Positions 1 through 64,000 of a stretch of 64,000 nucleotides of DNA are shown here, piece after piece. Location of the stretch: NCBI GenBank assembly GCA_034429475.1, contig DAOUGD010000250.1, positions 21,527 through 85,526 on the forward strand, written 5' to 3'. The translations under genes were made by a program, and so were the position numbers. How positions within the stretch are numbered: the stretch's first letter is position 1; every line of letters begins with the position of its first letter. The stretch is from Anaerolineae bacterium (GTDB lineage: Bacteria; Chloroflexota; Anaerolineae; B4-G1; SLSP01). The notes beneath the pieces are model-generated. The model made no database searches. It had not been told where the DNA came from and was given only the letters and a program-made list of their open reading frames with translations.

Positions 1-1
1 G

Positions 2-232
2 TTGGTGCGCATGGATGTGGCGCGCTCGCTCAACCTGAGCAATCACGAGTTCGATCTCGACTTTGACTTGCCGTGCAAGTTGCTCAAGCATGGCTACTCC
101 ATTGACGAAATCGCCATCAATTATCACCCCCGTTCCGTGGCGCAGGGCAAGGGACTGGCGGGGTGGAAGGCAGTTCGCACGGGGTTGCGCGTACTGGGGA
201 TTTATCTGCGGGTGTGGATCGGCCAACGATGA
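2..232 (+). CDS. 3' fragment of a family 2 glycosyltransferase-like gene (5' end lies outside the window)
   Basis: ORF runs off the window start. The C-terminal sequence GYSIDEIAINYHPRS resembles GT2/Dpm1-like tails. Its stop overlaps the next start (ATGA). Confidence 0.45.
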   Translation: MVRMDVARSLNLSNHEFDLDFDLPCKLLKHGYSIDEIAINYHPRSVAQGKGLAGWKAVRTGLRVLGIYLRVWIGQR

Positions 233-855
233 AATACAGCCTCGTCATGTTTGATTTTGATGGCACGCTGGCGGATTCCTTCCCGTGGATGAAGAGCGTC
301 TTCAACGAGCTGGCCGATAAATATAAAGTGCGCCGGTTCACTGCGGCGGATGAAGACCTGCTGCGCGGGTACACCGTCGCCCAGATTATCCAGCATTTTG
401 ACGTGCCAATGTGGCGGATTCCTCAAGCCGTCGCGTATGTGCGCAAATTGATGACACAGGAGATTCACCACATCCGGCTGTTTGAGGGGATCCATGCGAT
501 GTTGCAGCAATTGGCGGCGCACGGGGTGACGTTGGCGGTGGTCAGCTCCAACGCCGAGGAAAACGTCCGGCAGGTGCTTGGCCCGGAGAATGCGGCCTTG
601 ATGCGCTACTACGAATGTGGCGTTACCGTGTTTGGCAAAGCGCCCAAACTGCGCAAAGTGCTGGCGAAAAGCGGCGTCTCCCCTGCTGCCGCCCTCTACG
701 TCGGTGACGAAATCCGCGACATTGAAGCCGCGCACGAAGTCCACATAGCGTCGGGGGCGGTCACATGGGGGTACAATCACGCGGAGGCGTTGCGCGCGTA
801 TGCGCCGGAAGAGATGTTTACGAATGTCGCGGAGATTGCGGAGAAGATCATTTGA
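229..855 (+). CDS. HAD-superfamily hydrolase (phosphoglycolate phosphatase-like)
   Basis: N-terminal FDFDGTL motif, which is the HAD motif I DxDGT. ATG at 229 chosen inside the longer ORF 163..855. Confidence 0.8.
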   Translation: MKYSLVMFDFDGTLADSFPWMKSVFNELADKYKVRRFTAADEDLLRGYTVAQIIQHFDVPMWRIPQAVAYVRKLMTQEIHHIRLFEGIHAMLQQLAAHGVTLAVVSSNAEENVRQVLGPENAALMRYYECGVTVFGKAPKLRKVLAKSGVSPAAALYVGDEIRDIEAAHEVHIASGAVTWGYNHAEALRAYAPEEMFTNVAEIAEKII

Positions 856-866
856 AGGAGAATGTT

Positions 867-1832
867 ATGAACATCGTTATCACCGGTTCCATAGCCTTTG
901 ATTACCTGATGTCCTTTCCGGGCAATTTCATCGAACACGTCAAACCCGACAAGATCGGCAAGTTAAGCCTGAGCTTTTTGGTGGATAGCATGACCCGGCA
1001 GTATGGCGGCTGTGCACCGAACATTGCTTTTAACCTGGCGCTGCTCGGCGAGCGGCCGGTGGTGATGGGGACGGCCGGCCAGGACTTCGGCGATTACCGC
1101 GCCTGGTTGGAAGCGCACGGCGTGGATACCTCTGGCGTCAAAATTGTGCCGGAAGTCTTCACCGCGTCGTTCTTCGTCAATACCGACCTACAGCAGAACC
1201 AGATCGCCACGTTCTACGCCGGGGCGATGGCGCACGCGCATGAGTTGTCGTTCCACGACCTGGGACGCCCCGTTGACCTCACCATCGTCTCCCCCAACGC
1301 CCCGGCGGCGATGGTGAAGTATCCGGCGGAGTGCAAGGCGCTCGGCATCCCCTACATCTACGACCCCAGCCAGCAGATCGTCCGCATGAGCGGCGATGTG
1401 CTGCGGGAAGGCGTGCAGGGCGCGGACATTCTCATCGTCAACGACTACGAGTTCGAGCTGCTCAAGGACGCCACCGGCATGAGCGAAGCCGACATCCGCG
1501 CCGCCGTGACGCGCGCCGTCATCATCACCCGCGGCGAGGCCGGCTCCACGATCTGGGCTGGCGGCGACGAGATCACCGTGCCGGTCGTTCCACCCCGGCA
1601 AGTGCTTGATCCCACCGGCGTCGGGGATGCGTACCGCGCGGGCCTCATCAAGGGACTGGCGCTCGGCCTGCCGTGGCGGCTGTGTGGACAAATCGGCGCA
1701 CTGGCGGCGACTTACGTTCTTGAAACCCCTGGCCCGCAGACGCACACCTACACGCTCGCGGAGTTTGTGACGCGGTATAAAGAAGCCTTCGGGGAAGATG
1801 AATTCACAAACAGCATCCAAAATGTTGACTAA
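867..1832 (+). CDS. PfkB-family carbohydrate/nucleoside kinase
   Basis: Ribokinase-like fold motifs: GG motif near the N-terminus and DPTGVGDAY near the C-terminus. RBS GAAGGAG sits 8 nt upstream of the ATG at 867. Confidence 0.8.
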   Translation: MNIVITGSIAFDYLMSFPGNFIEHVKPDKIGKLSLSFLVDSMTRQYGGCAPNIAFNLALLGERPVVMGTAGQDFGDYRAWLEAHGVDTSGVKIVPEVFTASFFVNTDLQQNQIATFYAGAMAHAHELSFHDLGRPVDLTIVSPNAPAAMVKYPAECKALGIPYIYDPSQQIVRMSGDVLREGVQGADILIVNDYEFELLKDATGMSEADIRAAVTRAVIITRGEAGSTIWAGGDEITVPVVPPRQVLDPTGVGDAYRAGLIKGLALGLPWRLCGQIGALAATYVLETPGPQTHTYTLAEFVTRYKEAFGEDEFTNSIQNVD

Positions 1833-2673
1833 CCTCACCGACCACATCTTTTACCTCCCCGCAGACGCGCGCACCGACCGCCCGATTCTCGCCGCGATTA
1901 TCGGGCGCGACTATGTGGCGATGCTCGACTCCGGCAACTCCCCCGCCCACGCCGACCTGTTTCTTGCGGAACTGCAAGCCATCACGCCGCGCCGCCCCGA
2001 TTGGGTGCTCCTGACGCACTGGCATTGGGATCATACCTTCGGGCTGGCGCATCTGCGGATTCCGGCCATCGGGCAGAAAAATCTCGCTGTGAATCTGGCC
2101 TGCCTGCAAGGTCTGGCCTGGGATGACGCAGCCCTTGCGTCGCGTGTGGCGTCGGGCGCCGAAACATCCTTTTGCGCCGAGAACATCTGCAAGGAATACG
2201 ACGCGGCGCGCGACATCCACGTTGCCTTGCCCACGATTACGTTTGAAGAAACGCTCTCCCTCAATCTGGGCGGCGTGACCTGTGAGCTGCGCCGCATCCC
2301 CACCGACCACACCGACGACAGTATCGCCGTCTATGTGCCGGAAGACGGTGTGTTGTTCCTCGGCGACGCACTGGGGCCGGCTATCTACGCGCCCACGCCG
2401 TATTACTCGGCGGACAGGATGGCGCAACTGCTGGCATTTATCGAGAGTTTTCCCGTCCAATGGCTCGTGGAATCGCACAGTACGCCGGTAGATGCGGCGG
2501 GATTCCGCGCCGATAACGAAATCCTGTTCCTCGTTGCGGCCTTGGTCCGCGAAGGCTGCACTGACGCGGATGCACTTCTGCGTGAGGTCAACCGTCGTTC
2601 CATTCACCCTGTCCCAGACGATGCCGCCGACGTGATCGCGCTCTTTCTCAAGGCCCCGCCGCGCGCCGTATGA
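1822..2673 (+). CDS. MBL-fold metallo-hydrolase
   Basis: THWHWDH matches the HxHxDH zinc motif. The start could instead be 1798; both overlap the pfkB-family gene. Confidence 0.7.
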   Translation: MLTNLTDHIFYLPADARTDRPILAAIIGRDYVAMLDSGNSPAHADLFLAELQAITPRRPDWVLLTHWHWDHTFGLAHLRIPAIGQKNLAVNLACLQGLAWDDAALASRVASGAETSFCAENICKEYDAARDIHVALPTITFEETLSLNLGGVTCELRRIPTDHTDDSIAVYVPEDGVLFLGDALGPAIYAPTPYYSADRMAQLLAFIESFPVQWLVESHSTPVDAAGFRADNEILFLVAALVREGCTDADALLREVNRRSIHPVPDDAADVIALFLKAPPRAV

Positions 2674-3329
2674 TCCTCGTTTTCATCGGCATGTCGGGGG
2701 TGGGGAAAACGCTGTGGTCAACCCGCCTGACGAGGCGAGGCTTTACCCACGTAGATTGCGATGCGCTGATTGCCGCGCGCCTGCGCGCTCAGTACGCCAT
2801 CCAGGTCGTCACCATGCGCAGCATGGGCGCGTGGCTGGGCCTCCCCGATACGCCCACCTTTGTCGAGCGCGAAGCTCTGTTCCTGCGCGTTGAGGCTGAA
2901 ATTCTGCAAGACGTTTTACACCGCCTCCGTGCAACCGGCCCAGAAGCGGACATTGTGGTGGACCCCGGCGGCAGCGCCATCTATGCCGGCCCCGCGCTCT
3001 GGACGCCGCTGCGTGAGATTGCCACTATTGTCTACCTTGCCGTAACCGAAGCCGATCATGCCCGTATGTTGGCGACATACCTGGCCCATCCGCGCCCGGT
3101 CGTCTGGAACGGCCTCTTTCAACCACACCCGGATGAAGATCGCGCGGCCACCTTTGCCCGTTGCTACACGCAACTCATCTGCACCCGCGAGGCGCTTTAC
3201 GAAACCTGGTGCGACCTCAAACTGCTCCCCGGCGATTATCGCCGCACGGGTCTCACATCGGCCACTTTTTTACGGATGCTGCAAGAGCGTGTTAGTAGGA
3301 TAACTGATTCAGGGTATAATCAGGGCTAA
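2670..3329 (+). CDS. P-loop NTPase, shikimate kinase-like
   Basis: Walker A GMSGVGKT at the N-terminus. ATGA start/stop overlap with the upstream gene. Confidence 0.55.
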   Translation: MILVFIGMSGVGKTLWSTRLTRRGFTHVDCDALIAARLRAQYAIQVVTMRSMGAWLGLPDTPTFVEREALFLRVEAEILQDVLHRLRATGPEADIVVDPGGSAIYAGPALWTPLREIATIVYLAVTEADHARMLATYLAHPRPVVWNGLFQPHPDEDRAATFARCYTQLICTREALYETWCDLKLLPGDYRRTGLTSATFLRMLQERVSRITDSGYNQG

Positions 3330-3340
3330 AAGAGGCGATT

Positions 3341-3590
3341 ATGGCGATTCAGTTTATTTTAAGCGACTATGTAGCGGAAGCTCTTGCGTTGGCCACTTAC
3401 GATAAATTAGAAGATGACACTTACGCAGGTAAGATTCCTGAATGTGTAGGAGTCGTGGCTTTCGGGGCGACTTTACGTGAATGTGAAAACAACCTGCGCT
3501 CAACACTGGAGGATTGGATTTGGTTGGGGTTAAAATTATCCCATCCGTTGCCCATCATTGCTGACATCAATTTAAATCGAGAGCCAGTCT

Positions 3591-3613
<23 letters not shown>
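3341..3613 (+). CDS. hicB: HicB-family antitoxin (UPF0150)
   Basis: Small protein with a HicB-like fold signature and about 45% GC, below the genome average. It overlaps the downstream hicA-like gene. Confidence 0.65.
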
Positions 3614-5115
<1,502 letters not shown>

Positions 5116-5137
5116 GTCGTTCCGCAAAATCCAATTG

Positions 5138-5180
5138 TGTACTGCGTATTGCTTCCCCCGGCAATACGCAGTACTTTTTT
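5138..5180 (+). terminator. rho-independent terminator after ahcY
   Basis: Perfect 14-bp stem gtactgcgtattgc/gcaatacgcagtac with loop ttcccccg, followed by TTTTTT. Confidence 0.8.
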
Positions 5181-5429
5181 AAAGACCCTTCAGTTTTGCG
5201 GGGCATTTTCTTTTCGCGCAAACTTTGGTAAAATAGATGAAATTGAATACTATCAATACTCCGCGTTGCGGAGACAACGATTGTAAGCAGTTTTCACGTG
5301 GGATGATGGAATCAACCACGTTGTGGGAGTCCCGGCAGGGTCTCCCTTATGCATAAGCCATAGTCAGATGGAATTACATCCAAATGCAGAACAATGGGTG
5401 ATAATGAGATAGTGGAATTTTGACCGAAG

Positions 5430-5466
5430 CGGCTATGGCTTATGCGACCATAGCCGTTTTTGTTTG
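5430..5466 (+). terminator. intrinsic terminator/attenuator immediately upstream of the recX RBS
   Basis: Stem cggctatgg/ccatagccg followed by TTTTTGTTTG. The 5' arm can alternatively pair with cataagccatag at 5352..5363. Confidence 0.6.
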
Positions 5467-5477
5467 AGAAAGGGACA

Positions 5478-6122
5478 ATGGCAGGAACAATTACTGCCCT
5501 GGAAGCGCAGAAACATTCAACAGAACGAGTCAACGTGTACCTTGAAGGCGAGTTCGCTTTTGGTCTGGCCGTGATTCACGCGGTCAACCTCCGACCGGGG
5601 ATGTGGTTATCCGATGAAGACATTGCCGCGCTGCGCACCGCCGACGAAGTGGAGCGCGCGCGGGAAAGAGCATTGGATTATCTATCCTATCGCCCCCGCA
5701 GTGTGGCCGAGGTACAACGCTACTTACTGGAACGTGATTTTTCTGCGTCGGCAGTAGAGGATGTGTTGCAGGGATTGCAGCGTGTGGGGCTGGTGGATGA
5801 TGTCATCTTCGCCCAATACTGGCGAGACAACCGGGAACAGTTTCGTCCCCGGGGGAAACCGGCCCTGGTACAAGAATTACAGCAAAAGGGCGTGCAATCG
5901 GCCGATATCCAGGCAGCTCTGACAGATTACGACGAAGTGACCGCAGCCCGGCGTGTGGCTGAAGAGCAGGGTCGGCGTTTGAAACATCTTCCCCCGGAGG
6001 TGTTCAAGCGGCGACTGATTCAGCGTATGGCGCGGCGCGGTTTCGCGTATGACCTCATCCAGGAAGTCTTAGCCACTGTTCCCTTTCTCCAGTCTAACTC
6101 TGAAGAAAGCGAGGAACTTTGA
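5478..6122 (+). CDS. recX: regulatory protein RecX
   Basis: RecX three-helix repeat family similarity throughout. RBS GAAAGGGA precedes the ATG at 5478. Confidence 0.85.
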   Translation: MAGTITALEAQKHSTERVNVYLEGEFAFGLAVIHAVNLRPGMWLSDEDIAALRTADEVERARERALDYLSYRPRSVAEVQRYLLERDFSASAVEDVLQGLQRVGLVDDVIFAQYWRDNREQFRPRGKPALVQELQQKGVQSADIQAALTDYDEVTAARRVAEEQGRRLKHLPPEVFKRRLIQRMARRGFAYDLIQEVLATVPFLQSNSEESEEL

Positions 6123-6123
6123 C

Positions 6124-7653
6124 ATGGAATGGATACTCTATATCGTGTGTTTGATCGTCGGATTGGCTGCGGGTGGCTTTGCCGGGTATCGGCTGCGGCA
6201 ACAGCACTACCAGCAGGAAATGGGCAACCTGGAAGGTATGCGCACCCGGTTGCTCGAAGAGGCAGAGAAACAGGCGCGGGATACCGTGCTCAACGGCAAG
6301 GACGAAGCGCTCAAGATGCGGCGCGAGGCCGAAGCTGAGCTGGCGCAACGCACCCAACAGTTTCGCCGTGAAGAAGAACGGCTACAAAGCCGCCGCGAGC
6401 AGTTAGACGCGCGTCAGGAAAAAATTGACCGCCGGGAGCAAGTGCAGAACAAGCGGCAGAGCACCATGGATAAGCGATGGGGCGAATTGGAGAAGCTGGA
6501 AAGCCAGCACCGGGAAGAACTGGAGCGGGTGGCGAGCCTCAGCACGGAAGAAGCCCGCGCGATCCTGTTGGAACAAGTCGCCGGCGAAACGCGCCAGGAT
6601 ATGGCGCGCGTCATCCGCGAAGAAGAAATGCTCGCCAAGGAAGAGGCCGACCGCCGCGCGCGCCACATTATCACCACCGCCATTCAACGGCTGGCTTCCG
6701 AGCAGGTGGCCGAGCTGACCACCACCACGCTGGAAATCCCTTCCGACGAACTCAAAGGGCGGATCATCGGGCGCGGCGGGCGCAACATCAAGCTCTTCGA
6801 GCAGAAAGCGGAAGTGGACGTGATCGTGGACGACACGCCGGAGATGATCACCATCTCCTCCTTCAACCCCATCCGCCGCGAGACCGCCGCGCGCGCGATG
6901 CACCGGCTGGTGGCCGATGGGCGTATCCACCCGGCGCGCATCGAGAAGCTGCTGGAAAAGGCGCGCAAAGAAGTGGAAGACATCATGAAGGAGAAGGCCG
7001 AGGCCGCCGTCTACGAAGCGGAAGTCCCGACCCTGCACCCCGAATTGATGAAGTTGTTGGGGCGTTTGTACTTCCGCACCAGCTACGGCCAGAACCAACT
7101 GGGGCACGCGGTAGAAGTCGCCAAGCTGGCGAGCCTGTTGGCCTCCGAATTGGGTGCCAACGCCGAAATCGCCCGCCTGGGCGGGCTGCTGCACGACATC
7201 GGCAAGGCGGTGGACTTTGAGGTGGAAGGCACGCACGCCACCCTGGGCGCGGAGTTGGCCCGGCGGTATGGGGTGTCGGACGCCGTCGTCAACTGCATCG
7301 AGTCGCACCACCACGAGGCCGAGGCGCAGACGATGGAAGCCGTCATCGTGGAAGCCGCCGACGCCATCTCCGGCGCGCGGCCCGGCGCGCGGCGCGAGAG
7401 CCTGGAGCATTACATCAAGCGCATCCGCACGTTGGAAGACGTGGCGCGCTCCTTCAAGGGCGTCGAGGAATCCTACGCCATCCAGGCCGGGCGCGAAATT
7501 CGCCTGATCGTCCGCCCCGGCGAGGTGGACGACCTGGACGCGGTGCGGCTCTCCCGCGACGTAGCGCGCAAGATTGAGGAATCCATGGAATATCCCGGCC
7601 AGATCAAAGTGACCGTGATCCGCGAAACACGCGCCGTGGAATACGCCAAATAA
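6124..7653 (+). CDS. rny: ribonuclease Y
   Basis: N-terminal TM helix, a coiled coil, KH domain (GRIIGRGGRNIK) and HD domain (LLHDIGK). 2-nt gap after recX. Confidence 0.95.
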   Translation: MEWILYIVCLIVGLAAGGFAGYRLRQQHYQQEMGNLEGMRTRLLEEAEKQARDTVLNGKDEALKMRREAEAELAQRTQQFRREEERLQSRREQLDARQEKIDRREQVQNKRQSTMDKRWGELEKLESQHREELERVASLSTEEARAILLEQVAGETRQDMARVIREEEMLAKEEADRRARHIITTAIQRLASEQVAELTTTTLEIPSDELKGRIIGRGGRNIKLFEQKAEVDVIVDDTPEMITISSFNPIRRETAARAMHRLVADGRIHPARIEKLLEKARKEVEDIMKEKAEAAVYEAEVPTLHPELMKLLGRLYFRTSYGQNQLGHAVEVAKLASLLASELGANAEIARLGGLLHDIGKAVDFEVEGTHATLGAELARRYGVSDAVVNCIESHHHEAEAQTMEAVIVEAADAISGARPGARRESLEHYIKRIRTLEDVARSFKGVEESYAIQAGREIRLIVRPGEVDDLDAVRLSRDVARKIEESMEYPGQIKVTVIRETRAVEYAK

Positions 7654-7667
7654 CGAAAGAAGCCCCA

Positions 7668-7708
7668 ACCAAAAACCGGGATTTTTCAAAATCCCGGTTT
7701 TTTATTTT
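7668..7708. terminator. bidirectional terminator between convergent rny and the GNAT gene
   Basis: Stem aaaaccgggattt/aatcccggtttt followed by T-run TTTTTATTTTT. The stop codon of the minus-strand GNAT gene lies within the T-run. Confidence 0.8.
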
Positions 7709-8634
7709 TCAATTTCACGCCGCCATATCTCAAGCGATGTCTGGTAGCTCAACGCGAACGTCTTTTGCAAGTCGGGCAGGGCGTTATCAGGCAGCAGCAA
7801 GTCCACCGCGATGAAGCCGGCTGGCGCCGCCAGCGCCGCCAGCGCCGCCACAGCGGGCGTCAACGGCGCGGCGGGCGGTAGCCAGGCGTAGCCGTCGGCC
7901 TGCTGCGGATCGCGCAGTTGCTCGCGCAAGCCCAGCGCCACGGGGACACCGTTGAGCGCGCCTTGCCAGACCCAGCGGCGCAGATCGCTCCAACCGGGCA
8001 GCGCGAGTGTGGGCCAAAGCGGCTCCCAATCCAGCGCGCTGCATTGATAGCGCCCCACGCGCAACGCCAGCGCCGCCGGCGGTCCGAGGTTCTCCATAAG
8101 CCGCGACAGGCCGGGCGGCGGCGTCCCACCGGCGGCGAGCTGCATCTCTGAGGCCGCGAGCCACGGCACGAACTGTGTGCGCCGGTAGAAAGCGCGTGCT
8201 TCCGACTCCGGCTGCGTAGTCAGCGCGGGGAGGCCCTGTTGGCGAGCTAATTCCAGGCCGGCGTCCAGCAGGGCGCGGCCCACGCCCTGCTGCTGCCAAT
8301 CCCGGTGAACGTAGAGCACGGAAAGGTGCAGCGCGGGACCGAACGGCAGCGGCTCAACGTTAATGTGATATTCCGCCTCGCCGACAATGCGACCGTCCAC
8401 TTCCGCTACCAGCGGCGCAGGGCCGGCGCGCAGCAGCGCGTTCAGGTGGATGGCGCACAGTTCGACGCTCATCCACGGGCCGCCGCTGTACCAGCGGCCA
8501 AAGAGGTCGAGCGCGGCGTAGGGAACGGCCTGGCGCGTGTGCGGATCGCGCCACTCGTCCACGGTGCTGCAATGCACCGCAGTGATGGCGGCTGCGTCGT
8601 CCAGGCGAGCCGGGCGGACGTTAATCTTCGGCAT
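7702..8634 (-). CDS. GNAT-family N-acetyltransferase with a C-terminal extension of unknown function
   Basis: GNAT motif A QQQGVGRALL in the N-terminal half. ATG at 8632..8634 overlaps ubiX by 14 nt. Confidence 0.7.
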   Translation of the reverse strand: MPKINVRPARLDDAAAITAVHCSTVDEWRDPHTRQAVPYAALDLFGRWYSGGPWMSVELCAIHLNALLRAGPAPLVAEVDGRIVGEAEYHINVEPLPFGPALHLSVLYVHRDWQQQGVGRALLDAGLELARQQGLPALTTQPESEARAFYRRTQFVPWLAASEMQLAAGGTPPPGLSRLMENLGPPAALALRVGRYQCSALDWEPLWPTLALPGWSDLRRWVWQGALNGVPVALGLREQLRDPQQADGYAWLPPAAPLTPAVAALAALAAPAGFIAVDLLLPDNALPDLQKTFALSYQTSLEIWRREIEK

Positions 8635-9238
8635 CCGGCCCCTCCCAGGGATGATAGAGCGCGTTGTCCAACCCCAGGCGCAGCAGCATCCGCCCCACGC
8701 TGTGCTGCACGATGTCCTCCACCGTCTGAGGATGATCGTAGAACGAGGGCGCCGGGGGAAAGATAATTGCGCCGATTTCCGCCGCCTGCGCCATCAGCCG
8801 CAGGTGGCCCAGGTGGAGCGGCGTCTCGCGCACCATCAGGATCAGCGGGCGGCCTTCCTTGAGGGTCACGTCGGCGGTGCGAATGAGCAGATTATCGTTG
8901 TGGCTGTGAGCGATGGCGGTCAGCGTGCGGATGGAGCAGGGCGCGACGAGCATACCGTCGGTGCGGAAGGAACCGCTGGCAATCGGCGCGGCCCAGTCGT
9001 CGAGGGCGTAGGTGCGCGTCGCCAGCGCCGTCACCGCTGATGGGGTGAGTCCCAATTCCTGGGACAACGTCACGGCAGCAGGCGCGGTCAGCACCAGGTG
9101 CGTCTCGACGCCCAGGACACGCAGCGCTTCCAGCGCGCGCACGCCATAAATCGCGCCACTGGCTCCGGTGATACCTACCACCAGGCGCGAAGGCGCAGTA
9201 TAAGAGGCGACTTGTTGTGAGGTCATTGTGACATTCAT
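8621..9238 (-). CDS. ubiX: UbiX-family flavin prenyltransferase
   Basis: RLVVGITGASGAIYG flavoprotein motif. The longer ORF to 9265 would start on TTG; the ATG at 9238 is preferred. Confidence 0.8.
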   Translation of the reverse strand: MNVTMTSQQVASYTAPSRLVVGITGASGAIYGVRALEALRVLGVETHLVLTAPAAVTLSQELGLTPSAVTALATRTYALDDWAAPIASGSFRTDGMLVAPCSIRTLTAIAHSHNDNLLIRTADVTLKEGRPLILMVRETPLHLGHLRLMAQAAEIGAIIFPPAPSFYDHPQTVEDIVQHSVGRMLLRLGLDNALYHPWEGPDAED

Positions 9239-9329
9239 TATAACGGCGTGTGAGGCAACTGCCAAACCGGGTGACGTTTGGTTTTCCGGTGGAAGGTGCT
9301 ATACTTTTCCAGTTCATTAGGAATCAGAA

Positions 9330-9407
9330 ATAAGAAATGGGAAATAAGTAATGAGTAATCAGAGTGATTATTCATTACTCGTTACTCATTACTCGTTACT
9401 CATTTCC
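9330..9407. repeat. heptamer-unit palindromic repeat array (units ACTCRTT / AATGAGT)
   Basis: taagtaatgagtaatcagagtgattattcattactcgttactcattactcgttactcatt: four tandem ACTCRTT heptamers preceded by their reverse complements. Confidence 0.7.
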
Positions 9408-9441
9408 GGTTTCCGATCATCACCTACTGGGGGCAAGAATT

Positions 9442-10290
9442 ATGGGAAAACGTGGGTTAGGACGTGGGTTGGATGTGTTGATTCCGGCCGGGGAGACGCC
9501 GGCAAATGGCCTGCTAGAGGTTGCCTTAGATGCGATTGTCCCCAATCCACACCAGCCACGGATGCCGTTCCGCGATCAGGATTTGGTCGAGCTGGCCGCT
9601 TCGATTCAGGAGCACGGCATTATCGAGCCGCTGATTGTGGTGCGGACGCCGCAGGGCTACCAACTGATCGCCGGCGAGCGGCGCTGGCGAGCGTCCCGAT
9701 TGGCCGGGTTGAAGGTCGTGCCGGTGGTGGTGAAGGATGTGGCCCCCCAGCAAATGTTGGAACTGGCCCTGGTGGAAAACGTCCAGCGCGCCGATCTGAA
9801 TCCGCTGGAAGAGGCGCTGGCCTATAAGCAGCTTGTGGAAGAATTTGGGGTGACGCAGACAGACGTGGCGCGCCGGGTGGGGAAAAGCCGCGTCGCCGTC
9901 ACCAACACGATGCGGCTGTTGCAGGCCACGGAGGCGGTGCAGCAGGCGGTGCTGGAGGGCAAGATCAGCGAGGGACACGCGCGCGCGCTCCTGGGGCTGA
10001 CGTCGCCGGAAGAGCAAAATCTCACGCTGACGATGGTGGTGGAGCACGGGTTGACCGTCCGCCAGACGGAGGCGTTGGTGCGCAAAGTGCTGGCCGGGGA
10101 AGTCAAGCCGGCGGCCAAACCCGCCGCGCCCCTGCCCGAAGTGCGCGCACTGGAAGAACGCTTCCAGGAATCGCTGGGCACACGGGTCAACCTGAAGGCC
10201 GGGCGCAAGGGGGGGCGCGTCATCATCTATTATTACTCCGACGAAGAATTTCAGTCGCTTTACCAACGGCTGACGGGGGAGACGTTGTAA
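9442..10290 (+). CDS. parB: ParB/Spo0J-family partition protein; no parA is adjacent
   Basis: ParB box II GERRWRA and an HTH. ATG at 9442 chosen within the longer ORF. Confidence 0.9.
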   Translation: MGKRGLGRGLDVLIPAGETPANGLLEVALDAIVPNPHQPRMPFRDQDLVELAASIQEHGIIEPLIVVRTPQGYQLIAGERRWRASRLAGLKVVPVVVKDVAPQQMLELALVENVQRADLNPLEEALAYKQLVEEFGVTQTDVARRVGKSRVAVTNTMRLLQATEAVQQAVLEGKISEGHARALLGLTSPEEQNLTLTMVVEHGLTVRQTEALVRKVLAGEVKPAAKPAAPLPEVRALEERFQESLGTRVNLKAGRKGGRVIIYYYSDEEFQSLYQRLTGETL

Positions 10291-10296
10291 ACAATT

Positions 10297-10358
10297 TCTC
10301 AACGGATTAAACGGATTCTAACGGATTAGCTTCCGTTGAATCCGTTCAATCCGTTGAG
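10297..10358. repeat. family-A hairpin repeat element (AACGGATT units)
   Basis: Inverted repeat tctcaacggattaaacggattctaacggatt / aatccgttgaatccgttcaatccgttgag. Confidence 0.85.
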
Positions 10359-10382
10359 GTTATTTTAGGAAGGAGATGAGCT

Positions 10383-11708
10383 ATGGAGAAACACGAAGAG
10401 ACGAAACTGAATTATGGCCGGACTTTTCTGATTGGGTTTGGCTTTTTTGGCATCAGTGTGATGTGGACGCTCTACAACGCCTACGTGCCCATTTTCTTGC
10501 AAGCTGGGCATCCCGCTTTCAACGCGCCGGGGGAATTGGGATTCGGGTTCAAGCCGGGGCTGACCGGCTTCATTATGACGCTCGACAACATCGCCGCCTT
10601 CTTCCTGCTGCCGTTCATCGGCGTGTGGTCGGATCGGGTGTGGACGCGCTTCGGGCGGCGGATGCCCTTCATTCTCGTGCTCGCGCCCATCTCGATTGCA
10701 GCGTTCATCTTGATTCCGGCGGCGGTGGGGATGATTCCCGTCGCATTGAACGGGCAAACGGCGCAACTGGGCAGCCAACTGGCGTTCTTTATGCTCGCCA
10801 TCGGCCTGTTCCTGCTGGCGATGGCCGGTTTCCGCACGCCCGTCATCGCGTTGATGCCCGACCTCACGCCCAGCCCGCTGCGCTCCCAGGCCAACGGCAT
10901 CATCAACATGATGGGCGGTATCGGGATGGTAGTGGCGACATTGGGCAGCGGCTTTCTCTACAAAATCGGGCGGATCGGGCCGTTCGTCTTCGGCGGCGTG
11001 TTGATGGTCGCGGCGGTGGCGATGCTGTTCTTCTTCGTCAAGGAAAAGCAGACCTTTGAGGCGATGGCCGACGAGAAGAAGGGCTTCAACGTGCTGCGCG
11101 ACCTGTATCTGGCCGTCAAACGCCTGCCGCCGGCCGGAGTGCGCAGCCTCTTCTTCCTGATGGGGGCGATTTTCTGCTGGTTTGTGGGCTACAACGCCGT
11201 CGAGACCTTTATGACCTCCTACGGCGTCAGTGAGTTGGAAATGCCGGCCAACACCGCGCCGTATCTGCTGACGGCGGCCTCACTCACGTTTCTGCTGTTC
11301 TCCGTGCCGGCGGGTTACATCGGCGCCAAGTTTGGGCGGCGGCGCGTCATCATCACCGGGCTGAGCGTGTTCGGCGTGCTGCTGCTGCTCAATTTCTTCC
11401 TGCGCAATGCCACCCTCGTCTGGCCGATCCTGGCAATTGGCGGGATGGGCTGGTCGCTGGTCAACATCAATTCGCTGCCGATGGTGGTGGATTCCGCCGC
11501 CTCCGACGCGGACGTGGGAACGTACACCGGGCTATACTACATCGCCTCGCAGTTTGCGGCGGTGGTCGGCCCCACCCTCAACGGCTACATCGTCGAGTGG
11601 TTCCATAGCGATTACAACCTCATCTTCATCGTGACGCCGTTCTTCTTCTTGATGGCGGTGCTGTGTATGCTCCAGGTGACGCGCGGCGAAGCGAAAACAG
11701 GCAACTGA
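10383..11708 (+). CDS. MFS transporter, glycoside/cation symporter-like
   Basis: About 12 predicted TM helices and MFS_2-type sequence features. RBS GGAAGGAG upstream. Confidence 0.85.
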   Translation: MEKHEETKLNYGRTFLIGFGFFGISVMWTLYNAYVPIFLQAGHPAFNAPGELGFGFKPGLTGFIMTLDNIAAFFLLPFIGVWSDRVWTRFGRRMPFILVLAPISIAAFILIPAAVGMIPVALNGQTAQLGSQLAFFMLAIGLFLLAMAGFRTPVIALMPDLTPSPLRSQANGIINMMGGIGMVVATLGSGFLYKIGRIGPFVFGGVLMVAAVAMLFFFVKEKQTFEAMADEKKGFNVLRDLYLAVKRLPPAGVRSLFFLMGAIFCWFVGYNAVETFMTSYGVSELEMPANTAPYLLTAASLTFLLFSVPAGYIGAKFGRRRVIITGLSVFGVLLLLNFFLRNATLVWPILAIGGMGWSLVNINSLPMVVDSAASDADVGTYTGLYYIASQFAAVVGPTLNGYIVEWFHSDYNLIFIVTPFFFLMAVLCMLQVTRGEAKTGN

Positions 11709-11713
11709 TTTTT

Positions 11714-11763
11714 TCTCAACGGATGGAACGGATTTTCCGTTCAATCCGCTCAATCCGTTGAGT
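11714..11763. repeat. family-A hairpin repeat element
   Basis: tctcaacggatggaacggatt ttccgttcaatccgctcaatccgttgag. Confidence 0.85.
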
Positions 11764-11781
11764 TATTTTTAGGAAAAGAAA

Positions 11782-12585
11782 ATGAAATTAGGGGCAAATT
11801 CAGTGTTGTTTGGGGCGTTTGAGTTGGAGACGGCCTTCAAGTCGCTGGCGCTGGCCGGGTATGACGGCATTGAACTTTCGGCCATTGACGGGATGAGCGA
11901 GCATCTGTTGCTGGAGCGCTGGCAGGAGCTGGCGCCGCAGATCAAGCAACTGGCGCAGACGTATGGGCTGGCGCTGCTGGCGATGGAGCAGCCCTCGCAA
12001 GACCCGGCGCGGATGGAGACGGCATTTCAGGCGGCGGTCGAGATCGGCATCCCGGTGATCAACTGCGGGCCGGGTGGCAAGGCCGGCGACGAGGCCAGTT
12101 TCCAGCAGTCGGTGGACTCACTCGGCAAGCTCGCGTTGCTGGCGGAGCGGTACGGCGTGACGTTGTGCGTCAAGGCGCACGTCGGCGCGGCGATCTGGAA
12201 CACGCCGACGACGCTGCGGTTGATGGAGGCCGTCAGTTCGCCCGCTTTTGGCATTGATATGGACCCCTCGCACATCTACCGCGCGGGCGAGAACCCGGTG
12301 GAAGCGATTGCCGCCGTCATCTCCCGCGTCAAACACGTCCACATCCGCGATTGCAAGGGCCGCCAGCACGGGCCGGGCGCGCCGGCGGATCAGGCCAACG
12401 GGCGCGGCGACATTGACTTGGTGGGCTACCTCGGCACGCTGCACCAACACGGCTACACCGGCCCGGTGGATTTGGAGATCATCGGGACGAAGGGGCAGGG
12501 CTACACGTTGGAGCAGTGCCTCACCATTGCGGCGGAATCGCGCGGGCACATGCAGGCGTGCTTGCAGGCCTGCGGCGCGCGGTGA
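11782..12585 (+). CDS. sugar phosphate isomerase/epimerase (xylose isomerase-like TIM barrel)
   Basis: Similarity to the AP endonuclease 2 / xylose isomerase-like family. Confidence 0.75.
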   Translation: MKLGANSVLFGAFELETAFKSLALAGYDGIELSAIDGMSEHLLLERWQELAPQIKQLAQTYGLALLAMEQPSQDPARMETAFQAAVEIGIPVINCGPGGKAGDEASFQQSVDSLGKLALLAERYGVTLCVKAHVGAAIWNTPTTLRLMEAVSSPAFGIDMDPSHIYRAGENPVEAIAAVISRVKHVHIRDCKGRQHGPGAPADQANGRGDIDLVGYLGTLHQHGYTGPVDLEIIGTKGQGYTLEQCLTIAAESRGHMQACLQACGAR

Positions 12586-12588
12586 TTC

Positions 12589-12657
12589 AGACGTAAAACG
12601 TAAAACGTGAAACGTGAGGCTTTTACAGATGAAGCCATCACGTTTCACGTTTTATGT
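12589..12657. repeat. family-B hairpin repeat element (ACGTRAA heptamers)
   Basis: acgtaaaacgtaaaacgtgaaacgtgagg...tcacgtttcacgttttatgtttc, lying between convergent genes. Confidence 0.85.
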
Positions 12658-12662
12658 TTCAT

Positions 12663-13256
12663 TCATTCGACAGGCGCGGTGCGCCGGTAGATGCTGTTTT
12701 CACGCGCCAGCAGGCCCGCATCCACGAGGCCGCGCCGCAGGGTCGCCACGTCGTCGTTGAATTCGACCAATACCTGGTTGACTTCGCGCTCGGTGTAGGT
12801 GCGTTCCGGCTCAAATTCCTGGACGATGTGTTCCAGAACGATCATGAATTTCTTGAGCTGCGCCGGAATCGCCTTAAGTCGTCCGTATTTGAAGAAGGTT
12901 TTCAGCACTTTCTGGCGGTAGGCGTCTTCCTCCACCTGGGCCGCGACGCCCGGCTGCGGCATAAAGACCACGTCGCGCAGGGGCTTATCCAACAGCGCGC
13001 CGGACAGGGAGTAGACCTGGTAGTACTGAGTTTTCTCCGCTGTCAGCAGCCCAACCTCGGCCAGCTTGCCCAGGTGATGCGACACCGTCGCCGCGTTCAG
13101 ATTGAGGATCGCGGCCAATTCTTCACCGTGCCGGGGCTTCATTTTCACCAAATTCAAGATCAGCAGGCGCACCGGGTGTCCGAGCGCCTTGAAGAGTTCC
13201 GCCCGCGCTTCGAGATTCTGTTCAGGCGTCAGGGGTTGCGCTATAGCTTCATTCAT
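12663..13256 (-). CDS. ArsR/SmtB-family transcriptional regulator with a C-terminal DUF2087-like domain
   Basis: wHTH LFKALGHPVRLLILNLV. The N-terminal extension of ORF 12663..13610 is low-complexity and looks spurious. The ATG at 13256 is coupled to the upstream small ORF by an ATGAATGAATGA overlap. Confidence 0.7.
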   Translation of the reverse strand: MNEAIAQPLTPEQNLEARAELFKALGHPVRLLILNLVKMKPRHGEELAAILNLNAATVSHHLGKLAEVGLLTAEKTQYYQVYSLSGALLDKPLRDVVFMPQPGVAAQVEEDAYRQKVLKTFFKYGRLKAIPAQLKKFMIVLEHIVQEFEPERTYTEREVNQVLVEFNDDVATLRRGLVDAGLLARENSIYRRTAPVE

Positions 13257-13524
13257 TCCACACACTCCTTCCCGTAATGCGTTGATAGTGGGTTGCAAAA
13301 ATGTGACGGGCGTGTTTGATGGTTTCCATCTTGATCTGCACTTTGATTTTTGCCTCAGTATCGTGCAGCGCCGTCGCCACCTCAATTTCCTGGCGCGCGT
13401 AGGCGATGATGTCCTCAGTGACCCGCCCAAAGGCCCATGCCAGCTTGTCAATGTCGGGTTGATCGGAGGCCAGCACGTCGTCAAACGCATCCAGGAAATA
13501 CTGTGATTGCAGGGTGTCATCCAT
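13249..13524 (-). CDS. hypothetical small protein (91 aa) translationally coupled to the ArsR-family gene
   Basis: Its stop overlaps the ArsR start. No family recognised. Confidence 0.4.
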   Translation of the reverse strand: MDDTLQSQYFLDAFDDVLASDQPDIDKLAWAFGRVTEDIIAYARQEIEVATALHDTEAKIKVQIKMETIKHARHIFATHYQRITGRSVWNE

Positions 13525-13766
13525 TGTTTTGTCTCCTTCTGAATTGGATTTCGGTATTTAATTAGATATACATCTAACTGGATAGTATCATATAATTTGA
13601 TATTTGTCAATGAGGTTATTGAAACCTACGCGGGCTTGTATTCATGACCGCTTGAAGTACTATAAATGCGGAGTCTAAACCTACAGCGTCTCATCCTCAT
13701 GGTAAGCGGCAAGTGGAATTGTGTAACAGTTACAGACAGAGTTCAAGCTAAGGAGGTACTCGCAAG

Positions 13767-14480
13767 ATGAACATGCACAGTCACATTGACATTACGTTTG
13801 ATTTCCGTACGGACACGCCACAAGGGAAAGACCCGGACTCCTACAGTCCAACCCTACGTTCATATCACAAACGTCTCTGGAGCAAGCCATTGCCGGGCGG
13901 CGTCGTTTTCGAGTTGGTTGACAACCCACCGGCCTATCTGTATCACGAGTCGGAGATGGGCGAATTCTTCTTGTCGAGTGATGCGGTAGTGCCTTCGTTC
14001 AGGAGAGAGTCCAAGATTGCACACATCATCGCTCAAATTCCGGTCGAGGAGTTGGACGCTTTTAACGCCATCGGCTACACGATCGGCGGCATGATGATAT
14101 TCCCGGGAAACCAAATCGGGGGCAAAAGGACGATCAACCAGGCGCGCGGATGTCATCCCCGCATTAAAGATCGCTTTGACTTCACCATGGAGTGCATCCG
14201 GCGGCATTATCTTGGGACAAAAAGCCCCTTGAGTGATGTGCTCGCGCGTTACGCCAATTTCTTCCGGTTATTCGAAGATTTCCGGGGCTACGTGGAGTTC
14301 TTTCTATTACAGGATCTCGTCGCCGAGGATTACTCCGCCGTGAAGTTCTTTACGCCTTTTGATGAGTTCAAGACATCCCCACCGCTGCCTTCATCCAAGG
14401 AAACCTATATGCTTTATAAGCAGCGGGCGGTGGAGTTTATCGAAGCGCGCAACCGCAGAATCCTTCAATCTTTGGATTAA
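13767..14480 (+). CDS. hypothetical protein, lower GC than the surroundings
   Basis: 237 aa at roughly 50% GC. No domain recognised by eye. Divergent from the ArsR-family operon. Confidence 0.5.
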   Translation: MNMHSHIDITFDFRTDTPQGKDPDSYSPTLRSYHKRLWSKPLPGGVVFELVDNPPAYLYHESEMGEFFLSSDAVVPSFRRESKIAHIIAQIPVEELDAFNAIGYTIGGMMIFPGNQIGGKRTINQARGCHPRIKDRFDFTMECIRRHYLGTKSPLSDVLARYANFFRLFEDFRGYVEFFLLQDLVAEDYSAVKFFTPFDEFKTSPPLPSSKETYMLYKQRAVEFIEARNRRILQSLD

Positions 14481-14522
14481 CGATGGTTTGAAAATGGGGT
14501 TGTTTAGCGAGAGGAGTAACCG

Positions 14523-16493
14523 ATGAAAAGGCTTCTGATGGGCTTAGTGCTATTGGCGTTGAGTTGGCCGGCGGTCGTATCCGCCGACCCGGCGCCGCCC
14601 ACTGTGGAGGGCGCGCAGGCCATCCTGGCCCCGCAGCTCAAGTGGGAGCGCGGCGGCTGCACCTCCTGGTGCGAGACCGGCTGGTATTCGTCGCCGGCGG
14701 TGGCGGATTTGGACGGCGACGGGACGCAGGAGGTCATCGCCGGCGCGTACACGATCTTCATCCTCAACGGCGAGGATGGGACGGAGCAGCGCCGCGTGGA
14801 CACGCCCGGCAGCCGCGTCTGGCCGGGCGTCGCCGTCGCCGACCTGGACAACGACGGCGACCTGGAAATCGTCACGGGGCAGGGCGACGGCTACCTCAAC
14901 GTGCTCAATCACGCGGGCGACGTCGTCTGGACGCGCCAGCCCGCCGGCAATGAATTGCGCGGGATGGGCGTGACCGACCTCGACGGCGACGGCACGCTGG
15001 AGATCGTCGTCACCTCCGCGCGCGGCAACCGGATCAACACGTGGGTCTACGAGCATGACGGGACGCTGCGCGGCGGCTGGCCGCAGCCCGCCAGCGAGGA
15101 CAGCGGCTACTCGTGGGGCGTGTACAACGCCAACGCGGCGCTGGGCGACCTCGACGGCGATGGAACCGGCGAGATCGTCGTCCCCTCGGACGTGCATTAC
15201 ATCTGCGCTTACGAGCCGAACGGGACGCCCATCCCCGCGAACGCGATGTACGGCGGCAAAGTCTGGGGCAAAGTGGGGATTTGGGAAAGTCTCGACATCG
15301 AGCTGCGCGGTTGGGGACGGTGCAATGGCGATCGCGCGGAAAGCTACCGCACGAACTTCGCCGACGGCCCGGCGGTGATCGCCGATGTGAACGGCGACCG
15401 GGTGATGGAGGTGGTGGTCACGGGCAACGTCTACGACTGCCATACCAACTATCCGCCCAGCCGTTACGTCGGCGTCTACATCTTCAACGCCGACCGCAGC
15501 CGCTTCAACGCCAGCGGTTACAATTGGGAGACGCTCCCGGTGGATACCGGCGCGCCGCTCGTCGAGAATTACAACGTCATCGAGAGCGCGCAATCGGACC
15601 CGGCGGTGGCCGATCTGGATGGCGACGGCCAGATGGAGATTTTGTTTTCCAGCTACGACGGGCGCGTCCACGCCCTCTGGCTCGACAAGACCGAGCATCA
15701 CGCCTGGCCTTATGCGGTGCATACCGGCGGCGCGTACCGTTTCGCCTCCCCGCCCACCGTGGCCGACCTGGACGCCGACGGGCACGCAGAGGTCATCTTC
15801 GCGTCGTGGGTGCAGAAGGGGAGCAATCAGACCGGGAAGCTGCACATCCTGAGCTATCAGGGGACTGTCATCCACGAGATTGACCTGCCCGTAGCGGTCG
15901 GCGGCAACACCTGGAACGGCGGACTGGCCGCGCCCACCCTCGCTAACATTGACGCGGACGCGGACCTGGAAGTGGTGTTGAACACCGCCCATTCCGGCTT
16001 TGTGGCCTACGATCTGCCCGGCACGGCCACCGCGCGCGTGTTGTGGGGCACCGCGCGCGGCAGCTATTGGCGCGACGGTTGGCTGAAACCACGCGGATCG
16101 CTCGACGGCTCCTGGAAGCGGGTGCAGCACACGCCGCTCGATCCCGGCGCGCGGTTGACGTACACCTTGCACTTGGACAATCCCGGCCCTCTCCTGCCCA
16201 ATGTCCGCCTGACGGACACACTGCCCGGCGGGTTGCATTATTTGGGCAATCTGTGGGCTTCCTCCGGCAGTTACGGGGAGGCCGGCGGCGTCATCACCTG
16301 GACGGGGGCGGTGGGCAACGGCCTCCCGGTCACACTCACGTATAACATCGCCATCACTATGAGCATCGTGCAGCCGCTGGTCATCATCAACACCGCGCAG
16401 ATTAACGACGGCCAGGGCGTTCTCCTGGAACGCACGGCGGTCGCCATCCTCAACGGCCGCTCGGTCTATCTGCCGCTGGTGTTGCGCAATTGA
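14523..16493 (+). CDS. secreted FG-GAP/VCBS beta-propeller protein with a C-terminal DUF11 domain and a YLPLVLR tail
   Basis: Signal peptide MKRLLMGLVLLALSWPAVVSA. About 8 DxDGDG FG-GAP repeats. TDTLP DUF11 motif. Ends ...NGRSVYLPLVLRN. Confidence 0.8.
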   Translation: MKRLLMGLVLLALSWPAVVSADPAPPTVEGAQAILAPQLKWERGGCTSWCETGWYSSPAVADLDGDGTQEVIAGAYTIFILNGEDGTEQRRVDTPGSRVWPGVAVADLDNDGDLEIVTGQGDGYLNVLNHAGDVVWTRQPAGNELRGMGVTDLDGDGTLEIVVTSARGNRINTWVYEHDGTLRGGWPQPASEDSGYSWGVYNANAALGDLDGDGTGEIVVPSDVHYICAYEPNGTPIPANAMYGGKVWGKVGIWESLDIELRGWGRCNGDRAESYRTNFADGPAVIADVNGDRVMEVVVTGNVYDCHTNYPPSRYVGVYIFNADRSRFNASGYNWETLPVDTGAPLVENYNVIESAQSDPAVADLDGDGQMEILFSSYDGRVHALWLDKTEHHAWPYAVHTGGAYRFASPPTVADLDADGHAEVIFASWVQKGSNQTGKLHILSYQGTVIHEIDLPVAVGGNTWNGGLAAPTLANIDADADLEVVLNTAHSGFVAYDLPGTATARVLWGTARGSYWRDGWLKPRGSLDGSWKRVQHTPLDPGARLTYTLHLDNPGPLLPNVRLTDTLPGGLHYLGNLWASSGSYGEAGGVITWTGAVGNGLPVTLTYNIAITMSIVQPLVIINTAQINDGQGVLLERTAVAILNGRSVYLPLVLRN

Positions 16494-16570
16494 GCGAAGA
16501 TTTCACGCAAAGGCGCGAAGGCGCAGAGTTTTCTTGACTATCCGACTATCTGACTATTTTCGGAGGAGAG

Positions 16571-19045
16571 ATGAGCAATCCATTGACACTTTGGTATACC
16601 CATCCCGCCGTCCATTGGACGGAAGCCTTGCCCATCGGCAACGGGCGGCTGGGCGCGATGGTGTTCGGCGGCGCGCCCGTCGAGCGGCTGCAATTGAACG
16701 AGGACACGCTCTGGTCGGGCCATCCGAAGGATTGCGATAACCCGGACGCGCTGCCGTATCTGCCGCAGGTGCGGGAGGCGGTCTTTGCCGGGGATTACGT
16801 CCGCGCCGACGAACTGATAAAACACATGCAGGGGCCGTTCAACCAGAGCTATCTGCCGCTTGGGGACTTGATCCTGGATTTCTCAACGGATTTAACGGAT
16901 GGAACGGATTCTGATCCGTTAAATCCGTTGAATCCGTTGAGCTATCGCCGCTCTCTGGATTTGGACACGGCGTTGGCGGAGACGACGTACACGGTGGATG
17001 GCGTCACCTTCACGCGGCAGGTTTTCGCTTCCGCGCCGGACGACGCCATCGTGATACGGCTGGCGTGCGACAAACCGGGCGCGTTGGCCTTCACCGTCGC
17101 CTTGAACAGCCCGCTGCATTTCCACACGACGCCTTTGCCCTCCGGGGCAGCCGCCCAACCGGGTCTGCTGATGACCGGCAAAGCGCCGCAGCACGTAGAC
17201 CCCAGCTACTTGCCGTCTGACAATCCGGTGATCTATGGGTCAACGGATTCAACGGATGGAACGGAACAGAATCCGTTAAAATCCGTTCAATCCGTTGAGG
17301 GAATGACGTTTGCCGCTTTGCTGTCGGCACGTGTGACGGGCGGCGTGGTGACATCGGAGGGCGACCGGCTGCGTGTCGCCGGTGCGGATGAGGCGGTACT
17401 GCTGTTGTGCATGGCGACGAGCTTCAATGGCTTTGACCACTCCCCCGCTTTTGAAGGCAAAGACCCGGTGACGTGCGTCGCCCACACGATGGCGGCGATT
17501 CTCGACAAGCCTTACGCCATGCTGCTACAAGCGCACCTCGATGATTACCAGCCGCTTTTCCGCCGCGTGGAATTGGACCTGGGTTCGCTCGGCAACGAGG
17601 GCTTGCCCACCGACGAGCGCATCCGGCAGTACCACGCCGCTCCCGACCCGGCGCTGGCGAGCCTGCTCTTCCAGTACGGGCGCTACCTGCTCATCGCCAG
17701 CTCCCGGCCGGGGACGCAGCCCGCCAATTTGCAGGGGATTTGGAACGACATGGTGCGCCCGCCGTGGAGCAGCAATTGGACAGTCAACATCAACACGCAG
17801 ATGAACTACTGGCCCGCCGAGGTCGCGAATCTGGTGGATTGTCACCTGCCGCTGTTCGACCTCATCCGCGCCCTGAGCGTCAACGGCGCGAAGACGGCGC
17901 GGATCAACTACGGCTGCCGGGGCTGGTGCAGCCATCACAACGCCGACGTGTGGGCGCAGTCCGCGCCGGTGGGGAACTACGGCGGCGGGCAGCCGATGTG
18001 GGCCAACTTCCCCTTGAGTGGCGCGTGGTTGTGTACGCACCTGTGGGAGCATTACGCCTTCGGCGGCGACGCGGCCTTCCTGCGCGACGTGGCCTATCCG
18101 CTGATGCAAGGCGCGGCGGAGTTCTGCCTGGACTGGCTGATTGAGGACGGCGCAGGCCATCTGGTCACGTGCCCGGCGATCTCCTGCGAGAACGAATTCG
18201 TCACCGAAGACGGCGTGACGGCGCAGACGAGTATGGCGACGACGCAGGATATGGCGATCATCGGGCAGCACCTCGCCAACTGCCTCGCCGCCGCCGGGGT
18301 GTTGGGGATTGAGGACGAGTTCACCGCGCGCGCACGCGCCGCGCTGCCGCGCCTCTACCCTTTCCAGGTGGGGCGCAAGGGCGACTTGCAGGAGTGGGCC
18401 AGGGATTGGGACAGCGCCGACCCGCACCACCGGCACATCTCGCACCTGATGGGGCTGCACCCCTTCGCGCTGATCACCGAGGGGACGCCCGCGCTGTTTG
18501 AGGCGTGCAAACGCTCGCTCGACCTGCGCGGCGACGAGAGCACGGGCTGGTCTATGGCGTGGAAGGTCAACTGCTGGGCGCGGCTCAAGGACGGCGACCG
18601 CGCGTTCAAAGTGCTGTCGCAGCTCTTCACGCCGGTGGACGCCAGCGAGGGGAACTGGCAGCGGGGCGGCGTCTATCCCAACCTGTTCGACGCGCACCCG
18701 CCCTTCCAGATTGACGGCAACTTCGGCGCGACGGCCGGCATCGCGGAGATGTTGGTGCAGAGTCACACGGGCGTCATCGAGCTACTGCCCGCGCTGCCCT
18801 CGGCCTGGCCGAACGGGAGTGTGAAGGGGTTGCGCGCGCGGGGCGGGTTTGAGGTGGACCTGGCGTGGCGGGATGGGAAGGCGACGGAGGCGACGATACG
18901 CTCGTTGTTGGGGAAGGAGTGCCGGGTAGCGGGGGGTAAGCTCAGCATCATCTGTGATGGGAAACAGGTTTTGATACAGCAGGATGGAAATGGCGGCGCA
19001 TTTTCCACCGAGGCAGGGAAAGTCTATCACGTAGCAGTGGGATAA
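16571..19045 (+). CDS. glycoside hydrolase family 95 (alpha-L-fucosidase-like) containing two in-frame repeat-element insertions
   Basis: GH95 N-terminal motifs [20 protein letters not shown] and LPLGDL. Family-A elements at 16881..16942 and 17240..17299 are translated in frame. Confidence 0.9.
16881..16942. repeat. family-A hairpin element embedded in frame in the GH95 CDS
   Basis: tctcaacggatttaacggatggaacggattctgatccgttaaatccgttgaatccgttgagc, encoding [20 protein letters not shown]. Confidence 0.85.
17240..17299. repeat. family-A hairpin element embedded in frame in the GH95 CDS
   Basis: gtcaacggattcaacggatggaacggaacagaatccgttaaaatccgttcaatccgttgag, encoding [20 protein letters not shown]. 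Confidence 0.85.
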
Positions 19046-19100
19046 AGTATAATGAGAGCAGGCTTGAAAGTACAGAGCAATCTCTCACAGGAGGTCAGAT

Positions 19101-19454
19101 ATGAGTGAGTATGTGGTCACACTTTCACCCCAAACGCATCAGACGTTAGCGCAACTGGCGCAAATGACGCAGCAGACCATCGAACGCCTCATCAACGAGT
19201 TGGCGGCGCAGCCGATGCTCTCTATCGAATTGCGCGCTGGCGTGCAGGGCGGCGAGCCTTGTATCCGTGGGACGCGCATCCCTGTGTGGGTATTGGCGGC
19301 CATGCACAAACAGGGCGATACCGCCGAGGATTTGTTGGAAGCTTACCCGAATCTGAACGCCGTACAAGTCTATGCCGCGTTGAGTTATTACTATGCCCAT
19401 CGCGCCGAGATAGACGCGGTGATTGCGGTACAAAATGACCAGATGGAGAAATAA
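19101..19454 (+). CDS. DUF433 domain protein
   Basis: C-terminal GGEPCIRGTRIPV signature of DUF433. Stop is 2 nt before the next ATG. Confidence 0.7.
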   Translation: MSEYVVTLSPQTHQTLAQLAQMTQQTIERLINELAAQPMLSIELRAGVQGGEPCIRGTRIPVWVLAAMHKQGDTAEDLLEAYPNLNAVQVYAALSYYYAHRAEIDAVIAVQNDQMEK

Positions 19455-19456
19455 AA

Positions 19457-20407
19457 ATGAATCCCAAGATTTTTAGCCAGCATTCAGGTTGTGAACCCAA
19501 TTGGTCTCCAGTGCGGGATAAGATTGTTTTTAGTGATCATAAGGACTATTCTATTTATGTGTTAGATATAGATAGTAATGATACCAAAAAGGTTGCGCAA
19601 GGAATGAATCCGCAGTGGTCTCCAAATGGTTCATTTATTTATTATCAATGGGGGACACAAGTTGGCAGGGTGAAACTTGATGATAATACAAATGAAATCT
19701 TATATGATGGTGACGACAATATTCACTGGGTATCGTTGTCAAGGAAAGGAGAAAAAATCGCATTTACCGACGGTTTAAACCCAGGGAAATTATACGTCAT
19801 TGATATAAATAGTTCAAATTTGATGTGTTTAATGGGTGCTGAAAGCCAATGTGATTTTCTGGGAGGGATAACTTGGTCGCCTGATGGTGAGTGGTTAGCT
19901 TGTCAGGTTAGTCAAGCACACTCAACAAGTAATATAGTTCTTCTTAATGTAAGAACCTTAGAGAAAAAAATAATCTTCGAGAGAGGCTATCAGCCAGCTT
20001 GGAGTCCTGTTGGCAATATGATAGTTTTTCGTGCTCGCTCAGGTAATTTAGGATCGGATGATATTTATCTATATGATTTTATAACTCATAAATTCACTAT
20101 TACTGGACTCAAACAGTCGTTGATACGTATTGAGCATGTCCGGGATACTTTCAAATGGTCACCTGATGGAAAATATACTGTTTTTGAAAGAATAGAAGCT
20201 GGCGGTCGGCTAAACTACTGGATGAAAGGATTGTCACATACAATCTGCTTGTTAAGATTGACAGATCGAAAAATAATACCTTTATTTAAAGGCCGTCAAG
20301 ACGCGCTTTCATCGCCAACTTGGTCGCCAGATAGTAGGAAAGTCGCTATGTGCCTGCACCTTAGTGATATTGGTTTTCCTCTTTGCATAATTGATTTACC
20401 AGAGTAA
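19457..20407 (+). CDS. PD40/TolB-like WD40-type beta-propeller protein on a very AT-rich gene (about 38% GC)
   Basis: Recurrent WSPDG / WSPNG / WSPVG PD40 repeats. Sharp GC drop relative to flanking genes. Confidence 0.7.
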   Translation: MNPKIFSQHSGCEPNWSPVRDKIVFSDHKDYSIYVLDIDSNDTKKVAQGMNPQWSPNGSFIYYQWGTQVGRVKLDDNTNEILYDGDDNIHWVSLSRKGEKIAFTDGLNPGKLYVIDINSSNLMCLMGAESQCDFLGGITWSPDGEWLACQVSQAHSTSNIVLLNVRTLEKKIIFERGYQPAWSPVGNMIVFRARSGNLGSDDIYLYDFITHKFTITGLKQSLIRIEHVRDTFKWSPDGKYTVFERIEAGGRLNYWMKGLSHTICLLRLTDRKIIPLFKGRQDALSSPTWSPDSRKVAMCLHLSDIGFPLCIIDLPE

Positions 20408-20511
20408 GAACGAACCACCGCATTATCGGCGACAAAGCGGCTTCGCAGTCACCCGAACACAGCTCGCAATTAAAAAGCTGGAACTCTTTCTAACACAATA
20501 GAGCCTACCCA

Positions 20512-21036
20512 ATGTCCGACATGCTCGTCAAATTATACAACCTCCCACCCCTCCAACCCGCCCTGGATGCGATTGCCCCCATGCACATCCAGATCCGCCC
20601 GGCGCGCGTCGGGGAAGAAACTCAGATTATGCCGTGGATCGCACAGCATTTCAATCCGGGATGGGAGAATGGCGTGGTCTACGCGATCCATCGCAGCCCT
20701 TGCTCGCTGTTTATCGCCATTGAGAAACAGCCGCCTGACCCGGTGCGCGCCGATCCCTACGGCCTGCCGCCGGAAAAGCTGGTGGGGTTTGCGTGCTATG
20801 ATTCGTCCAATCGCGGGATGTTCGGCCCGATGGGGGTCCACCCACGCTATGAAGGTCGGGGCATCGGCACGGCGTTACTGCTGACGGCGCTCCACGCGAT
20901 GTGGAATGAGAACTATGCCTACGCCGTCATCGGCTGGGCCGGCCCGGTGGACTGGTACGCCAGCCGGGTGGGTGCGACGCTCATTCCCGACTCGGAGCCT
21001 GGGCCGTTCCGGGGACGGCTTGAGGGCTGTATATAA
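20512..21036 (+). CDS. GNAT-family N-acetyltransferase
   Basis: Acetyl-CoA-binding motif RGIGTALL. Confidence 0.7.
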   Translation: MSDMLVKLYNLPPLQPALDAIAPMHIQIRPARVGEETQIMPWIAQHFNPGWENGVVYAIHRSPCSLFIAIEKQPPDPVRADPYGLPPEKLVGFACYDSSNRGMFGPMGVHPRYEGRGIGTALLLTALHAMWNENYAYAVIGWAGPVDWYASRVGATLIPDSEPGPFRGRLEGCI

Positions 21037-21046
21037 TTCAAATGAG

Positions 21047-21098
21047 TTTCACGTAGTGCGTAGTCCGTTTACGGAATACGGAATACGCACTACGGACT
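21047..21098. repeat. heptamer tandem repeat array (NNTACGG units)
   Basis: TAGTGCG TAGTCCG TTTACGG AATACGG AATACGC ACTACGG, immediately upstream of the RBS of the next gene. Confidence 0.7.
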
Positions 21099-21106
21099 TT
21101 AAGGAG

Positions 21107-22012
21107 ATGATTATGCCCAAAGATTTCCTAACCTTCCTAGATTTCACTCAAGCCGACCTCGTCGCGCTCCTCGACCTCGCCGGCACGCTGCGCGAGGCGT
21201 GGGAAGCTAAACGGCTTCCGCAGGCTCTCGCGGGCAAGTCCATCGCTCTGATTTGGGACGCGGAGGGGTTCCGCAACCGCGTCTCCTTTGAGTTGGGCAT
21301 CGCGGCGATGGGCGGGATTGCGGTGCAAATCCCCGGCAAGCTCGACGAACGCGAGTTCATCGAGGACGTGGCCCGCTACCTCGACAACTGGTTTGACGGC
21401 ATCGTGTCGCGCGCGCGGCGGCACGACCACATGCTGCGGCTTGCAGCGGCGGCGCAGCCCCCCGTCATCAATGCGCGGACGGACTTCAATCATCCGTGCG
21501 AGATCCTGGGCGATCTGGCGTACATCCGCGCCCGGCGCGGCAGCCTGGACGGGTTGCGCGTGGCGTTTGTGGGCGAAGCCACGAATCTCTGCCATCCCTG
21601 GTTCGAGGCAGCGGCGCGGCTGCCGATCCACGTCACGCAGATTTGCCCGACGGGGTACGAGGTGAGCGCCGAGTTCATCGCGCAGGTGCAGCGGGACGCC
21701 GTCGGCACGGTGGCCGTGAGCCACGAGTTGGACGCGAGCCTCAAAGACGCCGACGTCGTCTACACCGACTGCTGGCCGCGTCGCAGCAGCCCGGAAGACG
21801 CCGAGCGCGTCGCCCGGCAATTTCTGCCCTACCAGATCACTGCCGAAAAGCTGCGCCTTGCCGCGCCGGACGTTCTCTTCCTGCCCTGCCCGCCTGTCAC
21901 GCGCGGCGAGGAAGTCTCGGAGGATGCAATGGCGACCCTGGGCCATCACGTCTATGAAGCGAAAGCCTATTTGCTGCACGCGCAAAACGCGGTGTTGAGC
22001 ATGCTCCTGTAG
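21107..22012 (+). CDS. divergent aspartate/ornithine carbamoyltransferase-family protein
   Basis: Transcarbamylase-fold similarity, but the key motifs are altered: STRTR becomes GFRNR, HPxQ becomes HPCE, and HCLP becomes FLPC. Confidence 0.7.
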   Translation: MIMPKDFLTFLDFTQADLVALLDLAGTLREAWEAKRLPQALAGKSIALIWDAEGFRNRVSFELGIAAMGGIAVQIPGKLDEREFIEDVARYLDNWFDGIVSRARRHDHMLRLAAAAQPPVINARTDFNHPCEILGDLAYIRARRGSLDGLRVAFVGEATNLCHPWFEAAARLPIHVTQICPTGYEVSAEFIAQVQRDAVGTVAVSHELDASLKDADVVYTDCWPRRSSPEDAERVARQFLPYQITAEKLRLAAPDVLFLPCPPVTRGEEVSEDAMATLGHHVYEAKAYLLHAQNAVLSMLL

Positions 22013-22045
22013 TCCGGGTTATAATGGTATTGGGAGGGATAAACG

Positions 22046-22213
22046 ATGCAAACTCAAGAATTGTGTCTTTTGATGCCGGAAGACTTGGGATTCGGGATGT
22101 GGGCGCAGGATATGGCGAATGAGGATAGTGTGGACTACGTCAATCGTATCCGAGCGACTGCCAACAGGCCTCTGCACGAAATGGTTGAAGAGTTGTCGCA
22201 ATGGCAACTGTAA
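22046..22213 (+). CDS. small ORF (55 aa), possibly a VapB-like antitoxin remnant
   Basis: RBS GGGAGGG upstream. Overlaps the PIN fragment start by 13 nt, as toxin-antitoxin pairs typically do. No family recognised. Confidence 0.25.
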   Translation: MQTQELCLLMPEDLGFGMWAQDMANEDSVDYVNRIRATANRPLHEMVEELSQWQL

Positions 22214-22287
22214 GCTACCTGGTAGACACCGATACTCTGATAGACTGGTTAAAGGGACTGCCGTGGGCCAAACGCTTTATAGCGTAA
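22201..22287 (+). pseudogene. truncated PIN-domain (VapC-like) toxin: N-terminal 28 codons only
   Basis: MATVSYLVDTDTLIDWLKG matches the VapC N-terminus (YLLDTNxLI), then a stop. hicB begins 30 nt downstream. Confidence 0.45.
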
Positions 22288-22317
22288 AAATAGCGGATCA
22301 TGAGAAAGGAGATTGAA

Positions 22318-22569
22318 ATGCCTGTGACAAAGGAAGGGGCCATGATCAGACAGTTTAAAATTATTGTAGAGAAACATCCTGATGGATACGTGGCTTATCC
22401 CCTTGGATTGAATGGCGTGGTTGTCGGTGAGGGGGACACTTACGAAGAAGCGTTAATGGACGTTAAATCGGCGATTGCGTTTCACATTGAAACGTTTGGA
22501 CCAGAAGACCTTGAAACTGCCACGCCCGTTTTGGAGGCCTTTGTCGCCGAGGCTGGAGTAGCGTTCTAA
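22318..22569 (+). CDS. hicB: HicB-family antitoxin
   Basis: UPF0150-like sequence. RBS AAAGGAG upstream of the ATG at 22318. About 46% GC. Confidence 0.65.
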   Translation: MPVTKEGAMIRQFKIIVEKHPDGYVAYPLGLNGVVVGEGDTYEEALMDVKSAIAFHIETFGPEDLETATPVLEAFVAEAGVAF

Positions 22570-22808
22570 TGCCCAAATTCCCTGTAGACGCGCCCATCAA
22601 AAGAGTGATCCAGACCCTTGAACAACTAGGGTTTCATGTGGTACGAGAAGGCAATCACATTGCTATGGTGCGCGAAAATGTTGATGGCACACGGACGCCC
22701 TTGACAATGCCTAATCATACGCGAATTAAAGGTTCAACCTTGCGAACAATTCTCACTCAGTCCGGTATATCCAGAGATGAGTTCTTGGATGCTTATGAAG
22801 GACACTGA
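22569..22808 (+). CDS. hicA: HicA-family toxin
   Basis: KGSTLRTILTQSGI matches the HicA KGSxLxxILKQAGI motif. Start overlaps the hicB stop. Confidence 0.75.
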   Translation: MPKFPVDAPIKRVIQTLEQLGFHVVREGNHIAMVRENVDGTRTPLTMPNHTRIKGSTLRTILTQSGISRDEFLDAYEGH

Positions 22809-22846
22809 GTGTCTGTGTATTTTAGATCTATTTTTGGAGGAAAACC

Positions 22847-23344
22847 ATGAAACCAGCCCTGTTAGTCATAGACGTTCAAAAAGCCTTTTTCGGCCTCAAC
22901 CCGGTGATGACGCAATCCCTCAACGATGCGATTGAGTACATCAACGCGGCCATCAAGCTGTTTCGGAAGAAGGAACTGCCCGTGATTTGCGTCCAGCACA
23001 TAGACGAAGGCGACAACCTCGTTCCTGGCACGGAAGGGTTCGACACACCGGAATCCATGCACATTTTGCCGTCGGATGTTCACATCCACAAAACCTACGG
23101 CAATTCTTTCAACAAGACGCCGCTGCTGGAGACGCTGCACGGCCTCGGCGTGGATACCGTCATCATCACCGGCTTTTGCGCGGAGTATTGTGTCACATCC
23201 ACGTACCGGGGTGCGATGGACGTAGACCTGACGCCGGTCATCCTGCGTAGCTCGATCGCCAGCGACTCCCTGGAGAACATCAAATTCGTCGAAGACATCC
23301 ACGATACGATTACATTTGGCGCGCTGAAGAAGTTTCTGGAATGA
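22847..23344 (+). CDS. isochorismatase-family cysteine hydrolase
   Basis: LLVIDVQKAF N-terminus and the catalytic Cys in GFCAEYCV. Confidence 0.85.
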   Translation: MKPALLVIDVQKAFFGLNPVMTQSLNDAIEYINAAIKLFRKKELPVICVQHIDEGDNLVPGTEGFDTPESMHILPSDVHIHKTYGNSFNKTPLLETLHGLGVDTVIITGFCAEYCVTSTYRGAMDVDLTPVILRSSIASDSLENIKFVEDIHDTITFGALKKFLE

Positions 23345-23874
23345 AAGTCCACCGCAAAGCCGCGCTCATCCTGGCAGTGTGGATCGTCTGCGTGGCGTGT
23401 GATCAAGCCAGCAAAATCATCGCCAAGGAGTGCCTGAGCCTGCTGCCACGGCAATCGCTGCTGGGGGATGTGTTCCGACTGGAATACACCGAAAACCTGG
23501 GGGCCTTCCTGGGCATGGGCGCGACCCTGTCGCCGGAAGTGCGCTTCTGGATGTTGGTGGTGGGCGTCAGTGCGGTGCTGACCGGGATGTTAGTCTACCT
23601 CTTTACGCAAGACCCCAGCCGGATGAGCGTGTGGGGCGGCGCGCTGGTGGTGAGCGGCGGATTCAGCAACCTGATCGATCGCTTCCTGCATCACGGCGCG
23701 GTGGTGGACTTTATGAACCTCGGCATCGGCGCATTGCGCACCGGCATCTTCAACGTGGCGGATGTGGCGTTGATGGCCGGCATTGGGCTGATGTTGGTGG
23801 ATAACCTCCGCTCGATCCATCCCAAAAAGACCGCCGGTTTGGAGGATGTATCACAATCGCCGACAGGTGAGTGA
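23341..23874 (+). CDS. lspA: lipoprotein signal peptidase II
   Basis: Four TM helices. NLGAFLG and FNVADVAL motifs, plus VVDFMNLG. Confidence 0.85.
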   Translation: MKVHRKAALILAVWIVCVACDQASKIIAKECLSLLPRQSLLGDVFRLEYTENLGAFLGMGATLSPEVRFWMLVVGVSAVLTGMLVYLFTQDPSRMSVWGGALVVSGGFSNLIDRFLHHGAVVDFMNLGIGALRTGIFNVADVALMAGIGLMLVDNLRSIHPKKTAGLEDVSQSPTGE

Positions 23875-23880
23875 ACACAA

Positions 23881-24516
23881 ATGCAAAGTTCCGACCGCAT
23901 CCAACTTTTCGACGCCTGGGCGCAGCGCTATGATGTCTCCCTGGCTTCGACCGACGGCGATTTTCCCTTCGACGGTTATGAGCGAATTCTGGACGAAGTG
24001 GTGACGCTGGCCGATGTCAGGCCGGGGATGCGGATTCTTGACCTCGGCATCGGTACGGGCAATCTGGCGCAGCGCTTTGTGCAGCAGGGCTGCGAGGTAT
24101 GGGGTGTGGACTTTTCGGCGGAAATGCTGGCGAAGACGCGGGTGAAACTGCCGCAAGTTCGACTTGTGCAGGTGGATTTGCTGACCGATTGGCCCGCCAA
24201 CATCCGGCCGCCCTTTGATCGGATCGTCTCGGCCTACGTCCTGCACGAATTCACCCTTGAGGGCAAAGTCGCCGTGCTGCGCCGTGCTGCCCGCTACCTT
24301 GCGCCGGGCGGCGTCATCCTAATCGCCGACATCGCCTTTCCAAGCGTTACCATTCGTGAGGCAACGGCGCGGCACGTCTATGGCGACTCGTGGGATGAGG
24401 ACGAATGGTACTGGGCCGCCGCCGAAGCCATCGCCGCGTGTAAAGCCGCCGGCCTGCACGCCACGTACCGGCAAATGTCGCGCTGCGGCGGCATCTTCAG
24501 GATTGCACCACAATAG
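23881..24516 (+). CDS. class I SAM-dependent methyltransferase
   Basis: Motif I ILDLGIGTG. Confidence 0.8.
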   Translation: MQSSDRIQLFDAWAQRYDVSLASTDGDFPFDGYERILDEVVTLADVRPGMRILDLGIGTGNLAQRFVQQGCEVWGVDFSAEMLAKTRVKLPQVRLVQVDLLTDWPANIRPPFDRIVSAYVLHEFTLEGKVAVLRRAARYLAPGGVILIADIAFPSVTIREATARHVYGDSWDEDEWYWAAAEAIAACKAAGLHATYRQMSRCGGIFRIAPQ

Positions 24517-24528
24517 AAAGAAAAATCG

Positions 24529-24600
24529 GGACGCAGGTTTTCGCAGATTCACGCAGATAATTTTTAGAAAATCAGCGTTCATCCGCGTTTATCTGCGTCC
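24529..24600. repeat. family-C hairpin repeat element (ATCTGCGT decamer units)
   Basis: cgcagattcacgcagataat...cgtttatctgcgtcc. Confidence 0.8.
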
Positions 24601-24667
24601 TATATCTCTGGATGGCCCATTCAATAACCAATCTTTCGGGTTCAGCGTGAAGAAAGGAAATCAGGGT

Positions 24668-25339
24668 ATGGACTCAAATCGCAAGCACTGGAACGAGCAA
24701 CAAAAGGAATTTCACGCCGTCCTGCTGAGCTTCAAGCAGCACGACCGGGCGATGGCATTGTTTGTACAGCAGCACGCCGCGCTGCACTCGGCAAAGGTGA
24801 CGCCGGGCATCCCCTGGTCGTTTGAGGACGAAGTGTTGGATGACATGACGGAGGCGCAGATTCGCCGCATTCCGCAGGGCTGCGACTACTCCGTGGCGTG
24901 GCATATCTGGCATCTGGCCCGCATCGAGGACATCACGATGAACCTGCTGCTGGCCGGACGTCCGCAGCGCTTCGTGCGCGAGGGCTGGCAGGCGCGGCTC
25001 AACGCGCCGGTGGTGGATACGGGCAACGCGATGACGAAAGACGAAGTCGCGGCCCTCAGCGAGGCGCTGGACATTGCCGCGCTGCGCGAGTATCGTATGG
25101 CCGTTGGCCGTGAAACACGCGAAAACGTCACGGGGCTGGCCCCGGAGGCGTTCAAGCAAAAGGTAGACCCGGCCCGGCTGCGCCAGGTGATGGAGGAAGG
25201 CGCCGTGGTTGAAGCTGCACGCGGCATCGTGGACTACTGGAGCCGCCGCACCCTCGCCGAACTGCTGCTGATGCCCCCCACGCGCCACAACCTCGTCCAC
25301 CTGAACGAGGCGCTGCGCCTCAAGCAGAAACGCCGATGA
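24668..25339 (+). CDS. DinB/YfiT-like (DinB_2) family protein
   Basis: Helical-bundle DinB_2 similarity. ATG at 24668 inside the longer ORF. Confidence 0.6.
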   Translation: MDSNRKHWNEQQKEFHAVLLSFKQHDRAMALFVQQHAALHSAKVTPGIPWSFEDEVLDDMTEAQIRRIPQGCDYSVAWHIWHLARIEDITMNLLLAGRPQRFVREGWQARLNAPVVDTGNAMTKDEVAALSEALDIAALREYRMAVGRETRENVTGLAPEAFKQKVDPARLRQVMEEGAVVEAARGIVDYWSRRTLAELLLMPPTRHNLVHLNEALRLKQKRR

Positions 25340-25806
25340 AACCACAAATGCCCCTGGAAACCTTTTGGCAAGCCTACCTGGCCTCGTTACCGCCCGGCGC
25401 GGCGCTGCCCACGGCGTACACCGCCTGGGGCTTCGGCCACACCGCCGCAAATGCCGACGAATTGGGCGGGCTGGTGGTGCGCGGCCTCAAAACGGCCACC
25501 GCTTCCCTGATCTGGACGTATGAAGCGGAAAAAGAGTCGCTGCCCCAGGTCGGCGATCTCAGCATCATCCTGGACGGAGCCGGCGCGCCGCTGTGCCTCA
25601 TCGAGACAACCGAGCTTACGGTGAAAGCCTTCCAGGACGTGGACGAACGCTTCGCTTACGACGAAGGCGAAGGCGACCGCTCCCTGGCCTACTGGCGCGA
25701 CGTCCACTGGCGCTACTTTGGGGAAGAGTGTGCGTCCATCGGCCGTGAACCCGACCTGGCTATGCCGGTGCTGTGCGAACGGTTCCGCGTGGTGTTCAAA
25801 CCCTGA
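25336..25806 (+). CDS. ASCH domain protein
   Basis: ASCH-like sequence. ATGA start/stop overlap with the upstream gene. Confidence 0.6.
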   Translation: MKPQMPLETFWQAYLASLPPGAALPTAYTAWGFGHTAANADELGGLVVRGLKTATASLIWTYEAEKESLPQVGDLSIILDGAGAPLCLIETTELTVKAFQDVDERFAYDEGEGDRSLAYWRDVHWRYFGEECASIGREPDLAMPVLCERFRVVFKP

Positions 25807-25827
25807 CAACTCCAAGTAAGTCCGGCG

Positions 25828-26979
25828 ATGGCGAAGTTTCTGAGATTTTTACTCGTTCTGCTCTATGGCCTTCTGGCTCTGCTGGGACTGGTCGTCTCGC
25901 TGGGATGGCTGTTCTACGCCGCCACCGGCTGGGGCCGCTGGCTGGCTTGCGCCGGGCTGGCGGCGACCTGCCTCCCGGCGGCGCTGTATCTGTACGGCAC
26001 GCAGAGCCGCCAACGCCGCTTCTGGGGACGGATCAGCGCGGCCTTTGGAGGGCTGTTCGTTGCCATCCTGGTCGGGATGCTGCTGACCACCCCCTCCGGC
26101 GATGCGGGAACGGATTCGCCGGTGAGCCAACACTTCACCGCCGACACGCAGTTTCCCCGCTACACCCTCAGCAATATCGTCCCCGAAACCGAGCAAATCA
26201 ACCTGGGCTTTCTGACCACGCCCCTCATAGATGAACTCTTCACCTACGACCGCGCCTTCCGGGTGCGGAAGAGCACCCTGGCCGTGTACCGCGACATGGA
26301 TCGAGATGCCGATTTTCGCGCACTCGGCTCGGCGCTGGGGTGGACCTATGCCGATTTTCTTGGACTTCCCTACGACGTCGGCCAGTATTACCTGTACATC
26401 CCCCGCAACCGGCCTTCCGGCCCCTTGCCGGTGATTCTGTTTTTACACGGCAGCTTTGGGAACTTCAAGACATACACCTGGGTATGGTCGAGGCTGACCG
26501 AAGAACTGGGCTACGTCATCATCGCGCCGAGTTTTGGCTTTGGCGACTGGAGCAGACCCGGCGGCGTGGCAGCCGCCGAGAAGGCGCTGGCAGCCGCGCA
26601 AGCCTTCGTTGATCTGGATGAAGACCGGCTCTATCTGGCCGGCCTCTCCAATGGCGGACTGGGCGTTTCGCTGCTGGGGAACGCGACGCCCGCACGTTTT
26701 CGCGGCCTGATTTTCATTTCTCCGGTGATGGTCACGGATGTGGTAGATGCCCCCGCGTTTCAGGCGGCCTGGGGAGGACGCCCTGTACTGATCCTCACCG
26801 GGCAGGATGACGAGCGCGTGCCCTTCGCGTATGTGGCCGAGCGCGCCCGGAATCTGGCACAGGGTGACGTGGCTGTCACTGACATTTCTTATCCGGGAGA
26901 AGATCATTTCCTGTTCTTCTCACGTCGGCAAGAGGTTTTACAGGATATTTCAGAGTGGCTGCAACAAACCCAGAAATAA
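25828..26979 (+). CDS. membrane-anchored alpha/beta hydrolase (esterase/peptidase-like)
   Basis: Two N-terminal TM helices. Nucleophile elbow GLSNGG. HG oxyanion motif LFLHGSFG. Confidence 0.7.
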   Translation: MAKFLRFLLVLLYGLLALLGLVVSLGWLFYAATGWGRWLACAGLAATCLPAALYLYGTQSRQRRFWGRISAAFGGLFVAILVGMLLTTPSGDAGTDSPVSQHFTADTQFPRYTLSNIVPETEQINLGFLTTPLIDELFTYDRAFRVRKSTLAVYRDMDRDADFRALGSALGWTYADFLGLPYDVGQYYLYIPRNRPSGPLPVILFLHGSFGNFKTYTWVWSRLTEELGYVIIAPSFGFGDWSRPGGVAAAEKALAAAQAFVDLDEDRLYLAGLSNGGLGVSLLGNATPARFRGLIFISPVMVTDVVDAPAFQAAWGGRPVLILTGQDDERVPFAYVAERARNLAQGDVAVTDISYPGEDHFLFFSRRQEVLQDISEWLQQTQK

Positions 26980-26996
26980 TCGAAGACCATAGAGAA

Positions 26997-27063
26997 ATCG
27001 GTAATTCGCAATTCGTAATTCGCAATTCGTAATTCGCAATTCGTAATTCGTAATTCGCCATTC
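26997..27063. repeat. direct heptamer tandem array (TAATTCG/CAATTCG, 9 copies)
   Basis: gtaattcgcaattcgtaattcgcaattcgtaattcgcaattcgtaattcgtaattcgcc. Confidence 0.85.
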
Positions 27064-27079
27064 ACAGGAGACCCATTCA

Positions 27080-27688
27080 ATGACCGATTCCCCTACCCAT
27101 TTACCCGATGCATACCAGGAAGTCTTGTATTGGAAGTTGTCCCATCACAACAAGTTGTTGATCGCCTTGAACGTGGTCGGATTGGCGCTGATGTTAGGGG
27201 CGCTCAGCGCGTTCACGGCCTGGGCCAATGTTTGGCAGCCGGGCGGCCTTCATGACGACTTGAACATCGTACAGATAGTGCTTACCCTGATCAGCGTCGT
27301 GTTGGTGATGGTGCTGCACGAACTGGTGCATGGGATCGCGCTCAAAGCCTATGGCGCGCGCCCCAAGTACGGCGTGCTATGGCAACAGATGATGTTCTAC
27401 GCCACCGCGCCCAACCACGCCTTCCGCCGCAACGCCTACCTCGTCATCGCCCTGGCGCCGCTGGTGGGGATCAGCGTGGTGGGCTTTGTGTTGTTGATGC
27501 TGCCGCTGCCCGGCTGGCTGCTCTGGCTGATCGGGCTGTGCGCGGCGGTCAACGTTGGCGGCGCGGTGGGGGATATGTGGCTGGTGCGCGTCGCCCTGGG
27601 CTATCCGGCCCGCGCCTACATCGTGGACGAGCAGGACGGGGTGCGGGTGTTTATGCCGGAAGAGCCTGTTGCACAGATTCCATCGTGA
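27080..27688 (+). CDS. DUF3267-family membrane protein with an intact HExxH zincin motif
   Basis: LHELVHGIALKAYG, plus TM helices. Confidence 0.7.
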   Translation: MTDSPTHLPDAYQEVLYWKLSHHNKLLIALNVVGLALMLGALSAFTAWANVWQPGGLHDDLNIVQIVLTLISVVLVMVLHELVHGIALKAYGARPKYGVLWQQMMFYATAPNHAFRRNAYLVIALAPLVGISVVGFVLLMLPLPGWLLWLIGLCAAVNVGGAVGDMWLVRVALGYPARAYIVDEQDGVRVFMPEEPVAQIPS

Positions 27689-27735
27689 CCCATAGAAATC
27701 AAAAACCGTAATCCTTTTTCGTGCAAGGTGTACCA

Positions 27736-28335
27736 ATGTCATTCTTACCCGCAAATCTCCCGAACACCTATCAGGAAGCCCTGTACTGGAAATTGCCCCA
27801 TCGTCGCGAGTTGCCGCTTCTTTTGGATGTGGTGGGCTTCGCATTGATGATGGTGATGGGTGGAGTGTTTACAACCTGGGCTAGGTTATGGCATTTGCCC
27901 GATTCTTTTAGCGGTTTAACCTATGACCAACAGTTGTTATGTGTCCTAGTCGCGCTTTTTCTGATACCAGGCCTTCACAAGTTGATGCATGGTTTCGTAC
28001 TCAAGGCCTATGGTGTGCGCCCGAATTACCGTGTGTCATGGCAAGGACTGGTTGCCACCCACTCAAGCTATGCTTTCCATCGTAACCAATGCCTCGTGAT
28101 TGCGTTGGCGCCATTGGTGGGGATCAGCGTATTGGGTAGCTTACTACTGATGATGCCGTTACCTGACTGGCTTCTTTTTATAATCGTTGCTTCCACAGCA
28201 TACAACATCGGCCTACCAATGGGCATAAAGGATATATGGCTGATGTATATAATTATGAAATATCCGCCCCATGCTTATATTGTGCCTGAACAAGACGGCA
28301 TGCGTGTCTTCATGCCAGGAGAAGCACCCCAATGA
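27736..28335 (+). CDS. DUF3267-family paralog with a degenerate motif (HKLMH)
   Basis: Collinear with the 27080 protein, but HELVH is replaced by HKLMH. The start could be the GTG at 27721. Confidence 0.65.
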   Translation: MSFLPANLPNTYQEALYWKLPHRRELPLLLDVVGFALMMVMGGVFTTWARLWHLPDSFSGLTYDQQLLCVLVALFLIPGLHKLMHGFVLKAYGVRPNYRVSWQGLVATHSSYAFHRNQCLVIALAPLVGISVLGSLLLMMPLPDWLLFIIVASTAYNIGLPMGIKDIWLMYIIMKYPPHAYIVPEQDGMRVFMPGEAPQ

Positions 28336-29291
28336 TGCGCTGGGGAATGTGCTGTTTCCTCCTATGCGCACTGGGACTGTCCGCGTGCATCCCTGCCCTG
28401 CCCACACTGCCGCCGACGCCGGCCATACCATCCACGCCCACACCGCCTTCCCGCGACTTCGCCATTGTCGGCTACCTGCCCGACTACCGCACGCTCGATC
28501 CGGCGTGGGGGCGCTACGTCACCGACATCGTCTACTTTTCCGCCGGGCTGCGCGCCGATGGGGAACTGGACACGACTCGGCTAGACGCGCAAACCCTCGC
28601 CGCGTTGCGCGAGATGCGCTCCATCTATGGCACGCGCGTCTTTATCGCCATCGGCGGATGGGAGCGGTCGGGAGGCTTCGCCGCCGTCGCCGTTGACCCG
28701 GCGCTGCGCGCGTCCGTGGCGCGGACGCTCACCGCGTACTGCCTCGAAAACGGGCTGGACGGCGTGGACTTCGATTGGGAGTTCCCCGAAGGCGCCGCCG
28801 AGATCGCGGGCTACGTGGCGCTGCTCGCCGAAGTCCACACGGCGTTTGCGCCGCACGATCTGCGGGTCAGCGTGGCGCTGGCGGCGTGGCAAGACCTGGG
28901 GAGCGGGTTGTACGCGGCGGCGGATCGCATCCACATCATGGCCTACGATCACGATGGGCGCCATTCGACGTTTGAGCAGGCCGCCGAGGACATCCAGGTT
29001 TTCCTGAAGCGGGGCGCGCCGTCGGAGAAACTCCTGCTTGGCGTGCCGTTTTACGGACGCAACGTCCAAAACCCCGCCATCGCTCTGACCTACGCGGAGA
29101 TCGTGAGCACCCATCACCCCGCGCCGGACGTAGATGAGGCAGGCGGCGTCTACTTCAACGGCATTGCCACCATTCAAAAGAAGACCCGCTACGCGCAAGA
29201 GCAAGGGCTGTGCGGCGTGATGATCTGGGAACTGGGGCAGGATACGACGGATGACACGTCGTTGCTCCGGGCAATCTGGCAAAATCAATAA
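28332..29291 (+). CDS. glycoside hydrolase family 18 (chitinase-like) lipoprotein
   Basis: GH18 catalytic motif DGVDFDWEFP. Lipobox LSAC after the signal peptide. Confidence 0.8.
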   Translation: MMRWGMCCFLLCALGLSACIPALPTLPPTPAIPSTPTPPSRDFAIVGYLPDYRTLDPAWGRYVTDIVYFSAGLRADGELDTTRLDAQTLAALREMRSIYGTRVFIAIGGWERSGGFAAVAVDPALRASVARTLTAYCLENGLDGVDFDWEFPEGAAEIAGYVALLAEVHTAFAPHDLRVSVALAAWQDLGSGLYAAADRIHIMAYDHDGRHSTFEQAAEDIQVFLKRGAPSEKLLLGVPFYGRNVQNPAIALTYAEIVSTHHPAPDVDEAGGVYFNGIATIQKKTRYAQEQGLCGVMIWELGQDTTDDTSLLRAIWQNQ

Positions 29292-29344
29292 GGAATTCAT
29301 CATTAACCGGCGGTTCACCCGTGGTTAGATGAAAATGTCACCGC

Positions 29345-29401
29345 AGGGATTAGGGATTGGGGATTAGGGATTAGGCTGTCCCAATCCCCAATCCCCAATC
29401 T
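29345..29401. repeat. family-D hairpin element of GGGGATT/AGGGATT heptamers (STRR1-like CCCCAAT)
   Basis: gggattagggattggggattagggattagg ctgtc ccaatccccaatccccaatc. Confidence 0.85.
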
Positions 29402-29457
29402 CTATTTTCAAGGAGTGATACCGAACCTATGGTGCAGCCCCGATAATGAAAATTTTT

Positions 29458-29518
29458 ACATGGATGGACAGGATGGACAGGATTTTTGGAATCTATCCTG
29501 TGCATCCTGTATATCCAT
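29458..29518. repeat. imperfect hairpin of GGATGGACA units
   Basis: catggatggacaggatggacaggat ... atcctgtgcatcctgtatatccatg. Confidence 0.6.
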
Positions 29519-29539
29519 GTTATTGACAGAGGAGTTATT

Positions 29540-30415
29540 ATGACGGTTTTTTCCAATCCCCACATTCAATGGCGGCTGGACATCGCCCGGCAATTGGCCG
29601 AGCGGATTCGCGCCTTTTCCGGCGTGCAGGCCATTATCGTCGGCGGCTCGGTGGCGCGCGGGTACGCCGACGCTTACTCCGACCTGGAGCTGCCCATCGT
29701 CTGGGACACGCTCCCCACGGACGAGACGCGCCTGGCCGTCGTCGCCGCCTTGCAGGGCGAGTTCCTCTACGGTTACGATGGCCCGGCGCAGGAAGATCAA
29801 CTGTTGATCAACGGCTTCCAGGTTGACCTGTGGCACAACACCGTGTCCGAAGAAAACGCCGTGTTCAAGGCCGTCTTGCAGGAGTACAGCACGGGCCTGG
29901 GCGAAAGCAACTTCCTGGACACCGTCCGCGCCTGCATCCCGCTGTATGGCGAGGCTCTCATCCAGGAATGGAAGCGGCTGGCGGCGCAGTATCCCGACGA
30001 ACTGGTCTTAAAAAACATCCGGGAAACCCTCCCCACGTTTGAGGCCGGCCAGTTAACCGTGTTGGCCTATCGGGAAAACCCCACCGCCTTCTACGCGGCG
30101 ATCAGCCGGCAGCAACAGGCCATGTTCATGGTCTTGTTGGCCTTAAATCGTCTCTATTTCCCCACGTTCAAGTGGATGTATCAAGTCTTGGAGACCATGC
30201 GGATCAAGCCCGCAGCCGTGGAACAACGCTTCCGGCAGACGTTCACAGCTTCCTACGCCGAGGCCGTGCAGGACACCACCCAGCTCCTCCACGAAACCCT
30301 GGCGCTGGTGGAACAGACTTTCCCGCAGGTAGATACCGCCGCCGTCCACCGCCGGTTGGCCTACGCGCGGCGGATGTATTCAGATGGGACGCAGATAAAC
30401 GCCGATGAACGCTGA
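29540..30415 (+). CDS. nucleotidyltransferase-domain protein (ANT/KNTase-like)
   Basis: NTase motif GGSVARGYADAYSDLEL. The 3' end of the CDS is formed by the left arm of a family-C element. Confidence 0.7.
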   Translation: MTVFSNPHIQWRLDIARQLAERIRAFSGVQAIIVGGSVARGYADAYSDLELPIVWDTLPTDETRLAVVAALQGEFLYGYDGPAQEDQLLINGFQVDLWHNTVSEENAVFKAVLQEYSTGLGESNFLDTVRACIPLYGEALIQEWKRLAAQYPDELVLKNIRETLPTFEAGQLTVLAYRENPTAFYAAISRQQQAMFMVLLALNRLYFPTFKWMYQVLETMRIKPAAVEQRFRQTFTASYAEAVQDTTQLLHETLALVEQTFPQVDTAAVHRRLAYARRMYSDGTQINADER

Positions 30416-30585
30416 TTTTTAAAAAATAGAATTTACGCAAAGAGCGAGATTTTACCGCAGAGTACGCGGAGGTCGCAGAGATTTTATAGGCACTCGGCGT
30501 TCTCAGCGGCCTCTGCGGTAAAAAAAGAGATGATTATGTAAGTCCTGAAAAAATTATCTGCGTCAATCCGCGTGAATCTGCGTCC
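30386..30585. repeat. split family-C element carrying a nested CGCAGAG-type hairpin
   Basis: The left arm ggacgcagataaacgccgatgaacgctgatt (30386..30416) is identical to the left arm at 60345. The right arm ttatctgcgtcaatccgcgtgaatctgcgtcc lies at 30554..30585. Between them is the inner hairpin ttaccgcagag...ctctgcggtaa. Confidence 0.6.
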
Positions 30586-30607
30586 AAATTTCTTTGGAGG
30601 TTCTCGA

Positions 30608-31432
30608 ATGAGCTTATCATCCGAATTCGTGACACAGTCCATCATTGACCATTACAATACCTACGACGAGGCCAAACGGCTGAGCCACGACATTGGCCCG
30701 CTGGAACTGGTCCGCACGCACGAGTTGCTGGCGCAGTATTTGCCCCCGGCCCCGGCGACTGTGCTGGATGTGGGCGGCGCGACCGGCGTGTATTCGTTTT
30801 GGCTGGCCGGGCTGGGCTATGCCGTACACCTAGTGGACATCGTGCCGCGCCACATCGAGCAGGCGCGGGAGGCGGCTCAGGCGCCGGGATCGCCGCAGCT
30901 TGCCGGGATGCGCGTGGGCGACGCCCGCGCCCTCGACTTCCCCGCCGACTTTGCCGATGCGGTCATCATGCACGGGCCGCTGTATCACCTGCCCGCCCGC
31001 GTTGACCGCCTGCGCGCGCTCGCGGAGGCTCGGCGCGTCCTGCGGCCCGGCGGCGTCCTGCTGGCCTTCGCCATCACGCGCTACGCCGGGCTGATCTACG
31101 GCCTGACGCAGGGCCACGTCTTCGACCCCACCTACCACGCAATGATCCGCAACGAAGTCCAGACCGGGCGGCGCGAAAATCCGCCGCCCTGGGCCTTCAC
31201 CTTCCCGCAGGCCTACTTCCACCACCCCGACGAACTCCAGGCAGAAATCACCGAAAGCGGGCTGCGCCACGAAGCCACGCTCGGCATCCTCGGCCCGGCC
31301 TGGCTGGTGCCCGACCTGGACGCGAGCTGGCAAGACCCCGCCCAGCGCGAAGTCATCCTGGACATCGCCCGCCTGACGGAACACGAGCCTGCCCTCGGCC
31401 CGCGCCTTTTGGCAATAGGCCGGAAGCAATAG
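30608..31432 (+). CDS. class I SAM-dependent methyltransferase
   Basis: Motif I VLDVGGATG. ATG at 30608 preceded by GGAGG. Confidence 0.75.
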   Translation: MSLSSEFVTQSIIDHYNTYDEAKRLSHDIGPLELVRTHELLAQYLPPAPATVLDVGGATGVYSFWLAGLGYAVHLVDIVPRHIEQAREAAQAPGSPQLAGMRVGDARALDFPADFADAVIMHGPLYHLPARVDRLRALAEARRVLRPGGVLLAFAITRYAGLIYGLTQGHVFDPTYHAMIRNEVQTGRRENPPPWAFTFPQAYFHHPDELQAEITESGLRHEATLGILGPAWLVPDLDASWQDPAQREVILDIARLTEHEPALGPRLLAIGRKQ

Positions 31433-31437
31433 GGATA

Positions 31438-31484
31438 TTTTCGCGGGCGGTGTACCGCCCGCGAAAATATCTCATTTTAATCTG
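31438..31484 (+). terminator. terminator-like perfect palindrome
   Basis: gatattttcgcgggcgg tgta ccgcccgcgaaaatatc followed by tcatttt. Confidence 0.6.
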
Positions 31485-31515
31485 CCGCTTTAGCGGCTAT
31501 TGAAAAAGGAGACCC

Positions 31516-33003
31516 ATGAGCAAGATTGCAATTAACCCGAATGATCCGATTGGCACAATTAACCCCAACATCTACGGCCACTTTGCCGAGCACCTGGGAT
31601 GGTGCATTTACGGCGGCGTGTGGGTGGGCGAAGATTCGCCGATCCCCAACACCGGCGGCATCCGCAACGACGTGGTCGCCGCGCTCAAGAAGCTGAAACC
31701 GGCCGTCATCCGCTGGCCCGGCGGCTGCTTCGCCGACGATTACCACTGGCAGGATGGCGTCGGGCCGCGCGCGCAGCGTCCGCGGCGCGTCAACATCCAC
31801 TGGGGCGAAGTGGTGGAGAGCAACGCCTTCGGCACGCAGGAATTCATCCGCTTCTGCCGGATGGTCGGCGCGGAGCCGTACATCGTCGGCAACGTCGGCT
31901 CCGGCGCGGTGCGCGAGCTGCGCGAGTGGGTGGAGTACTGCAACTTCCCCGGCGACAGCACCCTGGCGCAGCAGCGCGCCGCCGACGGCAGCCCGGAGCC
32001 GCTCGACGTGACCTACTGGGGCGTCGGCAACGAGAACTGGGGCTGCGGCGGCAGTTTCTCACCGGAGGATTACTGCACGGAATTCCGCCGCTACGCGACC
32101 TACGTGCGCGGCTTCGGCAAGCAGCTTTACGTCATCGCCTGCGGGTCGCCCGGCAACGATTTGGAGTGGACGACACGCTTCTTCCGCAAGTTGCGCAAGG
32201 ATTACTGGGACTTCAACAATCTGCACGGCTACGCGGCGCACTACTACTGCGGCACGGCGGGCACGGCCACAGAGTACACGGTGGATCAGTGGTACGAGCT
32301 GATCGCGCGCGGGCTGTACATGGAAGACCTGGTCGTCCAACAGCGCGCTGCGATGGACGCCTACGATCCCTCCCGCAAAGTCGGCCTGATTGTGGACGAG
32401 TGGGGGACATGGCATCCGGTGGAGCCGGGTACGAATCGGGCTTTCCTGTTCCAGCAGAACTCCCTGCGCGACGCGCTGGTGGCGGCGACCTCGCTGGACA
32501 TCTTCAACCGCCATGCGGACAAAGTGGTGATGACGAATATCGCGCAGACCATCAACGTCTTGCAGGCGATGATCCTCACGCAGGGCGAAAAGATGCTGAC
32601 GACGCCCACCGGCCACGTCTACGAGATGTACGCGCCGCACCAGGGCGGCACGGCGCTGCGCACCGTCATCGAATCCGACGCGGCGACGTACACGGCGGCC
32701 GGCAAGGAGCAGCAGGTGGCGACTGTGTCCGGCAGCGCGTCGCTCAAGGGGAAGACGCTGTTCCTCACGCTGACTAACGCGCACGCCACCGATGCCGTGG
32801 ACGTGACAGTGGAACTGCTCGGCGGCGCGGCGGCGGTCGGCGGGACCGGGCGCGTCCTCACCGGCGAGATTCACGTCCACAACACCTTCGACGCGCCGGA
32901 CACCATCACGCCGCAACCGTGTACGCTCAACGCCGCCGGCGCGACCTTCACGATCACTTTGCCGCCGGCCTCCGTCGTCGCGGCGGAGATCGCGCTTCAG
33001 TAG
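31516..33003 (+). CDS. alpha-L-arabinofuranosidase, GH51
   Basis: Conserved GH51 sequence: IRWPGGCFAD, GVGNENWGCGG and DEWG. Confidence 0.9.
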   Translation: MSKIAINPNDPIGTINPNIYGHFAEHLGWCIYGGVWVGEDSPIPNTGGIRNDVVAALKKLKPAVIRWPGGCFADDYHWQDGVGPRAQRPRRVNIHWGEVVESNAFGTQEFIRFCRMVGAEPYIVGNVGSGAVRELREWVEYCNFPGDSTLAQQRAADGSPEPLDVTYWGVGNENWGCGGSFSPEDYCTEFRRYATYVRGFGKQLYVIACGSPGNDLEWTTRFFRKLRKDYWDFNNLHGYAAHYYCGTAGTATEYTVDQWYELIARGLYMEDLVVQQRAAMDAYDPSRKVGLIVDEWGTWHPVEPGTNRAFLFQQNSLRDALVAATSLDIFNRHADKVVMTNIAQTINVLQAMILTQGEKMLTTPTGHVYEMYAPHQGGTALRTVIESDAATYTAAGKEQQVATVSGSASLKGKTLFLTLTNAHATDAVDVTVELLGGAAAVGGTGRVLTGEIHVHNTFDAPDTITPQPCTLNAAGATFTITLPPASVVAAEIALQ

Positions 33004-33008
33004 ATTTG

Positions 33009-33066
33009 TACGCAGATTCACGCAGATAGTATAAAATCTGCGTGAATCTGCGTTTATCTGCGTCCC
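33009..33066. repeat. family-C hairpin repeat element
   Basis: acgcagattcacgcagata gtataaa atctgcgtgaatctgcgtttatctgcgtcc, with an extra unit at 33097..33107. Confidence 0.85.
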
Positions 33067-33132
33067 AATTGACTTATCGGCTAAACGCGGAATAGAATCT
33101 GCGTCACAAGCCCTGTTTTCAGGAGGAAAGCT

Positions 33133-33858
33133 ATGGCGACCTGGATCGCCCATCTACGAATTGCCGAAAACCTGTTGGATATGATCCCCGGGCTGGACGC
33201 GGCGCAATTTGCCGTGGGGAACATCGCGCCGGATTCAGGCCTGCCCGACGCGAAATGGGAGACCTTCACGCCGCCGACCGAAGTCACCCACTTCCAGGCG
33301 CGCGATCGGTGTCCCTACCACTCCGCCGATTTGGAATTCTACCGGAAATACCTGCTTCCCCTTCCTTGGCCGGGAAGCGACGTGAAGCAATATTCCTTTT
33401 TGTGGGGCTACTTCTGCCACCTGGTGGCGGACAACCCGTGGAGCATCCACATCGGGAAGCCCACCCGCGCCCGTTTCCAGGCGCAGTTCGAGGCCAATCG
33501 CGATTTCATCTGGGAAGTCAAGAAAGATTGGTACGGGTTGGATTTCGTCTACGTGCGCACCCACCCCCAGTCGTTGTATTGGCGCACCTTTCTCACGTGC
33601 GATTATCCCATCAATTACCTGGACGTGCTGCTGCCCGAGGGCGTCCGCCAGCGCGTCGAGTACATCCAGACCTATTATCGGCGCACCGACGCGCACGCCG
33701 AGGAGCTATGCTCCAGAGAGCGCGTCTACCTCACGGAAGAGGAAGTCGCCCGGTTCGTAGCAGTCGCCACACAGCAGCTTGCCCAGGCGTATCAGATGCT
33801 GCCGGACAGATGCAGCGGCGCCGATGGCTTTTGCTCCATACTGGACTGGTCGCAATGA
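33133..33858 (+). CDS. hypothetical protein (possibly zinc-dependent phospholipase C-like)
   Basis: 241-aa ORF. The N-terminal WIAHLRIAEN resembles PLC/DUF4184-like proteins. Weak call. Confidence 0.45.
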   Translation: MATWIAHLRIAENLLDMIPGLDAAQFAVGNIAPDSGLPDAKWETFTPPTEVTHFQARDRCPYHSADLEFYRKYLLPLPWPGSDVKQYSFLWGYFCHLVADNPWSIHIGKPTRARFQAQFEANRDFIWEVKKDWYGLDFVYVRTHPQSLYWRTFLTCDYPINYLDVLLPEGVRQRVEYIQTYYRRTDAHAEELCSRERVYLTEEEVARFVAVATQQLAQAYQMLPDRCSGADGFCSILDWSQ

Positions 33859-34252
33859 ATCCTCCCGCCCATGCCCTTTAAGGCGCGCCAACCGGCTGCG
33901 CCCTGCCAAGTGAACGATGAGTGAGCGTAAGATTCTCCATGCATAAAGGTCAGCAAAGGGGAACGTAACCGCGCAACGCGACCACGAAAAACCCTCTTAA
34001 TGGTAGCTTTTGCCGTGTCTGGCGGGCAGAAGCTAAATGATCTTCTATGTGGAACGCACCGGGTAATTCCCGGTGGGCGGTCATTGCATTCCCCCCTCCT
34101 CTGCTGTACAATAATGATGGACTTCTCACCCTTCCCAATTTTTTCCCCTTCTATCGCATTGCGCTGCAACTTGTCTACGCTGTGTCACGCGGGCGCAGAA
34201 GCCCTTACCCATTTACCTTTCCCTATGCCATGTTTTTAATCAAGGAGGAATC

Positions 34253-37200
34253 TATGAGAACTAAACGCTTTACCTTTACTCTGACCACGGGGCTGGGAAG
34301 TTTGCTGCTCCTGGTAACGCTGCTGCTCCTCTCTCCGACCCAGCCCGGTAGCGCCCACGCGGCAGACGTCACCCCTGGCGAGACGGCCCTGGGCGTGCGC
34401 GCTCCCCTCGATCCCGATCCGCCGTTTTCCCCAGCGCGGCTGCTGGGGCCGACCCAGTCGCCGCGGATTTTCGCCCGGTACTACGCGGACGGGCGTAATG
34501 ATGTGTTTGGATTCAACGCCGTTGCCAGCGGCACGGTTCTGATCACCATCACGCATCCTACCGAGGGGATCATTGCAACCGGCAGCACCATCGCCGGCAC
34601 ATGCAATGGCTGCAATCCCACCGATTACCAGCTTGATTTTCCCGATTGGACACTCACGGCTGGGGTCAGCGTGACGGTGGATGCCGGGCCGGGGATGGTC
34701 GAATCGGTCGAGGTGGTTTCCATCACCGGTGATCCCGACGCCGAGACGGACATCGTCATCGGCGACGCCCCGGCGGGAGGCCAGATGAATGCCTTCGTGC
34801 AGCGCCCCGGAAACCAGGCAGACATCAACGACGTGCAGGTGGACGTCAGCGGCGTCTACACACTGGATTTCGCCGCGGTGGGCTGGGATATTTTGCCCGG
34901 CGACGAGTTCCACGTGTACTACCACGCGCCGGGCGGCCACAACGTCGAATCGGTCTTCTGGCTCCCTGCGCCGGTGCTGAGCATCAACAAGTGGCACGTG
35001 AGCGGCTTTGCTCGACCGGGCGGCAAACTCGTGTACGGCATCGGTTACTGGAATGATGGCGGCATGGTCGCAACGGACGTCGTCATTACGGACACGCTGC
35101 CCGTCTCCACCACCTGGGCCGGCGATACGAGCGGCCTGACGCCCGACATCGGCGCGAATGGCGTCATCACCTGGCACATCGGCAGCCTCCCCGATGAGGG
35201 CATCTACGGCAACTGGGGTGTCTTCTTTGTCACGTTGGACGTCGCCGCCGACATGCCGACCGGGGAGGGGGTCATCCCCAGCAATTGCGCTACCATTTCG
35301 ACGAGCACGCCCGGCGATGCCAACCCCGACGACAACACGGCTTGCAGCGGCAGCGTGGATGTGTGGAACAGCGACGTGGGCCTTAATGTGGACAAATGGC
35401 CCAGCCCCGGCGATCCCACGCCGGGCCAGGAGTTCGATTACACCCTCCGCTGGTGCAGCGACTACGGGGCGAATTTCGGGCCGGTCTGGTTGACCGACAC
35501 GCTGCCCGTCTCGACGACGGTGGTCGGTTGGAGCACCGACGAGTGGTGGGGACAAATGCTGTGGACCGAAGTCGTCACCACCGGCGGACAGTTCGCGCTC
35601 TACGCGCCGGGTCTGCCGGGCGATTGGTGCGAACACATCACCCTGCGCCTGCGCGTTGACCCCGCTGCGCCGGAAGAGCTGCTGCTGAGCAACCACGTCA
35701 TTGTGACGACACCCGGCGACGCGCAGCCCGACAACAACGAACGCCTCAACGAAGATGCGCGCACGAGCAATCCGCGCCTGGATTTACACCTGGACAAAAG
35801 CCTGAACAGCGGGCGGCTCGTCCCCGGCGGATGGATCAATTACTTCTTGTGGTATGGCAATCAGGGGAACATGGCGGCGCCGGTCGTGATCACAGAGACC
35901 GTCCCCACCGGTCTCACCTTCGACTCTGCCTGGTGGGGCGGCGGGCAGCCGGGTGCGGACGAGCCGCTGCCCGCGCCGGTAGTGGTGGGCGATCAACTTG
36001 TGTGGGACCTGAGCGAGCTGCCGGTGAACGGGAGCCGTTGGTTCCACATCCAGATGGCTATCACGGATACCCTCCAGGCCGGCGACCTCATCACGAACTG
36101 CGCCGACCTCAGCATCAACGACGGGGAACGCACCCCGGAGGACAACCACAGGTGCTACACGGTGAAGCTCAACTCCCCCGGCCCCAACCTGCGCGTGACC
36201 AAAGAATCCTGGTGGAACGGCAACAGGCAGTTGGGCTACCGCATCAGCTTCTTCAACCTGGGGGATGAAACTGTCTCCAACGTCTGGATCACCGACACGT
36301 TGCCGACCGGCGTGGCCTGGGAAGGGTGGTATAACCTGAACTTTGATTCAAATCGCCTGGCGGAGGAGGCGCTCCCCGGCGACGTGCTGGCCTGGCGCTT
36401 CACGGAGCTGTATCCGGGCGACAACGGCAACCTGGAGTTCAATACGAACCTGGACGAACCCGGTGCGCCGGTACGCTGGTACACCAACACGGTGGAGATC
36501 ACCGTGCCGGACGGCGACGTCAACCCCGCCGACAACGCTGGTGAGACCGTGGACTTCAGCGGCGGCGAGGTGGAATGGGTGGACGTGGACGTCTACCGCA
36601 CCCGCATCTGGGGCTGCGCGCCGCAAGGCCCTGTTACTGTCACCACGGCGGCGGCAGAAGTGATCTTCGGCAATGACTGGAACGAGAATAACTTCCCCGA
36701 TACCTTCGACCCCGGCGACGTCGTCACTGTGACGGCCGGCGCGGGACGGTATCCGGTGGTCATTACCATTCCCGATCCCTTCACCGGGCAAATTGACTCC
36801 GTCGCCGACACGGTTTGGGGGCAGATTGACGCGCTGGATCACGCACAGGTCGAGGTGGACTTGTGGAACATCGGTTCGCAATGGACGGAAACCGATGCCC
36901 AGGGCCATTACAGCGTCACTTACCCCGACATCCCGCACGGTGCGCAAGGCGACGTAGGATATTGGACCGAGATTGCTTACGCCAGCGTCGGCTTCCACCA
37001 CCGGCTGGTCAACCTGGACCTGACCGTCACCGTGGATTACAGCGACAATGGCGTAGACAGCACCTATGAACGCGGGCACACCGGCTGGGTCACTGTCACC
37101 AGCAACCTTACCACAGAAATCAAGGCGACCGTCGAGGTCACCACGGAACAGTGGCCCTCGTGGAACGGCGGCAGCGGCTTCTCGACCCATCATCACCCCT

Positions 37201-40200
37201 GGGCCCCGTCGCAGCCCGACATTCAACCGGGCGATTGGGTCTACGCCGTGTTGGACAACGGCTATAGCGCCGCCGTGCAGGTAGGAACCATCAACGCTGC
37301 GGTGGATGCGGACAACGATGTGGTATCCGGCGCCCTCGATGTGCCGTGGTTCTCCGAAGGCTTGCCGGTCAGGTGCGAAATTCACGAGGAAAATGCGCCG
37401 GGCATCGAAATTCAGAACGTCGATCCCCAGGGCGGCGCGTTCTTCTGCGACTTCGGCGGCATGTGGGACATTCAGCCCGGTCAGAACGTGGCGGTGCGCT
37501 ACGCCGAACCGGACGGCAACCAGGTGATGGCCCGCCCCGCCAATCCCGCGCCGCGCCTGCGCGTGGAAAAATGGCTGGAAAGCGGCAATCCCGGCGAGAA
37601 TAGCAATGCAACTTTCTACGTGCAATACCGTAACGAGGGCGACGACGCGGCCGAGAATGTCGTCATCACCGACACGCTGCAAGGGATGACCTACATCACC
37701 GACACCTCCGGCTTCACGCACACCGGCAGCGGCGACCAGATCGTCCTGGACTTGGGGACGGTCGCGCCGGGTGAGTGGATTTACTTCTACGTCTTTGCCG
37801 AGGTCACGGCGGGGGCGGGCGAGCGCGTCACCAACACCGTCCAGATCGCCACCAGCGATCCCTACGATCAGGGCGACCCGTCAGAGAAATGGCGCGAGTG
37901 GAGCGGCGACGTGCAGCCCAACGATACGACCCTTAACATCGGCAAGCAGTCGTGGACCGGCGACCCTGCGGCCGGCTACGCCATGATCTTCCAACTCAGC
38001 TCGTGCAACAACGGCGGCACGGGCAGCCTGGCGGTAACGATCACCGATACGCTGCACCCCTCCATGACGCTCCAAACCTGGTGGAGCGACAATCCCGGAT
38101 GGCGCGAAGTCAGCCGTGGCGCGCAAGAACTGGTTCTCGCCAAACCCACGCTGCCGGGCTGGCGTTGCGAGAACGTCTATGTCCGCGCTACGGTAGATGC
38201 GGAGGCCGAGTCGGGGATGTTCATCTCCAACACAGCCACAATCTACGCGGCCAACGATCTCAGCACCGGCGACGATGAAGCCGGGTGGGGCGGCCACGTC
38301 GCCGCGCCGCGTCGCAATCTGCTGGTTGACAAGTATTGGAACTGGGGGCAACTGACCCCCGGCGGCGAATTGCGCTACAACCTCAACTACAACAACACCG
38401 GCAACGTCCCGGTGGGCGCGTTCCGCATCACCGACACGCTGCCGGTGAGCACGACCTTCGTCAGCGCGTGGCAGGATAATCACCCCTTCACGCCGACTCT
38501 CATTGATGACGGTATGGTGGTGTGGGAGTTTGCCGGGCTGGATAACGGCTACGCTAACGGGTTCGAGGTAATCCTGAGGGTGGATGCTGACGCTATCCCC
38601 GGTACGCTGCTGGTCAACACCGCCGAGATTTCCTGTCTGCCGGGCGAAGAGACTTGCGACGACAACGTCAGAAGTTGGACCGAGACACTCCTCAACCACG
38701 GCCCGAACCTGCGCGTGACCAAGTGGGGCGACTGGCACGGCGACCGGCCGGGGCACGCCCGGTATGAATTCCATGTGGAGAACGTGGGGGACGTTGCTGT
38801 CGCGCAGGCTGTCATCACGGATACCTACCCCATGGTAATGACATTGGAAGGGGGGATTGACGTAGATTGGGGCCGCGTGGCGGATTATACGGAGAATGCT
38901 GCGGAACACTGGCTCCAACTCACGCTTAACGATGTAGGCCCCGGCTACCGGCTGGATATCCGTTTCAATACCACGATGGAGGAACCGGTGGCCGAGGGAC
39001 TGATCCTCACCAACACGGTTGCTGTCGCGCCGGTCGCGGGCGATACCAACCCCGCCGACGACAGTACGGATTACGTCCTCACCACCGGCCCCGATCTCTA
39101 CGTCGAGAAGACGCTGGTCGGCGGCGCGTTGCTGCCCGGCGAACTGGTCACCTTCAGCCTGCGCTTCGGCAACGACCAGCCGGGTCACACCTGGTGGTGG
39201 AATATGGAGGGTAACACGCGGCTCACGGACATTCTGCCGGCGGGCCTGACGTACGTTTCCGCGCACCTGCGTTACTGCGGCGGCTCTGAGTGGTGCGCGC
39301 GTCCCCCTGATGTGCGACTCGATCCGATCCAGGTGTGGTGGTTTGATCCCCTCAACGCCGGCGCGTGGAATGAGCTTTACCTGACCGCCCGCATCACGGA
39401 CACAGCTACCGGGCGGGAGACTTTCACCAACACGGCTCAAATTGCCAGCAACCAACCTGCCGACGATACCGACCCCGACTCCACCAACAACTACGCGACG
39501 CTCACGCTGCCCATTGACCTGCCGTACTTTGAGGTCAGCAAGGACTACGAGAGTACAACCGTCGCCGGAACGCCCATCACCTACACCCTGACGGTGACGA
39601 ACAGCGGCAATCGCGTGGGCACAGGCGTCATCCTCAGCGACACCATTCCACAGGGCTTGGGAAACCCCGGCGGCGGGACGCTTGAGTTTGGCGCGGCTCG
39701 CTGGCTTTTCGCCATGATCGGCGTGGACGAGACAGCGACGGCGGAATTGACCGGCCTCCTGCCCTGCGCCGGCAGCGTCGTCAACGCTGACTACCGCGTC
39801 GTCACCAGCGACCAGGGCGTGGGCAGCGCCGTGGGCGCGCCGGTCGTCCTGAACGTTCTCGCCCCCACCCTCGTTGCCGACCTGGAGCAGAGCGCCGCCA
39901 GCGCCGTGGTCAGCGCGACGTTGTCTTTCACCGGCAGCGCCGCCACGAATGGCCCGGCGGTCGCGGCGTGGGCCTGGGACTTCGGCGACGACAGCGCGCC
40001 GGCCATGACGCCCAACGCCGTCCACACCTACGTCACCGACGGCGTCTTCCCTGTCACCCTCACCGTCACCGACACGTGCGGCTACACCGCGACGGCCACC
40101 AGCGCGGTCACGGTCACGCCGCCAGCGCTCGTGGCGAGCTTCATCCAGAGCGCGGCGCAGGTCAGGCCGGGTGACACGGTCACGTTCACCAGCACCAGCA

Positions 40201-40433
40201 CAACCGATGCGCCGCCTATCGTCGCGTGGGCCTGGGACTTCAGCGACGACGCTACGTTGAAATTGGGGGCGATCGTGACGCATACCTATCTCACGGAGGG
40301 GACTTTCACCGTTACCCTGACGGTCAGCGATAGCCTGGGCTACCACGCTGTCGCGGCCTCGGTCGTCACGGTCAGTCAGGATCAGGTCTTCGTCTACCTG
40401 CCGCTGGTGTTGCGGGATTATCCGCCGCAATAA
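34253..40433 (+). CDS. giant secreted cell-surface protein: signal peptide, about 10 DUF11 (TDTLP) repeat domains, two PKD domains and a YLPLVLR C-terminal tail
   Basis: RBS AAGGAGGA 7 nt upstream of the ATG at 34253. Signal peptide MRTKRFTFTLTTGLGSLLLLVTLLLLSPTQPGSAHA. Repeated [IV]TDTLP motifs. WAWDFGDDS appears twice, the PKD signature. Ends ...VFVYLPLVLRDYPPQ. Confidence 0.85.
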
Positions 40434-40444
40434 GCTGCCCTACA

Positions 40445-40485
40445 CAACGGGAGAGGGACTTTGCGCGCAAAGCCCCTCTCCCGTT
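40445..40485 (+). terminator. GC-rich hairpin (terminator-like, no U tract) after the giant gene
   Basis: aacgggagaggg actttgcgcgcaaagc ccctctcccgtt. Confidence 0.5.
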
Positions 40486-40683
40486 CCCCCCTACATCCGC
40501 CCAGACCCTTCCTCAGAAACCGATTCTAGCCACACAATTCAAACAGGAATGCGGCGCGACGGGAGACTGATAAGATCCTGCAATAGCGATTTTTAACTTT
40601 CCGGGTATTATTGAGCGAAGGAAGGTAGGAAAATCTATGCCCAATTCCTCATTGCAAGATCATGGTGACCACAGGAGACCCGC

Positions 40684-42915
40684 GTGAGCAACACCAAACC
40701 CCCCTCATGTTGGCTGATTGTGTCCATCTATATCTTCATCCTCGCCCTGTTGAGTTGGTCCATCGTCCGGTTTGATCTGCCAGACAGTCTGCTGCTCATC
40801 GGTGTCGTGCCCTGTGTGTTATCGGCCTTTTTCTACAGTCGGGGAATTTACTGGATTATGTGTATCACGCTCGCCGTGATGGCTATCTGGGTTACATCCC
40901 TGGTTTCCGGCAATTTCGTCAGCTCGCTGGTCACGATCGCGATGGCCTCGTTCAGCGGGCTGGCGATGGCGGAGGGCGTGCGGGCGTTGGTCACAGCCCG
41001 GGCGCGCGCCGAAGACGCCTTGCAGCGCAGCGAAGAACGCCTGCGCACGCTGATCAATGCTACCCCCGATATCATCTGCTTCAAAGACGGCGCGGGGCGC
41101 TGGCTAGAAGCCAACCGGGCCGATCTCGAACTCTTCGAATTGCAAACGGTGGACTATCACGGCAAGACTGACGCCGAGCTGGCGCCGTTCAGCCCTTTTT
41201 ACCGCGACGCCTTCCTCACCTGCGAGCAGACAGACGAAACCGCCTGGCTTCAGGGCGCGACCTCACGCGGCGAGGAACGGATTCCCGTTCCCGATGGGAG
41301 CGCCCGCGTCTACGATGTCATCAAGACGCCGCTTTTTCACGCCCACGGTGGCCGCCGTGGCCTGGTGGTGCTGGGCCGTGACATCACAGAACGCAAGCGC
41401 GCGGAAGAAGCGTTGCGCGAAAGTGAGGAGAAATACCGGTTTTTGTTTGATAACGCCGGCGACGTGATCCTCATCCATGACGAAGAAGCGCGGATATTGG
41501 CCTTCAACAAACTGACCATCGAGCGGCTTGGGTACACGCCGGAAGAGCTGCTATCCATGACGATCCATCAAATAGATACACCGGAGCAAAGTCGGCAGGT
41601 GGCGGGCCGAATCGAACAGGTGCTGGAGCAAGGACAGATTGCCTTTGAAACCGTGTTACAGCGCAAGGACGGCTCGTATGTCTCGATGGAGGTTCGCACC
41701 CGACGCATCCTTTGGGACGACAAGCCGGCGCTGATGAGCATTGGACGCGACATTACTGAGCGCAAACAAGCCGAGGAAGCCCTGGTCCGCTACCGCGATC
41801 ATCTGGAGGAGTTGGTCCAGACCCGCACTGCCGAAGTACAACGCCAGTACGCGCAGTTAGGCACCATCTTGCGCAGCGCCGGCGACGCCATTTGTATGAC
41901 CGATCCTGAGTGGCGCATCTTGTACATCAACCCGGCCTTCACCACCTTGACTGGCTATCTGGCAGACGAGGTGCTGGCCCGGAATATGTGTGACTTGAGC
42001 GTGATGGTGGATTGCGCCTCACACTTGTCGGCCATTCTCCCGGTCCTGAATCAGGGGAAGCTCTGGCAAGGAGAAATGCTGGGTCAGCGCAAGGATGGCC
42101 GGAACTACACGGCAGAGTTCATCGTCGCGCCGGTGCATGACGACGCCGGACAAGTCAGCGGTTACGTCTTTACCCACCACGACGTCAGCCAGGCCAAAGA
42201 CCTGGAACGCGCGCGCGATCAGTTCATCACCAACGTCTCCCATCAATTCCTCACCCCCCTCACCCCGCTCAAGACCGGCATCTACCTGCTCCGCCGCACG
42301 CTCGTCTCGGAAAAACAGCAGCAACAGTTGACCGCGATGGAGACGGCCATAGACTGGCTCATCCATCTGGTCAAGGACACACTGGAAATCTCAACGTTGG
42401 ACAGTGGCAAAGGCGTCACGACCTGGGAACCGGTTTCCCTGCTGGACATCGTTGATGAAGTGCTGAAGCGTCACCAACGCCAGGCGCAGCAGGGCGAACT
42501 GGCCCTCACCGCCGCGCCGATCCCCGCCGATTTGCCGCCCGTGCAGGGCGATCCCGCGCGGTTGATCCAGGCATTGGGCGAGCTGGTGGAAAACGCAGTG
42601 ACCTTTACTCCTGCCGGAGGACAGATTAACGTGGCGGTGCGGTCCGACAACCGCCATGGTGAAACCTGGGTCGCGGTGGCGGTGCAAGACAACGGCCCCG
42701 GCATACCCCCGGAAGAGCTGCCGCGACTGTTTGAACGCTTTTTCCGAGGACGCCTGGCCGAGCCGGGTCACATTGCTGGCATCGGGTTGGGGCTGTGCAT
42801 CGCCCAGAAAATCGCCCAGGCGCACGGCGGCAACATCACCGTCGAGAGTACGGTGGGGCAGGGCAGCACCTTCACCCTATGGCTACGGGCGGCGACCGGC
42901 GGCGCGGCGCGGTAA
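40684..42915 (+). CDS. orphan sensor histidine kinase with multiple PAS domains
   Basis: N-terminal TM helices, three PAS-like segments, the HisKA H-box ITNVSHQFLTPL, and HATPase_c motifs NAVTFTP, DNGPGIP and GIGLGL. GTG start as listed; no response regulator adjacent. Confidence 0.8.
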   Translation: MSNTKPPSCWLIVSIYIFILALLSWSIVRFDLPDSLLLIGVVPCVLSAFFYSRGIYWIMCITLAVMAIWVTSLVSGNFVSSLVTIAMASFSGLAMAEGVRALVTARARAEDALQRSEERLRTLINATPDIICFKDGAGRWLEANRADLELFELQTVDYHGKTDAELAPFSPFYRDAFLTCEQTDETAWLQGATSRGEERIPVPDGSARVYDVIKTPLFHAHGGRRGLVVLGRDITERKRAEEALRESEEKYRFLFDNAGDVILIHDEEARILAFNKLTIERLGYTPEELLSMTIHQIDTPEQSRQVAGRIEQVLEQGQIAFETVLQRKDGSYVSMEVRTRRILWDDKPALMSIGRDITERKQAEEALVRYRDHLEELVQTRTAEVQRQYAQLGTILRSAGDAICMTDPEWRILYINPAFTTLTGYLADEVLARNMCDLSVMVDCASHLSAILPVLNQGKLWQGEMLGQRKDGRNYTAEFIVAPVHDDAGQVSGYVFTHHDVSQAKDLERARDQFITNVSHQFLTPLTPLKTGIYLLRRTLVSEKQQQQLTAMETAIDWLIHLVKDTLEISTLDSGKGVTTWEPVSLLDIVDEVLKRHQRQAQQGELALTAAPIPADLPPVQGDPARLIQALGELVENAVTFTPAGGQINVAVRSDNRHGETWVAVAVQDNGPGIPPEELPRLFERFFRGRLAEPGHIAGIGLGLCIAQKIAQAHGGNITVESTVGQGSTFTLWLRAATGGAAR

Positions 42916-42932
42916 TCGCGGCGCGCCAGCCC

Positions 42933-44744
42933 TCAAGGCGCGGCGCGCAACACCAGCGGCAGGTACAAGGGATAGAGCCGCTCGACGATGCGCACGGTGA
43001 GCGGCACGACGAATGGGCTTTGCAGCACCGGCGGCGCGGTAGTCAACGTAATAGCGCCGGTGTAAATGCCGACGGGGAGGCCGCGCGGGTCAACCGTAAC
43101 CCTGAACGCGCTCAGTTGCATGGAGAACGACTCGTACCACACACTGATGGTGGGGGCGGCGCTGAACGTGATCCCCTGCGTGGCCGTGACCAGGCTCCAA
43201 TCGAACGGGTAGTCGCCGACGTTTTCCACAATCACAGTCGTGGCGGCCGGGTGAGTGTCCGAGACGGCCATCATCCATCCCAGGGTGGCGGGTCTTACGC
43301 TCATCCCCCAACGGCCGATGACGTTGAGAGTCAGCGGAATCGTGAGGGGATTGCCGGGCATACAATCTGCCGCGGCCGTCACGGTGACGACGCCGGTGTA
43401 CGTCCCGGTCAGCAAGTCGCGCGCGTCCACCACAATCTGGAAGCTCTCCCCGGCAACTCCCCCGGTCACGGTGACGCTGAACGGCAGTCCCTGCGCCGCC
43501 GTACCGAGAGTCCACGTGAAGGGGCGCTCGCCGGTGTTCTCCACCGTGACCGTCTCAGTGAAGAGCGCCCGATCCCGCAGGTGGACGTTCCACTCAAAGG
43601 TGATGGGGGTCACGCGCATCCCCTGCACATACCACGGACAGGGGCGCTTGGGCATCTCTTGCAAACCCGTATACGCCAGACGCGGGCTGCCATCGGGCTT
43701 CAGCACCGAAAACCACCGGAGTGGATCACATGGCGCCATCCATGCACTCGGCAGGGTCGCAAAGTCCAGGTTGGAGACCAGCATCACCTGCATCCAGGGC
43801 CAGTGGGCGTCCGCGTAAGCGAAGGCGCGGGTGAGGTAGGTACTCTGGCTGATGGCGCTGCCCTGCTGCCACGCGAATCCCCCACTGTCCCACTCCGGGT
43901 CACATTCCACGCCCTCTTCGTCGGAATCCAGCAGCCAGCCGAACTCCGTCGCCCAGACCGGCTTGTCGCCATCGCCGTGCGCCGCCATGACCGCATAAAT
44001 ATCCTCGGCGCGCCGGAAATTGTTGACGCCCCAGCCATAGGCTTTGTCTTCCGGCGGGCCGCCAAAGCCGTAGTTGTGGAGGCTGATGGCATCGAAGTAG
44101 CCGTGCAGTCCCGCGTCGTACATGGCCTCGAGGTAGGTCACGTCGTTGATCGCGTGGACGCTGTCCCCGCCGGTGGGCGCAAGGCCGCCGGCAACGACGA
44201 TCACGGCCGGATCGCCGGCCTTCGCGCCGACGTAGGCCCGTGTAACCATTTCCGTGTAACGCACGGCATCCAGGGGTTGGCCGGCCCACTGAAAATCAAG
44301 GTTGGGTTCGTTCCACACCTCAAGGGCGACCCGGTAGCCGTTGCCGCAGGCCGCGCGCTGCTGCCCCACGTACTCCGCCAGCGCCTGGAAGAACGCCTGC
44401 CACCCCGCCATCTCGCTATCCTGGATGGGCTGCCAGTTATCAGAGGCCCGCTCAACGCGCAGCACCAGGTTGAGTTGGTTATTGCACGCCTCGTCCAACC
44501 GCCATTTCACGGTATCCCAGTTGTAGACACCGTCGCGGTCGGGATCAACATCATTCCAGCGAGCAAAATATTTGAACCAGTCGAAGCCCGCGTCGCTCAC
44601 CGCGCTCATGTGAGCTGGGTCGGCAGGATAGCCGAGCATCATCCCATAGCCGAGGTGCGGCCCCGTCTCCTGAGCGCGCGCAGGGATAACCCACCCCAGC
44701 CAGCCGACCACGGCCAAACACAGCGCAACCCCAAGCTTACGCAT
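42933..44744 (-). CDS. secreted clan GH-A (GH5-like) glycoside hydrolase with C-terminal Ig-like domains and a YLPLVLR tail
   Basis: Signal peptide. Acid/base motif LEVWNEPN and nucleophile motif ATEFGW. Ends ...RLYPLYLPLVLRAAP. Confidence 0.8.
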   Translation of the reverse strand: MRKLGVALCLAVVGWLGWVIPARAQETGPHLGYGMMLGYPADPAHMSAVSDAGFDWFKYFARWNDVDPDRDGVYNWDTVKWRLDEACNNQLNLVLRVERASDNWQPIQDSEMAGWQAFFQALAEYVGQQRAACGNGYRVALEVWNEPNLDFQWAGQPLDAVRYTEMVTRAYVGAKAGDPAVIVVAGGLAPTGGDSVHAINDVTYLEAMYDAGLHGYFDAISLHNYGFGGPPEDKAYGWGVNNFRRAEDIYAVMAAHGDGDKPVWATEFGWLLDSDEEGVECDPEWDSGGFAWQQGSAISQSTYLTRAFAYADAHWPWMQVMLVSNLDFATLPSAWMAPCDPLRWFSVLKPDGSPRLAYTGLQEMPKRPCPWYVQGMRVTPITFEWNVHLRDRALFTETVTVENTGERPFTWTLGTAAQGLPFSVTVTGGVAGESFQIVVDARDLLTGTYTGVVTVTAAADCMPGNPLTIPLTLNVIGRWGMSVRPATLGWMMAVSDTHPAATTVIVENVGDYPFDWSLVTATQGITFSAAPTISVWYESFSMQLSAFRVTVDPRGLPVGIYTGAITLTTAPPVLQSPFVVPLTVRIVERLYPLYLPLVLRAAP

Positions 44745-44906
44745 TTTACACCTCCATGTTGGAACAGGGGACTTAGTTGCTCACGTTATAGTCAAACCGT
44801 GGCGGCTGTCAATTCGGCGCGGGGAAACTTCTGCGCGAATAAAAACGGACCGGTGAATCACCGGCCCGTTCTCAGGTATGCGCCAAGCGTGTGGGAAATG
44901 AAATTT

Positions 44907-46181
44907 CTAGTCGTGGTAGGCGCGCAGCATAAGGGGAAGGTAGATCGTGCGGAAAATGACCATATTCTCAAATTCCGCCGTGCTCCCATAAACATCAGGC
45001 CCCGGCGCTGCAATCTCTGCCGCATTGTGCAAAATACGTATTGGCATACCCTGCGCCGTGACCGTGATCACAGCCATCCCGGTTTCGTTGGGAGCGATGG
45101 TGGGGATTTCCCACACAACCCGTGTGTTGCTGAGGAGTGTGGGGGGCGTCGGCACAGTTCCCACCACCGTCACATCGGCGGGCAGGGTGTCGGTCAGCCG
45201 GACCGAAGTGGCGACGTGATTTCCGATGTTTTGATAGGTGAGGGTGTAAACCATGGGTTCGTTGATGTAAGTCTGCGCCGGCGCGCCGGTCTTGGTCAGG
45301 TATAAGATTGCTCCTTCCGAGACGACCTGCGTGGCAAACAACTCGGACGTGATGGGCAACTCATCGGCGGTCGCCATAGCCGTGTTGGTAATCACCCCAA
45401 TCGTAGTCGGCGACGTCACCACGAGCGTCGCCATCCACGTCTCCCCTACCTCCAACGTTCCCACCGTCCACCGCAGTAACGGCAGCGTCACCTCCGCCGG
45501 CGCCGGGGTCGCCGATTGGTAAATCACGTCGCCCGGCAGAAGGTCCAAGACTGTAATGTTCCGAACCGGAACTTCACCGGTATTTTCGCACTGCAATTGA
45601 TATACCAATTCCCCCTCTTTCAGCACGACGGGATAACCGGTTTTGGTGAGAACCAGTTCACGCACGGGGGGCGCGACGATCGTGTGGACTGAAGCGTGCG
45701 TCGGCGTGACCCCGTCGGCGGTGACGATAGCGTGGTTGTACAGCTCGTCAAACCCTTCTTGCACTATGCCATACACGACGACTTCCACCGGTGTTGTCCC
45801 CGGCCCAATCGAAGGCGCATTGAAGGTCAAGACGCCGTCGGCGTAGCTAGCGTAGGAGGGGTTGGTCGAGATGAGCTGAATCCCGGCCGGCAGGAAATCG
45901 TAGAGACGCACGTTGAACGCCTGCGACCCGGCATTGGTGTTGGCGTAGCGCAACGTGTAAATCACCGTCTGGCCGGGGCGTGGGGAAGTCAGGTTGGCTT
46001 CCTTAGAAATCGTCAAAGCCGGATTGCCTATCGGGCTTTCAAAAGTCAACAGCGCCGGCTTCAAGGACGATGCCTGGAGTGTTTCCGTTGGCAGCCCCCA
46101 CACCAACGCCAGCCACAATCCAACCAAACCACCCAAGATCAACCAGGTTCTCAAAATACGGTTTCTTTTTTCAGATAACAT
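44907..46181 (-). CDS. secreted DUF11-repeat protein with a YLPLMLR tail
   Basis: N-terminal TM helix/signal peptide. Three DUF11-like repeats with the motifs LYDFLP, VLDLLPGD and LTDTLPAD. Ends ...FRTIYLPLMLRAYHD. Confidence 0.75.
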   Translation of the reverse strand: MLSEKRNRILRTWLILGGLVGLWLALVWGLPTETLQASSLKPALLTFESPIGNPALTISKEANLTSPRPGQTVIYTLRYANTNAGSQAFNVRLYDFLPAGIQLISTNPSYASYADGVLTFNAPSIGPGTTPVEVVVYGIVQEGFDELYNHAIVTADGVTPTHASVHTIVAPPVRELVLTKTGYPVVLKEGELVYQLQCENTGEVPVRNITVLDLLPGDVIYQSATPAPAEVTLPLLRWTVGTLEVGETWMATLVVTSPTTIGVITNTAMATADELPITSELFATQVVSEGAILYLTKTGAPAQTYINEPMVYTLTYQNIGNHVATSVRLTDTLPADVTVVGTVPTPPTLLSNTRVVWEIPTIAPNETGMAVITVTAQGMPIRILHNAAEIAAPGPDVYGSTAEFENMVIFRTIYLPLMLRAYHD

Positions 46182-46217
46182 AGTCCCTCCTTACTAAAAT
46201 GGTGAAAGTGATTTAAC

Positions 46218-46250
46218 AACACGCCCCCGCCGTGGGCGGGGGCGTGAGTT
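46218..46250 (-). terminator. terminator for the YtxH-like gene (minus strand)
   Basis: Perfect 12-bp stem cacgcccccgcc / ggcgggggcgtg, with a T-rich tract on the minus strand. Confidence 0.6.
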
Positions 46251-46276
46251 TACTATTCAGTGGAAACGAGAAACCC

Positions 46277-46660
46277 TTAAACTGCGGGTGCCGCGGCGGC
46301 CGGAGCAGCCTCTTCAGCCGGCGCTTCTCCTTTGTGCGTCATCTTGGCCTTGAGCTGCGCCTGCTTCTCCTCGACCATCGTCTTGGTCTGTTCTTGCAAC
46401 TCCTTCGCGCGCTCCTGAAGCTGCTTGGTAGCCTCATCCATCTTGGTGCGCGCCTCAGAAAGTAACTGCTCCGCCTTCGCGCGGGCTTCGTCGGCCTTCT
46501 GCGTGGCCTGCTCGCTCAGCTCCACACTCTTGCGGCGAATCTGCTCACGGGTCTCCCCACCGGACTGTGGCGCGAAAAGCATCCCCACCGCCGCACCGAT
46601 CAGCCCGCCGACGACGAACCCCAACAAAAAGACCCCGAATTCATTCTCCTGATTGGACAT
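46277..46660 (-). CDS. YtxH-like membrane-associated protein with a coiled coil
   Basis: N-terminal hydrophobic GVFLLGFVVGGLIGAAVGMLFAP, then a charged helical region. ATG at 46660 with GGAGG upstream. Confidence 0.6.
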   Translation of the reverse strand: MSNQENEFGVFLLGFVVGGLIGAAVGMLFAPQSGGETREQIRRKSVELSEQATQKADEARAKAEQLLSEARTKMDEATKQLQERAKELQEQTKTMVEEKQAQLKAKMTHKGEAPAEEAAPAAAAPAV

Positions 46661-47207
46661 CCTCTTTGCCTCCTGTTTGCTTTGGACGTGAATGTGGGCG
46701 AGTGTTCTTGACGACTGCGAGCAAATCCCCGCTGACGCGCTGCGCCGCCGCCGCAAATCCCGCCAACCTGATAAAAGGTGACACCATATTGTGGCTGACA
46801 AATTCCGTCGTCCCCCGCACGGTGGACGCCGTGTCATTGACCGATCGCAACAAGGGTTGCACCTCGTCGCGCAATACCTGAATCAACATTTGAACCTGGA
46901 AGATCAGCAAAATCGCCGCCAACCCGATCACAAACGTTTCCACCGCCACGAAGACGATGGCAATATCGCGGATGACGGTGGTGGCCGATGGGAAGCTCGC
47001 CATCAAGGTCACGGCGGCGATCAACAAGAGCAGGAACACAATGCCTGCCACAATAATGATCAATTGCGTGCGCTTCGCCGCCTTTTCCGCAGCGACCTGC
47101 GCTTCCAGCGTAGCGGCATCTTCAATGGGGGTACTACTGGCCGGGGCCGGCGCTTCTAGCGCGGCAGTTGGTTTTTCCGGGCGAACGGTTGATGTTTCAG
47201 GCGGCAT
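46641..47207 (-). CDS. DUF948-family membrane protein
   Basis: TM helices followed by a helical region, overlapping the downstream YtxH-like gene. Confidence 0.55.
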   Translation of the reverse strand: MPPETSTVRPEKPTAALEAPAPASSTPIEDAATLEAQVAAEKAAKRTQLIIIVAGIVFLLLLIAAVTLMASFPSATTVIRDIAIVFVAVETFVIGLAAILLIFQVQMLIQVLRDEVQPLLRSVNDTASTVRGTTEFVSHNMVSPFIRLAGFAAAAQRVSGDLLAVVKNTRPHSRPKQTGGKEDVQSGE

Positions 47208-47399
47208 TGAGTCCTCCTTCTCCGGGGCAAGCCCTGAATGAACACAAATTCATTATACCATGCGGATAAAAAAGAAACAAGGCAAAGCGAGAAAGCGAAC
47301 AAGCGAATAAGCGAGTGGACGAGATGTGCTGGGTGGTGGTGCGCTGCAATCCCCCATTTGGCCTCCGTGCAAAATTGCCTTATACTCAGGCCTATCCAT

Positions 47400-48551
47400 A
47401 TGGCATTGATTGAGGTGATCTCCGACAACACCGGAACTTTCCTAGCAAGCCGAAGAAGTCGCTGGTTTTTCCCCCTTCTCGTGCTGTGCTGGTTCGGATT
47501 TGCGCTGCGCGTTTACCGTCTGGACGCGCAGTCTTTTTGGTTCGATGAGTGGTTGAGCTTCGATCTGGCCCGCGCACCGTTGCTCTATGCGCCCGCAACG
47601 ATTGATCGTCCCCCGCTATACTACGTACTGCTGCACCTCTGGATCAGGATCGCCGGCGTCTATCCTTTCACGTTTCGCTTCTTTTCGGCCTGCTGCGGTG
47701 CGTTGACCGTGCCATTGTTTTACCGGTTGGGGCGGAAGACGCTGGGACGGCAGGCGGGTATGTGGGCTATGACGCTGGCGGCGCTTTCCCCGTTTTGCGT
47801 CTACTACGCGCAGGAAGCCCGCACTTACGCGCTGACGTTGACCCTGATCCTGGCCTCGAATTGGGCGCTGCTCGCATGGCTGGACACAGGCCGGAAGCGC
47901 ACCCTGGCGCTGTACATGGCAGTGACGCTGGCGTGCCTGTACACTCACTACGTCGCGTTGCTGATCCCGGCGGCGCAAGGCCTCTTCGTCTGGCTGAGCC
48001 GCCCCGGTAAGCAGCGCCATCTTCAATGGCTGGCTGCGCTGGCCGCGATTGGCGCAGCGTTTGCGCCCTGGCCGCTGCACGTCTGGACGCACATGGCGGA
48101 ACTGGCCCACCCGGCCACGGATATGCTCATCTACACGCCGATGCCGCCGCTCCAACGCGCCGCGCACATCTTGTGGACGACGCTGGTGGAGTTCAGCGTG
48201 GGGCGCACGGTGAGCGGCCCGGCGGCCATCGGCGGCGCGCTGCTCTTCCTGTTCCTGGTTATTTTGGGGCTGCGCCCGGTAGACGCGACGCCCCAGGCGC
48301 AGCGGTTTCTCTCTTGCACGTTGGCGCTGCCTGTGGCGGTGCTGTTGCTTTTGCCGCGCACGGCGGTATATTTTTCGCCCAAATACCTAAGCGTGGCGCT
48401 GCCCGGATTCTACTTGCTGGCCGTTGCCGGCTTGCAACGACTCCGCCGCGACGCGCCCTGGCTTTTTGTTCTCTGCCTCGCGCTCGTATTGCTCGCGTGT
48501 GCGTGGAGCTTGGGAGATTGGTTTTTGCATAGTCACGACAAAGTGGCGTAA
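47400..48551 (+). CDS. GT-C-fold glycosyltransferase (GT39/ArnT/PMT-like)
   Basis: Multi-TM protein with an N-terminal FWFDEW loop motif typical of GT39/ArnT-like enzymes. Confidence 0.65.
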   Translation: MALIEVISDNTGTFLASRRSRWFFPLLVLCWFGFALRVYRLDAQSFWFDEWLSFDLARAPLLYAPATIDRPPLYYVLLHLWIRIAGVYPFTFRFFSACCGALTVPLFYRLGRKTLGRQAGMWAMTLAALSPFCVYYAQEARTYALTLTLILASNWALLAWLDTGRKRTLALYMAVTLACLYTHYVALLIPAAQGLFVWLSRPGKQRHLQWLAALAAIGAAFAPWPLHVWTHMAELAHPATDMLIYTPMPPLQRAAHILWTTLVEFSVGRTVSGPAAIGGALLFLFLVILGLRPVDATPQAQRFLSCTLALPVAVLLLLPRTAVYFSPKYLSVALPGFYLLAVAGLQRLRRDAPWLFVLCLALVLLACAWSLGDWFLHSHDKVA

Positions 48552-48634
48552 AGTAGGCGCGACATCCCTGTCGCGGGAAGGCGGACACGCGGAAAGGATT
48601 CCGCGCCTACAAGGTCTATTCCGAGAGAGGTTCA

Positions 48635-50257
48635 ATGAAAAACCACAAACAACGAGACATTCTGCTCGCGCTGGTGTTGACACTGGGTGTCGGGCTGGTG
48701 CTTTACTTCCTTGCCCGCTCGGAAGAAACGCCACGAATCGTCAGTGAACCACTGCACGCGAGTTGGTGGGATAGTTTCAACACGGATGATCGGATTGCCG
48801 GGACGGCAGGGGCGCCGTTTAATCCTGATGGCATCCAGCTTTCGCACATCCACGATTTGCCAGATGCGTTTATCTCAAGGGGCGTTCTGACTTCAACCCT
48901 CATTCAACCTCACGCGCTGATGGTGACGCACACCGTTTTCAGCGGGTTGCCGACACTGGCATGGGGCAACGATGGCGCGCTCTACGGGGTGAGTACCAGA
49001 TCGCTTGGCATCATACGCTATGATCCACAAACCCTGGAATCTACGACATTCATCAGCCTCCCTCTCGCAAGTCCATGTTTGCATTGCGAATCGCAGGTCA
49101 TCGCTGCTGATTCAGTGGGACGAGTGGTTGCTGGAATTGGAGGCGCTTCTGGAACGCGTGATCCCTTTGCTATGTTGATGATTTATGATCCTGAACAGAA
49201 TACTGTCGTCACGACTACGATCCCAGTTTCAGAGGCCAACGTAATGAAAATCCTGGTCGGTGCGCCGGATGGTAGTCTCTACAGCAGTTTTGGAGACAGT
49301 TTTGGCTATTCTAACGGGATATGGAAAGATCATTTGTTCAAATACGATCCCACCCTCAGCGCAGTCATGGACCTGAGTATGCCCTTTACCAACACCTATT
49401 GGAGCATTCAGGCATTGGCCGTAGCGCCGGATGGCAAAGTCTATGGCGGCGGCGGGCCGATATTTAGGGAAAGAGGCTCGTACTATTACAGAAAAATGCC
49501 TTCTTCGGATTCTAAACTATTTGTCTACGACCCGGCAACACAAGCCTTCAGCTATCCCGGCCCGGACAAAGTCTCTAGCAATCGGATACGCACGCTACTA
49601 GCCGGACCGGATGGTAGGATATACATCGGGATGGAAATAGGAGAAGAAAAAGGGTTCCACATCTACGATCCCGCCACGAATCAATGGACTTACTGGGGTA
49701 TAGGCGAGAAGGGAGACGGCAAATGGACATATTATTGGCATCAAGAAGAGAGCAGTGCCGATGTCATTGCCCTGACTTGGGGGGCCGACGACCTTGTCTA
49801 CGGGAGCACCGCGATGCATGTATTCACCTATGACCCGCATCATCCTGACCGGCCTCCGGTCATCATCGGCAGACTCAACAGAGCAGGCTTTAAACAACTA
49901 CTTGCCGGCCCGGATGGTGTCATTTATGGCACCATCGGCTCGTATGACTCTTTCGACTCCACGCCCCCAGAACTGATCGCCTTCCGCACCGACTGCGCCG
50001 CCGGGCGCATCGGCGCGTGGGAGCGCGTGACGTGGGAAGCCGACACGCCGCGCGGCACGGACATCAACATAGACGTGCTGGACGAGAAGGGCACTGTCCT
50101 CATGCGGGACATCCGCAACGGCGGCTCGCTGGCGAGCATTGACCCGCTGATTTATCCGAGCGTCCGCCTGCAAGCCACGCTAACCACCCGCAACCCGCAG
50201 GTGTCGCCCGTGCTCAAAAGCTGGCAGGTGGAATACACGTTTGAATGTCAGCAATGA
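48635..50257 (+). CDS. membrane-anchored hypothetical protein, probably beta-propeller-like
   Basis: N-terminal TM anchor. Repeated ~45-aa segments with YG/GPDG motifs. No family assigned. Confidence 0.5.
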   Translation: MKNHKQRDILLALVLTLGVGLVLYFLARSEETPRIVSEPLHASWWDSFNTDDRIAGTAGAPFNPDGIQLSHIHDLPDAFISRGVLTSTLIQPHALMVTHTVFSGLPTLAWGNDGALYGVSTRSLGIIRYDPQTLESTTFISLPLASPCLHCESQVIAADSVGRVVAGIGGASGTRDPFAMLMIYDPEQNTVVTTTIPVSEANVMKILVGAPDGSLYSSFGDSFGYSNGIWKDHLFKYDPTLSAVMDLSMPFTNTYWSIQALAVAPDGKVYGGGGPIFRERGSYYYRKMPSSDSKLFVYDPATQAFSYPGPDKVSSNRIRTLLAGPDGRIYIGMEIGEEKGFHIYDPATNQWTYWGIGEKGDGKWTYYWHQEESSADVIALTWGADDLVYGSTAMHVFTYDPHHPDRPPVIIGRLNRAGFKQLLAGPDGVIYGTIGSYDSFDSTPPELIAFRTDCAAGRIGAWERVTWEADTPRGTDINIDVLDEKGTVLMRDIRNGGSLASIDPLIYPSVRLQATLTTRNPQVSPVLKSWQVEYTFECQQ

Positions 50258-50361
50258 CCATCGCCGCCCATAGATGCCGCTTCACAACATCCTCAAAAAA
50301 AACTTCACGGCCCTAAAGGTTTTGACGACCTTTAGGGCCGTGAAGTGACTATAGTTGAGTG

Positions 50362-50703
50362 TTACGCCACCGCAAACCCCGTCAACGGGCGGACATCGGG
50401 CGGCTGGAAGGCCAGCACAATATCCTCTTTGGGGATGCCGGCTGCCAGCAGGTCCGGTGTGATGCCGTGTTCCAGCCAATCCTCTTCAATCCACAACTTG
50501 TCATCCCGCAACCGAACATACACCGTTGTGCCGCGAATTCGCCGCTGTTGGTCCCAGCCGGTCGAAACCAACATATAGTGGTCATGCTCCGTGTCGGCGA
50601 CCACTTCGGTTTCCTTGCCCGGCCTAGCAGAACGGTTAATCACGTCGGCGTATTGCGTAAGAATTTGCCGGATGATGTGCCGATAATGAGTTAATTTGTC
50701 CAT
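50362..50703 (-). CDS. xisI: XisI-family protein
   Basis: Characteristic XisI sequence, e.g. YRHIIRQILTQYA and HYMLVSTGWD. Confidence 0.8.
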   Translation of the reverse strand: MDKLTHYRHIIRQILTQYADVINRSARPGKETEVVADTEHDHYMLVSTGWDQQRRIRGTTVYVRLRDDKLWIEEDWLEHGITPDLLAAGIPKEDIVLAFQPPDVRPLTGFAVA

Positions 50704-51107
50704 ACAACCACCTCCTCTTGCGCCAGATTAACCACAATTAAGGCCATCTTATTCCGTTGCACCAGCAATTGAATAGCTTTGCGGGCGAAGACGTTTTCGT
50801 AGACGGGTAGACTAACCGCCAGATATAAATGGCGATCTGGTTCAACGGCTTCCAACAGGCTTTGATAGAGCACATATTGCCCCAAGGCTTCTTCCATTGC
50901 GTGGATGACCGAAGGCGCTATAAAACTTTTGATTTCCACCGCAATTTTCTGCCCCGCTCGTTCTGCTGCGATCACCCGTTCCGCGCCCAGGTCAACAAAA
51001 ACCGTCGTATCTTCATACTCCAACGTGTAAGGATCGTGGGTGATCGTCCACCCGTCTTTGATCAAAGCATTTCTGACAGCCGTATGAATGATGTCTTTTG
51101 CGGGCAT
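50691..51107 (-). CDS. xisH: XisH-family protein (PD-(D/E)xK nuclease-like)
   Basis: XisH signature MPAKDIIHTAVRNALIKDGWTIT. Overlaps xisI. Confidence 0.8.
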   Translation of the reverse strand: MPAKDIIHTAVRNALIKDGWTITHDPYTLEYEDTTVFVDLGAERVIAAERAGQKIAVEIKSFIAPSVIHAMEEALGQYVLYQSLLEAVEPDRHLYLAVSLPVYENVFARKAIQLLVQRNKMALIVVNLAQEEVVVWTN

Positions 51108-51190
51108 ATCTTCGCCTCTCTATTTAAAAGTATATACCACGTTGCAATCTGGACAAGCAAATAGGGCGAGTTGACAACTCGCCCTACAGG

Positions 51191-51217
51191 CAGCGCGATT
51201 TGGAAATCGCGGCTACA
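51191..51217. repeat. short hairpin cgcgatttggaaatcgcggctaca (family I), 3' of uvrA
   Basis: A near-identical copy lies at 55297..55322. Confidence 0.6.
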
Positions 51218-54125
51218 ACACCCCCCGCAAATACCCCCCCGTATACGAGTCTTGCACTTCCGCCACCGCCTCCGGCGTCCCCTGCGCCACCAGCCGCCCG
51301 CCGGCGTCGCCGCCGTCCGGCCCCAGGTCTATGATCCAGTCCGCAGTCTTGATCACGTCCAGGTGATGCTCGATCACCAGGACGGTGTGGCCCGCGTCCA
51401 CCAGGCGGTTCAGGCTGAGCAGCAGCTTCTCGATGTCGGCGGCGTGCAGGCCCGTCGTCGGCTCGTCGAGGATGTAGAGGTTGTGCGCGCCGCGCTTCAG
51501 CTTCCCCAGCTCGTGCGCCAGCTTGACGCGCTGCGCTTCCCCGCCGGAGAGCTTCGTCGCCGGGTGGCCCAGCTTGAGGTAGCCCAGGCCCAGGTCGCGC
51601 AGCGTGCGCAGTTTGTGGACGACGCTGCGCGGGACGTCTCGCGTCTCCTCGAAGAAAGCCACCGCTTCCTCAATGGACAGGTCCAGCACGTCGGCGATGC
51701 TCTTGCCGCGGTACGTCACTTCCAACGTCTCGGCGTTGTAGCGCGCGCCCTTGCACACCGGGCATAGCGTCTCCACGTCCGCCATAAACTGCAAGTGCGT
51801 GTTCAGGTAGCCCTCACCCGCGCACTCCTCGCAGTGGCCTTCCTTCACGTTGAAGCTGAACCGCGAGGCGGTGTAGCCTCGCGCCCGCGCCTCCTCCGTC
51901 TCCGCGAACAGGCGCCGGATCGCGTCGTACACACCGATGTACGTCGCCGGGTTCGAGCGCGGCGTGCGCCCGATGGGCGACTGGTCAATGTCTATGATGT
52001 CGGTCACATACTCCACCCCTTCCACGGCGCGATGCTTGCCCGGCAAGGTACGGTGGTCATGCAGGGTGGCGTAGAGCTTCTTGTAGAGGATCTCGTGGAT
52101 GAGGCTGCTCTTGCCGCTGCCGCTCACGCCCGTCACGCAGATGAAGAGGCCCAACGGGAACGTCACGTCGAGGTCGCGCAGGTTGTTCTCCCGCGCGCCG
52201 CGGATCACCAGATTGTGCCCGTTGGGATGGCGGCGCATCTCCGGCAGGGGGATGCGCGCGGCCCCATCGAGGTATTGCCCCGTGAGCGAGGCCGGATCGT
52301 GCAGCACCATCTCCACCGGGCCGCACGTCACCACCTCGCCGCCGTGTTCGCCCGGCCCCGGCCCCATCTCGATGAGCGTGTCGGCGGCGCGGATGATCGC
52401 CTCGTCGTGCTCCACCACCACCACACTGTTGCCCAGGTCGCGCAGGCGGTGCAGCGTCTCCACCATCTTGCGCGTGTCGTAGGGATGCAGGCCGATGGTC
52501 GGCTCGTCGAGCACGTACAACATCCCCATCAGGTCGGAGCCAATCTGCGTGGAGAGGCGGATGCGCTGCGACTCGCCGCCGGAGAGCGTGTTCGACGGGC
52601 GGTTGAGCGTCAGGTAGTCCACGCCGATGTCGAGCAGCAGGCGCACGCGGCGGACGATCTCGCGGACGATCTGCGTGCCGGCCTCGCGCTTCTTCTCCGG
52701 GATGGGGACGGCTTCCAGGAAGGCGATGAGGTCGGCAAAGGCCATGTCGCCCAGCTCGTGGATGTCCTTCCCGGCGATGGTGACGAGGAAGCGCTGCGGT
52801 TTGAGTCGCTTGCCGCCGCAGTCGGGGCAGGTGTGCTCCACCATCACCTTCTTGAGCCACTCGTCCATCCAGGTGTTGAAGCGGCCCTCTTTGCGGTAGC
52901 GGCGGTAGTTGCGCTCGATAAAATTGATGATGCCCCCAAACGACATCTCGCGCCCTTCCCACCGCTCGCCGGTCTTCGCGCCGGGCGGGATCACCACCGG
53001 GAACTTCGCGCCCTTTGTCCCGTAAAAGAGGAGGTCCACAATCGCCGGCGGAAGGTCTTTGAACGGCGTGTCGAGGCTGAAGCCATAGGCCTGCGCCAGG
53101 CTATAGGCCATCCGCCCCGACCACGAATTCTTGTCGGGATTGAGCGCCTCCTTCGCCAACGCACCGCCCGCGATACTGCGGTGCGGGTCGAGGATGAGCA
53201 GCTCCGGGTGCACACTGCGATACGTCCCCAGCCCCAGGCACGTCACGCACGAGCTAGAGCCAGACGGCAAGTTGAAGCTGAAATACTGGGCTTCCATCTC
53301 GCCCTTGACCATCTGATGCTCCGGGCACGCCAGTTCTACGGGACGCAGATTTTCGCGGATGAACGCAGATTTTTCTGTATTTATCTGCGTTACTCTGCGT
53401 TCATCTGCGTCCAAAATATGGATGCTGATGAAGCCCTCCCCCAGCAGCAGACCGTGTTCGAGGGAGGCGAGGATCTGCTTGTCTTTGCCCGGATGGATGG
53501 CGAAGCGGTCTACGATGACATCAATCTGGTACGTCGTGTCCTCGTCCAGGTCAACGGGTTCGCTGAAGTCTACGAAGCGCCCGTCAATGTAGGCGCGGCG
53601 GTAGCCCCGCGTGCGCACCTCGTCGAAGAGATAGGCGTAGTCCTCGCCGTAGATCTTGAAGACGGGCGCGCGCACCTCCACTTCCGTCCCGGCGGGCAGC
53701 GTCAGCAGGTGGGCGAGCATCTGCTCCGGGCTGCGCGTGGGGACTTCGGCGCCGCAGTACGGGCAGTGCGCCACGCCGATGGTCGCGTAGAGCATCCGCA
53801 GGTAGTCGTAGATGTCGGTCATCGTGCCCACCGTCGAGCGCGGGTTGCGTACGCCGGTCTTCTGCTCGATGGAGATGACGGGCGACAGCCCATAGACAAA
53901 GTCCACGTTGGGCTTCTTGAGCTGCGCGATGTACTTCTTCGCAAACGTGGACATAGACTCCAGGAAGCGCCGCTGCCCCTCGGCGTAGACCGTGTCAAAC
54001 GCCAACGACGACTTCCCCGACCCGCTCACCCCGGTGATCACTACCAGTTGGTTCCGCGGAATCTCTACCGTGATGTTCTTCAAGTTGTGTTCTTTTGCGC
54101 CTTGTACGGTTATCGTGTCTCGCAT
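51213..54125 (-). CDS. uvrA: excinuclease ABC subunit A (canonical class I) with an embedded repeat element
   Basis: Two ABC modules, zinc fingers and the UvrB-binding domain. A family-C element at 53342..53412 is translated in frame as [22 protein letters not shown]. Confidence 0.95.
53342..53412. repeat. family-C hairpin element embedded in frame in uvrA
   Basis: gacgcagattttcgcggatgaacgcagattttt...ttatctgcgttactctgcgttcatctgcgtcc. Confidence 0.85.
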
Positions 54126-54141
54126 AGTTCCTCCTTCTTTA

Positions 54142-54209
54142 GTTTTGGGTTATGGGTTGTGGGTTTAGGGTGCATACCACCCACAACCCATAACCCTGAA
54201 CCCACAACC
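54142..54209. repeat. family-F hairpin (GTTNTGG heptamers) between the NTase gene and uvrA
   Basis: gttttgggttatgggttgtgggtttaggg tgcatacc acccacaacccataaccctgaacccacaacc. Confidence 0.8.
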
Positions 54210-54212
54210 TTC

Positions 54213-55154
54213 TCACTCCCAATCCCCCGGCCCTCTGTCATAGTAGTATGCCGGCTCCTCCACCGTCACCTGGCTCTTGCGCGTGAGGTGCAGTGGCGAC
54301 GCAAGCCGTTCGATGAAGCCGTGGTCGGCCAGCCAGTCGTAGGCGTAACCGAGGATCCCGCCCTGCACCTTCTTGGCGAAGTGCGTGTTCAGGTCGGTGG
54401 CGGTGCGCGGGGCGTCCTCTTCGGCCAGATACTCGAACACCGGCGCGAAGAGTACATCGGCGCGCTCCACCAGGTAATCGTCAAGCTGCTTCAGCGCGTC
54501 CGCGATGACTGGCTCGGTCTTCGGACCGTCAATCAAGTCCAGATAGACGGCCTGGAAGAACGCCGGGTTGAGCTTGAGCGCCTGATCGAGCGCCTCGCGG
54601 CCCGGCGCCTCGCCGCCGAGCACCACCTCGACGCGGGCCAGCGCGTTGACCGTGTGCATCACCCACATGAAGGCGTAGTGCCGGTCGCGCTTGGCGACGA
54701 GCCACTTGGTCGCCTTCTCCAGGGGGTAGAACACGTCCGCCACGGTGCGCAGCAGTTGGAAAGGCCGGTCGCGCTCCCCGATCCGCGCCGACTCGGACAG
54801 CCATGCCGCAATGGACTCGTCCTTCGTGAAGAGCAGCCGGAACTGTGACCACACCGAATGCAGTATCGAGCCTTGCAGCGTTCCTTCGAGCGCGCGCTTG
54901 AAGGTGTTACGCGGGTACAGCTCGGCAAAGACGTTGATGTCGTCCGCAGTCATCCAGGCGTGGGTCGGCGCCCGGTTCTGCGGATCGTCGCGCAGCACGA
55001 TCATCAGATCAATGTCCGACTTCTCCCACGGCTCGCCGCGCGCCAAGCTGCCGTAGAGCACCGCCGCCAGGACGTAGTAGTCGGCCTCCAACTGCGCCGT
55101 CACCTTGTCCAACGCGGCCCAGTAACGCGCCTTCACCTCCTCTTGTTCTCTCAT
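54213..55154 (-). CDS. nucleotidyltransferase-domain protein
   Basis: NTase motif GSLARGEPWEKSDIDL. Distantly related to the 29540 protein. Confidence 0.65.
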   Translation of the reverse strand: MREQEEVKARYWAALDKVTAQLEADYYVLAAVLYGSLARGEPWEKSDIDLMIVLRDDPQNRAPTHAWMTADDINVFAELYPRNTFKRALEGTLQGSILHSVWSQFRLLFTKDESIAAWLSESARIGERDRPFQLLRTVADVFYPLEKATKWLVAKRDRHYAFMWVMHTVNALARVEVVLGGEAPGREALDQALKLNPAFFQAVYLDLIDGPKTEPVIADALKQLDDYLVERADVLFAPVFEYLAEEDAPRTATDLNTHFAKKVQGGILGYAYDWLADHGFIERLASPLHLTRKSQVTVEEPAYYYDRGPGDWE

Positions 55155-55296
55155 ACCTCAGACTCCTTTGACCATAACTGGATCGCCAGCATCTTGCCGG
55201 CCTCCATGCCGTCAGGACGACGGCGTTCCTATGTGAGCTTATCCACTGCTATAGGACACGCGCGCCAGAAACGTGACATCCCTTTCGCGCTGTATG

Positions 55297-55322
55297 ACGC
55301 GATTTAGAAATCGCGGCTACAC
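55297..55322. repeat. family-I hairpin cgcgatttagaaatcgcggctaca
   Basis: Second copy of the 51191 element. Confidence 0.6.
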
Positions 55323-55402
55323 GGCTTGTTTTGACGTGGGGATCGGTGTATAATCTTCCCAGGTTTTTCTCTCTTAATTAGTCCACACAAAGGAAGAAGA
55401 TT

Positions 55403-55837
55403 ATGTCCAACACACAAGAGATCATAGCCGTTTTGAATAAGACCCCACTTTTCCAAAGTTTGAAGCAGCGCCAGCTTGAAAGCCTGGCAACCCGCTTCGT
55501 CGCGCGCGAATTCGCTACCGGGGACGCGATTGTCACCCAGGGGAAGGGCGGCGTCGGCCTGTTCATCATCGTCAGCGGCAAGGCGCAGGCAGTGCGCACG
55601 CAGGCTGACGGCGCGCAGGTCGTACTTAACCCGCTGGGGCCGACCGACTTCTTCGGCGAGTTGGCGTTGCTGACCGACGCCACCCGCACCGCCTCGGTCG
55701 TCGCCACCGAACCCACCCACTGCCTCGTCCTCACCCAGTGGGACTTCTTGGGGATGCTCCGCCAGGATGCCGACATGGCCGTGACCATTTTGCAGGAGTT
55801 GGCCGGGCGTTTCGCTCACGTCATGAGCATGATGTAA
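55403..55837 (+). CDS. cyclic nucleotide-binding domain protein (no DNA-binding domain)
   Basis: cNMP-binding motifs FGELALL and RTASVVA. Confidence 0.75.
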   Translation: MSNTQEIIAVLNKTPLFQSLKQRQLESLATRFVAREFATGDAIVTQGKGGVGLFIIVSGKAQAVRTQADGAQVVLNPLGPTDFFGELALLTDATRTASVVATEPTHCLVLTQWDFLGMLRQDADMAVTILQELAGRFAHVMSMM

Positions 55838-55862
55838 TCACCGCCGGCGCAATCTGTTGATT

Positions 55863-55915
55863 AAAACGTAAAACGTGAAACGTAAGGCTGTTACGTTTCA
55901 CGTTTTACGTTTTAT
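55863..55915. repeat. family-B hairpin repeat element
   Basis: aaaacgtaaaacgtgaaacgtaagg ctg ttacgtttcacgttttacgtttt. Confidence 0.85.
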
Positions 55916-56089
55916 AAGATGACTTGTCACGGAACTGTGGTATACTCCGTAGACTTCACAGTAGTGCTATACCTCACTCACTTCGCAATTGCGCGCACGT
56001 TAACAACTCAATAGAACCCCTTTGCTTCGTTGGGCCGGGTCGGGCTTGCCCACCTGGGCAGGTCTTCTCACATAAAAAGGAGAACGCCT

Positions 56090-56665
56090 GTGGAAACGCG
56101 ACATAAGTCTAACGAAGTCTTGGTTGAACGACTCTTACCGCACGTCAATGCGGACCCTGCCGACCGGGCCACGGCCTGGGCAGAATGGTACGCCACCGTC
56201 GGCGCGCCCTCGGTGCTGGCCTTCGTGCGCGTGCAGAACGACACGTCCGCGCCGGACGACGACATTCTGCAAGACGCCATCGTGACGGCTTACGAGGAGG
56301 TGGAGCGCGGCCGCTACGAACCGCGCGCGGGCATCCCCTTCACGGCTTACGTCAAGGGCATCGCCCGCAACAAGATCCGCGAGGCGCGGCGGCGGACATG
56401 GCGCTTCACGTCCATCGAGGAGACGCCGCCCTTCCTGTTGGAAAGCGGCGCGCCCCATCTGGAACGCGCTGTGGAGCAGCAGGAACAACTCGCGCTCTTA
56501 CAGACCGGCCTCACACAGTTACCGGCCTGCCGGCGCCAGGTGTTGCAGCGCTACCTCGCCGGGCAGGAGACCGCCGAGATCGCGACGGCGCTCGGCATGA
56601 CGGAAGAGACGGTGCGCCAGCACAAGAGCCGCGCCCTGCGCAGTTTGCGGGAGATGGTCGTTTAA
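56090..56665 (+). CDS. sigma-70-family (ECF-like) RNA polymerase sigma factor
   Basis: Region 2 and region 4 similarity (ARNKIREARRR ... ETAEIATALGMTEETVRQHKSRALRSLRE). GTG start at 56090 with AAAGGAG upstream. Confidence 0.75.
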   Translation: METRHKSNEVLVERLLPHVNADPADRATAWAEWYATVGAPSVLAFVRVQNDTSAPDDDILQDAIVTAYEEVERGRYEPRAGIPFTAYVKGIARNKIREARRRTWRFTSIEETPPFLLESGAPHLERAVEQQEQLALLQTGLTQLPACRRQVLQRYLAGQETAEIATALGMTEETVRQHKSRALRSLREMVV

Positions 56666-56733
56666 CCGAGACTGACACGTAGGGGGATCTGGGCGGGCAA
56701 ACAGGTTCCCGCTCGCCCAGACTTCCCTACCAC

Positions 56734-56810
56734 GGTGATTAGTGATCAGGTATCAGGGATTAGGATAAGCTTCCCTGAGCTGATCCTTGATCCCTTATCA
56801 CTCATCATTG
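56734..56810. repeat. family-G hairpin of TGATNAG-type heptamers
   Basis: gtgattagtgatcaggtatcagggattaggataagc / ttccctgagctgatccttgatcccttatcactcatcattg. Confidence 0.7.
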
Positions 56811-57284
56811 TTAAGACGCGGCCCAACGCTGAAGCGCAAAATTTAAGGTTCGGTCAACGGCTTTTCAACTTTGAAATTTTTCGGATTCAACCAGCCTTTT
56901 GGGGAATTGGAGAATCAAGAATCTAAGGCCAAATCCAAGATTTCCCGGATTGTACCCGGCTTTAAGCAATTCCAGGCTTAAAATTCCCGCTACAAAATGC
57001 TCGAAATCTTGGCAGAAATTCCCTGACACCAGCTTCAATGCTTCCATTTTAATTTTGGGAAATTCCCCGACTGCTTAAAAGGCCCAAATCCAGATTTTCT
57101 GACGAAACTTCTGAAATTCCACGGATTTGGACAGCCTTTGAGAAAATCCAGATTAAACCGCGAAATCAAAAATCCGACCTTAAATTCTCCCAATTTGGCT
57201 TTTTATCCCGCGAATGAAAATGGGAACCTGCTCGTAAGATTCGCAGATAACCGGCTAAAATTAACCACAGGCGAACAACAAAAA

Positions 57285-57322
57285 ACACGCAAACCTCAAG
57301 AGGTCTGCGTGTTTTTATTTGG
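57285..57322. terminator. bidirectional intrinsic terminator at the end of the AT-rich noncoding block
   Basis: A-run, then hairpin cacgcaaacc tcaagag ggtctgcgtg, then TTTTTATTT. Confidence 0.6.
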
Positions 57323-57366
57323 CAATGGCTTCACTGATGAAAGTCAGAACTGGAGGCAAAACCCTC

Positions 57367-57415
57367 TTGACAAAATACTCTTTATGTATTATCATAATGT
57401 CATATTATGACATTA
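57367..57415 (+). promoter_or_regulatory. sigma-70-like promoter (TTGACA - 17 nt - TATCAT) with an overlapping 21-bp perfect palindrome operator
   Basis: TTGACA at 57367..57372, TATCAT at 57390..57395, and the palindrome taatgtcatattatgacatta at 57395..57415. RBS AAGGAG at 57421, ATG at 57433. Confidence 0.55.
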
Positions 57416-57432
57416 TGACTAAGGAGATCAAG

Positions 57433-58728
57433 ATGAAAACAATCCAGCACATTCAACGGGTTTACTATCTGATTTTGTCCCTGTTTTGGTTTGCCGTGGG
57501 ACTACCGATGTCCCTCTCCGTGTTGCTGGCGCAGGCCCGCGGGCTGAGCCTGTTTGAAATCAGCCTGCTGATGGGCGTCTATTCCCTCACCATTGTGCTG
57601 CTGGAAGTGCCGACCGGCGGATTGGCCGACGCCATCGGGCGCAAAAAAGTCACGGTGATGGCCTACATCTGCACGCTGCTAGGCTCGGTCGTCTTTCTGC
57701 ACACCTTCTCTTTCCCCGTCGCGCTGGTCGCATTTATCCTCAACGGCATAGCGCGCGCACTCACGTCCGGGGCATTGGATGCGTGGTTCGTGGACAGCCT
57801 ACACGCCGCCGACCCCCAAGTAGACTTGCAGGCCGCGTTGGCGAAAGCGGGCACATTGACACTGGCTGCGCTTGGAACCGGCGTTCTCCTGGGCAGCGCT
57901 CTGCCGCGTCTTTTCGCAACGTTGCCGCCGGATGGGACGGCCGTACTCACGCCACTATCCATTCCACTGGCGTTGGCGGTCGGTGTCCAGGCCATGCTGC
58001 TGCTACTGACCCTCTTGCTGATCAAGGAAAAACGTCCCACCGGCGCCGCTGCCGGTTGGAAAGAGGGATTCCGCCAGGTGCCGGGCATCATCCGCACCGG
58101 TGTGACCTTGACCCGCCGCAATCCCATCCTGTTGCGCTTGTTGGGGGTCTCCTTCGTCAGCGGCCTCGTCCTCATCAGTTTGGAAGCGCTCTGGCAGCCG
58201 CATTTTGCCGGGCTGTTGGACGGCGCGCAAAACAGCCTGCTCCTAGGACTGGTGATGGGTGGGAACTTTATCGCCGGGATGGTGGGAAACCAACTCGCCA
58301 CACCGTTGAGTCGTTGGCTGCGCGAACGCTATGGGTTGGTCTGCGCTATCTTTCAGGGCTTACGCGGCGTGTTACTCATCGCGCTGGCCTCTCAGACGCA
58401 CGCGCTACCCGCCACCGTGTTCTTCTGGCTGGTCTACCTGAATATGGCCGTAGTCAACTCTCCGCACGCGACGCTGCTCAACCGTGAAATCCCGGCGCAG
58501 CAACGCTCGGCCATGCTCTCCATCGAATCATTGGTCGCCTACCTGGGTAGCATCATCGGCAGCACCGCCCTCGGCTACGTTGCCGAGCGAGTCTCCATCT
58601 CGGCGGCCTGGAGTATCGGCGGGGCCATTTTGGTGGTATCATTGGGGTTGTACGCGCAGATTGATGCAAAACAACCGCATCCTCTCGGCAAGCAGATTCA
58701 GGATGGGGCTTTGAACGTAGACCTGTGA
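57433..58728 (+). CDS. MFS transporter
   Basis: About 12 TM helices. MFS motif GGLADAIGRKK in loop 2-3. Confidence 0.8.
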   Translation: MKTIQHIQRVYYLILSLFWFAVGLPMSLSVLLAQARGLSLFEISLLMGVYSLTIVLLEVPTGGLADAIGRKKVTVMAYICTLLGSVVFLHTFSFPVALVAFILNGIARALTSGALDAWFVDSLHAADPQVDLQAALAKAGTLTLAALGTGVLLGSALPRLFATLPPDGTAVLTPLSIPLALAVGVQAMLLLLTLLLIKEKRPTGAAAGWKEGFRQVPGIIRTGVTLTRRNPILLRLLGVSFVSGLVLISLEALWQPHFAGLLDGAQNSLLLGLVMGGNFIAGMVGNQLATPLSRWLRERYGLVCAIFQGLRGVLLIALASQTHALPATVFFWLVYLNMAVVNSPHATLLNREIPAQQRSAMLSIESLVAYLGSIIGSTALGYVAERVSISAAWSIGGAILVVSLGLYAQIDAKQPHPLGKQIQDGALNVDL

Positions 58729-58743
58729 CCGCTCTGTCAATGT

Positions 58744-58804
58744 CTCAACGGATTGAACGGATTGAACGGAAAAATGTCCGTTAAATTCCGTTGAATCCGT
58801 TGAG
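58744..58804. repeat. family-A hairpin repeat element
   Basis: tctcaacggattgaacggattgaacgg aaaaatgt ccgttaaattccgttgaatccgttgag. Confidence 0.85.
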
Positions 58805-58866
58805 AAAAACAATCTTCTTCATTGTTGGGGTTGTGCCCCCGGTTCGGTAACACGCTGAGGAATTCT

Positions 58867-59667
58867 ATGACTAATCCGGTGACATTTTCGCGGCCCGTGA
58901 AAAAACAAACCCTGGCCGAACAGATGGCGGAGACCATCCGCGAGGCGATTCTATCCGGCGAGCTGGCGGCAGGCGCGGAGTTGCCCACCGAGCCGCAGCT
59001 CTGCGAGCAGTTCGGCGTCAGCCGCACGGTGGTGCGCGACGCCACCCGCATCTTGATGGCGCAGGGCCTGGTCAGCGTGGAACATGGGCGCGGTATGACC
59101 GTGACGCAATCGCAGACCGAGGCATTTGGCGACGCACTGTTGATGGCGCTGCGCCGGGCAGGGGCGACCGTCTGGGATGTGGAGCAGTTCGAGCAGTTGC
59201 TCTTCCCGGAGGTCGTTGCGCTGGCAGCGACCGCAGCCACGGATGCCGAAATCGCCGAGGTGCGCGCGCTGACCGAAGCGTATCTGGCGCTCTTCAGCGC
59301 GCAGCAGACGCAAGAACCGTCAGCCGTCGCGCAAGAGGCGTTGCGCCAAGTCTCCCAACGGCCCCTCCGGGCGATCTTTGACGCCACCCACAACCGGGTG
59401 CTGCAACAACTGGCGTCCCCATTGCTGCATCTGCGCAACCTCCGGCACTGGGAGGACACTGCGCATACCGGCGACGTCATCGCGCTAGAAAGTGGGTATA
59501 TGCACGCTCTGGTAGAGGCGTTGGAGAGCCGCGACGCCGACGCCGCCCGCCGCGCCGTCGCGCGCTTGATGCAGCTGCCAGAGTATGCCATCGCCGCCAT
59601 GCGCGCCACCCCGGTCGGCGAGATTCCCCTCATCTCTGAACCAATGCCCGCCCAAGCAACATCATAA
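58867..59667 (+). CDS. GntR-family transcriptional regulator (FadR/FCD-type C-terminal domain)
   Basis: wHTH ELPTEPQLCEQFGVSRTVVRDATRIL with an all-helical C-terminal domain. Confidence 0.85.
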   Translation: MTNPVTFSRPVKKQTLAEQMAETIREAILSGELAAGAELPTEPQLCEQFGVSRTVVRDATRILMAQGLVSVEHGRGMTVTQSQTEAFGDALLMALRRAGATVWDVEQFEQLLFPEVVALAATAATDAEIAEVRALTEAYLALFSAQQTQEPSAVAQEALRQVSQRPLRAIFDATHNRVLQQLASPLLHLRNLRHWEDTAHTGDVIALESGYMHALVEALESRDADAARRAVARLMQLPEYAIAAMRATPVGEIPLISEPMPAQATS

Positions 59668-59679
59668 AAAACACAAAGC

Positions 59680-59715
59680 CGGGTTTCTCACATAGAAACC
59701 CGGTTTTTGTTGTTG
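59680..59715. terminator. bidirectional terminator between convergent genes
   Basis: aaagccgggtttct cacataga aacccggttttt. Confidence 0.7.
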
Positions 59716-59730
59716 CTATCAGGGTCACTG

Positions 59731-60321
59731 TCAATCTACTTCGATGTACAGCCGTCCCATCTGCCGCCACTGGCGCAGAAACGACGCCTCATCCTGCCAG
59801 GATAGGCCGTTCTGCTGCCAGTTTTTGGGCGGATCGGGCAGGTGGACTTGCGCGGGGTCCACAAAGAGCAGCCCCTCCCCCGGCGTGTACCCAAAGACGA
59901 TTTTGAAGTGGCCCCATCCGGCGTAACGCCCTCGCTGCCAGCGCAGCGGCTCGCCGATCAGGACAAGCGTGATCCAGTCGTCCTGCACATTGCGCTGTAG
60001 CCTTTCCAACGTTCCACCCAAGGCCCAGCGCGCCGCGATCCCGTGATCCCGCAAATACTGCACGATACCCCACGGAAACGTTGCCCAGTGTGGGATGCGG
60101 TGCGCCACAAGCTGCGGTCGGGGGCGCGCGCGCAATCTCCAGTGATTCATCTCCTGCGCCACCGTCGCCCCCACAAAGCGCGCTTCATTGAGCCGGGCAT
60201 TGGCGGCCATCGCCAGACACGTCGGCCCGCAATCGTTGGTCTCGCCCTGGTGTTGGTGATAACGATAGACCGGTGTGGTAAGGTGAAACTGCAACGAGGT
60301 CAGATTGGGCACTTCAACCAT
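59731..60321 (-). CDS. stand-alone papain-like cysteine peptidase, C39-like
   Basis: NDCGPTCLAMAA matches the C39 catalytic Cys motif. A downstream GHFKIVFGY candidate His is present. Confidence 0.55.
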   Translation of the reverse strand: MVEVPNLTSLQFHLTTPVYRYHQHQGETNDCGPTCLAMAANARLNEARFVGATVAQEMNHWRLRARPRPQLVAHRIPHWATFPWGIVQYLRDHGIAARWALGGTLERLQRNVQDDWITLVLIGEPLRWQRGRYAGWGHFKIVFGYTPGEGLLFVDPAQVHLPDPPKNWQQNGLSWQDEASFLRQWRQMGRLYIEVD

Positions 60322-60344
60322 AAGAGTTGTTCCGCAATAACGAA

Positions 60345-60416
60345 AGAAAGATTAGGACGCAGATAAACGCCGATGAACGCTGATTAAAAAAGATTATCTG
60401 CGTGAATCCGCGAAAA
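60345..60416. repeat. family-C hairpin repeat element
   Basis: ggacgcagataaacgccgatgaacgctgatt aaaaaag attatctgcgtgaatccgcgaaaatctgcgtcc. Confidence 0.85.
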
Positions 60417-60443
60417 TCTGCGTCCTGATGGCGTTTTCAAAAT

Positions 60444-61187
60444 CTAAAAGCCCTTCTCCCCCACCGACACATGCACACAGCCCCACGGCCCGTAGTCTTC
60501 GCGGGAGACCGTCAGGCCGCGCGTGCGGAGCAGGGGAGCTTCGTCACGGATGTAATCGCCGAACAACTCCCACAGCCACGCCAGAAAGCGCGCCGCCGCG
60601 TTGCCGTCTGGCGGCACGCCCGCATCCACGATGATCACCTTGCCGCCGGGCTTGACGACGCGCACCATCTCATCCAGCGCGGCGTCGGCATCAGGGAACG
60701 CGCTGAAGGCAAACGTGGAAAGCACGGCATCGAAGGTGCCATCCGGCCAGGGGAGCGCGGTCACGTCGCCCACGCGCAGGTCGGAGGTCAGGCTGCGAGC
60801 ATCCAGGCGGGCGCGCGTGAGCTGCACCATGCCCGGCGCGCGATCCAGCCCGGCCATCGTGTAGCGGCCGGCCAACTCCGCGTGCAGCCGCCCGCTGCCA
60901 AAACCGATTTCGAGGAGCCGTGCGCCCTCCGGCGGTAGAGCGCGCATCCCGCGCAGCCGCAGCCGGTGCGTCGTGTTGCCCGTGAACCAGTCCACCGCAT
61001 CGTACAGCGCGGCCAATCGGTCGTATACCACATCCCAGAAATGCCTTTGAAGCGTCTCCCGATCCGTGCGGCGGCGCAGCCAGACGAGGGCAACTAATGC
61101 TCCAACGAGGGCCAGGATTAAAAACCAGATTTGTCCCCGGCCTCTAACTGGCATAGCTGCTAATTTGTTCTTGCGCGTATCGTCCAT
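60444..61187 (-). CDS. class I SAM-dependent methyltransferase (UbiE/COQ5-like) with an N-terminal TM helix
   Basis: Motif I LLEIGFGSG and motif post-I. Confidence 0.75.
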   Translation of the reverse strand: MDDTRKNKLAAMPVRGRGQIWFLILALVGALVALVWLRRRTDRETLQRHFWDVVYDRLAALYDAVDWFTGNTTHRLRLRGMRALPPEGARLLEIGFGSGRLHAELAGRYTMAGLDRAPGMVQLTRARLDARSLTSDLRVGDVTALPWPDGTFDAVLSTFAFSAFPDADAALDEMVRVVKPGGKVIIVDAGVPPDGNAAARFLAWLWELFGDYIRDEAPLLRTRGLTVSREDYGPWGCVHVSVGEKGF

Positions 61188-61203
61188 TATGCTCTGTCTT
61201 AAA

Positions 61204-61488
61204 CTACCGGGTCACACTCTGCAATTCTTCTCGTACAACGCGTCGCAATATCACTTCCAAAGGTTCTTGCTTCCTTTGGATATATTCACGGAGAGCATGA
61301 TTGATAAGGGTTTGGTAGTTGCCGCCGCCCATCGCGTCTACTTCATTACGGAACCAGTCCAGTATGTCTGTGTCTAACCGGATGGTAATGCGCGTTTTGC
61401 CTGCGCCAACCGGCTCAATCGCTCCCCGTTTGCCTTTGCTGAAATCGTATTCAGTCGCCATAATTTTCCTCATAAGCTTTTCGTTCAT
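61204..61488 (-). CDS. brnA: BrnA-family antitoxin (ribbon-helix-helix)
   Basis: DFSKGKRG and the C-terminal RHH. The true start may be an internal Met, which would reduce the overlap with brnT. Confidence 0.65.
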   Translation of the reverse strand: MNEKLMRKIMATEYDFSKGKRGAIEPVGAGKTRITIRLDTDILDWFRNEVDAMGGGNYQTLINHALREYIQRKQEPLEVILRRVVREELQSVTR

Positions 61489-61732
61489 GGGATGTAGCTT
61501 TTCTGGCGCTTATCAAACGAATGACATTGCCGCGCCATGTAAAAACTACCACCAGTATTTGACCTAATCCGTCCATCCCAATGGTGATATACCTGTCTTC
61601 ATTTTCGCTATGGTCAGTATCTTCGATAGTAATCGCTGAGTCATCCTGAAAGACGAGCACGGCATCCGCAAACAGAATTTTATGTTTGCGAAGATTGGCT
61701 TGTGCTTTGTCATAATCCCATTGGTAATCCAT
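61451..61732 (-). CDS. brnT: BrnT-family ribonuclease toxin (DUF497)
   Basis: W-D-x-K-x-x-N-x-x-KH motif (WDYDKAQANLRKH) and RxISARKAT near the C-terminus. Confidence 0.75.
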   Translation of the reverse strand: MDYQWDYDKAQANLRKHKILFADAVLVFQDDSAITIEDTDHSENEDRYITIGMDGLGQILVVVFTWRGNVIRLISARKATSHERKAYEENYGD

Positions 61733-61764
61733 AGCTCATATTATATGCACAAATGTACATAACA

Positions 61765-64000
61765 CTAGCTTAACCCCATCTCCACCGTCGCCGGCTCCAG
61801 CACCTTCTGCAAGAACTGCCCCGTATAGCTCTCCCCCACCAGCGCCACTTTTTCCGGCGGCCCTTCGGCGATGATGTAGCCGCCGGCGTCGCCGCCTTCC
61901 GGCCCCAGGTCGAGCAGCCAGTCGGCGGTCTTGATCACGTCCAGGTTGTGCTCCACCACGATGACGGTGTTGCCGGCGTCGGTCAGGCGGTGCAGCACGT
62001 CCAGCAGCTTTTGGATGTCGGCAAAGTGCAGGCCCGTCGTCGGCTCGTCCAGGATGTAGACGGTGCGCCCGGTGGCGACGCGCCCCAATTCCTTCGCCAG
62101 CTTGACGCGCTGCGCCTCCCCGCCGGAAAGCGTCGTCGCGCTCTGCCCCAACTTGATGTAATCCAGCCCCACGTCGTGCAATGTTTGCAATTGCCGGGAG
62201 AGGACCGGGTGCGCCGCGAAGAAACCCAGCGCTTCCTGCACGTCCATATCCAGCACCTCGGCGATGTTCTTGCCCTTGTAGCGGATTTGCAGCGTCTCGC
62301 GATTGAAGCGCGTGCCCTTGCACTCCTTGCACGTCACCCACACATCTGCCAGGAAGTGCATCTCGATGCGCCGCTGGCCGTGTCCCTTGCACGCCTCGCA
62401 GCGCCCACCCTTGACGTTGAAGCTGAACCGCCCGGCGCCGTAGCCGCGCATCTTTGCCTCCGGCGTGGACGCGAAGACTTTGCGGATTTCGTCAAAGACG
62501 CCCACGTAGGTTGCCGGGTTCGAGCGCGGCGTGCGCCCGATGGGGTCTTGTGTGATGTCAATGACTTTGTCCAAATGCTCCAGCCCATCCAGCCGGTCGT
62601 AAGGGCCGGGGCGCGTCTCGGCGCGATTGAGGTCGCGCGCCAGCGCCGGGAACAGCGTTTCGGCGACGAGGCTGCTTTTGCCGCTGCCGCTCACGCCGGT
62701 GACGCAGGTGAACACGCCTAGCGGGAAACGCGCGTCCACCTGCTTGAGATTGTGCAGGCGCGCGCCCCGCAGGATGAGGCTGCCGTTCTGCGGCGTCCGC
62801 CGCCCGCCGTTGGGCGACGTGACCGCCAGCTCGCCGCTCAGGTAGCGCCCCGTGAGCGACTCCGGGTTCCCCGCCACCTCTGCCGGTGTGCCGGATGCGA
62901 CAACTTCGCCGCCCAGAACGCCCGCGCCCGGCCCCAGGTCTACGAGCCAGTCGGCGTCGTGCATCGTCTCGGCGTCGTGTTCCACCACGAGCACTGTGTT
63001 GCCCATGTCGCGCAGTTGCAGCAGCGTGTCGAGCAGGGCGCGGTTGTCGCGGGCGTGCAGGCCGATGGACGGCTCGTCCAGGATGTAGAGCACGCCCACC
63101 AGTCCGCACCCGATCTGGCTCGCCAGGCGGATGCGCTGCGATTCGCCGCCGGACAGCGACGGCGCGGGCCGGTCGAGGGTGAGGTAATGTAGGCCCACAT
63201 TGAGCATGAATTGCAAGCGGTCGCGGATTTCCTTGAGGACTTCGCCGCCGATCTGCAACTGCTCCGCGTCAAAGATGCCGTACAGTCCCGTCACCCAGGC
63301 CTGCGCGTCGGAAATGGTCATCTGGCTCACTTCCGTGACCGTCTTGCCGCCGACGGTGACGCCGCGCGCTTCCGGGCGCAGCCGCGCGCCGCCGCACGAC
63401 GGGCAGGGCTGCTCGCTCATAAAGCTGCCGTACCAGCGCTTCGTGTACTCCGAGTGCGTCTGGTGGAACAGGCGTTTGATGTGGTAAACGATGCCTTTCT
63501 CCGTGCGGTTGGTTTCGCCTGACCACGTGCTGTCCTGGTTTTCGGCGTGAAATTCAAAATGGATTTTCTCGCTGCCCGACCCGTAAATGACGACGTTGCG
63601 GAAGGCCTCCGGCAAGTCCTGCCACGGCATTTCCAGGTCAACCCCATAGTGCCGCGCCAACGAATCCAGATGGTGGGTCTGCCACTTGTTCTTCTTTTTG
63701 CGGATGTTGCCATACCAGCGCAGCGCGCCATCTATAATGGATTTTGTCGGGTCGTGGACGATGAGCGCGGGATCCACTTCCAGCTTCGTCCCCAGACCGT
63801 TGCACTCTGGGCACATCCCCACCGGCGAGTTGAAGCTGAACAGCGCGGGCGACAATTCGGGGAAGCTGATGCCGCAGTGGACGCAGGCATGATGTTCGCT
63901 CAGCGTCAGCTCCTCTTTGTCTGCCACGTCAATCACCACGACGCCCTCGCCAGCCTTCAACGCAGTCTCCACTGAATCTATCAGCCGCGTGTGGAAGTCG
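61765..64000 (-). CDS. uvrA: second canonical UvrA (excinuclease ABC subunit A), 5' end beyond the window
   Basis: C-terminal ABC module, zinc fingers and the UvrB-binding/insertion domains are present. The ORF continues past position 64000. Confidence 0.9.
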   Translation of the reverse strand, partial: DFHTRLIDSVETALKAGEGVVVIDVADKEELTLSEHHACVHCGISFPELSPALFSFNSPVGMCPECNGLGTKLEVDPALIVHDPTKSIIDGALRWYGNIRKKKNKWQTHHLDSLARHYGVDLEMPWQDLPEAFRNVVIYGSGSEKIHFEFHAENQDSTWSGETNRTEKGIVYHIKRLFHQTHSEYTKRWYGSFMSEQPCPSCGGARLRPEARGVTVGGKTVTEVSQMTISDAQAWVTGLYGIFDAEQLQIGGEVLKEIRDRLQFMLNVGLHYLTLDRPAPSLSGGESQRIRLASQIGCGLVGVLYILDEPSIGLHARDNRALLDTLLQLRDMGNTVLVVEHDAETMHDADWLVDLGPGAGVLGGEVVASGTPAEVAGNPESLTGRYLSGELAVTSPNGGRRTPQNGSLILRGARLHNLKQVDARFPLGVFTCVTGVSGSGKSSLVAETLFPALARDLNRAETRPGPYDRLDGLEHLDKVIDITQDPIGRTPRSNPATYVGVFDEIRKVFASTPEAKMRGYGAGRFSFNVKGGRCEACKGHGQRRIEMHFLADVWVTCKECKGTRFNRETLQIRYKGKNIAEVLDMDVQEALGFFAAHPVLSRQLQTLHDVGLDYIKLGQSATTLSGGEAQRVKLAKELGRVATGRTVYILDEPTTGLHFADIQKLLDVLHRLTDAGNTVIVVEHNLDVIKTADWLLDLGPEGGDAGGYIIAEGPPEKVALVGESYTGQFLQKVLEPATVEMGLS

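Follow-up and report, generated by a model that had tools for sequence, protein, structure and literature searches.

The DNA analysed here (the window) is a 64-kb stretch of a metagenome-assembled genome from an Anaerolineae bacterium, which encodes RNase Y, as had been proposed. Among its genes are parB, a GH95 gene, uvrA and an XisH/XisI pair. A third of its gene junctions are occupied by elements made of short tandem units, comprising 19 hairpins (five of family A, five of family C, two of family B and one each of D, E, F, G, J, K and X) and four direct-only arrays. These elements, together with two simple hairpins of family I, are as follows.

9327-9406, unstranded: element X, upstream of parB; ~5 units per arm, period 7 (GAAATRR / ACTCRTT)
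10298-10358, unstranded: family A copy 1, after the parB stop codon and ahead of the MFS gene; unit AACGGATT, period 9, 3+3 units; ends 24 nt from the MFS ATG
11715-11762, unstranded: family A copy 2, MFS / AP-endonuclease junction; 2+3 units; ends 19 nt from the AP-endonuclease ATG
12589-12661, unstranded: family B copy 1, convergent genes on both sides; unit ACGTRAA, period 7
16506-16557, plus: two abutting direct-only arrays, CGCRAAGG x2.5 and GACTATC x3; 13 nt ahead of the GH95 start
16882-16941, unstranded: family A copy 3, in frame within the GH95 gene; 19 protein letters in translation
17240-17296, unstranded: family A copy 4, in frame within the GH95 gene; 19 protein letters in translation
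21049-21098, unstranded: family E, CGTAGTN / TACGGAN, period 7; ends 14 nt ahead of the ornithine/aspartate carbamoyltransferase ATG
24529-24601, unstranded: family C copy 1, unit ACGCNGAT, period 10, 3+3 units; orthologue in L118/L119
27001-27063, plus: family H, direct-only, AATTCGY x8.7; 16 nt from array end to ATG
29345-29404, unstranded: family D, GGGGATT / CCCCAAT, period 7
29458-29520, unstranded: family J, GGATGGACA, period 9; ends 19 nt ahead of an ATG
30386-30587, unstranded: family C copy 2, arms 30386-30416 (where the upstream ORF ends, its stop codon at 30413-30415) and 30556-30587; 139-nt loop holding element K
30450-30523, unstranded: family K, unit CGCRGAG, period 10, 3+3 units
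33010-33065, unstranded: family C copy 3, 2+3 units
47284-47314, plus: direct-only array, AAGCGARN x3.9
51195-51216, minus: family I copy 1, GTAG-tagged simple hairpin of REP type; no tandem units
53341-53412, unstranded: family C copy 4, in frame within uvrA (residues ~239-262)
54142-54208, unstranded: family F, GGGTTNT, period 7, 4+4 units; uvrA starts 16 nt downstream
55299-55320, minus: family I copy 2, REP type
55862-55914, unstranded: family B copy 2; 24/24 positions paired
56736-56807, unstranded: family G, TGATYAG, period 7
58743-58805, unstranded: family A copy 5, between an MFS gene stop and a GntR gene start
60355-60426, unstranded: family C copy 5, the C1 element in reversed orientation

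The existence of families of tandem-unit hairpins, first proposed in an earlier note on this DNA, is borne out by shuffle statistics and by within-family identity. Twenty dinucleotide-preserving shuffles of the window yielded no hairpins, compared with 19 in the real sequence, and members of one family are 81-96 % identical (94 % for B1 and B2). An inverted-repeat scan with a cut-off of at least 18 paired bases recovered 16 hairpins, 10 of which passed a strict test for periodicity in both arms and 13 of which proved on inspection to be built from tandem units, and Tandem Repeats Finder returned paired arrays of period 7, 9 or 10 at every reported site. Because the same elements are present in independent assemblies (L118 and L119, L120 and L121), an assembly artefact is excluded. 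Three further elements lie in 14.5 kb of the same contig outside the window.

Every position listed in the earlier note holds an element of the kind described there, and family H does consist of direct repeats only. The listed families are real, but J and K were overlooked and some families are related by their core, as is seen among A, C, K and the CGCAAAG arrays. The intergenic placement given to the elements is wrong for three copies (16882-16941 and 17240-17296 in GH95, 53341-53412 in uvrA). Tandem units are absent from family I (51195-51216, 55299-55320), whose minus strand carries GTAG and then a simple stem-loop.

The inverted repeats in the window span ~50-80 nt, and each arm consists of 2-5 tandem copies of a 7-10-nt unit. 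The period is 7 in B, D, E, F, G, H and X and 8-10 in A, C, J and K, with arms of 25-31 nt irrespective of unit length. Hairpin loops are A/T-rich. Most spacers between unit cores are unpaired, and spacers are A/T-rich everywhere, a property that tracks genome GC weakly. The conserved unit core is RCNGAT at 9-10-nt spacing, with its centre and the spacers free to vary. Conservation is strongest in the outermost unit, which differs from the others (GGGACGCAGAT, CTCAACGGAT). Complementarity between the arms arises because one conserved unit is present in both orientations.

Hairpins at gene junctions might be cis-acting RNA structures under selection in polycistronic mRNAs, where they would block RNase J or 3ʹ exonucleases, be processed by RNase III or RNase Y, or terminate transcription weakly, with their repetitive build a by-product. 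We regard this explanation as unlikely, although several observations agree with it. In eight cases an element or array ends 13-24 nt ahead of a start codon, just upstream of a U-rich tract and the Shine-Dalgarno sequence, predicted RNA stabilities range from -24 to -44 kcal/mol, the genome encodes RNase Y, and X, B1, C1 and H are retained at orthologous junctions in L118. A like role has also been proposed for the hairpins of cyanobacterial STRR elements, in mRNA stability or translational coupling (PMC2670836). However, nearness to the ribosome-binding site may just reflect very short spacers, copies reside within coding sequences, one junction can hold different, interchangeable families, and 42 % of the family C arms found in metagenomes lack an inverse partner. 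An intrinsic terminator would have a G+C-rich stem and then a U tract where a transcription unit ends. TATTTT follows several elements and B1 lies between convergent genes; most elements lie between co-directional genes, directly before the ribosome-binding site.

Comparison of family members bears on this question as well. Among 30 family C hairpins, no compensatory pairing was detected at variable positions, where pairing is at chance level, and none was found in the family C spacers. G-U pairs show no strand bias when all families are considered (19 sense-strand G-U versus 16 A-C mismatches), and family C copies occur in both orientations relative to transcription. Searches of Rfam gave no match at the gathering score, and below threshold only generic matches resembling miRNA precursors. 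Chance-level pairing, the balance of mismatches, the two orientations and the Rfam result speak against a structured cis-regulatory RNA or ncRNA family. Neither covariation and orientation in family C nor the wobble test across families gives any sign of selection on the base pairs themselves.

The three intragenic copies (two in GH95, one in uvrA) keep the reading frame and are absent from orthologues. Both segments inserted in GH95 are missing from distant homologues, and the uvrA product has ~16-24 residues more than solved UvrA chains. The in-gene inserts are 54-72 nt long, and where units are 9 nt they are read as tripeptide repeats. The second GH95 site (17240-17296) is empty in L122, L123 and L124; at the DNA level the empty site reads TACGG/CGAGG, and the filled site differs by a 54-nt in-frame insert with no duplication. 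Target-site duplications are likewise absent from the flanks of all 19 copies. The arms are inverted like those of a MITE, but this filled and empty pair and these flanks lack the target-site duplication expected of one. Insertion is supported by the nesting of element K in the C2 loop. Between lineages, one intragenic copy is 93 % identical and its flanks 71-74 % identical, a difference that hints at constraint or gene conversion. Precedents exist for repeats joined in frame to genes (PMC3184786, PMC3733652).

A comparison across relatives, which had been recommended, revealed that the same junctions differ in unit number or carry another family. At the MFS/AP-endonuclease junction, copy 2 of family A has 2+3 units and its counterpart in L118/L119 has 3+3, such that the orthologous arms carry two versus three units. 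The GACTATC array before GH95 has five units in L118 versus three in the window, the family H site of L118 shows a variant pattern, and in P0006 and P0009 a single arm is short by one unit. Family turnover was seen at three junctions in close relatives. In L118 a GGGGATY-type element replaces A copy 1 at the parB/MFS junction, in L124 a family-A-like element replaces family E at the carbamoyltransferase junction, and L118 carries a K-type element at a different junction. Some unit variants are specific to one arm, as in L125 (4746-4809), where the arms have been homogenised separately (CGCCAAG versus CGCAAAG). Higher-order periods of 14 nt also occur, and those of element X differ between its two arms. 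The copies C1, C2 and C5 have ordered unit variants and spacers in common, in both orientations, and B1 and B2 have a common loop start. As judged from their sequences, members of a family derive from common ancestors, and copies have been remodelled in place, with units gained and lost through replication slippage and each arm partly homogenised alone.

These patterns also bear on whether the elements arise on the spot, a simple hairpin or DNA break being extended on both sides by slippage, template switching or unit addition without transposition of a whole element. At the first GH95 insertion site, L124 and L123 have one-unit hairpins (GCGCCGGAT-TGTG-ATCCGGCGC and GCGCGGAAT-GG-AATCCGCGC, respectively) where the window has three units, and such growth in place would accommodate them, as it would the separate homogenisation of arms, the unlike 14-nt periods and the lack of target duplication. 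We nevertheless find it distinctly improbable, given that ordered unit variants, spacers and loop starts are common to dispersed copies, that the filled and empty sites differ by a single 54-nt step, and that one family occupies many unrelated sites in many genomes. The combination of slippage with copy-paste spread that the earlier note had suggested is favoured instead by the unit-number differences at orthologous junctions, the shared unit order, spacers and loop starts, and the 54-nt pair.

Families A and C have units that are also present elsewhere in Chloroflexota, in Bacteroidota and in other phyla, and the same 8-nt units are found in metagenome contigs of 36-68 % GC. We searched the window and 7 kb on each side for a transposase, RAYT, reverse transcriptase, retron, DGR or integrase and found none, including the RAYT, retron or DGR machinery that had been suggested as a partner. 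Across 120 metagenome loci, no neighbouring gene recurs beside the element. This result, together with the short span between arms (~0.5 kb at most in the loci seen), also bears on whether a related autonomous IS has the same ends, as a MITE would require. It is conceivable, but quite unlikely in our judgement, that the units are DNA or RNA binding sites of a conserved protein (transposase-like, nucleoid or regulatory), with arrays forming cooperative platforms comparable to transposon ends that have several subterminal sites. Such sites would account for conservation at the regularly spaced unit core with a free centre and spacers, for the distinct and best conserved outermost unit, for identical units across phyla and a wide range of GC content, for spacers that are A/T-rich throughout and follow genome GC weakly, and for a metagenome tally of family C in which direct-only arrays are as frequent as hairpins. 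However, one genome holds at least 10 unrelated unit sequences, many with 7-nt periods that do not fit the DNA helical repeat. The metagenome loci provide no candidate gene, no arms seen enclose more than ~0.5 kb, and elements are tolerated within genes.

The canonical units of STRR1-3 are CCCCAGT, TTGGTCA and CAACAGT. The units of the window presumably match none of these, and the CCCCAAT of family D would differ from STRR1 by one base. The resemblance to STRR elements noted earlier is supported: hairpin-forming 7-bp arrays between genes are ‘not unusual’ in filamentous cyanobacteria, for example at hupS/hupL, where their function is unknown (PMC2670836). Both systems have short, mostly 7-nt tandem units, many dispersed and mostly intergenic copies (19 hairpins and four direct arrays in 64 kb here) and inverted arrays capable of forming hairpins. 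They differ in that the host here belongs to the Anaerolineae (Chloroflexota), from which the nearest named homologues also come, and is not a filamentous or heterocystous cyanobacterium, in that the units are 7-10 nt long with different sequences, and in the in-frame protein-gene insertions and family replacement at one junction seen here. The title of Vioque 1997, cited in PMC2858038, places an STRR within another functional gene, that for RNase P RNA.

TAACTGA and other heptamer direct repeats are located upstream of start codons in Beggiatoaceae, Cyanobacteria and Bacteroidetes (MacGregor 2015, PMC4679880), with a distribution resembling that of XisH/XisI. Like the elements described here, they form arrays of 2-6 units a few nucleotides upstream of start codons and are patchy across phyla, and the window too has an XisH/XisI pair. 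They are direct repeats dominated by one unit, with a single inverted case reported, whereas the window has mostly inverted pairs and many coexisting families. Heptamer-derived satellites, (GATAGRA)n, form tandem arrays genome-wide in Chloroflexus aurantiacus, a member of the same phylum, but are described as direct repeats of one unit, with no hairpins or multiple families reported (PMC6749651).

REP, REPIN and BIME elements are also short extragenic palindromes that form families at gene junctions. Their hairpin-forming doublet is the copied entity (PMC3116915), and copies are occasionally found within genes, notably repair genes (PMC3733652), as happens here. Family I (51195, 55299) corresponds to the GTAG type as defined (PMC3733652). 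The tandem-unit hairpins, unlike REP/REPIN stem-loops of 20-40 nt with a GTAG or CGTC tag, have no such tag, have arms made of direct-unit arrays and not a single stem, and have no RAYT gene within the region searched. Rickettsia palindromic elements, as reviewed, are in-frame repeats in protein genes (Ogata 2000, in PMC3184786). According to that account they resemble the present copies in adding a peptide segment through a palindromic insert that keeps the frame, but are longer (105-146 nt) and lack the tandem units that encode tripeptide repeats here.

We consider the elements to be most probably (at a probability of roughly 0.6) STRR-like dispersed repeats, that is, inverted pairs of short tandem arrays that reach new sites as complete copies, with slippage reshaping them afterwards. 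Some observations count against this explanation. A single sequence-specific transposase is hard to reconcile with a genome that has at least 10 unit sequences, and no agent of copying was found among the genes of the window and its 7-kb flanks. If spread were simply selfish and confined to a lineage, 8-nt units common to several phyla and to contigs of such different GC content would not be predicted. In addition, several elements are conserved at orthologous sites, and near-equal arm lengths suggest some force that keeps symmetry.

The pattern shown is one in which an element arrives at a new site as a whole, in either orientation and without target duplication. Gain and loss of units by replication slippage then follow, with the arms partly homogenised independently. 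Insertions would be expected to persist where harm is small, and the tolerated sites might include short spacers between a stop codon and a ribosome-binding site, loops of earlier elements, and protein surface loops when the insert is stop-free and a multiple of three in length. Once transcribed, elements could fold stably a short way ahead of ribosome-binding sites, and such hairpins may alter the decay, processing or read-through of the mRNAs that carry them.

Elements were found at every position where the earlier note had placed them, as arrays with a period of 7, 9 or 10 (Tandem Repeats Finder) and a reverse-complement array 2-30 nt further on. An inverted-repeat scan of the window yielded 16 hairpins in which 18 or more bases are paired. 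In 10 of them a strict test detects one shared period of 6-11 nt in the two arms, and 13 were judged by inspection to be built from tandem units. No hairpin of that size arose in 20 dinucleotide-preserving shuffles of the window, and copies within a family share 81-96% identity over their whole length, which argues for genuine hairpin families rather than coincidences. Moreover, the elements are not assembly artefacts, because they are identical in independent assemblies. The tandem-unit hairpin is a real and abundant feature: with weaker copies included, the window holds 19, at a density in this Chloroflexota locus of about one element per 3 kb. Genome-level statements rest on 79 kb of the host genome. 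The window, which belongs to contig CAYXJK010000002.1 (assembly GCA_964465495.1), has about 60% G+C and carries an RNase Y gene (6124-7653), and its nearest named homologues are Anaerolineae MAGs.

Repeat elements of the window
Families A (five copies), C (five copies) and B (two copies): tandem-unit hairpins
Families D, E, F, G, X, J and K (one copy each): tandem-unit hairpins
29458-29520: family J, absent from the earlier note
30450-30523: family K, absent from the earlier note
16506-16557: two direct-only arrays
47284-47314: direct-only array
Family H: direct-only array, as first described, and one of four such arrays
51195-51216, minus strand: family I, GTAG-tagged simple hairpin GTAGCCGCGATTTnnAAATCGCG
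55299-55320, minus strand: family I, second copy of the same hairpin

The hairpin arms measure 25-31 nt irrespective of unit length, which corresponds to about four 7-nt or three 9-10-nt units. Conservation is highest in the outermost unit, which lengthens the palindrome (CTCAACGGAT...ATCCGTTGAG in family A and GGGACGCAGAT...ATCTGCGTCCC in family C). Unit cores are separated by gaps of 1-3 nt that are mostly non-complementary. With these gaps unpaired, a folded strand is predicted to stack helices of 7-11 bp with symmetric internal loops between them. Families C and K have a common architecture, and related cores occur in the C unit (ACGCAGAT), the K unit (CGCAGAG), the A unit (AACGGATT) and arrays of CGCAAAG. 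Copies C1 and C5 represent a single asymmetric element turned in opposite directions, C2 and C5 have one identical arm, and B1 and B2 share their first loop bases. The outer stem of K and of arrays in Hymenobacter, ACCGCAG...CTGCGGT, has a presumed likeness to helix 45 of the 16S rRNA 3' end, which may be coincidence.

An element or array occupies 17 of the approximately 53 gene junctions in the window, and eight of these 17 end 13-24 nt 5' of a start codon, abutting a U-rich tract and the Shine-Dalgarno sequence. The intergenic location claimed earlier holds for most elements but fails for three copies that lie in frame within genes. Two are family A copies in a gene for a GH95 glycosidase (ins1 and ins2), whose 9-nt units encode STD.../...NPL tripeptide repeats, and the third is a family C copy in uvrA. 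Both GH95 segments are missing from distant GH95 homologues, and the uvrA insert falls at a position that is a 16-residue gap in solved UvrA chains. Two UvrA paralogues are encoded 8 kb apart on the minus strand (51213-54125 and 61765-64000), the second of which runs past the window end (961 aa in L125, another locus); the family C insert is in the first paralogue only. Elements also overlap one another and gene ends, as K is nested within the loop of C2 and the left arm of C2 holds the stop codon of the upstream gene. Longest-ORF calls at 24356-25339, 20906-22012, 29486-30415 and 16571-19045 read through elements, and therefore include false N-terminal extensions (DinB, carbamoyltransferase, DUF4037).

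Syntenic loci from relatives (L118 and L119 at 89% protein identity, L120-L124 at about 76-78%) reveal how the elements change. In three relatives the GH95 gene has an empty site at the DNA level, where ...TACGG directly abuts CGAGG..., whereas the filled site in the window, L118 and L120 carries 54 inserted nucleotides and shows no target duplication. This whole insert, together with dispersed C and B copies that have common arm and loop sequence, bears out copy-paste spread as a pattern. The suggestion of slippage is likewise upheld, in that unit number differs between relatives at the same sites: there are two versus three A units at the MFS/AP-endonuclease junction and three versus five units in a GACTATC array, and in two homologous sequences (P0006 and P0009) one arm alone is short by one unit. 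Entire families are also exchanged. Family A at the ParB/MFS junction is matched by a GGGGATY type in relatives, family E at the GNAT/carbamoyltransferase junction by an A-like element, and D plus J at the GH18/DUF4037 junction by K. Within GH95, ins1 is a one-unit hairpin in L123 and L124 and a three-unit hairpin elsewhere. The evolution of ins2 is uneven: the window copy is 93% identical to that of L120, where the flanks are 71-74% identical, yet merely 70% identical to that of the closer L118, where the flanks are 88-89% identical.

One could propose instead that each element is generated purely locally. This proposal accounts for the separate homogenisation of arms (CGCCAAG versus CGCAAAG arms in L125) in a way that dispersal does not, and 14-nt higher-order periods can also differ between arms. 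Given the 54-nt insert and the dispersed copies, we consider it improbable.

Several other features were noted in the compared loci. Relatives repeatedly carry simple hairpins of a single unit with the core CGGAT-TGTG-ATCCG (L120 at about 20410-20450, L123 at about 2300, L124 at about 2340 and at 10950-11001); these may be related to family A as single-unit forms, or may be its precursors. Three unrelated junctions, each in a different genome (window 29291-29344, L118 at about 7800-7860, L027 at about 3780-3835), share a conserved motif of about 55 nt, GGAATTCATCATTAACCGGCGGTTCACCnGnGGTnnGATGAAAATGTCACCGCAG. Each copy continues into a tandem-unit element, whose family differs from junction to junction. 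The motif has no Rfam match and could encode a mini-ORF (IINRRFT...). Small toxin-antitoxin-like modules, namely BrnT/BrnA, small ORFs between carbamoyltransferase and isochorismatase genes, and ParE, break otherwise syntenic gene strings (61204-61732, minus strand; 22046-22808, plus strand; L126 2041-2564). The 22-kb insert is absent from L124.

The elements could alternatively be RNA hairpins maintained by selection on their fold. Near-equal arms and the shared arm length are the sole hints of such a constraint on shape. Among 30 distinct hairpins with three units per arm, all of family C, the variable unit centre ACGC[N]GAT forms Watson-Crick pairs with its partner at chance frequency (middle unit 10 of 30 against a shuffled mean of 11.1; inner unit 14 of 30 against 12.1), and spacer complementarity in the same 30 is not above chance. 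Stem mismatches do not favour G-U wobbles on the sense strand (19) over the antisense strand (16), and the five family C copies, judged by eye, run both with and against transcription and show no consistent direction. The window gave no Rfam match at the gathering score, and the region 29200-29600 gave sub-threshold hits resembling miRNA precursors only. The complementarity is fully explained by the occurrence of the same conserved unit in both orientations, and selection for an RNA fold is thus doubtful.

As to the means of spread, the earlier note had raised associated RAYT, transposase or retron-type machinery. Pfam scans of essentially all ORFs in and next to the window revealed no transposase, RAYT, reverse transcriptase or integrase. 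Likewise, clustering of 3990 ORFs from 120 loci, among the matches listed, returned no gene linked to family C (the largest cluster, of FHA-domain proteins, spans 10 loci). Family I, which had been grouped with the tandem-unit elements, does not belong there: its minus strand reads GTAG followed by CCGCGATTTnnAAATCGCG, a simple REP of the GTAG-tagged type. Such REPs are usually mobilised by RAYT transposases, and no RAYT gene is in view for family I. GTAG-tagged REPs have been reported from Chloroflexi (PMC3733652). The window yielded no tRNA or tmRNA, nor any parS site, although family B resembles half of one. Immediately downstream of uvrA is an XisH/XisI gene pair (50362-51107, minus strand), and MacGregor 2015 (PMC4679880) noted that XisH/XisI and heptamer repeats are distributed similarly across the phylogeny. 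A tblastn search of all loci with XisH and XisI found a single further pair, in L045 (Caldilineaceae) less than 4 kb from a AACGGATT array, which is too few for an association test.

The units extend well beyond this lineage. Two adjacent A units occur at no fewer than 116 loci in an exact-pattern scan of one genome per species, although the pattern has 16 bases and many of these matches are chance or coding sequence. Among the matches listed, clear arrays or hairpins are present in Anaerolineae, Caldilineaceae and Thermoflexus on the Chloroflexota side, and also in Hymenobacter, Flavobacterium, Prevotellaceae, Chitinophagales, Ignavibacteria/Melioribacter, Calditrichota, Binatia and Microcoleus; this spread is a sample rather than a census, and genome and metagenome contig counts are lower bounds. 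Other loci of those genomes carry additional unit families (e.g. L044, with five hairpins of five families in 8 kb). A 22-base family C pattern matches at least 120 metagenome loci with 36-68% G+C, against a chance expectation of about 0.2 by a rough estimate that assumes about 2 Tb of sequence. The metagenome matches listed include 135 family C arms, of which 39% are partnered by a canonical inverse arm and 42% lack an inverse arm. Throughout, spacers and loops are rich in A/T and track contig G+C weakly. Viral contigs hardly carry the elements: family C was hit three times, and no hairpin of family A appeared among about 130 matches, so no phage link is indicated.

In six Hymenobacter loci (L015, L016, L041, L064, L095 and L104), mixed C- and A-type four-unit arrays (GACCGCAGATT-AACGGATT-AACGGATT-GCGCGGAT) are followed by a G+C-rich hairpin. 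The arrays start exactly at the stop codon TAG, with inverted copies 140-510 nt away beyond small genes, and at two loci they flank a conserved 115-aa gene for which a Pfam scan found no family. In Flavobacterium (L049, L078 and L079), matches to Flavo-1 RNA (RF01705) adjoin AATCCGTT/AATCTGTG unit arrays, and this Rfam motif may belong to that repeat system or be connected with it.

[quoted passage not shown] Whole elements would be copied to new sites, as their pattern indicates, would then be altered by the unit slippage seen between relatives, and would persist where they are tolerated. Effects on mRNA are plausible, given the positions of the elements and their predicted stability. To our knowledge, STRR-type repeats have been known from cyanobacteria since 1990 and have never been assigned a mechanism or function; the study by Elhai in 2008 is probably the closest. 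The resemblance drawn in the earlier note is apt, since these are the same kind of element, here at high density in Chloroflexota, and hairpin-forming arrays between genes are a precedent. Intergenic STRR arrays of this form, of unknown function, occur in filamentous cyanobacteria (PMC2670836), and heptamer direct repeats lie 5' of start codons in Beggiatoaceae, Cyanobacteria and Bacteroidetes (PMC4679880), with a regulatory role for those of Nostoc still speculative (bioRxiv 10.1101/2022.06.06.494920). Chloroflexus aurantiacus carries (GATAGRA)n satellites (PMC6749651), and REPs and repeats fused in frame to genes are already known (PMC3733652, PMC3184786). The literature was incompletely covered; within it, we met no account of tandem-unit hairpins of several families in Anaerolineae, of such hairpins inserted in frame, or of AACGGATT and ACGCAGAT units recurring across phyla.

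That the arrays serve as binding sites for a protein would account for the conservation of units across phyla, which the dispersed-repeat reading does not; we nevertheless regard this as unlikely. A rather unlikely, more speculative idea is that putative trans-acting machinery common to Chloroflexota, Bacteroidota, Ignavibacteriota and Cyanobacteria uses the unit cores as recognition or template sequences. These cores would be RCNGAT repeated every 9-10 nt, as AACGGATT and ACGCAGAT exemplify, and the heptamers may belong with them. Such machinery would write and expand arrays at gene junctions and keep them symmetric, and might be tied to XisH/XisI-type nucleases.

Because the elements lengthen proteins such as UvrA and GH95 by 18-24 residues and displace predicted start and stop codons, automatic annotation of genomes that carry them will be affected. 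At this locus, comparison with relatives gives clear evidence that elements insert, that units slip and that one family replaces another. Furthermore, since the units recur across phyla and their pairs bear no sign of selection, the question moves from which RNA structure is formed to which agent recognises or makes the unit. If trans-acting machinery does exist, it would represent a new kind of cross-phylum genome-punctuation or mobile-DNA system.

Follow-up and report, generated by a model that had tools for sequence, protein, structure and literature searches.

Tripartite C-terminal sorting signals comprise LPXTG, PEP-CTERM, PGF-CTERM, GlyGly-CTERM and MYXO-CTERM, paired respectively with sortase, exosortase, archaeosortase, rhombosortase and myxosortase, and Rce1-like CPBP proteases are also known CTERM sorting enzymes (bioRxiv 10.1101/2023.06.07.544157). 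In the diderm Bacteroidota, the T9SS CTD (Por_Secre_tail / TIGR04183) folds into a beta-sandwich about 75 residues long. Prenylated proteins carry the CAAX box, an ultrashort motif at their very C-terminus on which the membrane proteases Rce1 and Ste24 act.

Filamentous Chloroflexota possess multilayered envelopes with an extra outer layer and are devoid of the classical outer-membrane machinery, the BAM and LPS genes being missing from the phylum. For surface proteins of Chloroflexota, NCBI already curates the YLP-box as a putative sorting signal through two models, NF050076.1 ("sort_motif_YLP") and NF053834.1 ("ultrashort_CTERM"), whose NCBIfam text is in both cases "YLP-box putative sorting motif". 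A literature search for the motif, for the YLP-box or for an ultrashort CTERM in bacteria returned no paper, mechanism or sorting enzyme, and we know of no cognate enzyme. We describe here a protein ending in this motif, together with the other copies found in the window (the whole 64-kb stretch of DNA analysed).

The propeller protein and the four tails of the window

The ORF list places on the forward strand a gene at 14523..16493, stop codon included, whose ATG start lies 7 nt downstream of an AGGAG Shine-Dalgarno sequence and which encodes a 656-aa exported protein combining an FG-GAP propeller, a DUF11 (CLIPPER) domain and a YLP-box. On NCBI contig CAYXJK010000002.1 this gene is likewise called, and the protein has 120 orthologues with identities of 61-72%. 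By inspection, its first 21 residues (MKRLLMGLVLLALSWPAVVSA, followed by DP; 14523..14585, forward strand) present a basic n-region, a hydrophobic core and a cleavage-like site between VSA and D, and the AF2 model has a helix at 2-13 with a pLDDT below 50 across 15-30; this N-terminus is a probable Sec signal peptide. The FG-GAP/VCBS beta-propeller covers approximately residues 38-508 (14634..16046, forward strand) according to Pfam (FG-GAP_3, 1.7e-32; FG-GAP, 3.9e-22), to the AF2 strands at 38-508 and to Foldseek, for which the best matches of the model are integrin alpha chains (7nxd_A, E 8e-13), so that "integrin-like propeller + Ig domain" is a fair label. A single DUF11/CLIPPER Ig-like domain follows at residues 531-643 (16113..16451, forward strand), delimited by the AF2 strands at 531-643 and recognized by PF01345 (aa 532-629, 33.6 bits for a cutoff of 24.6, 5.2e-8) and TIGR01451 (26.6 bits for a cutoff of 24).

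A spacer of four residues (N644-S647, 16452-16463) separates the last strand of this domain from the YLP-box tail, V648-Y-L-P-L-V-L-R-N656 (16464..16490, forward strand), which is delineated by NF050076, NF053834, the AF2 coil and an invariant Pro651. The protein ends in NGRSVYLPLVLRN, or over a longer stretch in AVAILNGRSVYLPLVLRN, just before the stop; YLPLVLR is encoded by 16467-16487, and a single residue (N, 16488-16490) separates the box from the stop codon (16491-16493). The YLPLVLR tail announced by the original prediction on a secreted FG-GAP propeller-DUF11 protein is real, the 656-aa ORF, Pfam and Foldseek being in agreement, and the span given for it (16463-16493) was right to within 2 nt, 16463 being the last base of a Ser codon.

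NCBIfam searches of tails were run on the last 35-41 aa alone, with E values up to 10. The last 35 aa of the propeller protein scored 16.2 bits with NF050076 (cutoff 15) and 13.9 bits with NF053834 (cutoff 10), and 33 tails from other Chloroflexota genomes behaved similarly, 30 matching the first model and 29 the second. Against the other CTERM models, LPXTG-anchor included and also with E up to 10, the tails gave no match besides the two YLP models. Judged by these scores, the tail of the propeller protein is the curated YLP-box and not a new motif. Full-length NCBIfam and Pfam scans of the propeller protein left the tail without any model match, the two YLP models probably being missed owing to the speed filters of HMMER. 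The tail agrees with these models in its extreme C-terminal site, its occurrence on signal-peptide proteins and its presence in Chloroflexota, and lineage and copy number also fit, with an Anaerolineae-like source and four copies per 64 kb.

Six-frame translation of the window yielded exactly four YLPL[VM]LR, at 16467 and 40395 on the forward strand and at 42945 and 44922 on the reverse strand, all of them 1-5 residues from the stop of ORFs for exported proteins of 424 to about 2059 aa. They are not a product of chance, since none was obtained in 400 shuffles (200 mononucleotide and 200 codon-block). The propeller copy had been designated as a fourth instance, and the tag was expected to reach beyond a cluster at 34-46 kb; both statements hold. 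Protein 2 (2059 aa, gene 34254-40433) contains seven DUF11 and two PKD domains, the latter preceding the tail according to Pfam, and its box (VYLPLVLRDYPPQ before the stop; 40392..40433, forward strand) scored 11.9 bits with NF053834 (cutoff 10) and 13.5 bits, under the cutoff, with NF050076. Protein 3 (603 aa, gene 42933-44744) is devoid of DUF11 and was modelled by AF2 as a TIM-barrel glycosidase with two Ig-like domains. Its box (LYLPLVLRAAP before the stop; 42933..42968, reverse strand) scored only 7.9 bits with NF050076; a YLP-like end is kept in 77 of 120 homologues, and the Pro is invariant across the 79 that were aligned. Protein 4 (424 aa, gene 44907-46181), with three DUF11, carries a variant (IYLPLMLRAYHD before the stop; 44907..44945, reverse strand) that scored 12.3 bits with NF050076, under the cutoff. 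Proteins 3 and 4 are below the curated cutoffs yet are plain YLP-box bearers, and full-length scans miss the curated HMMs; for annotation, all four window genes can carry the label YLP-box surface protein.

Conservation and predicted structure of the motif

The conserved unit is about nine residues long, [VIL]-Y-L-P-[LV]-[VI]-x-[RK], followed by 0-7 residues, and in the alignment of the tail proteins conservation is limited to the YLPLVLR columns. Among 119 orthologues of the propeller protein (61-72% identity), the Pro is present in all 119, the Leu in 110, and the Tyr and the basic R/K in 97 each; 4-6 residues lie C-terminal of the Pro, occasionally with a second R/K, and Pro651 is invariant in the 88 aligned orthologues.

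DUF11 proteins bear three of the four copies in the window and the box begins only 3-6 residues past the last strand, which could speak for a structural role, the tail completing the DUF11/Ig fold as its last strand or prolonging it C-terminally, in a family-specific manner. The two AF2 models reject a last Ig-domain strand: in the propeller protein the last DUF11 strand is at 634-643, residues 644-656 are coil and pLDDT drops below 50 at 651-656, and in the unrelated protein 3 the last strand is at 578-587, with coil thereafter. Because the tail is left as low-confidence coil in both families, it does not appear to be part of a longer C-terminal domain specific to DUF11 proteins, the alternative that had been raised with the original prediction. 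Moreover, the box also occurs after PKD, beta-helix, choice-of-anchor Q and other domains, and 47 Pfam families occur in a set of 30 tail proteins drawn from the window and from further Chloroflexota genomes, DUF11 being present in only 7 of the 30. We consequently consider a structural role very improbable, and the idea of a portable tag untied to DUF11, already illustrated by protein 3, is well supported. The predicted structures show the YLP-box as a free, unstructured peptide beyond the last folded domain.

A near-identical 20-nt core, TA(C/T)CTGCCGCTGGTGTTGCG, is common to three of the four window copies and might recall a REP or terminator-like DNA repeat located at gene ends and translated by chance. 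This explanation, which we regard as barely conceivable, was rejected: codons of the box differ between copies in the window and in other genomes, the fourth window copy and other genomes using other synonymous codons, the DNA flanks of the window copies are unrelated on both sides, and without exception the box closes a long ORF in the correct reading frame. Since synonymous codons vary and the flanks are unrelated, the comparison of the copies shows selection acting on the YLP-box at the protein level, not on the DNA.

Distribution and cargo

The census was conducted on a sample of a genome collection for exact YLPLVLR with CTN and CGN codons; it covered at least 119 stretches, with taxonomy taken from record titles. 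Among the matches listed, the motif was C-terminal in long ORFs in 32 of 44 Chloroflexota cases versus 1 of 73 elsewhere (Fisher p 1e-17), and the extreme C-terminus was preferred, with 32 of the 42 long-ORF matches. On this basis, the YLP-box as a C-terminal tail appears essentially confined to Chloroflexota among the matches listed. The sole C-terminal match listed from outside the phylum (L056, a "Nitratifractor" MAG) is probably mis-binned, because its contig is short (1.9 kb) with 64% GC and its protein resembles Chloroflexota tail proteins (33-41% identity).

The tail proteins are diverse, their Pfam families including Peptidase_C25, M28, beta-helix, PKD, CARDB and GH123, and a choice-of-anchor Q domain directly precedes the box in three tails. 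An N-terminal basic and hydrophobic stretch was detected in 19 of 21 complete tail proteins by a hydrophobicity heuristic, distinct from SignalP. About one fifth of the exact YLPLVLR in Chloroflexota, among the matches listed, are internal boxes situated at domain boundaries with folded domains after them, for example between a signal peptide and GHL10 (L042), between a cohesin and more than 577 aa (L070) or between Peptidase_C1 plus lectin and 221 aa (L027); the "CTERM" label of the curated models leaves such boxes out.

Relatives with the same propeller in other phyla end either in a T9SS CTD (P0149, P0249) or in three SLH (P0190, P0245, P0224). This comparison shows that the YLP-box occupies the site where relatives from other phyla bear known surface-anchoring modules. 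When 265 genes from the window and from 42 Chloroflexota loci were clustered all against all, no non-tail neighbour of the tail genes proved recurrent; in particular, neither the PMT_2 glycosyltransferase nor the tandem DUF3267 peptidases of the window recurred beside tail proteins in other loci.

A putative envelope-sorting signal and its possible mechanisms

The best explanation, and in our opinion a probable one, is that the YLP-box is an ultrashort portable C-terminal motif present on many unrelated Sec-exported surface proteins of filamentous Chloroflexota and serving their retention in the envelope. The protein would be exported through Sec, a dedicated envelope factor would then recognize the exposed peptide via its near-invariant Y-L-P core, and the protein would be retained on the multilayered envelope, in the outer layer or in an S-layer-like layer.

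Like the tripartite signals, the YLP-box is located near the C-terminus, is found many times per genome on heterogeneous cargo with N-terminal signal peptides, and has a near-invariant signature of three residues (Y, L, P), after which come hydrophobic residues and then basic ones; of the seven attributes that Haft gives for C-terminal sorting signals (bioRxiv 10.1101/2023.06.07.544157), it presents five, and the basic cluster in part. The tripartite signals differ by their transmembrane helix, whereas in the YLP-box the Pro is succeeded by just 2-3 hydrophobic residues (in 32 of 33 tails, no 15-residue stretch within the last 30 aa has a mean Kyte-Doolittle value above 1.3), and by their cluster of 2-5 basic residues, against 1-2, a weaker feature than the Arg cluster normally seen. 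As every characterized CTERM signal has a hydrophobic segment of transmembrane length, its absence argues against a sorting signal, a function that is putative for the YLP-box and drawn from analogy. Without such a segment, the mechanism cannot simply copy the sortase or exosortase systems. The box reads LPLVL-R-N-stop, with neither the T-G nor the transmembrane segment of LPXTG, and does not qualify as a sortase signal. The CAAX box offers a parallel of another kind in that both motifs would be read at the very C-terminus without a transmembrane segment; the YLP-box has no Cys and no fixed three-residue terminal spacing, and would act extracytoplasmically.

Regarding the sub-mechanism, our preference goes tentatively to a sorting enzyme of the endopeptidase or transpeptidase type, as in other CTERM signals. 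With such an enzyme, the short hydrophobic stretch together with the basic residue would keep the C-terminus at the membrane face for a brief time. Two points speak against sorting of this kind: 0-7 residues trail the basic residue, so that trimming at a fixed length from the C-terminus is not implied, and the clustering of neighbours in the 42 loci and the window brought up no cognate enzyme. A second sub-mechanism, non-covalent docking, seems to us rather doubtful: the uncleaved tail would bind, perhaps through addition of a beta-strand, to an envelope receptor located in the outer layer or S-layer, in a dockerin-cohesin-like manner with a 9-residue ligand. Beta-branched and aromatic residues abound in the box, which lies on an exposed, flexible peptide, the variable number of residues after it would be tolerated, and internal boxes in domain-boundary linkers would still function; boxes placed before folded domains are indeed more easily reconciled with a docking motif, or with vestigial gene fusions, than with a cleave-and-attach process. 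However, the clustering of neighbours described above yielded no candidate receptor, docking does not require the strong preference for the extreme C-terminus observed among the matches listed, and every short C-terminal sorting signal characterized undergoes enzymatic processing (bioRxiv 10.1101/2023.06.07.544157).

An export signal without anchoring role, by which the tail would drive the crossing of the shared outer layer of the filament as an analogue of the T9SS CTD, is improbable. The cargo (Peptidase_C25, M28, beta-helix, PKD, CARDB, FG-GAP) resembles that of T9SS, Por_Secre_tail holds the equivalent position on homologous propellers, and an extra outer layer does exist in filamentous Chloroflexota. 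Nevertheless, the beta-sandwich of Bacteroidota contrasts with a 9-residue unstructured peptide, far below the length of any known second-step secretion signal, in a phylum without BAM/LPS whose outer layer is not established as a lipid barrier, and secretion machinery is neither known nor seen. The T9SS CTD models likewise had no match on the propeller protein, where merely 13 residues extend beyond the last Ig strand.

Returning to retention, a bolder version, which we put forward as somewhat speculative, would make the YLP-box the handle of an undiscovered sorting or anchoring pathway free of transmembrane segments, specific to filamentous Chloroflexota, whose S-layer or shared outer layer it would populate; the internal boxes would then point to a linear docking or processing motif that is not strictly C-terminal. 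If so, the partner of the YLP-box would show how these non-classical envelopes are built. The box, shorter than any other putative sorting signal of this type, tags a large and diverse surface set including adhesin-like propellers, CLIPPER stalk proteins, glycosidases and proteases, and therefore provides a ready list of envelope cargo. The lineages bearing it, under the retention explanation, are the Anaerolineae, Thermoflexia and Chloroflexia.

Protein 1 and the four YLP-box copies

Protein 1 (656 aa) is encoded by an ORF at positions 14523-16493 (+) of the window, with an AGGAG Shine-Dalgarno motif 7 nt upstream of the ATG, and ends with ...AVAILNGRSVYLPLVLRN*. Its N-terminus, MKRLLMGLVLLALSWPAVVSA|DP, resembles a Sec signal peptide. 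Pfam identified FG-GAP_3 (1.7e-32), FG-GAP (3.9e-22) and a single DUF11 at aa 532-629, with an additional match to TIGR01451. In the AF2 model, obtained with 88 orthologues as input (mean pLDDT 81.2), strands 38-508 make up a propeller and strands 531-643 an Ig-like domain behind it; the top Foldseek matches of the model in the PDB are integrin alpha chains (7nxd_A, E 8e-13). Since these results agree, the original prediction of an integrin-like propeller associated with DUF11 proved accurate. DUF11 is now renamed CLIPPER, a CnaA-like stalk domain of fibrillar adhesins.

A six-frame scan for YLPL[VM]LR retrieved exactly four copies in the window, at 16467, 40395, 42945 and 44922, each located 1-5 residues ahead of the stop in a long ORF, and none in 400 shuffles of its sequence. 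Three of them belong to the cluster at 34-46 kb, and the copy of protein 1 at 16467 is indeed a fourth instance lying beyond it, as had been proposed. When aligned with ~70 nt of flank, the four copies share DNA conservation restricted to the 21-nt coding core, and synonymous codons differ in one of the four copies and in those of other genomes. This end of conservation at the coding core, together with the varying codons, shows that selection on the YLP-box acts at the peptide level.

Within the protein 1 family (119 orthologues, 61-72% identity), the tail is more conserved than the protein average. Its Pro is invariant (119/119) and is preceded by Leu at -1 (110/119), Tyr at -2 (97/119; His in 10, Phe in 8), V, I or T at -3 and Gly at -6 (114/119); it is followed by L, V or I at +1 (78, 25 and 8 of 119), V or I at +2 (59 and 39 of 119), a variable +3 and R or K at +4 (57 and 40 of 119), the chain ending 4-6 residues beyond Pro. 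These counts and distances give the consensus [VIL]-Y-L-P-[LV]-[VI]-x-[RK]-x(0-2); among the 119 orthologues, YLPLVLR is not conserved at its third Leu. Protein 3 (603 aa, 42933-44744) belongs to an unrelated family, modelled by AF2 as a TIM-barrel glycosidase with two Ig-like domains and having some homologues annotated as Cellulase (PF00150) or PslG-like. A YLP-like box ends 77 of 120 protein 3 homologues, down to ~31% identity, and Pro is invariant in the 79 aligned. The last strand of the models is at 634-643 in protein 1, followed by coil with pLDDT <50 at 651-656, and at 578-587 in protein 3, followed by coil with mean pLDDT of 64 (591-600) and 49 (601-603). Being a low-confidence coil past the last strand in both models, the box does not form part of a longer DUF11-specific domain.

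Known identity and distribution of the YLP-box

Scans of the full-length proteins (NCBIfam, Pfam hmmscan) reported no model on the tail. Scanned alone, the last 35-41 aa matched two curated NCBIfam models, NF050076.1 ("sort_motif_YLP", cutoff 15, 11 positions) and NF053834.1 ("ultrashort_CTERM", cutoff 10, 10 positions), which carry the same description, "YLP-box putative sorting motif-containing protein". Protein 1 is above both cutoffs (16.2 and 13.9 bits, respectively), protein 2 (34254-40433) is below the first (13.5 bits) and above the second (11.9 bits), and proteins 3 and 4 (the latter at 44907-46181) remain below the first (7.9 and 12.3 bits) with no match to the second. Proteins 3 and 4 nevertheless display obvious boxes. 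Among 33 tails from other genomes, NF050076 matches 30 and NF053834 matches 29. On these profile matches, protein 1 is a member of an already curated and named group, and the novelty of the tail itself is therefore low. The literature library searched contained no publication on the YLP-box motif, whose "putative" reflects an inferred function. Considering the silent full-length scans and the sub-cutoff scores of proteins 3 and 4, routine annotation will under-call the YLP-box.

One genome per species was searched for TAYCTNCCNCTNGTNCTNCG, with 120 matches listed in 119 stretches and classed as C-terminal when in a long ORF with at most 8 aa to the stop. The 44 matches listed in Chloroflexota records comprise 32 C-terminal, 10 internal and 2 in short ORFs or non-coding, versus 1, 35 and 37 for the 73 listed in other phyla; the 3 listed in untitled "bacterium" records are 1 C-terminal and 2 internal, with none in the third class (C-terminal versus all other positions among the matches listed, Fisher p = 1e-17). 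The lone C-terminal case listed in other phyla, L056 (CAYSQV010000232.1, 1878 bp, 64% GC), is filed under a "Nitratifractor" MAG and is probably a binning error, as its protein shares 33-41% identity with Chloroflexota tail proteins. According to record titles, the tails listed originate from Anaerolineae/Anaerolineales, Thermoflexia/Thermoflexales and Chloroflexia. Tail proteins also cluster, with three in the window within 34-46 kb, three paralogues in a row in L013 and two each in L014, L015, L028 and L118. The L013 triplet (L013:1-7489; ~1000 aa each, ending with YLPLVVRNGP, YLPLVLRTTP and YLPLVVRDRS) is an example of local expansion.

Cargo, alternative anchors and internal boxes

The domain tabulation of 30 tail proteins (4 from the window and 26 from other genomes; Pfam E up to 1e-5) revealed 47 Pfam families, including DUF11 in just 7 proteins, Beta_helix in 5, Peptidase_C25 in 3, PKD in 3, and CARDB, M28, GH123, Kelch, DUF5122 and others. 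Their alignment is conserved only in the YLPLVLR columns. With one genome per species, census and tabulation thus uncover a heterogeneous cargo, and the reading of the tail as a portable tag holds. A signal-peptide-like N-terminus occurs in 19 of the 21 complete tail proteins, none of which has a transmembrane-length hydrophobic stretch at its C-terminus. In three tails, a choice-of-anchor Q domain immediately precedes the box.

Only ~15 of the best 150 representatives (from clusters at 50% identity) related to protein 1 have a YLP-like end. Other relatives end with a T9SS CTD (P0149, 42.6 bits; P0249, 36.8 bits), with three (P0190, P0245) or two (P0224) SLH domains, or, by eye, with an LPVTG motif, a hydrophobic stretch and an RR tail (P0250); P0192 has a weak Cu_amine_oxidN1 match. 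Judged from these endings, the propeller family constitutes a clear "choice of anchor" series across lineages, and the YLP-box occupies the site of known surface-anchoring modules, since relatives carry a T9SS CTD, SLH or an LPVTG sortase signal there.

Internal YLPLVLR was found in eight Chloroflexota proteins among the matches listed, leaving out two unrelated Limnocylindria-type proteins. The box is at residue 504 in L027:3128-5320, after Peptidase_C1 and lectin-like domains, with 221 aa more; at 78, between a signal peptide and GHL10, in L042:5549-6949; at 208, after cohesin, in L070:3-2375, with >577 aa beyond; at 113 in L018:1917-8000, then PKD, CARDB and beta-helix domains; at 551 in L043:4541-7999, then beta-helix, its relatives being ordinary tail proteins; and at 1191, after Amidase_3 ... 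Big_13, in L055:3438-7511, with 161 aa more. In these six exported proteins the boxes lie at domain boundaries, usually followed by a Pro/Ser-rich linker; they may be vestiges left by gene fusion, or a sign that the motif works internally. Three further cases with 26-62 residues trailing the box (L010, L062, L098) may result from simple stop-codon loss.

Possible function and genomic context

Seven attributes were described by Haft for C-terminal sorting signals (bioRxiv 10.1101/2023.06.07.544157): location near the C-terminus, many copies per genome, at least 3 near-invariant signature residues, a transmembrane-length hydrophobic segment, a terminal basic cluster, N-terminal signal peptides on the cargo and heterogeneous cargo. 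Unlike these signals, the YLP-box lacks the hydrophobic segment; it fits the first three and last two attributes, with a weak basic cluster. As it displays five of the attributes in full and the basic cluster only in part, the box is probably a post-export sorting or retention tag, which would be recognised as an extended peptide via its Y-L-P core. Enzymatic processing is tentatively favoured, given that all characterised precedents are enzymatic and that the terminus is by far the preferred place of the box. The existence of internal boxes and the varying number of residues after the basic one (0-7) would rather suit a non-covalent docking peptide, which we consider somewhat less probable. 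Filamentous Chloroflexota are devoid of BAM and LPS genes, and their envelope combines the cytoplasmic membrane with a shared outer layer and with an S-layer-like protein layer whose composition is unknown. That the box serves as a signal for export through the shared layer seems improbable. Clustering of 265 genes from 42 loci and the window disclosed no recurrent neighbour beside tail proteins and no candidate partner.

A tandem pair of paralogues classed as DUF3267, "putative zincin peptidase", at 27080-27688 and 27721-28335 (+) (Pfam 1.4e-24 and 6.5e-15) adjoins a GH18 gene (28332-29291). The pair was considered as a possible tail-processing enzyme; at the other loci, tail proteins have no recurrent neighbour of this kind. 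Directly upstream of protein 4 are two small genes without Pfam family (46277-47207 (-); 127 and 188 aa, the latter with an obvious hydrophobic stretch), then a PMT_2-type GT-C glycosyltransferase (47400-48551) with weak Agl23/STT3-like matches and, at 48635-50257, a gene whose 540-aa product likewise belongs to no Pfam family. These genes flanking the cluster (46277-50257) may represent a surface-protein glycosylation context. Unrelated to the tail, a XisH/XisI pair (~50362-51107 (-)) adjoins uvrA (51213-54125 (-)), and a second UvrA-like ORF (61765-63972; assigned on its C-terminal sequence alone) runs off the window end.

Follow-up and report, generated by a model that had tools for sequence, protein, structure and literature searches.

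Repeats within a GH95 gene

Two short segments of a GH95 alpha-L-fucosidase-family gene from an uncultured Anaerolineae bacterium are probably copies of a dispersed, non-autonomous hairpin repeat that has colonized the coding sequence of protein loops in the manner of RPEs and REPs, with a unit array resembling that of STRRs. Both segments belong to a repeat family that also has intergenic members, both are in frame, and both lie at loops that are filled in some orthologs, empty in others, and altered in still others. In-frame hairpins of this kind occur in additional genes. The DNA that was analyzed, here called the window, is a single stretch of 64 kb. The GH95 gene and the members of the repeat family in the window are as follows.

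16571-19045, + strand: GH95 alpha-L-fucosidase-family gene, 824 aa, intact host of copies A and B
16882-16941, + strand: copy A (site 1), 60-nt AACGGAT-family hairpin in the GH95 gene, residues ~105-124
17240-17299, + strand: copy B (site 2), 60-nt AACGGAT-family hairpin in the GH95 gene, residues 224-242
10298-10358: AACGGAT-family hairpin, intergenic (parB / MFS gene), fold -40.4 kcal/mol
11715-11762: AACGGAT-family hairpin, intergenic, 7 nt past the stop codon of an MFS gene, two units per arm
58743-58805: AACGGAT-family hairpin, intergenic, downstream of an MFS gene

An earlier note on this DNA had reported two palindromes inside the GH95 open reading frame, with coordinates that prove right to within one base. 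Copies A and B are both in frame and free of stop codons within the 824-aa ORF, and the arm of each consists of three AACGGAT-type nonamer units. In copy A (CTCAACGGATTTAACGGATGGAACGGAT-tctg-ATCCGTTAAATCCGTTGAATCCGTTGAG, 60 nt), the arms are 33 nt each and 85% complementary, and the RNA is predicted to fold with an energy of -42.9 kcal/mol (z = -10.6). The corresponding values for copy B (TCAACGGATTCAACGGATGGAACGGAacagAATCCGTTAAAATCCGTTCAATCCGTTGAG, 60 nt) are -32.1 kcal/mol and z = -5.7, and for either copy none of 200 shuffled sequences was equally stable.

The relationship that had been proposed between these copies and hairpins in intergenic DNA is also evident, since the AACGGAT family has five copies in the 64-kb window, two genic and three intergenic. 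The AACGGAT motif occurs 26 times, compared with an expectation of 7.66 +/- 2.88, and because none of 100 shuffled windows reached this count, the family is more abundant than chance would allow. Its members are ~59-61 nt long and comprise three ~9-nt units, a short loop, and three inverted units. Among 59 family copies, the termini read (C/G)TCAACGG...CCGTTGA(G/C), the left flank is A-rich and the right flank T-rich, and the palindrome is extended by 1-2 nt only. The hairpin at 11715-11762 has a counterpart that is kept in a syntenic relative (L001, positions 2749-2807). Where the window has the hairpin at 10298-10358, the same relative carries a hairpin of the GGGATT family. In total, the window holds ~14-16 hairpins of at least eight unit families, with an arm periodicity of 7, 9 or 10 nt and with unit sequences that include AACGGATnn, ACGCAGATnn, GGGATTn, AAACGTr, and others.

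Searches against Rfam, covering the whole window with gathering thresholds and positions 16700-17500 with E<=1, returned just sub-threshold look-alikes of miRNA precursors, and therefore no known RNA family applies. The intergenic hairpins were not flagged by a simple terminator scan, probably because their stems are bulged. A reading of their T-rich tails suggests that the intergenic copies may serve as terminators or attenuators.

The host enzyme and its two loops

Homologs of the GH95 protein carry PF14498 / PF22124 / PF21307, and the window protein has the three-domain GH95 architecture along with the conserved residues of the catalytic barrel. The nearest crystal structure, PDB 2RDY, matches residues 5-819 (E=1e-251), and the AF2 model of the protein (pLDDT 89.7, pTM 0.93) aligns with this structure in Foldseek with TM 0.92/0.96 and an rmsd of 2.1. 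The protein retains the residues that show no variation among 115 GH95 homologs. The invariant columns include N406, N408, E540, and D715, which appear to be the equivalents of the AfcA catalytic residues. The closest ortholog protein, P0001, has an aberrant C-terminal extension.

The copy A segment falls in a gap of the 2RDY alignment, and copy B coincides with a 14-aa gap. Values of pLDDT drop below 50 at residues 112-117 in copy A and at residues 227-232 and 235-240 in copy B, and both segments are modeled as low-confidence coil within an otherwise confident GH95 fold. We infer that both copies are read through as additional floppy surface loops. The earlier note had estimated insertions of about 20 aa. 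This estimate overstates the change at site 1, where an ancestral loop of 8-9 aa was replaced for a net gain of ~+11-12 aa, and it comes near the +18 aa gained at site 2.

The usual home of the repeat would be the short intergenic spacers of this Anaerolineae lineage, and the GH95 gene would have received copies or half copies at two positions that encode loops of the N-terminal beta-sandwich domain. These copies may have survived because they left the frame unbroken, brought in no stop codon, and lengthened loops in which additional residues are tolerated. The mRNA would then be read through the hairpin to yield a protein with two extra disordered loops, whose sequence would be set by the DNA repeat rather than by protein function. 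Once colonized, a loop is unstable, being subject to frame-neutral gain or loss of 9-nt units, to deletion of an arm, and to overwriting by other palindromes. The inserts are presumed to be near-neutral for the enzyme.

Filled, empty, and altered sites in orthologs

The segments are confined to a clade of Anaerolineae GH95 proteins that are at least 77% identical to the window protein. This clade-limited distribution, together with the gaps against 2RDY and the low-confidence coil in the AF2 model, supports their earlier description as lineage-specific loop insertions.

Site 2 is filled with AACGGAT units in the window and in L001, L003, L005, L006, L007, and L247, and every filled ortholog preserves the hairpin fold. 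It is empty in L008, L009, L010, and L246 (YGEEGM; given as TAC GGC GAG GAA AGC ATG), and no precursor repeat is seen in these empty alleles. L005 is shorter by exactly one 9-nt unit. The right arm AATCCGTTAAAATCCGTTCAATCCGTTGA is identical in the window and in L003, L005, L006, L007, and L247, whose proteins are ~78% identical to that of the window, and the same arm recurs at unrelated loci. In L001, the closest ortholog, the AACGGAT units are present in another register and encode STDFNGWDSVESV instead of the window peptide. The DNA units have been kept while the peptide has changed, which indicates that DNA, not peptide, is what is inherited.

Site 1 has been remodeled to a greater variety of forms. 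The window and L001 have an intact element, and L003 has a degenerate one. Of the element, L005, L007, and L247 retain just the right arm, together with a foreign palindrome, GCGCCGGATTGTGATCCGGCGC, and L006 and L008 have this palindrome alone. A 33-nt relic is found in L246, a different element related to window positions 48553-48610 is found in L010, and nothing is found in L009. Half elements of 26-27 nt are also present in genes.

Relatives with an empty site 2 have few or no such hairpins in the 5-17 kb of context available, compared with the ~14-16 noted above for the 64 kb of the window. The same insertions are seen in independent assemblies from JGI, ENA, and NCBI. The insertions are old and common to orthologs, rather than specific to the window genome.

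Insertion history and mobilization

The pattern of filled and empty alleles does not match a single gain on the protein tree, and either two gains at the identical nucleotide or recombination is needed. Around site 2, L008 is a mosaic. We considered and rejected one ancestral insertion at this site followed by precise excisions: the empty alleles keep the ancestral G-E-E/Q-G, and L008 is recombinant.

No target-site duplication was found across the 59 family copies, 46 of which have no abutting direct repeat at all. Pfam scans of ~40 window proteins yielded no Y1/RAYT, DDE or other transposase, and the gene tables of related loci (~200 kb) likewise list neither a transposase nor RAYT. Because target-site duplications are lacking, a REP/RAYT-like or recombination-based route is likelier than classical cut-and-paste transposition.

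Silent-site conservation and alternative explanations

Third codon positions are variable at 4 of 19 sites in the site-2 element versus 449 of 771 elsewhere in the gene (p=0.0016), a difference drawn from a small sample of 19 codons in related sequences. The element forms an island of 0.84-0.94 identity within a stretch at 0.5-0.75. Variation within it falls on codon positions 1-2 at the spacers between units, and its third positions are conserved. On this pattern of substitutions, the site-2 element does not seem to have evolved as a neutral passenger would.

Silent sites conserved so far beyond those of the rest of the gene are what might be seen if selection acted at the level of nucleic acid, either on an mRNA structure (for processing, stability, or a translational pause) or on a 9-nt-spaced AACGGAT array bound by a protein, with the peptide as a by-product. 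The hairpin fold maintained in every filled ortholog, the right arm that is identical in six orthologs and recurs at unrelated loci, and the AACGGAT arrays across Chloroflexota, filamentous Cyanobacteria, and Bacteroidota are all in keeping with this explanation. We nevertheless consider it unlikely. Close relatives do without the site-2 element, and the element at site 1 decays, is halved, or gets replaced. Moreover, spacer bases give no signal of co-variation between arms among 26 three-unit hairpins, where complementarity is 0.61 versus 0.60 for shuffled partners. An identical silent-site pattern would also result from repeated insertion or from gene conversion by other copies in the genome.

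An adaptation at the protein level, such as binding of metal or substrate by acidic, Asp/Thr-rich surface loops whose resemblance to the repeat is secondary, is improbable. The peptides are indeed rich in D, T, and N, and are kept in frame in many orthologs, but L001 makes a different peptide out of identical DNA units. Variation at codon positions 1-2 with conservation at the third is the reverse of protein-level constraint, the AF2 model gives the loops no structure, and some relatives lack them entirely.

Even less probable is replication slippage in place, by which a low-complexity loop would have come to resemble the intergenic repeat through coincidence. Unit number does vary, as in the 9-nt loss in L005 and in intergenic copies of two or three units. 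However, the termini ((C)TCAACGG...CCGTTGA(G)) and the units match at least 59 copies elsewhere, empty sites are without precursor repeats, and two families have entered two genes of one window. Coincidental similarity, which the earlier note had named as a way in which its proposal could fail, is likewise at odds with the orthologs: those that share the peptide share the DNA units, L001 shares the units and not the peptide, and empty sites exist. A pseudogene, the other way it had named, or an assembly artefact is barely credible, as no support was found beyond the aberrant extension of P0001, and the full-length, intact ORF keeps its conserved GH95 residues and 2RDY-like fold and bears insertions seen in assemblies from three sources.

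Insertions in uvrA and in other genes

Colonization of coding loops by dispersed hairpin repeats, the explanation that we favor for the GH95 segments, has a second instance in the window that involves a different unit family.

51213-54125, - strand: uvrA gene, 970 aa, host of the third in-frame hairpin
53341-53412, - strand: third in-frame hairpin, ACGCAGAT family, inside uvrA, predicted translation of 24 aa
33004-33059: ACGCAGAT-family hairpin, intergenic, of the same family as the uvrA copy
60351-60429: ACGCAGAT-family hairpin, intergenic, with GGACGCAGAT...ATCTGCGTCC termini as in the uvrA copy

The window UvrA matches a PDB UvrA over its full length (E=0), and a database protein, P0121, is 100% identical to it. 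The hairpin has a predicted fold of -36.8 kcal/mol (z -8.5), and its segment is a gap against the UvrA structure 9GXK. This insertion occurs only in the window protein and in an ortholog of 92% identity, and a decayed left arm is present in an 80% ortholog. The ACGCAGAT sequence is found 23 times, compared with 2.07 expected, and the family has one genic copy and at least three intergenic copies.

Beyond the window, a metagenome sample of 131 arrays added some ten in-frame copies from other genes. Hosts supported by Pfam are the pyrF-pyrE linker, SelA, ARMT1-like, GH106, GH31, GH2, RHS, NACHT, and a PKS linker. Both one-arm arrays and full hairpins are present, and Chloroflexota share AACGGAT arrays with filamentous Cyanobacteria and Bacteroidota. 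A broader and rather doubtful proposal is that tandem-unit hairpins are constrained nucleic-acid elements across these three phyla, which dedicated machinery would write and keep uniform, or which a conserved binding protein would read. If so, it would be as DNA or RNA that the genic copies are maintained. Silent-site conservation, the use of one nucleotide position by two lineages, and the exchange of one family for another at a given spot would then point to such machinery rather than to random transposition and subsequent decay.

Comparison with known repeat systems

Rickettsia palindromic elements (RPEs) are ~100-150 bp long and come from Rickettsia (Ogata et al. 2000, 2002, summarized in PMC10969869). 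The RPE-like behavior that had been claimed for the GH95 insertions is apparent, in that both are dispersed palindromes found between genes and also in frame within unrelated functional genes, where the peptide is compatible with the fold. RPEs lack tandem sub-units, whereas the Anaerolineae elements are ~60 nt long with three ~9-nt units per arm, and add genic half elements (26-27 nt), reuse of a loop by different elements, and a free-living host. By their length (~60 nt) and their Anaerolineae host, they stand apart from the RPE families.

An exclusive link to Rickettsia does not stand, because GTAG/CGTC REPs lie inside ORFs, uvrA included, in several phyla (Di Nocera et al. 2013, PMC3733652). 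Further cases of in-frame palindromes are listed in reviews (PMC3184786, PMC10969869). In line with what the earlier note suggested for the lineage, we found no account of such behavior in this phylum or with a repeat of this type. In-frame REP insertions have been published for other phyla. REPs and REPINs (PMC3733652, PMC3116915) resemble the present elements as short palindromes that make no target-site duplication and occasionally insert into ORFs, uvrA in particular, and their singlets and inverted doublets parallel the one-arm arrays and full hairpins described here. In contrast, the 59 copies carry no GTAG/CGTC tag, and each of their arms is a tandem array where REPs have a single GC-rich stem. 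Among ~40 window proteins and in the gene tables of ~200 kb of related loci, no RAYT gene was seen.

Among short tandemly repeated repetitive (STRR) sequences, the STRR1-3 heptamers are the described units of heterocystous cyanobacteria, and in these organisms STRRs have been reported within the RNase P RNA gene. The elements examined here appear to differ in their unit sequences, and their host belongs to the Chloroflexota. TAACTGA heptamer repeats are known from Beggiatoaceae, Cyanobacteria, and Bacteroidetes (MacGregor 2015, PMC4679880), with Chloroflexota unmentioned in that report. STRR and TAACTGA repeats share with our elements the intergenic arrays of 7-10-nt units, the many families per genome, the occasional arrays in ORFs, and a similar set of phyla. 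Those repeats are mostly direct arrays, whereas here an inverted pair typically forms a long hairpin.

MITEs such as Nezha (PMC3184786, PMC10969869) are also small and non-autonomous, with filled and empty sites, stable RNA folds, and some in-frame fusions to ORFs. However, a MITE consists of a core between terminal inverted repeats and is flanked by target-site duplications, whereas here the palindrome is the whole element and no duplication is seen.

Implications

These findings extend the in-frame colonization of genes by selfish palindromes to free-living Chloroflexota and to a structurally different hairpin whose arms are tandem arrays. Within one loop, they reveal a life cycle that encompasses the intact copy, loss of a 9-nt unit, deletion of an arm, overwriting, and relics, and they offer a concrete route by which the surface loops of enzymes can be lengthened and diversified. 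The conservation of silent sites and the missing signature of mobilization bear on how STRR-like repeats spread, which has been a question since their first description in cyanobacteria. For annotation, the elements account for odd low-complexity loops (STD/TD/NPL/SV repeats) and for length variation in Anaerolineae proteins, and such loops should not be taken for functional motifs.

In-frame hairpins in a GH95 glycosidase gene

The ORF at 16571-19045 (+ strand, 824 aa) is a GH95-family glycosidase gene whose nearest matches in the database, at up to 89% identity, come from Anaerolineae MAGs and are annotated as GH95. On re-reading the sequence, two 60-nt palindromes are seen within it, as an earlier note had described. 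In each, a 4-6-nt loop separates three AACGGAT-type units, set at a spacing of about 9 nt, from three inverted ones. The note had also linked them to an intergenic element, and three copies of the same family were located in gene spacers.

AACGGAT-family hairpins in the window
16882-16941, + strand ORF, within the GH95 gene (site 1)
17240-17299, + strand ORF, within the GH95 gene (site 2)
10298-10358, short intergenic spacer
11715-11762, short intergenic spacer
58743-58805, short intergenic spacer

The window contains AACGGAT 26 times where 7.66 would be expected, and 26 was not attained in any of 100 shuffles. The in-gene copies (RNA folds of -42.9 kcal/mol, z -10.6, and -32.1 kcal/mol, z -5.7) match the intergenic copies in fold stability, and an Rfam search gave no family match for the hairpins.

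The earlier note had allowed that the gene might be a pseudogene. It is judged intact because its alignment to PDB 2RDY spans residues 5-819 (E = 1e-251), its AlphaFold model (115 homologues; mean pLDDT 89.7, pTM 0.93) superposes on 2RDY with TM 0.92/0.96 and rmsd 2.1 A, and the family-invariant residues are kept. Gaps of 10 and 14 residues in the 2RDY alignment coincide exactly with the two inserted segments. In the model, pLDDT falls below 50 at residues 112-117, 227-232, and 235-240, and the chain between the adjacent beta strands has no secondary structure. Both segments are extra loops, as had been proposed, and lie in the N-terminal beta-sandwich domain.

Directly downstream lies a low-GC island (19400-20400; 37-39% vs about 60-69% around), with a PD40 beta-propeller ORF at 19457-20407 and a DUF433 ORF at 19101-19454. 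The syntenic relative, locus L001, lacks the island, which has the appearance of a recent acquisition.

Filled and empty sites among orthologs

The decisive evidence comes from the DNA of eleven orthologous GH95 genes, fetched from independent assemblies and aligned codon by codon. Site 2 is empty in four orthologs (L008, L009, L010, and L246), which read ...TAC GGC GAG GAA AGC ATG... (Y-G-E-E-G/S-M), a sequence resembling more distant GH95 proteins. It is filled at the identical nucleotide position in six others (L001, L003, L005, L006, L007, and L247) and in the window. Exactly one 9-nt unit is missing from L005. L001, the closest relative, carries the same units in another register, and its peptide (STDFNGWDSVESV) differs from the window's 13-residue stretch. 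Because the repeat DNA is shared even where the peptide differs, this is the reverse of a common peptide encoded by unrelated DNA, the coincidence against which the earlier note had warned.

At site 1, the hairpin is intact in the window and L001, degenerate in L003, and represented in L005, L007, and L247 by the right arm only, fused to an unrelated small palindrome (GCGCCGGATTGTGATCCGGCGC) that stands alone in L006 and L008. The site holds a 33-nt relic (TCAACGAATTTCACGGAAGAAAACCTGTCGAC) in L246, yet another element, similar to the window hairpin at 48553-48610, in L010, and an ordinary 9-residue loop in L009. These lineage-dependent states mark site 1 as an old insertion that later decayed, was halved, or was overwritten.

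Two side observations concern GH95 relatives. The gene call for the L001 protein, P0001 (L001 10001-13000), gives 999 aa. Its C-terminus is divergent and it has a 175-aa tail that resembles no other homologue; a frameshift or an ORF fusion close to the 3' end could be the cause. Distant Chloroflexi GH95 proteins P0022 and P0026 carry other repeat-like in-frame insertions elsewhere, e.g. EHPERSETQSKGERSETQSKGERSGEPFRHGVEGRIPADR and ...SDFSRRGPRRTTEVVTTN... (alignment A1 columns 250-300, 450-480, and 729-768), which suggests the same process with other repeat families.

History and conservation of the site-2 insertion

A neighbor-joining tree of GH95 proteins, with insertion columns excluded, places the window allele and P0001 as sister to (P0004, ((P0012-14), (P0010 + seven others))). 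Filled site-2 alleles are confined to the window-P0001 pair and the P0010 group, within which the empty allele P0011 (from L008) is nested. Excision as the source of empty alleles was ruled out because the ancestral residues are still present. L008 is a recombinant around site 2, where it stands closer to L009, at 0.83-0.85, than to the sisters it has genome-wide, at 0.64-0.76. Given the nested empty allele, the ancestral empty sites, and the L008 mosaic, the pattern needs one of three histories: the same nucleotide was hit by insertion twice, a very short tract was transferred, or a polymorphism was long-lived and accompanied by recombination.

Compared with the distant filled clade, the window has a nucleotide identity of 0.91-0.94 in the site-2 element versus 0.79-0.80 gene-wide. 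The element is an identity island within one of the gene's fastest-evolving stretches. Variable third codon positions number 4 of 19 in the element and 449 of 771 in the remainder of the gene (Fisher p = 0.0016), and first and second positions are similarly variable in both. Neither neutral decay nor peptide-level selection is consistent with conserved third positions and an identity island. The pattern fits constraint or homogenization at the DNA or RNA level, which we treat as a lead, given the small sample of related sequences. No complementary covariation of spacer bases between the two arms was found.

Other hairpins in the window

A scan of the window for long hairpins with internal periodicity revealed about 14-16 tandem-unit hairpins in at least eight unit families, including AACGGAT, ACGCAGAT, AAACGTR, GGGATTN, GGGTTNT, GGATGGACA, and GTAATGA.

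Further hairpins in the window (intergenic entries have tandem 7-10-nt units)
53341-53412, in frame in uvrA (51213-54125, minus strand), ACGCAGAT family, read as a 24-residue peptide
5133-5180, intergenic
9330-9417, intergenic
12583-12665, intergenic
21052-21094, intergenic
24551-24598, intergenic
29346-29409, intergenic
29456-29522, intergenic
30450-30523, intergenic
33004-33059, intergenic
54142-54208, intergenic
55857-55919, intergenic
56735-56801, intergenic
60351-60429, intergenic

The uvrA hairpin segment is a gap in the alignment to UvrA structures. It is common only to the window and a 92% ortholog, and a decayed left arm remains in an 80% ortholog. Several intergenic hairpins are shared by L001 and the window. 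The parB-MFS spacer holds an AACGGAT-family hairpin in the window (10298-10358) versus a GGGATT-family hairpin in L001 (1319-1379), a replacement that mirrors the site-1 events. The two genomes share about 89% GH95 protein identity, and the sequence flanking these hairpins is the same as far as the stop codon. Among relatives whose site 2 is empty, tandem-unit hairpins are few or absent within 5-17 kb around GH95. Tandem-unit intergenic hairpins are a genome-wide habit of the window's lineage.

Other window genes include an XisH-family ORF (50362-51107, minus strand; PF08814, E=1e-56) with a small adjoining partner ORF, a gene pair best known in cyanobacteria. A second, shorter UvrA-like ABC protein with the UvrA DNA-binding domain (61768-63972, minus strand) lies about 8 kb from canonical uvrA, and 34047-40433 encodes a giant 2128-aa surface-type protein with DUF11 and PKD repeats.

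Distribution beyond the window

In a scan of a genome collection, AACGGAT arrays and hairpins turned up in Chloroflexota, filamentous Cyanobacteria, and Bacteroidota; the 22 hairpins of this sample were all outside long ORFs. A metagenome scan yielded 131 arrays, among which Pfam scans of spanning ORFs identified about ten credible in-frame copies.

In-frame copies in metagenomes
Full hairpin, ARMT1-like domain
Full hairpin, pyrF-pyrE linker
One-arm 26-27-nt arrays, SelA, GH31, GH2, GH106, RHS, NACHT protein, and PKS linker

Because three 9-nt units make 27 nt, one-arm arrays and gains or losses of units are frame-neutral by construction. The exact site-2 right arm (AAAAATCCGTTAAAATCCGTTCAATCCGTTGAC, 11-residue translation) recurs alone at unrelated metagenome loci L160, L161, and L231; one of these lone copies falls within a GH2 gene, and another sits close upstream of the start codon of a pfkB gene. 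Contigs L026, L055, L094, and L102 (Tychonema, Coleofasciculus, and other cyanobacteria) have one-sided AACGGAT arrays in long putative ORFs, giving (V)TD repeats.

Mode of spread and relation to known repeats

This is a multi-copy DNA element with filled and empty sites and evident turnover, located in loops and tolerated by the fold. The inserts would be translated as part of the host protein and may be near-neutral for the enzyme. Among 59 family copies, the modal core is 59 nt (TCAACGG...CCGTTGA) and no target-site duplication was found. Their left flanks are A-rich and their right flanks T-rich, so intergenic copies look like bidirectional terminator-like hairpins; none was called by a simple terminator scan. 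No transposase was found among window proteins or in gene tables of related loci.

With duplication absent and singlets and inverted doublets coexisting, the elements resemble REP/REPIN sequences more than MITEs. Unlike REPs, they carry no GTAG/CGTC tag, and no RAYT gene was seen in the window or related loci. STRRs, which are cyanobacterial short tandem arrays, likewise comprise many families. In-frame palindromic insertions, with which the GH95 case had been compared, were first described for Rickettsia RPEs (reviewed in PMC10969869; PMC3184786). GTAG/CGTC REPs occur within ORFs in several phyla, uvrA included (Di Nocera et al. 2013, PMC3733652), and the window's uvrA hairpin parallels these insertions. 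A few copies of the TAACTGA heptamers of Beggiatoaceae, Cyanobacteria, and Bacteroidetes also lie inside ORFs (PMC4679880). A literature search, with subscription journals outside its scope, found no account of such elements or of in-frame insertion in Anaerolineae/Chloroflexota, which is absence of evidence only.

The presence of the hairpins in frame in GH95 is confirmed, and the reading of them as RPE-like insertions is supported. The case is a variation on the already known insertion of palindromes in frame; conserved silent sites, repeated use of the same positions, and the way the repeat spreads give it some added interest.

Follow-up and report, generated by a model that had tools for sequence, protein, structure and literature searches.

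A DUF433 antitoxin gene with a foreign PD40 beta-propeller gene, probably in place of its toxin gene

Why does a DUF433 gene, of a family best known from antitoxins, end directly before a PD40 beta-propeller gene whose base composition differs from everything around it? Both genes lie in the 64 kb of Anaerolineae DNA analyzed here (this whole stretch is called the window), in the slot between a GH95 glycoside hydrolase gene and a GNAT acetyltransferase gene. An earlier note on this DNA had placed the end of the DUF433 gene 2 nt before a 316-aa PD40 gene, and both ORFs were found exactly there: the DUF433 gene (19101-19454, 117 aa) matched PF04255 (Pfam, E=5e-21), and the propeller ORF (19457-20407, 316 aa) matched PF07676 PD40 (Pfam, E=7e-15). 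The DUF433 stop codon TAA occupied 19452-19454 and was followed by AA and then by the propeller ATG at 19457. The features of the locus were as follows.

16571-19045, + strand: GH95 glycoside hydrolase gene, left flank of the slot (Pfam GH95, E=4e-176)
19047-19053, + strand: GTATAAT, a -10-like box just 3' of the GH95 stop codon, located from alignments
19089-19094, + strand: AGGAGG Shine-Dalgarno motif, 6 nt 5' of the DUF433 ATG, also present in the related contig L133
19101-19454, + strand: gene of a DUF433 (COG2442) VapB-like antitoxin; codons 1-113 apparently ancestral, DQMEK tail and stop codon apparently foreign
19442-20407, + strand: foreign low-GC segment, with its left breakpoint at about 19437-19442 and its right end between 20408 and about 20505
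19445-19449, + strand: GGAGA, candidate Shine-Dalgarno motif of the propeller gene, within the DUF433 3' end and 7 nt 5' of the ATG
19457-20407, + strand: gene of a stand-alone 7-bladed PD40 beta-propeller, 316 aa, 38.1% GC
20408-20511, + strand: spacer of 104 nt between the propeller and GNAT genes, 50% GC
20512-21036, + strand: GNAT acetyltransferase gene, right flank of the slot (Pfam)

An ornithine-carbamoyltransferase-family (OTC) gene followed 0.7 kb downstream, with its best relatives in Anaerolineae/Chloroflexota MAGs. The DUF433/propeller junction was recovered with 0 mismatches in an NCBI MAG contig (GCA_964465495.1, 119.7 kb) and in two Logan assemblies from separate runs (SRR8165485 and SRR8165484), and it is not an assembly artefact.

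The propeller gene had a GC content of 38.1% and a GC3 of 0.31, while the window mean was 60.1% GC (951-bp windows, sd 0.05); this is a deficit of 22 points against the window mean and of about 26 points against the GH95 and GNAT genes on either side. It was the lowest-GC stretch of the whole 64 kb, the minimal 951-bp window starting at 19451. The GC3 of 18 neighbour genes was 0.77 +/- 0.09, corresponding to z = -5.2 for the propeller gene, and the DUF433 gene was intermediate (55% GC, GC3 0.67). At the junction itself, the GC content of 30-nt windows fell from 0.63 to 0.30 over 19400-19440. An ORF of 316 codons would arise by chance at the base composition of the propeller gene with a probability of about 5e-11. 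This extreme composition, together with the absence of the propeller gene from the same slot in the two related lineages described below (L133 and L004), indicates that the gene is foreign and was acquired horizontally. The abrupt GC drop, the figure of roughly 25 points and the horizontal acquisition claimed earlier therefore all stood, the figure as a fair one. The low GC content dates the transfer only weakly, because genes of 36-41% GC seem to be characteristic of the propeller family in general.

The usual partners of DUF433 were then a natural reference for this pair. Close homologs of the window DUF433 protein (60-92% identity, 120-124 aa) are antitoxins of VapBC-like modules. Across 93 metagenomic DUF433 loci, which gave 64 distinct downstream ORFs, the majority of these ORFs (48 of 64) encoded DUF5615, a PIN-like toxin, usually overlapping the DUF433 gene by 4 nt. 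No ORF encoded a PD40 protein; 15 of the 64 also matched PIN_10 and 13 Mut7-C. In L041, L047 and L050, the gene downstream of DUF433 was a PIN-like one of the DUF5615 family (PF18480), and the two overlapped by the 4 nt ATGA. The propeller is thus indeed an unusual partner for DUF433, as had been suspected. In the literature, DUF433 is paired with PIN_10/Mut7-C toxins (PMC5499597), and COG2442(DUF433)-PIN has been shown to function as a TA pair of the VapBC type: VapB10 neutralises VapC10 and is broken down by ClpXP, and it also binds its own promoter and activates it. Toxin decay was also found within the DUF433 clade: the DUF5615 protein was only 65-67 aa long in L132 and L067, and in L044-46 and L055 the DUF433 gene was cut at the same point (..AQTMH and stop; 114 aa in L044) and followed by an unrelated 81-aa ORF. 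Judged from these sequences, loss of the toxin is not unique to the window.

The closest DUF433 homolog, P0121 (92% amino acid and 85% nucleotide identity), was encoded on L133, a contig of 501 nt which aligned with the window from the last GH95 codons (C-termini of L133 and the window: GKIYHVKGS and stop versus GKVYHVAVG and stop) through the GTATAAT box and AGGAGG and then along the DUF433 gene. In L133, DUF433 had the canonical tail (..AAQNVHHRQFQGEGE) and a length of 123 aa, and it was overlapped (ATGA) by a DUF5615 start, MNISKLFAGIY, comparable to MNDKLFAGIYVDADL in L041. The contig stopped 28 nt past the DUF433 stop codon and so covered only the start of DUF5615 and not the stretch from DUF5615 to GNAT. 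Beyond ..GTACAAAATGACCA, at about 19441, the window no longer followed L133 or any other homolog; DNA homology to L133, L132, L041, L050 and L047 ended at the left breakpoint (about 19437-19442), and in the protein alignment the tail DQMEK stood in place of the canonical QNxHHxxxxx tail. L133 shares the slot and loses homology at about 19441, and it therefore appears that the toxin gene was replaced in place, along with the final ~10 codons of the antitoxin gene. No DUF5615 remnant was found in the window by tblastn with three DUF5615 proteins (best E = 0.095, elsewhere), and the 104-nt spacer 3' of the propeller gene matched neither L004 nor any DUF5615 3' end and held no attC-like site, + strand terminator or DUF5615 remnant.

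The closest genome, L004 (amino acid identity 75% for GH95, 91% for GNAT and 88% for OTC), carried a different cassette in the same GH95/GNAT slot. This PIN-type cassette was 1.5 kb long, had 44% GC and contained three ORFs, one PIN-like (144 aa), one overlapping (82 aa) and one for a membrane protein (179 aa). Homology between the window and L004 was lost just after the shared GTATAAT and regained at the GNAT start codon. The presence of a different TA-type cassette in L004 suggests that the slot is a hotspot for such cargo. GTATAAT, 3' of the GH95 stop codon, was kept in three lineages, whichever cassette followed, and may be a promoter element; no good -35 element was seen by eye, and the box was absent from the output of a consensus promoter scan. 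The DUF433 leader contains an inverted repeat (TGAGAG...CTCTCA), which was considered as an operator and rejected, as it was not conserved in L133.

Based on these comparisons, we consider it likely that the locus is a remodelled type II TA locus, in which a foreign propeller gene has taken the place of the toxin gene. The ancestral GH95/GNAT slot would have held a VapBC-like pair, with the last DUF433 codons overlapping (ATGA) the DUF5615 toxin gene. Recombination with a left breakpoint near 19437-19442 would have deleted the toxin gene together with the final ~10 codons of the antitoxin gene, and the incoming AT-rich DNA would have brought a promoterless PD40 propeller gene with a short leader and a Shine-Dalgarno motif. 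The foreign leader would then have supplied a new antitoxin tail of 4-5 codons (DQMEK) and a stop codon 2 nt before the propeller ATG, so that a tightly coupled bicistron would have been recreated by accident. The propeller gene would be transcribed from the antitoxin promoter, which, by analogy with what has been shown for VapB10, may be bound and regulated by DUF433 proteins. It would be translated by re-initiation or coupling, or from its own Shine-Dalgarno motif; the translational coupling proposed in the earlier note is compatible with the 2-nt spacing and this internal motif. No + strand terminator was predicted 3' of the propeller gene, so GNAT and OTC may be co-transcribed with it. DUF433 itself would survive as an orphan antitoxin or regulator with an intact DNA-binding core, and it could possibly act on DUF5615 toxins from other loci of the genome. 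Its profile match to PDB 2GA1 (E=6e-16) spanned residues 14-111, by which the folded core appears to be intact, and the protein alignment showed that every invariant family residue was kept in the core. Compared with L133, dN/dS was 0.058 at a dS of 0.84, a ratio pointing to strong purifying selection on DUF433 since the split from L133.

The same acquisition could have left neutral junk cargo, with a propeller that is not usefully expressed and with propeller and orphan DUF433 both decaying. The arrangement was found in a single lineage, without sequence variation among samples, and decay of toxin or antitoxin is common in the DUF433 clade (L132, L067 and L044), as such an outcome would have it. 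Against this, neither ORF is disrupted. The propeller retains its seven blades, a confidently predicted fold and collinearity with its family as well as a Shine-Dalgarno motif and a position for expression, and the DUF433 core is intact. We therefore regard mere decaying cargo as unlikely.

The AF2 model of the propeller protein was a closed 7-bladed propeller (pLDDT 86.9, pTM 0.85), with seven WSPxG-type motifs marking the seven blades. No extra domain was found by Pfam, all 316 aa being propeller, and the N-terminus, MNPKIFSQHSGCEPNWSP, showed by eye no hydrophobic run resembling a signal peptide. The structural neighbours in the PDB (Foldseek) were generic, namely a prokaryotic WD40 domain, oligogalacturonate lyase, TolB and an S9 carboxypeptidase (E of about 1e-12 to 1e-13; query-normalised TM-score about 0.6 with TolB chains, the other neighbours reaching up to 0.77). 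TolB is six-bladed. An identity as TolB was rejected (TIGR02800 equivalog score 68.6 bits versus a cut-off of 343.15; no TolB_N, PF04052), and so was that of an S9 (DPP IV/prolyl oligopeptidase) peptidase, there being no Peptidase_S9 match and no C-terminal alpha/beta-hydrolase domain. The window propeller shares the PD40 signature and beta-propeller fold with the TolB/PD40 propellers (S9 peptidase N-domains, oligogalacturonate lyase and prokaryotic WD40). Unlike TolB, it has 7 blades, lacks a signal-peptide-like run and stands outside any tol-pal context, its neighbours being GH95, DUF433, GNAT and OTC.

A word-index search with the propeller returned only the protein itself and generic PD40 matches at 22-30% identity, and this search alone missed the family. 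HMMER, run exhaustively over 1.84 billion representatives, recovered a small stand-alone family (P0237, P0238, P0260, P0281 and P0295; 305-324 aa, collinear end to end, 27-35% identity in the alignment of the family), to which a profile search added P0385, after which the scores fell from 346 to 129 bits. The family thus has about seven members at 25-37% identity, all of them signal-less, 7-bladed and stand-alone. Long multi-propeller relatives carried SLH domains and are therefore surface proteins that give no functional clue. With tblastn, plasmids yielded four distant matches (DUF5050 and WD40-like proteins) and phages none, and a scan of viral contigs with the family profile gave generic matches only (24-36%). 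The neighbourhoods of the family members were diverse: P0237 had 184 nt of non-coding DNA upstream, P0295 had an HNH_2 gene upstream and a parA gene nearby, and P0281 had, directly upstream with a 4-nt overlap, a 93-aa gene lacking a Pfam match, so some family members may be part of a separate two-gene unit. DUF433 was present in 0 of 14 propeller loci, and a family propeller in 0 of 93 DUF433 loci. The propeller is best seen as a putative cytoplasmic binding scaffold rather than a toxin matched to DUF433.

These data bear on the possibility, raised in the earlier note, of a toxin-immunity or defence-type module. A genuine new two-gene module, with DUF433 as antitoxin, immunity protein or regulator of a propeller effector (a novel TA or defence system), would fit the 2-nt spacing with a Shine-Dalgarno motif inside the upstream gene, the small overlapping upstream gene of the propeller homolog P0281, and a slot that is a TA hotspot. 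TA modules reportedly swap partners, which would also count in its favour. However, the two families never occurred together in the loci surveyed, and no DUF433 gene stood beside any propeller-family member with visible flanks; as far as the data permit, the grounds for refutation that the earlier note had named, propeller homologs without a DUF433 link elsewhere, thus hold. The two genes differ by 17 points in GC content; DUF433 is 92% identical to an ortholog partnered with DUF5615, shows no signs of adaptation and has lost its C-terminal tail; and the propeller contains neither a catalytic domain nor one resembling a toxin. PADLOC gave no match for either protein (0 families), and the junction has the appearance of a recombination scar within the 3' end of the antitoxin gene. 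The suggestion thus found no supporting evidence, and we judge a genuine module of this kind quite improbable. Equally improbable in our view is that the swap created, or copied from an unsampled source, a working DUF433/propeller module, in which DUF433 would control the cytoplasmic propeller or be controlled by it; the propeller might then be a non-nuclease toxin or an adaptor presenting DUF433 or other proteins to a protease. Were such a module real, a propeller would have to be counted among TA and defence effectors, and integron cassettes would feed new partners into TA operons.

The flanks of the propeller homologs offered a clue to the source of the incoming gene. P0238 was found on five ~1-kb contigs from separate runs (L135-138 being four of them) and P0260 on one contig of ~1.2 kb (L139). 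Both were genes of 36-41% GC within GC-richer flanks (about 56-57% upstream of P0238 and downstream of P0260), and in both the end of the upstream flank was the reverse complement of the start of the downstream flank (GTTGGGCGGTT and AACCGCCCAAC in L135, GTTAGCCCGCT and AGCGGGCTAAC in L139). The consensus of the integron attC core boxes (R''/R') is RYYYAAC/GTTRRRY. By inspection, the boxes of L135 matched it exactly and those of L139 at 6/7 positions. L139 also contained an imperfect palindrome of ~130 nt with unpaired bases, whose fold z-score (-0.68) was unremarkable. No intI or array was seen on the ~1-kb P0238 and P0260 contigs. This reading of the flanks as attC stands at the level of pattern, from inspection and folding, and on balance we lean towards regarding P0238 and P0260 as integron-type cassettes. 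Since two relatives are bracketed by attC-like repeats, the propeller gene of the window probably came from a mobile pool of such cassettes. The propeller leader in the window, ATGGAGAAATAAAAATG, resembled those of family members, as in L135, AAGGAGATAAAGCATG.

In the window itself, a pattern-level search found no complementary RYYYAAC...GTTRRRY pair, no core motif at 20408-20511 and no significant hairpin, and no flanking direct or inverted repeats, target duplications, tRNA or real Rfam element occurred in the vicinity of the propeller gene. An illegitimate event, not one mediated by an integrase, probably lies behind the recombination: it left ~15 nt of foreign leader and no attC, unlike a clean attC insertion. 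Insertion of a propeller cassette by an integrase at a secondary site in the TA operon, later trimmed by deletion, is very improbable by comparison. It would draw on the attC-like repeats that flank members of the propeller family, and integrons do occur in Chloroflexi, with insertion of cassettes at secondary sites documented (PMC4889954); yet the window gene has no flanking attC core pair or palindrome, its foreign leader before the ATG is ~15 nt against at least 46 nt in L135 and L139, and neither a GTT-type junction nor a target duplication was found. Finally, an assembly chimera between a high-GC genome and a low-GC contaminant, to which only the sharp change of composition over a few bases might point, can practically be dismissed, as the same junction recurred with 0 mismatches in ten contigs, including the NCBI MAG and separate Logan assemblies, and syntenic high-GC genes flanked the segment on either side.

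Replacement of the toxin gene within a TA locus, the history that we prefer, places the locus between several known systems. It resembles VapBC-type COG2442(DUF433)-PIN(DUF5615/COG4634/PIN_10) modules, such as VapBC10 of Synechocystis (ssr2962/slr1767) and VapBC45 of M. tuberculosis, in that an antitoxin of the same family (PF04255) is encoded by the upstream gene of a tightly spaced bicistron, and in that the host phylum abounds in such modules (PMC3834315, PMC5499597). In contrast to them, the window has no PIN-like toxin and carries an unrelated beta-propeller in that position, the antitoxin tail is lost and the composition of the two genes is discordant; canonical pairs overlap by 4 nt, whereas the window pair has a 2-nt gap within a similarly coupled layout. 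Like orphan antitoxins and degraded TA loci, among them the relatives L132, L067 and L044, the locus kept an antitoxin without its cognate toxin, but the toxin position holds an intact and apparently expressible foreign gene instead of a pseudogene or a gap. In comparison with integron cassettes, P0238 and P0260, the nearest family members whose flanks are visible, are likewise single ORFs with short leaders, attC-like repeats and a GC content below that of their flanks, and the propeller gene of the window is likewise promoterless and would depend on an upstream promoter. The window copy differs from such cassettes in having no attC, array or visible integrase and in lying inside a TA operon between housekeeping genes.

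Read in this way, the locus would be a clean, base-resolved natural example of the remodelling of a TA operon, in which the toxin and the antitoxin tail went out, an orphan antitoxin was left, and a promoterless foreign gene took the expression slot of the toxin. It also brings to light a very rare family of stand-alone, putatively cytoplasmic PD40 propellers that apparently travel as mobile cassettes. A caution on guilt by association follows, in that a gene tightly coupled to an antitoxin gene need not be a toxin. The locus opens no new mechanism and settles no open question. On a broader scale, intergenic slots of this Anaerolineae genome appear to be hotspots for TA-type cargo.

As a separate observation, further TA-type pairs in the window sat in low-GC patches.

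3341-3824: UPF0150(HicB-like)/HicA pair, in a low-GC patch
22300-22808: HicB-like/HicA pair, with a Pfam match for the HicA half only
50691-51107: XisH, in a low-GC patch
61204-61732: BrnT/BrnA pair, in a low-GC patch

At the L044 locus (3001-3645), a 73% identical homolog of the window's DUF433 antitoxin gene is cut to 114 aa (ending in AQTMH*) at the same position as the window's own copy, and an unrelated 81-aa ORF without a Pfam match lies 54 nt past the cut; loci L045, L046 and L055 are arranged likewise. These loci represent a second, independent loss of DUF5615, the usual PIN-like toxin partner of DUF433, at the same junction as in the window. Toxin decay within the same DUF433 clade is also evident from truncated DUF5615 genes of 65-67 aa, which lie downstream of intact DUF433 genes at two further loci:

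L132, 582-779: truncated DUF5615 gene
L067, 2866-3069: truncated DUF5615 gene

The slot between the GH95 and GNAT genes holds a different cassette in L004, the closest genome. There it is occupied by a 44% GC cassette (4818-6308) in which a PIN-like ORF of 144 aa overlaps one of 82 aa, with a membrane ORF of 179 aa as the third, and the interval between GNAT and the ornithine-carbamoyltransferase-family gene (OTC) contains about 3.1 kb of additional genes (6850-9990) that are absent from the window. Alignments revealed that the box GTATAAT, directly 3' of the GH95 stop codon, was kept in three lineages despite the differing cassettes behind it:

Window, 19047-19053: GTATAAT
L004, about 4775-4781: GTATAAT
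L133 (the 501-nt contig with the closest DUF433 homolog), about 34-40: GTATAAT

This box may be a resident -10 element driving any cassette that lands in the slot.

Two homologs of the window's propeller were found on contigs of about 1 kb and between GC-rich attC-like inverted repeats, namely P0238 (L135-L138), with repeats on both flanks, and the homolog on L139, with repeats at 1-112 and 1076-1206. Contig ends fell inside these repeats in the 4 assemblies shown, as is expected for cassette arrays. On the contig of a further homolog, P0281 (Logan SRR14005100), a 93-aa gene that had no Pfam match lies upstream of the propeller gene and shares 4 nt with its start, and some family members may thus carry their own small upstream partner.

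Small mobile toxin-antitoxin (TA) modules are densely seeded across the window's genome. Three other low-GC patches of the window carry TA-type genes:

3341-3824: UPF0150 (HicB-like)/HicA
50691-51107, minus strand: XisH
61204-61732, minus strand: BrnT/BrnA

Another pair was found between OTC and the isochorismatase gene:

22300-22808: HicA toxin gene (PF07927, E=2e-11) with an overlapping upstream ORF

The pair has 47% GC, and its HicB position is taken by an 89-aa ORF whose sole match was a weak one to DUF5678. Because the isochorismatase gene starts 33-48 nt past the OTC match in L004 and in the relative L011, the pair is another lineage-specific TA insertion. Positions 56681-57601 form the patch with the second-lowest GC in the window (mean 45%, minimum 36%) and contained short ORFs only, none with a Pfam match. 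One further feature lies between GNAT and OTC:

21052-21094: 17-nt inverted repeat, 94% complementary, with a 9-nt loop

The sole Rfam match there, to mir-2574, was sub-threshold and spurious; the repeat could be a terminator or attenuator.
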